A stretch of DNA of 22,969 bases, from contig JBNJGH010000052.1 of assembly GCA_051747585.1 (NCBI GenBank), positions 1-22,969 on the forward strand, written 5' to 3'. This document shows, one piece after another, positions 1 through 22,969 of the stretch. The number at the start of each line of letters is the position of its first letter. The first letter of the stretch is position 1. The notes beneath the pieces are model-generated. The model was given only the letters and a program-made list of their open reading frames with translations, was not told the DNA's origin and did no database searches. Position numbers and translations under genes: made by a program. The stretch is from Candidatus Rifleibacteriota bacterium. GTDB lineage: Bacteria > Muiribacteriota > Ozemobacteria > Ozemobacterales > Ozemobacteraceae.

Positions 1-1
1 A

Positions 2-406
2 GTCACTGAGTTTTTTGAAGAAATTCTCGAAGAGGTGCGCAAAACCCATGAAGTTCAAACCCTGCTCGGGCGGGTGCGCAAACTGCCGGATATAGAATCT
101 AAAAAATTTCAAATCCGCTCCGGCTCAGAAAGAATTGCGAAGAATACCAGACTGCAGGGTTCAGCCGCCGATCTGGTAAAAAAAGCAATGCTCGAAACTA
201 CCGGGCTACTTCAAGAAAATAGCTATAAAACAAAACTCATTTTGCAAATTCATGATGAACTGGTTTTCTCCGTTCCCCAACAAGAATTGGAAAAAGTTGG
301 TCCCGAGCTGAAAAAGATCATGGAAAACTGCGTATCCCTTGATGTTCCACTTGTATGCGATATGGCAGCCGGCCCAAATCTGGCCGATCTCGAGGATATA
401 GACTGA
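2..406 (+). CDS. polA: DNA polymerase I, C-terminal part (5' end lies outside the window)
   Basis: Frame is open from base 2. Family-A polymerase motifs TLLGRVRKLPDI, ERIAKNTRLQGSAADLVK and motif C LILQIHDELVF. The GTG at 35 is internal. Confidence 0.95.
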   Translation, partial: VTEFFEEILEEVRKTHEVQTLLGRVRKLPDIESKKFQIRSGSERIAKNTRLQGSAADLVKKAMLETTGLLQENSYKTKLILQIHDELVFSVPQQELEKVGPELKKIMENCVSLDVPLVCDMAAGPNLADLEDID

Positions 407-1230
407 TGCCGGCAAGACCGCCTTTATTATTACTTCACGGCATCTGCAACAATTCCAATTTATTTTCAATTCCCCAGGGGCTTGGAGTATATCTTGCCCG
501 TCATTTTGACCTTTTTCCTTATAACTATCCGGTAAGTCGACACCAGAACGAAGCCTGGGATTTTGACTTCCATCTGCAAAAAGATATGCCCCGTATCTGG
601 AAATCTGCCTGCCGTGAAGCCGGCTGCAAGCCTTTTGTTTTTGGCTACAGCATGGGTGGCATGTTGGCAATGACAGCCCAGGCAACAGGCATTATAGACG
701 CACCGGCCATAGTAACTGCAGCGTCCCCTTTCAAATTTTACAATCTACCCCTTTACCCGCCGTTAATGCGCTCTTTTGTCAGAGTATCCTCTTTAACCGG
801 ATACAGAACAGTGCCAATCAAAATAACCGGTCGAATTCTCTGCGCTCTTCTCGCTGTGACCAGTCCGCCAGAAAGAACATACGATTTAAATCTTTTTCGT
901 TTTCTCATCAAGAACACCACCGTTAATGTTCCGGTAGAAACCTTTCTCCAGGCTCTAATGTGGATCAAAAAGCGGAGATTTACCAATCGCGATGGCAGCA
1001 TCGATTACCTCGATTATTTTAAAAATATCCAGTCTCCTGCCTGCCTTATATATGGCACCAATGATAGAATTGCTCCTGAAAAACTGGTAAAACCCGGTTA
1101 CGATGCTGTGCAGGCAAAACGAAAGCTCATGGTAGCAATAAGTAACGGCACCCACATGAACATGACCACCGGCAGCAAAGCCGCCGAAATAGCCGATATT
1201 GCCGCCAGCTGGTGCCTCTCCCCCGAATAA
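406..1230 (+). CDS. alpha/beta-fold hydrolase (esterase/lipase or PhaC-like)
   Basis: LLLLHG oxyanion segment, GYSMGG nucleophile elbow, YGTND acid, GTH histidine. ATG at 406 overlaps the polA stop (TGATG), so it is preferred over the ORF-track start at 355. Confidence 0.85.
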   Translation: MPARPPLLLLHGICNNSNLFSIPQGLGVYLARHFDLFPYNYPVSRHQNEAWDFDFHLQKDMPRIWKSACREAGCKPFVFGYSMGGMLAMTAQATGIIDAPAIVTAASPFKFYNLPLYPPLMRSFVRVSSLTGYRTVPIKITGRILCALLAVTSPPERTYDLNLFRFLIKNTTVNVPVETFLQALMWIKKRRFTNRDGSIDYLDYFKNIQSPACLIYGTNDRIAPEKLVKPGYDAVQAKRKLMVAISNGTHMNMTTGSKAAEIADIAASWCLSPE

Positions 1231-1239
1231 AAATCGCAT

Positions 1240-1289
1240 ATCGGTATCGGAACTCGCTTTTCGATTGCGAAAGCAATAGCGACACCCGA
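1240..1289. repeat. imperfect hairpin / degenerate short repeat downstream of the hydrolase
   Basis: Core GCTTTTCG-ATTG-CGAAAGC with loosely complementary TCGG...CCGA flanks. No clean U tract. Confidence 0.3.
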
Positions 1290-1293
1290 AAGA

Positions 1294-1560
1294 ATTAAAC
1301 CACCGAGCTCACTGAGTCCACCGAGAAATCTTTTTCAGCCTGTATTCCCGCGCACGTCAGATATTCAGAAAAGCACTGGTGTTTTTCTGAATATCTGACG
1401 TGCGCGGGAAAGCCGGACGGTTATACCGCCGGCTTTTACAGTAATACTCTGCCTTAAGAAAAGCATTCATGCTTTTCTTAAGGCAGAGTATTACTGTAAG
1501 CACAGGCTGAAAAAGATTAAAAGATCGGCTCTGTGAACTTTGTGGGCTCTGTGGTTTAAT
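1294..1560 (-). mobile_element. modular palindromic element copy 1 (MITE/REPIN-like), inverted relative to copies 2 and 3, carrying two long palindromes
   Basis: Terminal IR ATTAAACCAC/GTGGTTTAAT with 3x CACnGAG-type heptamers. Closing stem 1327-1343/1502-1518 (17 bp). Palindrome 1345-1410 (32-2-32), GC hairpin 1411-1434, palindrome 1436-1499 (31-2-31, perfect). Mobility is inferred from dispersed homologous copies. Confidence 0.8.
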
Positions 1561-2532
1561 AATTCTTTTTGCTGCGCATTATTGATGCGGCTTCTACGGC
1601 AAGGAAACCTGCCAGAAACATTGTTACCATAGGTACTGTTATAAAAAGAGGCTTACGATGAAAAGAATGAAAATACCAAACACTTATACTTAAAAAACAG
1701 ATAGAAGCAAGCAACTGATTGGCCGAACCAAACAAAGGCCAGATAAGCTTCCACTGACCGGTGAAAATCAATACCGCGGCCGGGAGAATGGTAAAAACAG
1801 TTGCCAGGTGTTTGTTTTTTAAAGGTTTTGCCAGTTTTTCCGGAGCAAAATCGGCCAGCTCCTGAAAAGCGAAGCGCCGCAAGCTACGGTTACAAAAAGC
1901 ATGGGAAAAAGATAACCCAACTTTTCGACTTTAAAAGTAGTAAAAGCGGGAAAAACAATTTCAGGATTATAAAAAAGCATACCGACAAAACCGCCGAACA
2001 GAAGAATGTATAACAAAAAAGAATTCAAATAATACCCAGACAGGCGCAACCGAAGCGACATAAATATAAGCGATCAGCAGATAAAGCCAAATATTCTGCT
2101 TGATCTGCAAAGGATATTCAGATCCAAGCCATACCATCAACAACAGTAATAATACTCCCACAACGGTGGCGCCGCCCAGTCCTACTCGAAGACGGTTTAT
2201 AATGAATCCAAAAACCACCGCCAGCATAATAAACATTACCGAAGAGCTTGCCGCCTGGGGTACAGTAGCAAAGGTTCGGGCAACTATAATGGTAAAAGCC
2301 GCAATTACAAGCGCAAGGGTGGCCCAGGTAAAAAGGAGAAACAATATACTGCCCCGGCAATAGAGGCAAAATGATGACCAAGCACTACCGGAGCTTTTGC
2401 CGGCATATAATCGCCTTCGTCTCTCAGGCGATGTGCCGGGGTCTTAATATTGTCATCAAGTTTAAACTTACCCGCAAGCCATTTTCCATAGGTTAAATAG
2501 GCTGCAATCAATAGAAAAAATGAAACCAGAAC
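1556..2532 (-). pseudogene. cstA: carbon starvation protein A (peptide/pyruvate transporter) pseudogene with internal deletions and frameshifts
   Basis: CstA motifs in order across changing frames: TPAH..D..DY.P...VLGHHFASIAGA / YIYVASVAPVWVL / YLNSFLL..LFPMLFVTVACGA / RFAFQEL..IWPLFGSANQLLA. Under 1 kb, far shorter than intact CstA. In-frame TAA directly upstream of VLVSFFLLIAAY and no convincing start. Confidence 0.9.
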
Positions 2533-2584
2533 TTATTCTGGATTCCTGATCCGGTTAGAACCGGTCAAAAATGGCGGGCCAGTA

Positions 2585-2710
2585 TGGTCCCTGAGCGGAG
2601 TCGCACTGGGGCGGCTTGTATCCTCATGCGCCCCAGCATTAAGGCATCCTACCTGTCAAAGGGACCCTGTAACCGTCCATTTGGTGGTTTCGACTACGCT
2701 CAACCACCAA
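2585..2710. repeat. inverted pair of REP-like palindromes, the first interrupted
   Basis: GGTCCCTGAGCGGAGTCG (2586-2603)...AAGGGACC (to 2666), and TTGGTGGTTTCGACTACGCTCAACCACCAA (2681-2710), whose reverse complement shares the TGAGCG(G/T)AGTCG core. Confidence 0.6.
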
Positions 2711-2813
2711 TATACGATGACGGATTAGGGGCTTTTTTGTAGATATTTGTGGCTTTGAGGCCTGGTGTGAGAAAATAACTTTCTGGAATTGATATCGGGA
2801 TCCGAAGAAAAAT

Positions 2814-2879
2814 CGACAACGAGGACGATTACGAGCATCCACCGTCGCCAAGGCTATGGCGGACAGGCGAGCACGATTC
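2814..2879. repeat. CGAnnA hexamer tract interrupted by a REP-like palindrome
   Basis: CGACAA CGAGGA CGATTA CGAGCA [TCCACCGTCGCCAAGGCTATGGCGGACAGG] CGAGCA CGATTC. Confidence 0.55.
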
Positions 2880-3004
2880 GCAAAATTTTACTTCTTATCT
2901 TAGTGGCATTCAGGACGTGGCTTGCGGGGTATTGATTGATATAAACGGTAAAATCTGTTAACTTGGCTTATCAACTACAGGGCGCCGAGGAGGTAGCACA
3001 ACTT

Positions 3005-4993
3005 ATGATGTCAATAGGACGTGAAATCCAATCAGATATTACCAATGCCACCCGGCAAGAATGGCTTATCACCAATGGAATCGGAGGGTATGCTTCTTCG
3101 ACTGTACCCTGCATAAACACCAGGCGCTATCATGGTATTCTGGTTGCTTCCATGCGCCCCCCGGTTGAAAGAATCGTTCTTGTATCTCGCCTCGAAGAAA
3201 TTCTGGTCATAGACGGGCATGAAGTAAACCTCTCAACCTGTGTACACAGCGATAAAATACAAAACCCAGCGGGTTATTTGCATCTTGAGCGGTTTGAGCG
3301 CGAACCTCTACCTACCTGGTATTATCAATTCAGAGATGTTCTGCTGATAAAAACCATAAATATGGTCTATGGCCAGAACACCAGTCTGGTAACCTATAAA
3401 ATACTCAATAACGGGCGCAAAACGACTCTTAAAGTAAGACCCCACTTTTTGTTCCGTGATTTTCACGGCAATCTGTTCGAAAATGACGGCATAGACAACA
3501 AAGTAAAAGCCGAAAACAAAAGTTTTAAACTTCAGCCTTTCTTTAACGCTCCCGAATTATTTGTCAGATGGGATAGAGGAAATTTTGTTTCTGCCCCTGA
3601 CTGGCATCGCGACATATTTCTTCAGGTCGAAGAAGATCGTGGGCTGGCAGCTTATGAAGACGACTTTTCCACCGGCTACATTGAAATTGATCTACCCGAA
3701 GGCTCTGCTTCGATAATTTTTTCCGATCAAAATATAAGCTCTTTTAATCCGATCGATCTGAGAAAGCGTGAAGAAAACAGAATCGTCAACATAGAAAAAT
3801 CGCTTAACTCTGATGACCAGTTCCTAAAGCAATTGCTGGTTGCAGCTGACCAGTTTATAGTCGATCGTCTCAGCACCAAAGGCAAAACAATTCTTGCAGG
3901 TTACCCCTGGTTTTCCGACTGGGGTCGCGACAGTCTTATTTCCTTACCGGGTCTAACTTTGGTAACCGGTAGAACTGCCGACGCCCGCTCTATTTTAAAA
4001 ACTTTTGCCGATTCAATTCATCATGGTCTTATACCCAATTGCTTTGCCGACAGTGGGGTCAAAGCTGCTTACAACAGTGTAGACGCCTCATTGTGGTTCT
4101 TTTTTGCTGCATATAAATATATAGAATATACCGATGATTATGACTTTGTTCAGGAGCATCTTTACGAAGCCATGCTGCAAATTGCAGACGCTTTTATTCA
4201 GGGCACTCACTTCGATATAAAAGTCGATTCCAAAGACAGTCTTTTGATGGCCGGCAACAATGACGTGCAGGTTACCTGGATGGATGCAAAGGTTGACGGC
4301 TGGGTAGTCACCCCACGCAACGGCAAGGCAGTCGAAGTTAACGCCCTCTGGTACAATGCTCTTAAAATTCTTTGCATATTCAAGGAAAAGTTTGAAGGCA
4401 ACTCGCGCGAAACCACGTCACTTGCCAAAAAAGTAAAATCATCATTCTTAAATACTTTCTGGAACGACGACGAAAACTGTCTTTATGATGTAATTTCTCC
4501 CGACGGCGAAATAGACGATTCAATCAGACCCAATCAGATTTTTGCCGTATATCTTCCTTTCAGCCTGCTTGATCAGACTGCAGAAAAACAGGTAGTCGAC
4601 AAAGTTTTTGCTACTCTTTATACTTCTCACGGTCTCAAAAGCCTTGCCGCTGATGATGACCGCTATGTCGGCTTTTATGGCGGTTCAAGGCTTAAAAGAG
4701 ATGCTGCATATCACCAGGGAACAGTATGGGGCTACCTTGTCGGGCCTTTCATCAGTGCGTATCTCAAAGCCAACAATTTCTCGATGCAGGCTCAGCTGAG
4801 AGCTTCGAATATGATAGCTCCGTTCAAAAATCATCTTAACCGGGAAGCCTGCATAGGCAATATTTCCGAAATATTTGACGGAAATATGCCTCACACCCCG
4901 CGTGGTTGCTATGCCCAGGCCTGGAGCGTTGCCGAGTTGCTACGCTGCTATGTCGAAGATATAAAAGGGCAAAAGCCCACTTTGATCATTTAA
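3005..4993 (+). CDS. glycogen debranching enzyme, archaeal-type amylo-alpha-1,6-glucosidase (GDE_N + GDE_C)
   Basis: EWLITNGIGGYASST, NTRRYHGILVA, AGYPWFSDWGRD, TWMDAK, PRNGKAVEVNALWYNAL, IRPNQIFA, AYHQGTVW, GCYAQAWSVAE. RBS GAGGAGG at 2987-2993 favours ATG 3005 over TTG 2963. Confidence 0.93.
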   Translation: MMSIGREIQSDITNATRQEWLITNGIGGYASSTVPCINTRRYHGILVASMRPPVERIVLVSRLEEILVIDGHEVNLSTCVHSDKIQNPAGYLHLERFEREPLPTWYYQFRDVLLIKTINMVYGQNTSLVTYKILNNGRKTTLKVRPHFLFRDFHGNLFENDGIDNKVKAENKSFKLQPFFNAPELFVRWDRGNFVSAPDWHRDIFLQVEEDRGLAAYEDDFSTGYIEIDLPEGSASIIFSDQNISSFNPIDLRKREENRIVNIEKSLNSDDQFLKQLLVAADQFIVDRLSTKGKTILAGYPWFSDWGRDSLISLPGLTLVTGRTADARSILKTFADSIHHGLIPNCFADSGVKAAYNSVDASLWFFFAAYKYIEYTDDYDFVQEHLYEAMLQIADAFIQGTHFDIKVDSKDSLLMAGNNDVQVTWMDAKVDGWVVTPRNGKAVEVNALWYNALKILCIFKEKFEGNSRETTSLAKKVKSSFLNTFWNDDENCLYDVISPDGEIDDSIRPNQIFAVYLPFSLLDQTAEKQVVDKVFATLYTSHGLKSLAADDDRYVGFYGGSRLKRDAAYHQGTVWGYLVGPFISAYLKANNFSMQAQLRASNMIAPFKNHLNREACIGNISEIFDGNMPHTPRGCYAQAWSVAELLRCYVEDIKGQKPTLII

Positions 4994-5254
4994 ATGGGTA
5001 AAATTAAAAAGAATCTGATCAGACAGACCGGTTTCACAGGCAAAGTATTAAGCACTGGTTTGACCGGTGGCATCTGCGTCGCTTTGAGCCTGTTTGCCGG
5101 CTACCAGTTCGATCTTTATTTCAATACAAAACCTCTGGGAATAATTGTCGGTATATTGCTTGGGTTAGCAGCTGCGGCTGTTCAAACCTATAAACAAATA
5201 AAAGAAAGCTTTAAAGAATTTGACAGAACCAATAACCCGAAACGAAAAGATTAA
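4994..5254 (+). CDS. atpZ: AtpZ/AtpI family small membrane protein
   Basis: Two hydrophobic segments around GYQFDLYFNTKPLG..G..LG. First gene of the atp cluster. Confidence 0.75.
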   Translation: MGKIKKNLIRQTGFTGKVLSTGLTGGICVALSLFAGYQFDLYFNTKPLGIIVGILLGLAAAAVQTYKQIKESFKEFDRTNNPKRKD

Positions 5255-5633
5255 AAGATGCAGTCGGCTGATTATAGCAGGCAGTATTTTTATCACTATA
5301 ATTCTAATTGCATTATTTTTTATTGAAAAACAATTTTATGCTGCATTTATAATTGGTTATGCCGTTGGCATTATCGGCTTTTTTTCTTTAACCTTCACTT
5401 TTTCGGCAATCGATAAACTGCCTGAGTGGTTTCGTATTATTGCGGTTTTAAGCTCGAGCTTCAAATTGCTTTTCATTCTTGCGATTGCGTTTATACTAAA
5501 ATATATGGGCTTTTCTATATTGCAGCTCATATTTGGCCTTTTAACCAGTCAATTTATAATAATTTCAACCATATTAATTATTGTTTATACAACAAGAAAA
5601 AATGTCGAAAATAATATAGAGAAAGAAAACTGA
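5220..5633 (+). CDS. atpI: ATP synthase protein I-like membrane protein (about 4 TM)
   Basis: Four hydrophobic segments, located directly before atpB. TTG start is uncertain. Confidence 0.65.
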   Translation: MTEPITRNEKIKRCSRLIIAGSIFITIILIALFFIEKQFYAAFIIGYAVGIIGFFSLTFTFSAIDKLPEWFRIIAVLSSSFKLLFILAIAFILKYMGFSILQLIFGLLTSQFIIISTILIIVYTTRKNVENNIEKEN

Positions 5634-5634
5634 T

Positions 5635-6312
5635 ATGCATGCACTAGAAAAAGACATTCTCTATATTTTTTCATTTATTCCGGCATCGCCAGGGGTTGTT
5701 CTGCCGTGGTTAACCAGTATTTTTGTCGGCATTTTTGTATGGTATTTCAGCCATCATCTGACCTTTGATGAGCCGGGTAAGTTTCAGAATTTTTTTGAGT
5801 ACTGCTATGAATCTCTCGAATCATTTGTAACCAACATTGTCGGGAAAGACAAGGTCAAGGAACTGCTACCGGTATTATCTACCGTTTTTATTTATATTTT
5901 TCTCGCAAATATAATGGGCCTGGTTCCCGGTCTTAAATCTCCCACCAGTCTTTTTTCCAACTGCCTGGGCATGGCTTTGATCATTTTCTTTCTCACCGCC
6001 TACTATGGTTTCAAGCATCATGGCACAGGCTATATCAAGCATTTTGCCGGCCCGATCTGGTGGATGGCGCCGCTCATGGTTCCTATTCATATTGTCGGAG
6101 AAATCTCGCGGCCGATAAGCTTAACTTTGAGGCTGTTTGGTAACATAATGGGCGAAGATGTCGTCATTCTGGTATTAACCAGCTTCATTTTTCCGTTAAT
6201 CGTGCCTATTCCAATGCACCTGCTGGCAATTTTCACCAGTTTGTTACAGGCACTTGTTTTTACAATTCTATCAGGAGTATACCTCTCTGGCGCTATAGCA
6301 GAGAGTCATTAA
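5635..6312 (+). CDS. atpB: F0 subunit a
   Basis: PGKFQNFFE, NIMGLVPG..SPT, SRPISLTLRLFGNI (essential Arg), LQALVFTILS. Confidence 0.97.
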   Translation: MHALEKDILYIFSFIPASPGVVLPWLTSIFVGIFVWYFSHHLTFDEPGKFQNFFEYCYESLESFVTNIVGKDKVKELLPVLSTVFIYIFLANIMGLVPGLKSPTSLFSNCLGMALIIFFLTAYYGFKHHGTGYIKHFAGPIWWMAPLMVPIHIVGEISRPISLTLRLFGNIMGEDVVILVLTSFIFPLIVPIPMHLLAIFTSLLQALVFTILSGVYLSGAIAESH

Positions 6313-6325
6313 ATCGGAGGTAACT

Positions 6326-6574
6326 ATGGATTACTATACGAGTCTTGCTCATATTGCAGAAATTCTTGGCGCTGCATTCAGCATATCGATCGGATGCGGC
6401 ATGGCAGCCTATGCAATGAGTCGGGTAATAAGCCAGACGATCGATTCAATTTCAAGACAACCCGAAATCTCAGGTGAACTGAGATTTGTAATGATTATCG
6501 GTCTGGCAATGATCGAGTCGCTGGCAATTTACTGCCTGCTCGTAGCCCTCATTCTTCTCTTCGTTAAATGGTAA
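6326..6574 (+). CDS. atpE: F0 subunit c
   Basis: RQPE loop, GLAMIESLAIY with carrier Glu64. RBS GGAGG. Confidence 0.97.
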   Translation: MDYYTSLAHIAEILGAAFSISIGCGMAAYAMSRVISQTIDSISRQPEISGELRFVMIIGLAMIESLAIYCLLVALILLFVKW

Positions 6575-6593
6575 TTCTCTGATTAGAGGTAAA

Positions 6594-7271
6594 ATGAATA
6601 CGGGAATTAAAACATACTATAAATATTTTCTGGTAGTGCTTCTAACCGTCTTTTGCTTTTCAGGCAAAATAACGGCGGCCCCTGCACAAAGCGAAAATAC
6701 TTCGCTGCATCAAACAGAAACTGCTGAACTGGCTACAGAATCAGAGTCTCATCAGCCATCTATGTTTGAATTCAGCTGGCCTGTTTTAATTTCACAAACC
6801 ATAAACTTTTTCGTTCTTCTTTTCATTCTCAATCGTTTTCTTTTCACTCCGATGGGCAAAATTCTCGAAGAGCGACGCGAGTCGATCGGCAGAATTAAAC
6901 TTTCCGCCGAAGAAGAGCACGACACTGCCCTGGCTTTAAAAGAGGTTTATGAAAAGCATCTGGCTAACATCGAGCAGGAAGCTTACATAATTAAACAGCA
7001 GGCCATTAAAGATGCCAACCTGAAAACTACCGAAATAATTCTCGAGGCCCGTGAAAAAGCTGAAAGAATTGTAGAAGAAGGCGAGATGGAGCTCTTCAGT
7101 GAAAGGCAGGCTGCCTGGATGCAACTTAGAGAAGAAGTGGTACATTTAACTTTGACGGCAGCCGAAAGAGTGGTCGAAGAATCTCTTGATGACGATATTC
7201 ACCGTAAACTCATAGAGCGAACAATTGAAAGGCTTGAAGAAGATTTGCCTTACCACAGTCTTAACGAATAA
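6594..7271 (+). CDS. atpF: F0 subunit b with N-terminal extension
   Basis: QTINFFVLLFILNRFLFTPMGKILEERRESI followed by a coiled coil. RBS GAGG. Confidence 0.93.
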   Translation: MNTGIKTYYKYFLVVLLTVFCFSGKITAAPAQSENTSLHQTETAELATESESHQPSMFEFSWPVLISQTINFFVLLFILNRFLFTPMGKILEERRESIGRIKLSAEEEHDTALALKEVYEKHLANIEQEAYIIKQQAIKDANLKTTEIILEAREKAERIVEEGEMELFSERQAAWMQLREEVVHLTLTAAERVVEESLDDDIHRKLIERTIERLEEDLPYHSLNE

Positions 7272-7858
7272 TGATTGAAAAGAAAAAACTAATAGCTAAA
7301 AGATACGCAAATGCTTTCTTTGATCTTCTGGAAAAAGAAGACCTGGAAGCTGGCTTTAAAGACTTTGAAGCATTTAATGCATTGTTTTTTGGTTACGAAG
7401 GGCTTTCTGAAATTCTGCTTCATCCTACAATACACATAGACCGCAAAATCAAACTGATTCAAAATATTTTCGGCGCTTCGGCTCAGCATCTGGTAGTCGA
7501 TTTTATCTGCATGTTGATAAAAAAGAAGAGACTCGGCCTGTTCGAGCAGATATCTCAAGAAATCGAAAGACTATATCGCCGCAAACACGGTATAAGGGGC
7601 ATTATTATAAAATCAGCAGTTCCTTTGATTGAATCTGAGCGTAAGAAACTCAGAAAAATTCTTTCAAAAAAATTCGGACACATAGAGATACGGGAAATAG
7701 TTGACCCGGCAATTCTGGGTGGAATTATTGTTCAATTCACCGACCAGGTAGTTGATGAATCAATAAGAAACCGCCTGAAACAATTAAAAGAATTAATGAA
7801 CAGAGTAGATGAAGACTGGCTTGAAACTCTGATGACCCAGCCTACTATCGCACTCTAG
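7271..7858 (+). CDS. atpH: F1 subunit delta
   Basis: [31 protein letters not shown]. Confidence 0.95.
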
Positions 7859-7866
7859 GAGCGAAT

Positions 7867-9453
7867 ATGACAATCAGATCAGATGAAATAATTTCTGTTT
7901 TAAAGCGAGAAATACAGCAATTCTCAGCTGAGCTTAAAACAGTCGAAGCCGGTGTAGTTTTGCAATGTGGCGACGGCATCGCCAGAGTCCATGGTCTTCC
8001 GAAAGCTATGGCCGGCGACCTTGTCGAGTTCGCCAACGGAGTAAAAGGCTATGTGCTCAATCTAGAAGAAGATAATGTCGGCTGTCTGGTATTAGGCCCC
8101 CATGACGGCATTCACGAAGGCGATCTGGTTAAAGACACAGAACGCATTTTATCTGTACCCGTCGGAAGGCACTTGCTCGGTCGCGTTCTCGATCCTCTGG
8201 GGCAACCGCTTGATGGTGAAGGACCTGTTGTGCCTGAGGAACACCGAGCCGTAGAAAGCTCAAGCCCCAATATTATTCAACGCCAGCCGGTTAATCAGCC
8301 GCTACAAACCGGCATTCAGGCCATAGATGCCTTGATTCCCATAGGTAGAGGCCAGCGCGAGCTGATTATAGGCGATCGCCAGACAGGTAAAACGGCGATT
8401 GCAGTAGACACGATCATTAACCAGAAAGACAAAGACGTTATTTGCGTTTACGTTGCAATTGGTCAAAAAATGTCTACCATTACTCAGGTGGTCGAAACCC
8501 TGCGCAAATACGGGGCACTGGAACATACAATAATAGTTGCCGCTTCTGCCTCTGACCCGGCACCATTTCAATTTATGGCACCATACAGCGGCTGCGCAAT
8601 GGGTGAGTTCTTTCGCGACAAAGGACAGCATGTGCTCTGCATTTATGATGACTTAAGTAAACACGCAGTCGCCTACCGTCAGGTTTCTCTGCTGTTACGA
8701 CGCCCACCCGGTCGTGAAGCTTTCCCCGCCGATATTTTCTATTTACACGCCCGCCTGCTCGAAAGAGCCGCCAAATTAAGCGACGAAATGGGGGCCGGCT
8801 CATTGACCGCTATACCCATTATCGAAACTCAGGCAGGCGACTCTTCTGCTTATATTCCAACCAATGTTATCTCAATTACAGATGGTCAGATTGTTTTAGA
8901 AAGTGCCCTGTTCAATTCCGGAGTAAGACCGGCAATTAATGCAGGGTTATCTGTATCCAGGGTCGGCGGCAGCGCCCAGGTAAAAGCCATGAAAAAAGTT
9001 GCAGGCCCATTAAGACTCGAGCTGGCTCAATTCAGAGAACTGGCAGCTTTTTCTCAATTTACCAAAGATCTCGACAAGGCAACCCAGGATCAGCTGGCCA
9101 GAGGCGAGCGCCTGGTTGAGCTGCTTAAGCAGGCACAATATTGCCCCATGCCCATCGAAGACCAGGTTGTTACCATATTGGCCTCAACCAAAGGTTATAC
9201 CGATCATCTCGACAAACGTGAAATCTCGCGCTATAAAAAATTCCTCCTTAAATATCTGCATCAGAAACATCCTGAAATCATGCTTTCACTCAAGCGAAAA
9301 CCTGTTTTCGACAAGGAAACCGAGTCCCGCTTCATCGAACTGATAAAAGAATTCACCGAGAATGTCTACATGCTGCAATATCACGCGAAAGAACTGCATG
9401 AAGAAGAAGAAAAGAAAGAATCAGGTTCAGGGGTTATTTCCTCAAAAGAGTAA
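7867..9453 (+). CDS. atpA: F1 subunit alpha
   Basis: [47 protein letters not shown]. Confidence 0.99.
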
Positions 9454-9455
9454 TT

Positions 9456-12146
<2,691 letters not shown>

Positions 12147-12149
12147 TTT

Positions 12150-13595
12150 ATGACTGCAGAGATGTTTTATTATCCGCAAAATCTTACACCAAAGCCTTTA
12201 GACCCCAGATATACCAATCAAAAAATTTATGCCGATGTGCCGTTGAGATTTTTTAATAATCTCGATGACTTAAAAGATTACGTTCTCGAGTTAAAAGATA
12301 TCGGCGTAAATGTTCTGCTTATTCTGCCCCATTTCAAACCATCTTTATCGCCTTATGTAGTAAAAAGTTACGAGCAGCCCTGCGAGCTTTTCGGTGACTG
12401 GCAGACTTTTGCCGATTTCATGAAATTTGTAGAAAATCTGGGTATGGATCGCATGATCGATATTCCTTTTAATCACGCCGACTGGCAGGCTGACAATCTT
12501 AAGCGCGAATGGTTTAAAGATCATGAAAATGACGGCATAGAAGCCGGCGCCGACGATGTTGATGCTGACGGTAACCGGGTTCGCATAAACTGGGGCGCAT
12601 TTATTCTCGATAATTCCCTCGAAGAACTGCAGAACTACTGGCTCGAAAAAGTCATTTTCCCCCATATAGAAAAATATCATGTCAATTCAATCAGAATCGA
12701 TGCAGCCTGGGGGCTTGATCCGAACGGGCTTAAAAGAATAATTTCCGAAACCAAAAAACGTTACCCTCATGTCTGGTTTTTAGCAGAAAACCTTGGCATG
12801 GCTCCGCTGATCAAACTGGCTAAGTCCGGAATCGAAGCCGGCGCAGACAGATTCTTTAACAATATGTACTGGTACAGCGGCGGGCTCTATATTCCTGCAG
12901 ACATATACAAACTTTACAAGCGCTCTAACGCCATGCCCACCTGCTCTATTTTCAGCAGCCACGATACCCTGATGCCGGCAATGAAAGCCCTGGCTAAAAT
13001 CAGGTCAGAAGAGGTTAAAGGCCTTAACGACAAAGCAATCGTTCGCAAGTTTGTAGAATATGAGAACATTCGCCTCCTGCAGCATCTTGAATCTGAAAAG
13101 ATTACTGAGATTTTTAAAATTATGGAACTTGAATTTGCTCTTACAGCATTGATGTCAACGGATCTAATGTTTGCCGCCGGCTCAGAGAAAGGTCTGTTTG
13201 AAAGAATCGATGTGCTTGAATCTAACCCGGAAAACTTTGCAAAAGGGGTAGATTCAGATTTTCCGCTCTTTATGAAGCAGATTATTGAAATAAAAAAGAA
13301 TGCAAAAGTATTCAATTCTGAAGGGGTTATGATTCCATTCGGGCAATGGCAACCCGATAAATTTGGCTGCAAAGGTTTTGTAAAATCTCTCGATGACAAC
13401 AGCCACGCCCTGGTTTGCGTAAATAACAGCAAGTTTGATCGACTAGAGCTTAAAATCCCGCGGCGAATGCAGAATGCCGACTCTTATTGCTTCCACAGCC
13501 CCGGCAGCAGCTTCACCAGTAATAAGATCGAGCCGGTTATTCAACTTGATCCGCACAAACTTGTTATTCTAACCAGCGAAAGGAAACAACAATGA
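12150..13595 (+). CDS. GH13 alpha-amylase-family glycoside hydrolase/transglycosylase
   Basis: GH13 regions I-IV in order: DIPFNH, IRIDAAW, FLAENL, FSSHDT (catalytic D/E/D intact). No signal peptide. Confidence 0.75.
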   Translation: MTAEMFYYPQNLTPKPLDPRYTNQKIYADVPLRFFNNLDDLKDYVLELKDIGVNVLLILPHFKPSLSPYVVKSYEQPCELFGDWQTFADFMKFVENLGMDRMIDIPFNHADWQADNLKREWFKDHENDGIEAGADDVDADGNRVRINWGAFILDNSLEELQNYWLEKVIFPHIEKYHVNSIRIDAAWGLDPNGLKRIISETKKRYPHVWFLAENLGMAPLIKLAKSGIEAGADRFFNNMYWYSGGLYIPADIYKLYKRSNAMPTCSIFSSHDTLMPAMKALAKIRSEEVKGLNDKAIVRKFVEYENIRLLQHLESEKITEIFKIMELEFALTALMSTDLMFAAGSEKGLFERIDVLESNPENFAKGVDSDFPLFMKQIIEIKKNAKVFNSEGVMIPFGQWQPDKFGCKGFVKSLDDNSHALVCVNNSKFDRLELKIPRRMQNADSYCFHSPGSSFTSNKIEPVIQLDPHKLVILTSERKQQ

Positions 13596-13993
13596 TTTAT
13601 GAACATTCAGTAAAAACTTCATCCTCACAGGATTTTGTCGACGTAACCTCACTGGTGCGGCAATCTGTTCGGGAAGCCGGGGTAAAAAATGCCCATATTC
13701 TGGTTGCCACGCCCCACACAACCGCTGCCGTCACCGTAAACGAGAATGCCGACCCTGATGTAGTAACCGATTTGATAACCAGATTCAACAAGGTTTTTCC
13801 TGAACATGAAGCAACCGATCGACATGGCGAAGGCAACAGCCACGCTCACATGAAATCAAGCCTTTTTGGCGCCTGCCAGCCATTTATAGTTAACAATGGC
13901 GATCTGGTTCTCGGCACCTGGCAGGGTATATACCTGTGCGAATTCGACGGTCCCCGCACCCGCCGCCTCATAGTAAGCATAATCACCCGGTAA
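13592..13993 (+). CDS. yjbQ: YjbQ/UPF0047 family protein
   Basis: PHTTAAVTVNENADPDV, HGEGNSHAHMKSSL, LGTWQGIYLCEFDGPRTR. Confidence 0.95.
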   Translation: MIYEHSVKTSSSQDFVDVTSLVRQSVREAGVKNAHILVATPHTTAAVTVNENADPDVVTDLITRFNKVFPEHEATDRHGEGNSHAHMKSSLFGACQPFIVNNGDLVLGTWQGIYLCEFDGPRTRRLIVSIITR

Positions 13994-14028
13994 AAATTTG
14001 GTGTTTAAACGAAGCCGAAGAATTTTTT

Positions 14029-14101
14029 GAGATTGCTTCGCTTCGCTCGCAATGACAGTCACAAATTGTCATTGCGAGGAACGCAGCGACGAAGCAATCT
14101 C
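14029..14101. repeat. REP-like inverted doublet between convergent genes; possible bidirectional terminator
   Basis: GAGATTGCTTCG..CTCGCAATGACA pairs with TGTCATTGCGAG..CGAAGCAATCTC. Confidence 0.75.
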
Positions 14102-14110
14102 TCTAACTAA

Positions 14111-15460
14111 TCAATAATCGTAGATGCTGCCGCCGATGTATTCGCGAATCAGAACATCTTTCGGAATAACATCTTCATCTTCCCACATTTTAAAAGATTC
14201 AAGCAGATCATGCACTCTTTTTGCCCTGATATAGGCATCCTGACGCTTCGGATTCTCCCGGTAATCTTTTACAAAGTCGGGAAAGTGATGGAACAGATAC
14301 TTTTTGTAAATTGGCAACTCATAAGCGAGTGAACCGTCAATAATATGATCTACCGTTCCCAGAAACGGAATAATATGCTGAATTTCAGAGCGGCGCACAT
14401 AATGCCAATGTTCCAGCGTCTGACGCGGGTTATAGCTTCTATGCCATGAATCACGCACCATGCGCCGCAGCAATCTTACGTCTGTCCAGCGAATGAATTC
14501 GCCATCTTTATTCTTGATCTGACAAAGAGTTTCGATATACAACTTGAACTTCTTCTCTTCGCTCACGCTGTCTGTCATTGGTGCATAAAGCCCATGCAAA
14601 CTGTCGAGCAACAGAATCTGATTTTTCTCTAGCTTCATCGGGTCAGTTTCCTGCTCCCGCTTTCCGGTTTTGAAATTATAGCGGGGCATCTGAATAGTTT
14701 TTCCTTCGAGCAGATCAGAAAGATGCTGATTTATCAGTTTAAGGTCCAGGGCCTGGGGAGTTTCAAAATCATAATCACCGAATTCATCTTTTGGATGATG
14801 CTCGAGATTGAAATAATAATTATCAAGCTCCATCGAAACAAGCTCATAGCCTTGTTTTTTAAGATGTTCCCCGATTTTTATCGTGGTTGTAGTCTTGCCT
14901 GAACTCGATGGGCCGGCAATAATAACAATCCTGATCTCGTCTTTTCGGGCAATGATTTTTTCTACTGCAGAAGCGATATCTGCATCGTATTTGGCGGTAG
15001 CTTCTTTTACCAGCTCGGGATAAGTTCCATTTTCAATTCTGGCGTTAATTTTGTCAACACTGTAGCAATCATGATCAATTGCCCAGGTCAGAGTCTGCCA
15101 GATTTTTTTATAAGGAATATTCCCCGAGGATGCCACACTCTGCTTTTCTTTACCCTGTCTCAGTTTATTATGCACATAACGATAAAGAATAAACTCTTTT
15201 GCCGTTTTGGCATGGCCTGATTCAATCAATTCTTTTTCGATTATATCCTGAACTTCTTCAACACTCGGCAAAGAATCAGGGCTTCTGGTTACCTCAAGAT
15301 GATGCACCACCTTATCGGTAAGAATTTCCGCCATTCGGCGATCTTCGCCACCTACTGTAATAGCAGCTTTAAAAATGGCATTAACAATTTTTTCTTTATC
15401 GAACGGTACTACCTGTCCGTTTCTTTTTACTATTTTTTCAATTGGTCTGTTCGGGCTCAC
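14111..15460 (-). CDS. ATP-cone domain fused to a uridine kinase/PRK-like P-loop kinase
   Basis: N-terminal IVKRNGQVVPFDKEKIVNAIFKA..VEEVQDIIEKELI..AKEFILYR (ATP-cone). IAGPSSSGKTT, LDNYY, YDFETPQALD, RLLRRMVRD (udk-like). GTG 15460 has AAGGA 7 nt upstream and avoids overlap with the preceding gene. Confidence 0.88.
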   Translation of the reverse strand: MSPNRPIEKIVKRNGQVVPFDKEKIVNAIFKAAITVGGEDRRMAEILTDKVVHHLEVTRSPDSLPSVEEVQDIIEKELIESGHAKTAKEFILYRYVHNKLRQGKEKQSVASSGNIPYKKIWQTLTWAIDHDCYSVDKINARIENGTYPELVKEATAKYDADIASAVEKIIARKDEIRIVIIAGPSSSGKTTTTIKIGEHLKKQGYELVSMELDNYYFNLEHHPKDEFGDYDFETPQALDLKLINQHLSDLLEGKTIQMPRYNFKTGKREQETDPMKLEKNQILLLDSLHGLYAPMTDSVSEEKKFKLYIETLCQIKNKDGEFIRWTDVRLLRRMVRDSWHRSYNPRQTLEHWHYVRRSEIQHIIPFLGTVDHIIDGSLAYELPIYKKYLFHHFPDFVKDYRENPKRQDAYIRAKRVHDLLESFKMWEDEDVIPKDVLIREYIGGSIYDY

Positions 15461-15476
15461 AAACTTTTCCTTTCTA

Positions 15477-18131
15477 TCAATTAGTATCGTCAACAACTTT
15501 ATAGGTTACGGCCAGGTTGCCGAGAATGCCGGCAAGGTTAGACCATTGCTTCATTTTGTCAGGTCTTACCAGTCTGGCTTTTGGCGGAACAAGTATCATG
15601 TCGCCGCGCTTGATGTGTCTTACATGTCGCATCTGCATAACTTCGCCGTTTGCTCTTACAACCACTGTCTTTCGATGATTCGAATAGTGTGAAAAGCCGC
15701 CGGCTCTGTTGATATAAGAACGTGAGCTATTACCCGGTTTGAACAGCAGGGTAGTCGGGTTAACCACAGCGCCCAGAACGGTTACAGTATTCGGTATAAC
15801 CGGAATGGTTATCTGATCGCCATCAAGAAGAGCGATATCTTCGTAATCGTCAGCCTTTCCTTCTGCAATTTTTTTCAATGGCACCGGAATACGCAGCATT
15901 TTGTTTTTTAAACCTCTAGAGGTCATAACCATACCGCCAAAGTCAGATTCCTGAGCTTCTGAAGAATTTTCGACAATGCTGCCTGTCTGGTCAGGTAATT
16001 CCTGACTCAACATCTGGTCAGAAATACGTTTTCCGCCTTCTACTTCAGATCTAACCTGATTCAGCGATTGCAGCTTAGCACCTGATCTTAACAGGTCTGC
16101 CCGCAAATCGAGGGTTGCCTGACGAAACATTTCACTTTGCACTTCAGAAGCGGTCTCAAGCTGTTTGTTGTTGGCAACATGCTCAACTCTCCGCATAAAA
16201 ACAGCCCCCTCGGGAAAAGCCCTGCGGGTAAGTCCGCCGGCTCTTTCAATCACCGAGCTCAATGGTTCGCCACGATATTTCAAAGCATAGGGGCCCGGGC
16301 GTCTCACCTGGCCCTTTAAGACTACAACTTCAGCCTCAACCAGGCGATCGCCCTTAGACAAAACGCTTATCCGGTCAAGGGGCTTTAAAGCAACATTTTG
16401 ATCTGAATCAGGATTCTTGAATGCCTCCAGAGCGTTTACCCTGACAATATCGACTTCATTACCATCAATTCTTGCAATTTCCACCTCACCGGAAGAATCA
16501 ATCGAAAACCCTCTTGCTTTGAGAATCAGATCGGCAATTTTCATTCCATCGCGATAAATATATTCTCCGGCACGTCGCACTGCCCCATCAATATTTACAA
16601 ATTTTATATCTGCAACGACTTCTTCCTGAGTAAAAATTCTCACCCGGTCGAGTGGCTGCAAAAGCTTGTTTTCCTTCTTATCGCCTATAAGAGCGAATCT
16701 TGTATTGAAAGTTATAATTTCTTCAGAATCGGCTGCACCTGTTCTTATAATCTGGCCAAATCTTTTACTGGCTTCTTCTACCACAAGCCCACCGGCTCTC
16801 TTTATCAGATCAGCTACATAAAGATTATCTGTGACAGCATATTCTCCCGGTTTTTTTACCGCACCTTCTATGGTAACTGTGTTACCAACAGTTTCAATTG
16901 CTTTTTCAACTGTTATCTCATCGCCGCTTTTTACAATAAAGTTTTTTAATTCCTGTAAATTTCCGAGGCTGACATCAAAGGTTTTTCTTCTCTGATTACC
17001 TGTCCAACGCACAACCTTGACTCGTCCCGAGTAAGCTTTCGACAAAGCATTGCCGGCCATGGCAAGAACATCCGCCAGGCTGTCGCCCTTGAAAATTTCA
17101 TAGATAGCAGGGCGTAGAACCATTCCCTGCACCCGTACGGAGTTGTCGATCGCGGGCACAAAAACCGTATCGCCATTTTTCAGCGAAATATCATGGTTAC
17201 GATTACCGGTAAGAAAGTAGCGATAAAGATCGAGCTCTTTAGACTTGCCATTCGGTCTTAAAACCTTGATTCGGCGCATCGAACCTCGATCTGTCGGGCC
17301 GCCGGCCTGATAAAGCCCGGCAAATGCTGTTGTAAGTCCTGATACCGTTAATGCTCCCGGCTTCTGCACTTCGCCAACCACATAAATTTGAATAGTTCTA
17401 ACCTGAGTTAGAGTTACCTGGCCCTTGAAATGTTTGAATTTTCCAGCCAGGCTACCAAGAACAGCCTCTTCGAATTGACCTACGGTAAGACCTGAGACCC
17501 CCATCACCCCAAGAATCGGCACATAAACCTGGCCTTCGGGATTAACCTGAACCTCATAAACCGTTTCATCTCCGAATTCCGACCAGACAATAATCTTGAG
17601 TTCATCACCGGGACCCAGCTGATAATTTGAAGGTGCCGAGCCGGCCAGCAGGTTGTTCTGTACCAATTCGCCGCGATCAAAAAAGTCCGAACCAAAGTTC
17701 CTCAGGTCAGTTTCAGTTTGAAGGCGTTTTTCGACTTCAATTTCTATCTCTTCTTCACTTAATCCATCCATTTTTTTTCGTTTAAGTTCTTCATTGGCTG
17801 TTTTCTCGTAATAGTATTTATCTGAAGCAATTTCTGACTTCTTTTTTTTCTGCGAAAGCTTTTCTTGAATCACTTCACGGCGCGTTTTGTCCCTCAAAGA
17901 AGCTTCAAGTTCTTCCAGCCTTTTTAAAACGTAGGCGCGACTGTCTTTTTCTTCCTGCTTTGCCTCATCCTGAGACTGAAAACTGGAGCCCGATTTAAGC
18001 AAATGGCCGTTCGCAGTAACATATTTTCCCATCACCCGGTCTTTACCGGCATTTTGCTGCTGAGCATAACAATTGGTTGCGGCAAGCAACACCATAATTA
18101 ATAATAAAAGAAAGCCTGATTTTAATTTCAT
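15477..18131 (-). CDS. polysaccharide export protein with multiple SLBB domains (Wza/KpsD-like)
   Basis: Signal peptide, Poly_export motif NYQLGPGDELKIIVW..VNPEGQVYVPILG, repeated V.GEV..PG.Y / AGG SLBB units. Confidence 0.9.
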   Translation of the reverse strand: MKLKSGFLLLLIMVLLAATNCYAQQQNAGKDRVMGKYVTANGHLLKSGSSFQSQDEAKQEEKDSRAYVLKRLEELEASLRDKTRREVIQEKLSQKKKKSEIASDKYYYEKTANEELKRKKMDGLSEEEIEIEVEKRLQTETDLRNFGSDFFDRGELVQNNLLAGSAPSNYQLGPGDELKIIVWSEFGDETVYEVQVNPEGQVYVPILGVMGVSGLTVGQFEEAVLGSLAGKFKHFKGQVTLTQVRTIQIYVVGEVQKPGALTVSGLTTAFAGLYQAGGPTDRGSMRRIKVLRPNGKSKELDLYRYFLTGNRNHDISLKNGDTVFVPAIDNSVRVQGMVLRPAIYEIFKGDSLADVLAMAGNALSKAYSGRVKVVRWTGNQRRKTFDVSLGNLQELKNFIVKSGDEITVEKAIETVGNTVTIEGAVKKPGEYAVTDNLYVADLIKRAGGLVVEEASKRFGQIIRTGAADSEEIITFNTRFALIGDKKENKLLQPLDRVRIFTQEEVVADIKFVNIDGAVRRAGEYIYRDGMKIADLILKARGFSIDSSGEVEIARIDGNEVDIVRVNALEAFKNPDSDQNVALKPLDRISVLSKGDRLVEAEVVVLKGQVRRPGPYALKYRGEPLSSVIERAGGLTRRAFPEGAVFMRRVEHVANNKQLETASEVQSEMFRQATLDLRADLLRSGAKLQSLNQVRSEVEGGKRISDQMLSQELPDQTGSIVENSSEAQESDFGGMVMTSRGLKNKMLRIPVPLKKIAEGKADDYEDIALLDGDQITIPVIPNTVTVLGAVVNPTTLLFKPGNSSRSYINRAGGFSHYSNHRKTVVVRANGEVMQMRHVRHIKRGDMILVPPKARLVRPDKMKQWSNLAGILGNLAVTYKVVDDTN

Positions 18132-18306
18132 AAATTTTCACCTGAGATTTTTTTAGTCTATTCGGCTGTCGGCCCTGATTTTTTAACCCAACCAAGTTTA
18201 AATACAGCAAATAATCTTAGTACAGTATTCAACGCCAGTCAAAACCTTTTTTTCACCGACCCGTTAAAATTCTGGTCTTATTTCTTCAGGGCAAATAAAG
18301 AATTTA

Positions 18307-18518
18307 AACCACTGAGGCCTCAGAGGGCACAGAGGTGATTTTTTTAATCTTTTTCAGCCGGCTATTTGTCCTGTGGACAAATAGCCGGCGGTTTCACCGC
18401 CCGGTTTTTCCTTCTTCAGCAAGCCTTCAGAAAAGCACTCGTGTTTTTCTGAAGGCTTGCTGAAGAAGGAAACAATGGCTGAAAAAGATTCTCTGTGTTC
18501 TCTGTGCGCTCTGTGGTT
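18307..18518 (+). mobile_element. modular palindromic element copy 2
   Basis: Flanks AACCACTGAG-GC-CTCAGAG-GG-CACAGAG and CTCTGTG x3-GTT. Closing stem 18346-18359/18477-18490, TTGTCC/GGACAA hairpin, GC hairpin 18383-18406, palindrome 18407-18472 (32-2-32). Confidence 0.8.
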
Positions 18519-18649
18519 ATTTTCTTTATGGCTTTGAGACTTGGTGTGAGGAATTTCTTTTCTGAAACCAACTGTTTGCGGAACTAACTTCCGGTCAACC
18601 GGAACTTACTTTTGCAATTAAGAAGAATTGCTGATCGCATTCAGATTAT

Positions 18650-18679
18650 TTGCCCTTGGGGTAATTTCTATGGTATAAG
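18650..18679 (+). promoter_or_regulatory. putative sigma70-type promoter for the 18716 gene cluster
   Basis: TTGCCC-N18-TATAAG with extended -10 TG. RBS AGGAG follows before ATG 18716. Confidence 0.4.
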
Positions 18680-18715
18680 TTCTTTGAAATCTCAGTATTC
18701 AGCAGGAGAGAATCA

Positions 18716-19447
18716 ATGCACAATCTGCACATCAGCCGTAGAAAGGTCGCTCTTTCTGCAGTTTTTCTAATCTTAGCCCTTATCAGCACTGCTCAGGCCT
18801 CAGTAACCGAACTGGATGCAATAGGTAAAATAGAATCTATTTATCGCGATCGCGTAACCATGCGCATTATAAAAATTCTGGGAACAGACACTGCCGAACT
18901 GCCGGTTCAGAAAGGCAGCTGGATAAGCTTTGACCTGCCCTCTCTCAACGGCAAAAATAGAAACAGAAGAAATAACGTCAGTTATGGTTCTGTAGTCGAA
19001 GCCTCTCTGATAGGCAATGTCACCACCGAATACGAAAAAGACCTCGACAAATCCGAAGACAGCGCCAAACAGGCTCCGGTATTGCTCTGGACAGCTCAAT
19101 CAGTTAAAAAGGTTAAGCGACCGAATGAATATCTTTCTAAAAAAGATAAAGAAAAAGGCAGAAAAGGGAACAAGCAAGAAAGAGAAGAAGAAGAAACCAA
19201 AGTCTGGACCCAGGAAGAAACTGTGCGTGGAAAAATCAATTTCCGCGAAAAAGACAAAAAGCTCTATATTAAAGAAGAACGAATGGGAAGACGTGACAAA
19301 GGACTCGACGTAGTTGACGATCTCTGGTATAAAAAACTCAAAGATTTTCACGGACAAAAAGTTGTAGTTCACGGCACTACTAATCGCAGCTCTATTTCAT
19401 CCGGAACTATTGAAATCGAAAATCTGCTTAAAATTTATTCAAAATAA
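18716..19447 (+). CDS. secreted hypothetical protein
   Basis: RBS AGGAG, signal-peptide-like N-terminus (..STAQA), two beta-rich halves joined by a K/E-rich linker. No family recognised. Confidence 0.75.
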   Translation: MHNLHISRRKVALSAVFLILALISTAQASVTELDAIGKIESIYRDRVTMRIIKILGTDTAELPVQKGSWISFDLPSLNGKNRNRRNNVSYGSVVEASLIGNVTTEYEKDLDKSEDSAKQAPVLLWTAQSVKKVKRPNEYLSKKDKEKGRKGNKQEREEEETKVWTQEETVRGKINFREKDKKLYIKEERMGRRDKGLDVVDDLWYKKLKDFHGQKVVVHGTTNRSSISSGTIEIENLLKIYSK

Positions 19448-19471
19448 TATATCTCAAAAGGGGAATCTAAA

Positions 19472-20563
19472 ATGAACTGCAAAGTAGCCCTGCTGGCAAT
19501 ATTTTTATTTTCACTTGGTCTCACACTTGGCTGCGGAGGCGGCGAGGAAAATGCTACACCAAAAAATCTTGAAGTAGTTCATTTTACCAGATTACAGGGT
19601 CTCCCCAACGAAAATATCACCTGCATGGCATCATTTGCCGGTCAGGTCTGGGCCGGTTCCCAGAAAGGTCTTTTAACTTTCGACGGTGCCAACTGGAAGC
19701 ACCACGTCAGCAAGAACACTAACGTTCTTGGCTCGGATATAATCGAAGACCTGAAAGTCTGCGATAACGCCCTATGGATCGGAACCGACAACGGCGCCGC
19801 ACGTTATGACGGCAACAACTGGAGCTCGGTCTACACGGGCGGCAGAGCTCGCTCAGTCTGTGGCACCGGCAATAAAATGGCTGTCGCCACCGCCCACGGT
19901 GTAGAATATTCCTCTGGCAATGCATTTGCCCCTATGGGAAAAAAGAGCGCCGGTCTTGTCTATGATGAAGTAAATCAAGTTTTATTTGACTCGCAAGGCC
20001 AACTCTGGGTTGGCACCAGAGCCGGAATGGCCAGAATGAGTTCGGGTATTTTTCAAAATTATACCGGTCCGGCAAAATCAGTCATGGGTTCTTCACTGAT
20101 CGACATTCCCGCCAGCCCGGCAAACTGCCGACTGGTAGGAAACAATGTTAAAATTCTGATGGAATTCGGCGATCAAATAGCTGTAGGCACAACCAGCGGC
20201 CTGACTCTGACCGATTTCAGCAATTCCTATGTCAGTTATTTTTCCACCCATAAAGACTGGGCACAACGCGGCGGCAAAATTGTCGAGGAAACAATTACCG
20301 GTAACAGCCCCCTTCCCGGCAATGTTATCAATGCTCTGGCAACAACTCCAGACGCAGAGCTTTTGTTTGTCGGCACCGGCAATGGCCTGGCCATCTTAAA
20401 GGGCAATAACTGGCTCGACACAACAGACATAATAAAAGATCTGCCGCCAATTTCCATTACCGGCCTGGCCTATGTAGCGCCCGATCTGTGGGTCGGAACC
20501 CAGAATGGAATTTATCGCGTTAAAAATATAGAAACATTAATCACACCTGAAAATAAATCTTGA
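19472..20563 (+). CDS. lipoprotein with two-component-regulator-type beta-propeller repeats
   Basis: Lipobox LTLG-C. Repeated GLP.E.I / LWIGTDNG / LWVGTRAG / LWVGTQNG units. Confidence 0.8.
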   Translation: MNCKVALLAIFLFSLGLTLGCGGGEENATPKNLEVVHFTRLQGLPNENITCMASFAGQVWAGSQKGLLTFDGANWKHHVSKNTNVLGSDIIEDLKVCDNALWIGTDNGAARYDGNNWSSVYTGGRARSVCGTGNKMAVATAHGVEYSSGNAFAPMGKKSAGLVYDEVNQVLFDSQGQLWVGTRAGMARMSSGIFQNYTGPAKSVMGSSLIDIPASPANCRLVGNNVKILMEFGDQIAVGTTSGLTLTDFSNSYVSYFSTHKDWAQRGGKIVEETITGNSPLPGNVINALATTPDAELLFVGTGNGLAILKGNNWLDTTDIIKDLPPISITGLAYVAPDLWVGTQNGIYRVKNIETLITPENKS

Positions 20564-20567
20564 AATT

Positions 20568-21014
20568 ATGACCCAAAAATCTGTCTACAGATTACTGGCA
20601 GCGCTGGCCATCATAGTTCCAACCGCCACCTGCGCGCAGGAGCTGGCTGCCCCCGCCGCCGAACTCGCCACCTCAACGGCCATAACCGCCCATGAAGCAA
20701 TAGCCGAGATGCCGCCTGAATTCAAATTCGCTCTGGTAACCCTCGGGTCAGGCGGAATAGCCGGCTGGGCCGTAGGGTTTACCCTCAAAAAATTCGCCAA
20801 GTTAGCCGCTCTTATTGTCGGCATTGCCTTTATATCAATTCAATACCTGGCCTACTATCGCTACATAACCATCGACTGGGACCGCATCCAGGCTTCGGTG
20901 CCAAACGAAAGCATCGAAAGGTCCTGGGCCGGCATAATGTCGGTGCTTACCTACAACCTCCCCTTTGCCGGCGCATTTTTAGTAGGCTTCTGGCTAGGCT
21001 TCCGCAAAGGCTGA
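20568..21014 (+). CDS. FUN14 family membrane protein
   Basis: GGIAGWAVGFTLKK..Q.LAY..YITIDW..NLPFAGAFLVGFWLG. Confidence 0.85.
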   Translation: MTQKSVYRLLAALAIIVPTATCAQELAAPAAELATSTAITAHEAIAEMPPEFKFALVTLGSGGIAGWAVGFTLKKFAKLAALIVGIAFISIQYLAYYRYITIDWDRIQASVPNESIERSWAGIMSVLTYNLPFAGAFLVGFWLGFRKG

Positions 21015-21108
21015 CCCCCCCCGATTTTCTCACCAATCCTCGGTAAAGCTTTATCAGCTGGTTTCCAACACCATTTGTTTATCACTCTCCGTCGACCAGG
21101 AAAATTTC

Positions 21109-21300
21109 ACCACGGAGCTGTTTTCCCATCTTTTTCAACCATGGATTGTCCTTGCGGACAATCAGCCGGCGGTTTCACCGTCCGGCTTTCAGAACAACAT
21201 CAAGCCCTCAGAAAAGCACCAGTGTTTTTCTGAGGGCTTGATGTTGTTCTGAACACTGGTTGAAAAAGATCCTCTGTGATGCTCTGAGTGCTCTGTGGTT
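21109..21300 (+). mobile_element. modular palindromic element copy 3 (left flank reduced to one heptamer)
   Basis: ACCACGGAG left flank. Closing stem 21128-21141/21257-21270, hairpin 21144-21163, GC hairpin 21164-21187, palindrome 21188-21253 (32-2-32), right flank CTCTGTG/CTCTGAG/CTCTGTG-GTT. Confidence 0.8.
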
Positions 21301-21380
21301 ATTATTTTTTTGGCTTAATTTGATTTAATTACAAAAATTTTGGGGTTGTTTGTTTTTTTTAAAAGTTTTAAATTAGGGTA

Positions 21381-22028
21381 ATGGAAATTTCAGACCACTA
21401 CTTTTATGAAAATCAGGCGCGAAATAATGGCTACAAGCTTATAGCCGGCGGAGACGAAGCCGGCAGAGGCCCCTGGGCCGGCCCTGTTTTTGCGGCAATG
21501 GTAATTCTGCCCGATGATCATCGTATCGAAGGCCTGAACGACTCAAAAAAGCTGAGCAAAAAAAAGCGCAAACAGCTTTATTCTCAAATCGTCGACCATG
21601 CCCGGGCGATCTCAATCGGAACCGCAAGCGCCGAAGAAATCGATAATATTAACATTTTGCAGGCTACCCGCCTCGCCTTTCAACGAGCATTTACCAATCT
21701 CTGTCATAAACCCGATTACCTCTTACTCGACTATATCAAACTGCCCTGGCTGCAACTGCCTCATCAGGCATTTGCCAAAGGCGAATCAGTAAGCGCATCG
21801 GTCGCAGCAGCATCAATTGTCGCCAAAGAAGCCAGAGATGAGTTCATGCTCAAACTTGCAGACCAGTTTCCCGGCTACGGCTTCGAAAAACACATGGGTT
21901 ACGGCACCGCGGCCCATAAAAAAGCTCTCGAAACCCTTGGACCATGCCATATCCACCGTAAAAGTTTTAAACCGATAAAAAAACTCCTGCCAGACAAGCC
22001 TCAGTATGAAACTCTCTTCGACTTTTAA
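21381..22028 (+). CDS. rnhB: ribonuclease HII
   Basis: GGDEAGRGPWAGPV, LNDSKKL, NILQAT, AAASIVAK, HMGYGT, HRKSF. Confidence 0.96.
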   Translation: MEISDHYFYENQARNNGYKLIAGGDEAGRGPWAGPVFAAMVILPDDHRIEGLNDSKKLSKKKRKQLYSQIVDHARAISIGTASAEEIDNINILQATRLAFQRAFTNLCHKPDYLLLDYIKLPWLQLPHQAFAKGESVSASVAAASIVAKEARDEFMLKLADQFPGYGFEKHMGYGTAAHKKALETLGPCHIHRKSFKPIKKLLPDKPQYETLFDF

Positions 22029-22969
22029 CCCGCAGGCCTCTGCCAATCTAATAGCCAGTTCAGAGGGCAAGTCTCTGCTCATGATTAATGGCAGACCGGT
22101 GCAAATCAACCAGAATGCCGCCGCACAGGGAAAAAGCCTGAATAATCCTTCTGCAAATAACACAAATTTATCGGCCGAAAACGCCCCCGAACTCAAACCC
22201 GCTCAACTATTGAATAAAGCCGGCCTCCCTCAGACAGAAACCAATCTAAAATTAATTTCTGCTCTCAGAGAATTTGGTATTGCACCTAATCCGCATAATA
22301 TAAAAAAAGCAGCTTTAATTGCGGCAAAAATTCCCGACTTTGCTACTGACCAACTCAATTTAAAAACCCTGGCGCTGATTCTCCAAAAAAATCTTTCAGC
22401 CTCGAGCGCTTCACTGGTCAAAAAATATCTGACCGGTGAGCTCAGTTTCGCTCGACTTCTTGAGCTATCGCCGCCTGAGCTGATCAATACCCTTAAAAAA
22501 GACTGGAACTTTGCCAAAGTCATCAATAAAATAAAATTATTACTGCAACAACAAGACGGCAGCCAGCCCGGCGATTCTTTAAAAAATAAAAAATTCGGCA
22601 ATACAATCGTGTCTAATCTCCAACTTCAGGAGATTCTCAGTCAACAACAAGGTCCGGACGAGGAAACCAGACTCTATTTTCAATGGCCCCTGTTCTGGAA
22701 CGACCAGGATCTACCCGACACCCTCGAAGGCGAAGCCTACTTTTTTGAAGACAAGGATCGCAACCAGGGATTCTGCCTGAGAATGCTGGTTGAGCCTGAT
22801 TCTCTCGGCCAGATCGAAGTTGCAATGAACTATATGGATTCAGAGCTATGGGTTCATTTCGGCACACAGCAAGAAAGCCTGGATGATATTAAATCCATTT
22901 TTTCCGCCCTCAAAGCAGGTCTGCAGAAAGCCGGCTTCAACAAAGTTCGTTTAACCGCCGGCCTTATTC
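22006..22969 (+). CDS. YlqG/FliK-like protein, runs off the window end (absent from the ORF track)
   Basis: My translation from ATG 22006 (MKLSSTFNPQ...) is open to the end of the window. Late segment LYFQWPLF...LRMLVEPDSLGQIEVAM...LWVHF...LKAGLQKAGF resembles the FliK C-terminal domain. Position matches the Bacillus subtilis rnhB-ylqG-ylqH order. Confidence 0.7.
   Translation, partial: MKLSSTFNPQASANLIASSEGKSLLMINGRPVQINQNAAAQGKSLNNPSANNTNLSAENAPELKPAQLLNKAGLPQTETNLKLISALREFGIAPNPHNIKKAALIAAKIPDFATDQLNLKTLALILQKNLSASSASLVKKYLTGELSFARLLELSPPELINTLKKDWNFAKVINKIKLLLQQQDGSQPGDSLKNKKFGNTIVSNLQLQEILSQQQGPDEETRLYFQWPLFWNDQDLPDTLEGEAYFFEDKDRNQGFCLRMLVEPDSLGQIEVAMNYMDSELWVHFGTQQESLDDIKSIFSALKAGLQKAGFNKVRLTAGLI

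Follow-up and report, generated by a model that had tools for sequence, protein, structure and literature searches.

Three copies of a modular, hairpin-rich sequence occur in the 22,969-nt stretch of DNA analysed here (the window), raising the question of whether they represent a mobile element that is non-autonomous and relies on an enzyme in trans or a structured RNA scaffold, both of which had been proposed in the initial annotation, and of how their long palindromes are kept symmetrical. We consider it fairly probable that they are truncated copies of a ~369-bp MITE, likely inserted by a DDE transposase upstream of -35-like boxes and likely enclosing a GxxExxY doublet, with a long hairpin that was probably symmetrised by template switching.

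Copies in the window and the genome-wide family

Copy 2 (18266-18633, forward strand) is a MITE copy with the abundant young core inside. The outer ~36 bp of its left arm are replaced by other sequence, and its right arm, in which an extra hairpin is inserted, reaches the terminal repeat and ends at 18633. A left array of three CACnGAG-type units (18310-18334) and a right array of three CTCTGTG units (18491-18515) flank the core (18347-18489), whose closing stem (18347-18359/18477-18489) encloses a small hairpin (18360-18382), a GC hairpin (18383-18406), a long 66-bp hairpin (18407-18472) and a 4-nt linker. Copy 3 (21031-21316, forward strand) starts with a degenerate left terminal repeat at 21031 and has lost its right arm after ~21316. 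Two of its three left units are deleted, the remaining one lying at 21111-21117, and its core (21128-21270; closing stem 21128-21140/21258-21270) contains a GC hairpin (21164-21187) and the 66-bp palindrome (21188-21253), followed by the right units (21272-21297). Copy 1 (1294-1560, reverse strand) consists of the inner module only, without outer arms and terminal repeats, and is a variant with two long arms, having unit arrays at 1301-1325 and 1529-1553, a closing stem (1328-1340/1505-1517), long hairpins at 1345-1410 (66 bp) and 1436-1499 and a reversed GC hairpin at 1411-1434. The variable part differs between its two long arms, and one other copy of this double-arm type (C92) was found in the genome. 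A further piece of the MITE right arm stands alone at 2746-2788 (forward strand; repeat family D8), where other intergenic repeats are clustered.

The closing stem, the GC hairpin, the palindrome starting on the very next base, the 4-nt linker and the three CTCnGTG-type units were thus confirmed as initially annotated, and the inner scaffold, not recognised there as a named family, matched none that we found. The palindrome has the length and place described but is imperfect, each arm measuring 32 bp around a 2-nt loop, and all three copies have a mismatch 4 bases off centre. Copy 3 has a single left unit. The three-copy family is real, but its members are truncated representatives of a larger genome-wide one, and the limits first assigned to copies 2 and 3 missed the outer arms and terminal inverted repeats.

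The full element is a nested, non-coding MITE of ~369 bp, present in ~100 or more copies in this genome, where the search for further copies, as the initial annotation had proposed, retrieved 97 complete cores and ~200 matches to the end motif. Its outer shell is bounded by terminal inverted repeats (CAGCAATTCTCGG), and the pair CAGCAATTCTCGGTCA...TGACCGAGAATTGCTG was found 45 times with a span of 360-376 bp, the first base being C in 34 and T in 10 of the 45 (start CAG or TAG). Target-site duplications, reported as absent from the three copies, are indeed missing from these truncated members but accompany full-length ones, with 9 bp duplicated exactly in 13/45 and with at most one mismatch in 21/45 (control 0.001); the flanks differ at three or more of the nine positions in 17/39 full-length core copies. 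At six places the shell surrounds other repeats in place of the core, one of these having an exact duplication, and no direct repeats longer than 4 bp were detected outside 14 shell-less copies. No empty insertion sites were seen, with no joint across an element in four sequencing runs and with the neighbours rearranged in the same-genus genomes examined.

The right end of the MITE usually lies at a fixed offset, 16 bp upstream of a -35-like box. Outside right ends, TTG is found at position 17 in 57/109 cases, vs 5/89 for left ends (Fisher p 1.5e-13), and TAnnMT at positions 40-41 in 59/109 right ends. Copy 2 shows this same offset, as a sigma70-like promoter predicted from sequence (18650-18679, forward strand; -35 TTGCCC at 18650-18655, 18-nt spacer, -10 TATAAG at 18674-18679) begins 16 bp past its right end and faces an ORF at 18716. 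These sequence patterns suggest a transposase that likely inserts the element with its right end 16 bp in front of -35-like boxes. The terminal inverted repeats, the 9-bp duplications, the ~200 end motifs and the fixed promoter offset support a non-autonomous mobile element with an enzyme in trans, and hence that part of the first interpretation. To judge from the terminal repeats and duplication length, this enzyme would be a DDE transposase.

The inner module and its resemblance to GxxExxY cassettes

The inverted triple CACnGAG units of the inner module resemble those framing GxxExxY nuclease genes in relatives. Tandem units precede the gene in 16/27 GxxExxY loci, and units on both sides in inverted order were found in 9/27, vs 12/664 control windows (0.018); in five loci (L113, L114, L115, L117 and L122) the unit is identical in type to that of the MITE. 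Unit doublets lacking a gene, with variable spacers, occur in a relative (G010). The inner module therefore likely represents a doublet of GxxExxY nuclease-cassette ends that lacks a gene, and may have been captured once between the MITE ends. No GxxExxY gene was detected in this genome or in five incomplete same-genus assemblies, nor did we find in this genome the same ends flanking a transposase gene of the families tried, an arrangement that the initial annotation had suggested looking for. The GxxExxY family (PDDEXK_3, PF13366) is listed as being of unknown function (PMC3424549). Its structural model has a generic PD-(D/E)XK fold that matches restriction-endonuclease folds at large (best Z 8.6, rmsd 3.2, 100 aligned), the junction resolvase Hjc (Z 6.5) being one among many rows. 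No solved structure related by sequence was found, a single query of viral contigs returned no GxxExxY relatives, and literature searches yielded no description of GxxExxY cassettes as mobile elements or of this MITE. The module connects a high-copy element to these uncharacterised nucleases, for which it provides a defined test substrate.

Among 26 full-length copies with young arms, diversity was 0.07 in the inner module vs 0.22 in the left and 0.16 in the right outer arm, the opposite of what a fresh transposition burst would leave, and modules have been swapped among copies, as in C305, where an old long arm lies between young flanks. In our preferred reading, recombination among the many copies would swap modules and homogenise the core. 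The same observations would also be expected if the inner module were an active replicator, its unit arrays and four-way junction being read by a nuclease in trans (of GxxExxY type, or a hairpin or junction cutter) that cuts the long hairpin, repair from another copy then overwriting cores in older shells and seeding shell-less copies. Further compatible with such a replicator, outer-arm truncations hardly ever enter the inner module (left, 1/31 inside 34 nt; right, 0/33 inside 28 nt, 11 of these right truncations stopping at 28-30), 175 of the 184 triple arrays of the genome lead into a core, and scaffold sequence and arm length are kept across near-saturated arm middles. However, no GxxExxY gene was detected in this genome or in the five same-genus ones, the GxxExxY model does not single out Hjc, the copies were selected by long arm and intact core, which favours both the uniform-core and the truncation patterns, and a uniform centre could arise from the collapse of short-read bubbles. 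We regard the replicator as an unlikely explanation, and rate as equally unlikely a pair of nested parasites, in which a GxxExxY-type doublet with its fixed four-way-junction core would spread by nuclease-driven, homing-like conversion, replacing the cores of older copies, inside a MITE whose non-Mutator transposase homes to sites 16 bp upstream of promoters; if this were true, the 32-bp arm and the conserved central mismatch would be a ruler or a cut site.

Symmetry of the long hairpin

The closing stem, described initially as covarying, carries the exact consensus in 68/97 cores and nearly all remaining variants are uncompensated, indicating that it is conserved in sequence; the change from CAGCC/GGCTG to CAACC/GGTTG on which that description was based occurs in 1/97. 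True covariation resides in the long hairpin, where both sides have changed in 22/31 pairs (core covariation score 0.384 vs 0.116 shuffled). Arms of 32 bp are present in 92/112 long hairpins, with 68 distinct variable 20-mers. Even the 41 young cores contain 13 distinct compensated changes (21 copy-events) vs 5 uncompensated ones, and among copies lacking both outer ends pairing is perfect outside the central mismatch in 8/12. Between old copies, pairwise identity is 0.92 for the hairpin centre and 0.98 for the closing stem but 0.47 for the arm middle; a GC-hairpin identity of 0.63 and an arm comparison of 4/20 were ungapped and affected by register shifts, and were not used as measures. The possibility that the variable arm originated as a guide or spacer was examined by comparing its 68 variable 18-mers with the genome, allowing two mismatches, and was rejected, the matches being only other copies or scattered weak ones.

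Either orientation of the hairpin centre is represented (42 A/C and 33 G/T of 95), as is either orientation of the whole core (58:37), inversion being more frequent with longer repeats (a GC-hairpin bulge on the 5' side alone was seen in 0/95). For quasi-palindromes, arm homogenisation and spacer inversion are described as outcomes of template switching (PMC8604942, PMC5941160), and the matching arms and flipped centres seen here are the signature of this process, not of selection on RNA. The symmetry of the long hairpin is probably maintained by polymerase template switching, with arm-to-arm copying during DNA replication presumably fixing every newly arisen substitution in both arms while also inverting the centre and, via the 13-bp closing stem, the entire core. 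Passive switching leaves unaccounted for the 32-bp arm length, the conserved centre and closing stem beside a diverged arm middle, and the greater uniformity of cores than of shells; the fixed arm and conserved scaffold may reflect a constraint like that on REPINs, acting on both length and pairing.

If the MITE had spread a structured RNA, or an RNA element under host selection (a stabiliser or terminator, for example), this too would fold very stably, as the three copies do (z-scores -23.5, -17.1 and -14.1, with an equally good fold in 0/200 shuffles each), and would covary strongly. We consider it very improbable, and the scaffold interpretation is not supported, since no Rfam match was obtained in the window, both orientations are seen for centre and core alike, and stray mismatches (16 G.T vs 13 A.C) show no preference for G-U. 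An RNA run (X2) contained no contig on the copies, which speaks neither for nor against a transcript. Moreover, the covariance-model search of relatives, suggested in the initial annotation, recovered the core from 0/86 other genomes of the phylum under strict filters, with 37 candidates scored per genome. Even young copies contain more compensated than uncompensated changes, a warning that strong covariation need not signal a functional RNA.

There is little reason to believe that the inversions, module swaps and uniform young core are mainly short-read artefacts of a 100-copy repeat: the assembly is a fragmented metagenome-assembled genome (330 contigs, 93.6% complete) with 49/660 contig ends inside an element, and many flank pairs are unmatched, but joints for either orientation of the core are present in two independent runs (X1 and X4), compensated pairs lie at most 66 bp apart, within a single read, young cores retain private variants, and the long spacer accompanies the left arm in 75/75 informative copies.

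Candidate transposases and comparison with known systems

No match to PF06782, PF00872, NF033529, NF033572, NF033590 or NF033592 was obtained in this genome. Its two PF01609 matches, presumably IS1380-like and IS1182-like, were rejected as cognate transposases because their ends differ from those of the MITE. For the families tried, no autonomous partner with MITE ends was found in this genome or in loci from 86 relatives, where Mutator-like transposase matches have other ends (the ISLre2 models gave no match even in control genomes) and 45 loci from the NF033590/NF033592 searches, several cut by contig ends, contained no matching terminal repeat. The end pattern gave single matches with two mismatches in 8/86 relatives and none in plasmids, and neither end nor core pattern was detected in viral contigs. 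A metagenome scan with the end pattern returned four loci with a true left end only in L062, whose transposase, which we take to resemble IS256, was rejected as partner, having inverted repeats of its own unlike those of the MITE. The hairpin-centre pattern gave at least 47 loci in genome contigs, mostly short stems among the matches listed, one of which is a long palindrome (L110). A CAG end and a 9-bp repeat are features of the ISMae2 group of ISNCY.

Elements of the ISLre2/TnGBS (p-MULT 3) and ISKra4 (p-MULT 4) groups insert in an oriented manner, their right inverted repeat lying 16 bp upstream of the -35 box, and produce direct repeats of 8-9 bp (Guerillot et al. 2014, PMC3942029). The MITE shares the oriented 16-bp offset and the 9-bp repeats, but starts with CAG or TAG, whereas p-MULT elements start with G in 15 rows of Table S1 of that work and the terminal bases conserved in ISLre2/ISKra4 are 5' G and 3' C; searches of this genome recovered no such transposase. 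The words 'MITE' and 'miniature' are absent from the main text of PMC3942029. As the shell targets promoters in the manner of ISLre2 but has ends unlike those of Mutator elements, another transposase class likely reads promoters as well.

The inner module has the end layout of the GxxExxY cassettes, with tandem units upstream and inverted units downstream, but carries a fixed 142-bp structured core instead of the variable spacers of G010, contains no nuclease gene and lies inside a promoter-targeting MITE. Prokaryotic MITEs with REP-like cargo and BIME-like mosaics are short non-coding elements with terminal inverted repeats, lineage-specific bursts and nested repeats. REP dimers inserted in longer palindromes have been reported (PMC3733652); the element described here differs in its fixed four-way-junction geometry and its freely varying yet fully paired 32-bp arm.

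The REPIN/RAYT study of Bertels and Rainey 2011 (PMC3116915) describes inverted ends and a spacer whose length and pairing are both under constraint, compensatory changes being frequent. The inner module is similar in its two inverted end repeats, hairpin spacer of constrained length, many intergenic copies and enzyme in trans, and the genome has one Y1_Tnp gene, yet it is hardly credible that this Y1 (RAYT-like) transposase mobilises the module as an ordinary REPIN. The DNA 3' of the gene (C196) has no run of more than 11 identical bases in common with the element and contains another repeat instead, the 5' flank of the gene is truncated at the contig end, and no linked RAYT was shown; the ends are triple units of 9-bp period rather than tetranucleotide-tagged REP hairpins, and the spacer is a three-hairpin junction within a shell with terminal repeats and target duplications.

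In the work on quasi-palindromes cited above, longer arms favour the homogenisation of arms and the inversion of spacers. Both recur in our preferred reading, the difference being that ~110 paralogous copies retain the central mismatch and a constant length that template switching alone does not explain. The parts of the element have known counterparts, namely a MITE shell, a REPIN-like doublet and a template-switch signature, and the ~110 paralogous hairpins in one genome constitute a natural experiment on palindrome evolution.

A nested, high-copy element

The three repeats of the window (copy 1, near 1294-1560, inverted; copies 2 and 3) all lie between genes, share the order and spacing of parts proposed in the initial annotation, and fold far beyond shuffled sequences (z -23.5, -17.1 and -14.1 for copies 1, 2 and 3). 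Several details of that annotation were revised: copies 2 and 3 extend over 18266-18633 and 21031-21316, copy 3 has one left unit, and the 66-bp palindrome is present but not perfect, its loop being 2 nt long and one mismatch lying four bases off the centre. The closing-stem covariation that it noted was found in 1 of 97 cores, 68 of which carry the exact consensus. The annotation had also suggested comparing the repeats with Rfam, where they had 0 matches, and searching relatives with a covariance model of the core, which, built from 22 cores, had 0 matches in 86 other genomes of the phylum. Its proposal of a non-autonomous mobile element is supported by a MITE shell with TIRs and 9-bp duplications and by high copy number in the source genome (G000, of which the window is contig C52).

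Pairing of closing stems in G000 yielded 98 pairs (95 of 140-145 nt, two with a double long arm of 190 and 195 nt, and one spurious), of which 97 cores were retained for analysis. The end pattern had 200 matches in G000 and, with two mismatches, at most one match each in 8 of 86 other phylum genomes. As a rough measure of copies, summed depth over the element was 700-1066 in sequencing run X1, against about 7 in flanking genes, and 693-1123 in run X4, in which long contigs had a depth of 12-15 and unique genes hardly mapped; the element is at high copy in both independent runs. No empty orthologous site was seen in the run data or in same-genus genomes: both sites tested in X1 appear to hold insertions, and the genes beside insertion sites have different neighbours in same-genus genomes. 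The element is real, species-restricted, nested and non-autonomous.

Run X4 also contained a form, not found in G000, with the small hairpin alone between the closing stems (joint 18359-18475). A broken-up gene for the carbon starvation protein CstA (1556-2344, minus strand, two Pfam CstA fragments) adjoins copy 1 on its right, followed by a cluster of other REP-like intergenic repeats (2530-2860) that includes part of the right arm of the MITE (2746-2788). The right arm of copy 2 contains an extra hairpin-like insert (about 18587-18622). A complete F-type ATP synthase operon, recognized by ORF resemblance, occupies 4994-12146 and showed nothing unusual.

A promoter-targeting outer shell

The flanks reach ~80 bp past the units on each side, to the TIRs CAGCAATTCTCGGTCA / TGACCGAGAATTGCTG. 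Among 45 end pairs lying 360-376 bp apart, a few of which are chance pairs, the 9-bp target duplication was exact in 13 and within one mismatch in 21 (mismatched-pair control, 0.001). TTG stood at position 17 outside 57 of 109 right ends and 5 of 89 left ends (p 1.5e-13), with a -10-like TAnnMT at 40-41 outside 59 of the 109 right ends; copy 2 obeys this offset (right end 18633, TTGCCC at 18650). The outer shell is a promoter-targeting MITE. The same shell brackets core-less repeat clusters at six places (213-550 bp, one exact duplication) and has short deletion forms in G000, and is therefore a general carrier. Deletion derivatives were located at G000 contig positions C4:68125, C306:1794, C209:2106, C318:58, C5:57154 and C177:3399-3463, with joints at short motifs common to TIR and units or to right arm and hairpin centre. 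Inserted in the left-arm unit array at C142:7801 and C136:70 is what resembles, by motif, a group II intron 3' end.

For the families tried, neither G000 nor the loci retrieved from relatives yielded a transposase whose ends match the MITE. A metagenomic locus (L062:458-1922), with a MITE left end, a core-less interior and then a 402-aa transposase with inverted repeats of its own, was rejected as a candidate. The sole Y1 (RAYT-like) transposase of G000 (C196:4566-5205) has a different 3' repeat, whose 9-mer occurs 14 times genome-wide.

Inner module and GxxExxY nuclease cassettes

Genes for GxxExxY nucleases (PDDEXK_3, PF13366) occur in 29 of 87 phylum genomes, with no match in G000 or in the 5 other genomes of its genus. 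Of 30 loci fetched, three weak matches were dropped; tandem units lay upstream of the gene in 16 of the 27 examined, and on both sides in inverted order in 9, against 12 of 664 control windows. The CACnGAG unit of the window is itself used at several GxxExxY loci, and one relative's genome (G010) contains many gene-less doublets with variable spacers. By its architecture, the inner module of the window element matches a gene-less GxxExxY-type doublet with a fixed three-hairpin spacer, and it probably originated as one. In our literature search PDDEXK_3 appears only with 'unknown' function (PMC3424549). The confidently predicted structure of one GxxExxY protein (pLDDT 94.6) resembles a broad range of restriction-endonuclease-like folds (best Z 8.6), a similarity that gives no specific indication of its substrate.

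Truncations take the outer arms and spare the inner module; shell-less copies are still paired (8 of 12 perfectly), and no duplication of their own was found. In a set of 26 full-length copies selected by their young arm, the inner module had a diversity of 0.07, compared with 0.22 and 0.16 for the outer arms, where values increased towards the termini. This pattern is compatible with conversion focused on the hairpin or with continuing replication of the inner module, but selection on the arm and collapse of short reads can account for some of it. Flanks matched poorly in 17 of 39 full-length core copies.

Upkeep of the long hairpin and known systems

Arm length of the long hairpin barely moves (32-bp arms in 92 of 112), and 87 of the 112 retain the mismatch near the centre (position 4 counted outwards). 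Pairwise identity among 54 old cores was 0.47 in the arm middle, 0.92 at the centre and 0.98 in the closing stem; the variable arm comprises 68 distinct 20-mers, for which the rest of the genome offered no evident source. In the 22-core alignment both sides changed in 22 of 31 pairs, with 98% of cells pairing. The 41 young cores held 13 distinct compensated changes (21 copy-events) versus 5 uncompensated, and double changes private to nearly identical copies suggest that templated copying, rather than two mutations plus selection, produced them. The hairpin centre was oriented A/C in 42, G/T in 33, symmetrised in 19 and otherwise in 1 of 95 copies, and 37 of the 95 copies that could be scored had a core inverted relative to the flanks (young 5/39, old 32/54). 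Inversion always occurs at the closing stem, since all 75 of 75 informative copies keep the long spacer beside the left arm; no inverted short GC hairpin was found among scored copies. Stray mismatches (16 G.T, 13 A.C) have no RNA-type bias. Arm homogenisation and spacer inversion are described outcomes of template switching (PMC8604942, PMC5941160), which likely maintains the long hairpin.

A Pyrinomonadaceae palindrome (L110:1471-1550) with 39-bp arms and CGCAAAG units shares the centre of the long hairpin, including its G.T mismatch; it is one of at least 47 centre-pattern matches listed and may be chance.

REP dimers nested in longer palindromes have been described (PMC3733652), in an account whose available part makes no mention of the window family. 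REPIN spacers show a length-and-pairing constraint with compensatory changes (PMC3116915) like that of the window element, which nevertheless differs from REPINs in a defining test. For the shell, p-MULT 3 (ISLre2/TnGBS) and ISKra4 elements are reported with equal right-end-to-promoter geometry, but those of them compared here start with G, whereas the MITE starts with C or T (PMC3942029); the MITE targets like ISLre2, yet departs from it in a defining test.

Follow-up and report, generated by a model that had tools for sequence, protein, structure and literature searches.

A stretch of Candidatus Rifleibacteriota DNA of 22,969 nt, hereafter the window (contig C52 of genome G000; 4.14 Mb, 330 contigs, 93.6% complete), contains long palindromes in which a variable segment of about 18 nt lies within a conserved scaffold and is repeated, in mirror form, on the other side of the centre. 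CRISPR arrays and other guide stores likewise hold a fixed-length variable segment in a conserved scaffold, and the locus raises the question of whether its segments are cargo of that kind and of how their two copies are kept alike. The original prediction regarded them as possible targeting sequences, records of earlier insertion sites or free ruler DNA, with one arm probably copied from the other. All four variable segments (at 1347–1364, 1438–1454, 18409–18426, and 21190–21207) were found where it had placed them, each followed by a 26-nt centre and an exact reverse-complement copy. They belong to three copies of a cassette, of which copy 2 is listed part by part.

18264–18306, plus strand: remnant of outer MITE end A, with its terminal repeat unrecognisable; boundaries approximate
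18307–18334, plus strand: left end of the cassette, triple CACNGAG
18347–18359, plus strand: left arm of the closing stem (13 bp), ATCTTTTTCAGCC
18360–18386, unstranded: short hairpin A, in copy 2 a perfect 12-bp stem, extended
18384–18405, plus strand: hairpin B, GC-rich, conserved scaffold
18407–18472, unstranded: long hairpin C of copy 2, with 22-bp arms, a 22-nt core and one G·T mismatch
18409–18426, plus strand: variable 18-mer of copy 2, with its mirror copy at 18453–18470; the 20-nt arm occurs in 32/107 copies
18429–18450, unstranded: conserved core AGAAAARCA-N4-TGYTTTTCT, in both orientations among copies
18477–18489, plus strand: right arm of the closing stem, GGCTGAAAAAGAT
18491–18518, minus strand: right end of the cassette, inverted triple CACNGAG
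18519–18578, minus strand: remnant of outer MITE end B; boundaries approximate
1298–1556, unstranded: cassette copy 1, without MITE ends, in the rare form with two long hairpins
1345–1410 and 1435–1500: the long hairpins of copy 1, flanking hairpin B at 1412–1433
21108–21300, plus strand: cassette copy 3, left end partly deleted, with its long hairpin at 21188–21253
21032–21044, plus strand: decayed MITE terminal inverted repeat, upstream of copy 3

The cassette, of ~210 bp, runs from a triple CACNGAG end through one arm of the 13-bp stem, hairpins A, B, and C, and the other stem arm to the inverted triple end, and its predicted single-strand fold is a closing stem carrying three hairpins. More than 100 copies occur in the genome. 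Our search with the core returned 119 matches. We discarded 1 false match, 4 copies at contig edges, and 7 in which one arm has an indel or deletion, which left 107. Among these, 105/107 cores lie outside ORFs of 120 aa or more. Where the flanking genes were assembled on both sides, a rough ORF call placed 26 cassettes between divergent genes versus 7 between convergent ones. The window yielded no Rfam match.

Some copies depart from this plan. Two cassettes (window 1298–1556 and G000:C92:8176–8420) have two different long hairpins around hairpin B; they may have arisen by recombination of two opposite-orientation copies, and no homogenisation is seen between the two hairpins. In a five-copy subfamily (G000:C13, C18, C78, C126, and C133), a stretch containing CTTTGCG-type repeats takes the place of the right stem and of hairpin C, either whole or its right half. 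Next to copy 1, a CstA carbon-starvation gene (1556–2344, minus strand) is spread over at least three overlapping ORFs that leave part of the family model, about 306–458, uncovered; this split gene is either a pseudogene or a frameshifted assembly.

The palindromes are far beyond chance, since the copy at 18295–18525 (231 nt), folded as single-stranded DNA, gave z = −18.6 and was equalled by 0/200 shuffles. Genome-wide, a scan for arms of ≥25 bp with ≤2 mismatches detected 110 core-bearing palindromes; its other results were 76 rows that are runs of N and 10 real palindromes, one of which is a family copy with an altered core, and the base-shuffled genome control (n = 1) contained none. The mirroring of the arms is exact, as had been claimed, but the conserved palindrome is imperfect at its centre, with a G·T mismatch near the loop in three of the four window copies. 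The segment at 1438–1454, reported as 17 nt long, turned out to be an arm of standard length that starts with a T (1437–1454) and has one terminal mismatch. Similarly, the distal 11–12 nt, which had been called unrelated between copies, are so among the four window copies but not genome-wide, where the arms are related. The arm at 18409, taken as a 20-mer, is the commonest in the genome (32 identical copies), that at 21190 is 4 changes from other arms, and those at 1438 and 1347 have their nearest relatives 6 and 8/20 changes away, respectively.

Across the 107 copies, the arms pair perfectly in 84 and only 26/2140 pairs are mismatched, with perfect pairing ending at 22 bp in 74/107. Within a young subfamily of 50 copies, we counted 23 mirrored changes versus 6 one-sided ones, and 8/92 copies have one additional base on both sides. 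The 13-bp closing stem, whose arms lie ~110 nt apart, behaves in the opposite way, with 3 mirrored pairs versus 46 broken ones, as would fit a mirroring that depends on distance; a change in the closing stem of copy 3 (21128–21140/21258–21270) is present in mirrored form. Copying may also overshoot, as one arm reaches 28 bp and damages hairpin B, and hairpin A has been perfected in 2 copies, one of them window copy 2, where its 3′ arm was likely copied onto its 5′ arm. The arm changes do not come in multi-base tracts (8 adjacent pairs vs 6.2 expected, P = 0.26, 12 edges).

The centre of the hairpin adds a second line of evidence. Scored relative to hairpin B, the core mismatch is A·C in 52 of the 107 copies, G·T in 32, symmetric in 22, and other in 1. 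On a 91-row tree, built from few columns and with many unresolved forks, the centre state changes 36 times, compared to 36.6 when shuffled, and even 7 identical cassettes divide into A·C (3), G·T (3), and symmetric (1). In addition, the MITE ends enclose the whole cassette in one direction or the other (74 vs 44 of the 119 raw matches, one of which is false). The excess of mirrored changes in the young subfamily and the presence of the centre in both orientations bear out the original prediction that independent compensatory mutation is unlikely, and they make the copying of one arm from the other likely.

A G·T or A·C mismatch is nevertheless retained at the centre of 84/107 copies, and this persistence is puzzling because a core that has become symmetric cannot revert by copying the opposite arm. 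Symmetric cores arise repeatedly, through 17 changes for 20 rows of the tree, yet form few clades, and in 10 copies the innermost pair is altered on both sides, to T·A. The persistence suggests that mismatch-bearing copies spread better. HUH transposases, which recognise imperfect hairpins, may be a parallel case.

We think it fairly probable that the variable arms form a hairpin stem under neutral drift, with template switching as the likely cause of its mirroring and flipping, and that this stem belongs to a non-autonomous cassette, specific to the lineage and nested in a MITE. A nascent strand would switch to the opposite arm and back, whereby a mutation in one arm would be either erased or copied across, and template switching would also invert the hairpin centre. 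The scaffold (i.e., the ends, stem, hairpins A and B, and core) is likely under selection for mobility, with the arm sequence left free, and the outer MITE is likely mobilised in trans by a DDE transposase. Template switching is favoured on account of the mirrored changes and the freely flipping centre, both of which it predicts. The process is read from its end products alone, and nicks made by an enzyme would look alike. An sbcD homologue is present in the genome. According to the available portions of two reports (PMC8604942, PMC8794818), template switching homogenises arms and inverts spacers; as described there, it shares with our element the mirrored substitutions and indels, the inversion of the centre, and a dependence on short spacers and long arms, whereas our element differs in having >100 paralogous copies, near saturation, and one near-centre mismatch that persists.

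The rate of change and the length of the arms were compared with those of the surrounding MITE. Overall, pairwise divergence is 0.27 in the arms versus 0.17 in the MITE ends; older pairs show 0.42–0.69 versus 0.18–0.30, and the young subfamily shows 0.011 versus ~0.065. This pattern tells against the drift reading unless the cassette and the MITE ends have partly separate (mosaic) histories, as they probably do. Minimum spanning trees of 37 two-ended copies assign 62 substitutions to the left arm plus anchors, at most ~3 per variable site, and 235 per 87 nt and 243 per 90 nt to the two MITE linkers, or ~2.7 per site. Arms and linkers thus change at similar rates, and hypermutation is not needed.

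Arm length is nearly constant at 22 ± 1 bp, so the claim of a fixed 18-nt segment holds approximately but not strictly: among 54 distinct arms, 44 have the standard length, 9 are one base longer, and 1 is one base shorter. The related suggestion of a ruler, or measured length, is compatible with the absence of broad variation but gains no support from it, since length is held equally well elsewhere in the element, which indicates no special constraint. Linker A, for instance, remains at 87 nt in 31/37 copies, and gapped edges number about 6/53 for the arms, while the linkers have 8 indels per 235 substitutions and 11 per 243. A higher figure of 27 arm "indels" in the spanning-tree count is inflated by the alignment of diverged arms.

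Many of the cassettes are nested in a ~369-bp non-coding unit with terminal inverted repeats YAGSAATTCTCGGT. Examination of 41 two-ended copies for a 9-bp target duplication gave 12 matches at 9/9 positions and 9 at 8/9 (21 together), and assumed lengths of 8, 10, and 11 bp produced only 1, 0, and 0 perfect matches. The MITE ends are present in 25/50 other genomes of the family. One of these relatives, G022, has an IS (L190, G022:C71:117396-118959; 1564 bp) with the same terminal repeats, and its product is a 439-aa DDE transposase (PF01609). Since it combines terminal inverted repeats, 9-bp duplications, and ends common to this DDE IS, the outer unit is a MITE. No NCBIfam IS model exceeded its cut-off for the transposase, the IS4 match being far below, and the IS may be ISNCY/ISMae2-like. 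L190 is likely to be related to the mobiliser of the MITE; the sole transposase homologue found in G000 is 24% identical and does not have these ends. The outer unit is also like the type II prokaryotic MITEs in the accessible text of PMC10969869, being non-coding and intergenic, with terminal repeats and a 9-bp duplication. By contrast, the hairpin under study belongs to the nested inner cassette, which is also found without MITE ends. Indeed, 14 rows at 13 loci have no MITE remnant, and the cassette therefore likely has, or had, its own means of moving.

Inspection by eye showed that the MITE ends enclose assorted palindromic cargo in relatives. In G000 and relatives (L172, L174–L179, and L182), many unrelated palindromic or tandem repeats lie between them, and the MITE seems to pick up small repeats of other kinds. 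In the window, 2510–2930 is a decayed MITE-like stretch with remnants of end A and end B around other small repeats.

We scanned 87 genomes of the phylum for the core pattern and found it in one, G000 itself. Whole-element BLAST gave only short, weak matches, in 5/40 relatives. Pattern scans produced nothing in viral or metagenome contigs, and the hairpin B pattern nothing in genome contigs, these being collections that may lack close relatives. A looser genome scan returned at least 49 loci; of these, 1 proved to have triple repeats and 1 a match resembling the core, and the loci as a set were put down to chance.

The cassette ends are more widespread. Inverted CACNGAG-type triples, similar in kind to ours, flank GxxExxY nuclease genes (PDDEXK_3, PF13366) in four related genomes (G008, G010, G009, and G006), at 4/16 loci read, and several other GxxExxY loci have different repeat arrays. 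Gene-less pairs of such ends also occur, with 99 pattern matches in G010 and 80 in G008, compared to 16 and 2 in the control; of the many gene-less elements in these two genomes, the 20 retrieved vary in their interiors and contain no long perfect hairpin. The cassettes of G000 differ from those with GxxExxY genes in that family and protein searches found no such gene in this genome (93.6% complete, 330 contigs), nor was one found in 5 genomes of the same genus, and in that the fixed three-hairpin interior is limited to G000 among the 87 phylum genomes. Judging from its ends, the inner cassette is probably related to the CACNGAG-ended GxxExxY nuclease cassettes, of which it would be a form without the gene. 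The pairing of GxxExxY genes with inverted heptamer arrays is analogous to that of Ssn nucleases with NTS/SRM repeats, as presented in the available part of PMC11893778. The accessible text of PMC3424549 lists PF13366 as of unknown function. A fold search with a GxxExxY model (pLDDT 95) returned nothing within an E cut-off of 0.001; its top rows were Cas4 and exonucleases (best E = 1e-3, TM 0.53), Hjc resolvases reached E of about 0.05, and these matches have no bearing on mechanism. Neither the GxxExxY-flanking repeats nor this element was described in the literature titles and abstracts searched, in which subscription journals are thinly covered.

These ends bring in the alternative that survives best, which we regard as doubtful but worth keeping in view. 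An element-specific enzyme (e.g., GxxExxY acting in trans, or the mobilising protein) would nick the mismatched tip or a four-way junction, and fold-back synthesis would re-copy one arm and turn the centre round with every mobilisation of the cassette; the arm would then act as a structural spacer some two helical turns long. Such an enzyme would fit the retention of the mismatch in 84/107 copies, the end of perfect pairing at 22 bp in 74/107, a predicted fold with three hairpins on a closing stem, and a centre whose orientation is random on the tree and split 3/3/1 among 7 identical cassettes, as well as the triples at 4/16 GxxExxY loci and the gene-less pairs in G010 and G008. It fits poorly with the absence of a detected GxxExxY gene from G000 and from the 5 same-genus genomes, with the 20 gene-less elements of G010 and G008 that have no long perfect hairpin, with mirroring that runs past the junction and reaches hairpin A and the closing stem as well, and with an arm length no more constant than that of the linkers. 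In a fuller form, which we judge unlikely, there would be an undescribed mobile family that pairs a nuclease with repeats, and the cassette would count among its gene-less members; the enzyme would read the mismatched tip two helical turns from the four-way junction in a "flip-flop" hairpin transfer inside a DDE-type MITE.

Compensatory mutation in two steps, driven by selection on a hairpin of RNA or single-stranded DNA, is very unlikely to account for the arms. It could draw on the fact that T·G on one strand is the commonest one-sided mismatch class (10/26) and that nearly all copies are intergenic. The predominance of mirrored changes holds, however, even among the near-identical young copies, the one-strand G·T mismatches (11) have other-strand counterparts (8 A·C or C·A), and selection leaves the inversion of the centre unexplained, so that the flips largely refute it. 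Coding constraint seems unlikely: the arm has a loose 3-base pattern, but several arms contain stop codons in that frame (by eye).

We also consider it highly improbable that the arms are captured spacers, guides, or insertion-site records. Three observations could be put forward in favour of capture, namely a fixed register with near-fixed length, 5/63 arms that lie 8–11 changes from any other (including the window arm at 1347), and the weak resemblance of the GxxExxY fold to Cas4 and lambda exonuclease (E = 1e-3, TM 0.53). The relationships among the arms, however, are those of descent. The 107 copies contain 63 distinct 20-nt arms, the commonest present in 32 copies, and 37/63 lie within 2 changes of another; the mean nearest-neighbour distance is 3.1, versus 5.8 ± 0.1 for column-shuffled arms, and a consensus is kept, with A at position 11 in 59/63 and T at position 2 in 57/63. 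The same arm types recur in contigs of the independent runs X1 and X4. Moreover, a perfectly self-paired segment would make a poor guide. As to processed small RNA, none of the contigs of the one RNA run (X2) lay on the element, although depth was registered in just 5/30 bins.

A search for sources gave a consistent result, as 0/62 distinct 18-mers matched the masked genome of the organism itself within 1 mismatch. Their best matches had a mean of 2.77 mismatches, compared to 2.92 for 186 shuffles. Matches at ≤2 mismatches were somewhat commoner for the arms (20/62) than for the shuffles (34/186), in part because near-identical arms match the same sites, and by eye the 20 two-mismatch matches in this genome revealed no shared flank. 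The network of arms is thus largely gradual and lacks own-genome matches within 1 mismatch, findings that speak against the proposals that the segments were taken up from outside, serve in targeting, or record insertion sites, and the capture reading is refuted for most arms. We conclude that the variable 18 bases belong to a freely drifting hairpin stem and were not captured as spacer or guide.

Diversification by reverse transcriptase was likewise ruled out, the arm changes not being adenine-specific (C/T 16, A/G 12, others 20). G000 has two RT genes (L002, G000:C198; L003, G000:C43), presumably one group II intron-like RT and one retron-type RT, and no tie to the cassette was seen for either. 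Contigs of runs X1 and X3 show hairpin B together with 12 nt of the commonest arm (window 18385–18421) in other surroundings, which may be the end of a gene; this arrangement was found neither in G000 nor in metagenome contigs.

An assembly or library fold-back artefact is scarcely credible, for although the repeat breaks contigs and many copies lie at contig ends, copy-specific arms recur in contigs of independently sequenced runs, summed contig depth over the element is about 700–850 in X1 (about 7 on the flanks) and about 760–790 in X4, and the flanks and core are asymmetric, with 26 one-sided mismatches kept.

A drifting stem copied between its arms by template switching, our preferred reading, places the cassette near other non-autonomous hairpin repeats. 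In REPIN spacers, as covered by the available text of PMC3116915, length and pairing are kept and the sequence is free, with frequent compensatory changes. The cassette resembles REPINs as a non-autonomous, multi-copy hairpin element with an inner stem that varies while keeping length and pairing, but it ends in CACNGAG triples rather than REP doublets and folds into three hairpins on a stem. The sole Y1 transposase of the genome scored 65.4 against a RAYT cut-off of 80 bits; the cassette is absent from its downstream flank, and the upstream flank is cut by a contig end. From CRISPR arrays the cassette differs in that its segments are homologous to one another, pair with themselves, occur singly at scattered sites, and have no sources in their own genome. 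A store of guides or spacers would have been important, and that reading fails.

Collectively, the >100 paralogues provide an unusually clean natural record, within one bacterial genome, of arm-to-arm copying and centre inversion. They also carry a warning, as perfect covariation of a stem is possible without any RNA function. If the retained mismatch and the CACNGAG ends reflect recognition by GxxExxY proteins, the cassette would offer this large nuclease family a ready-made substrate.
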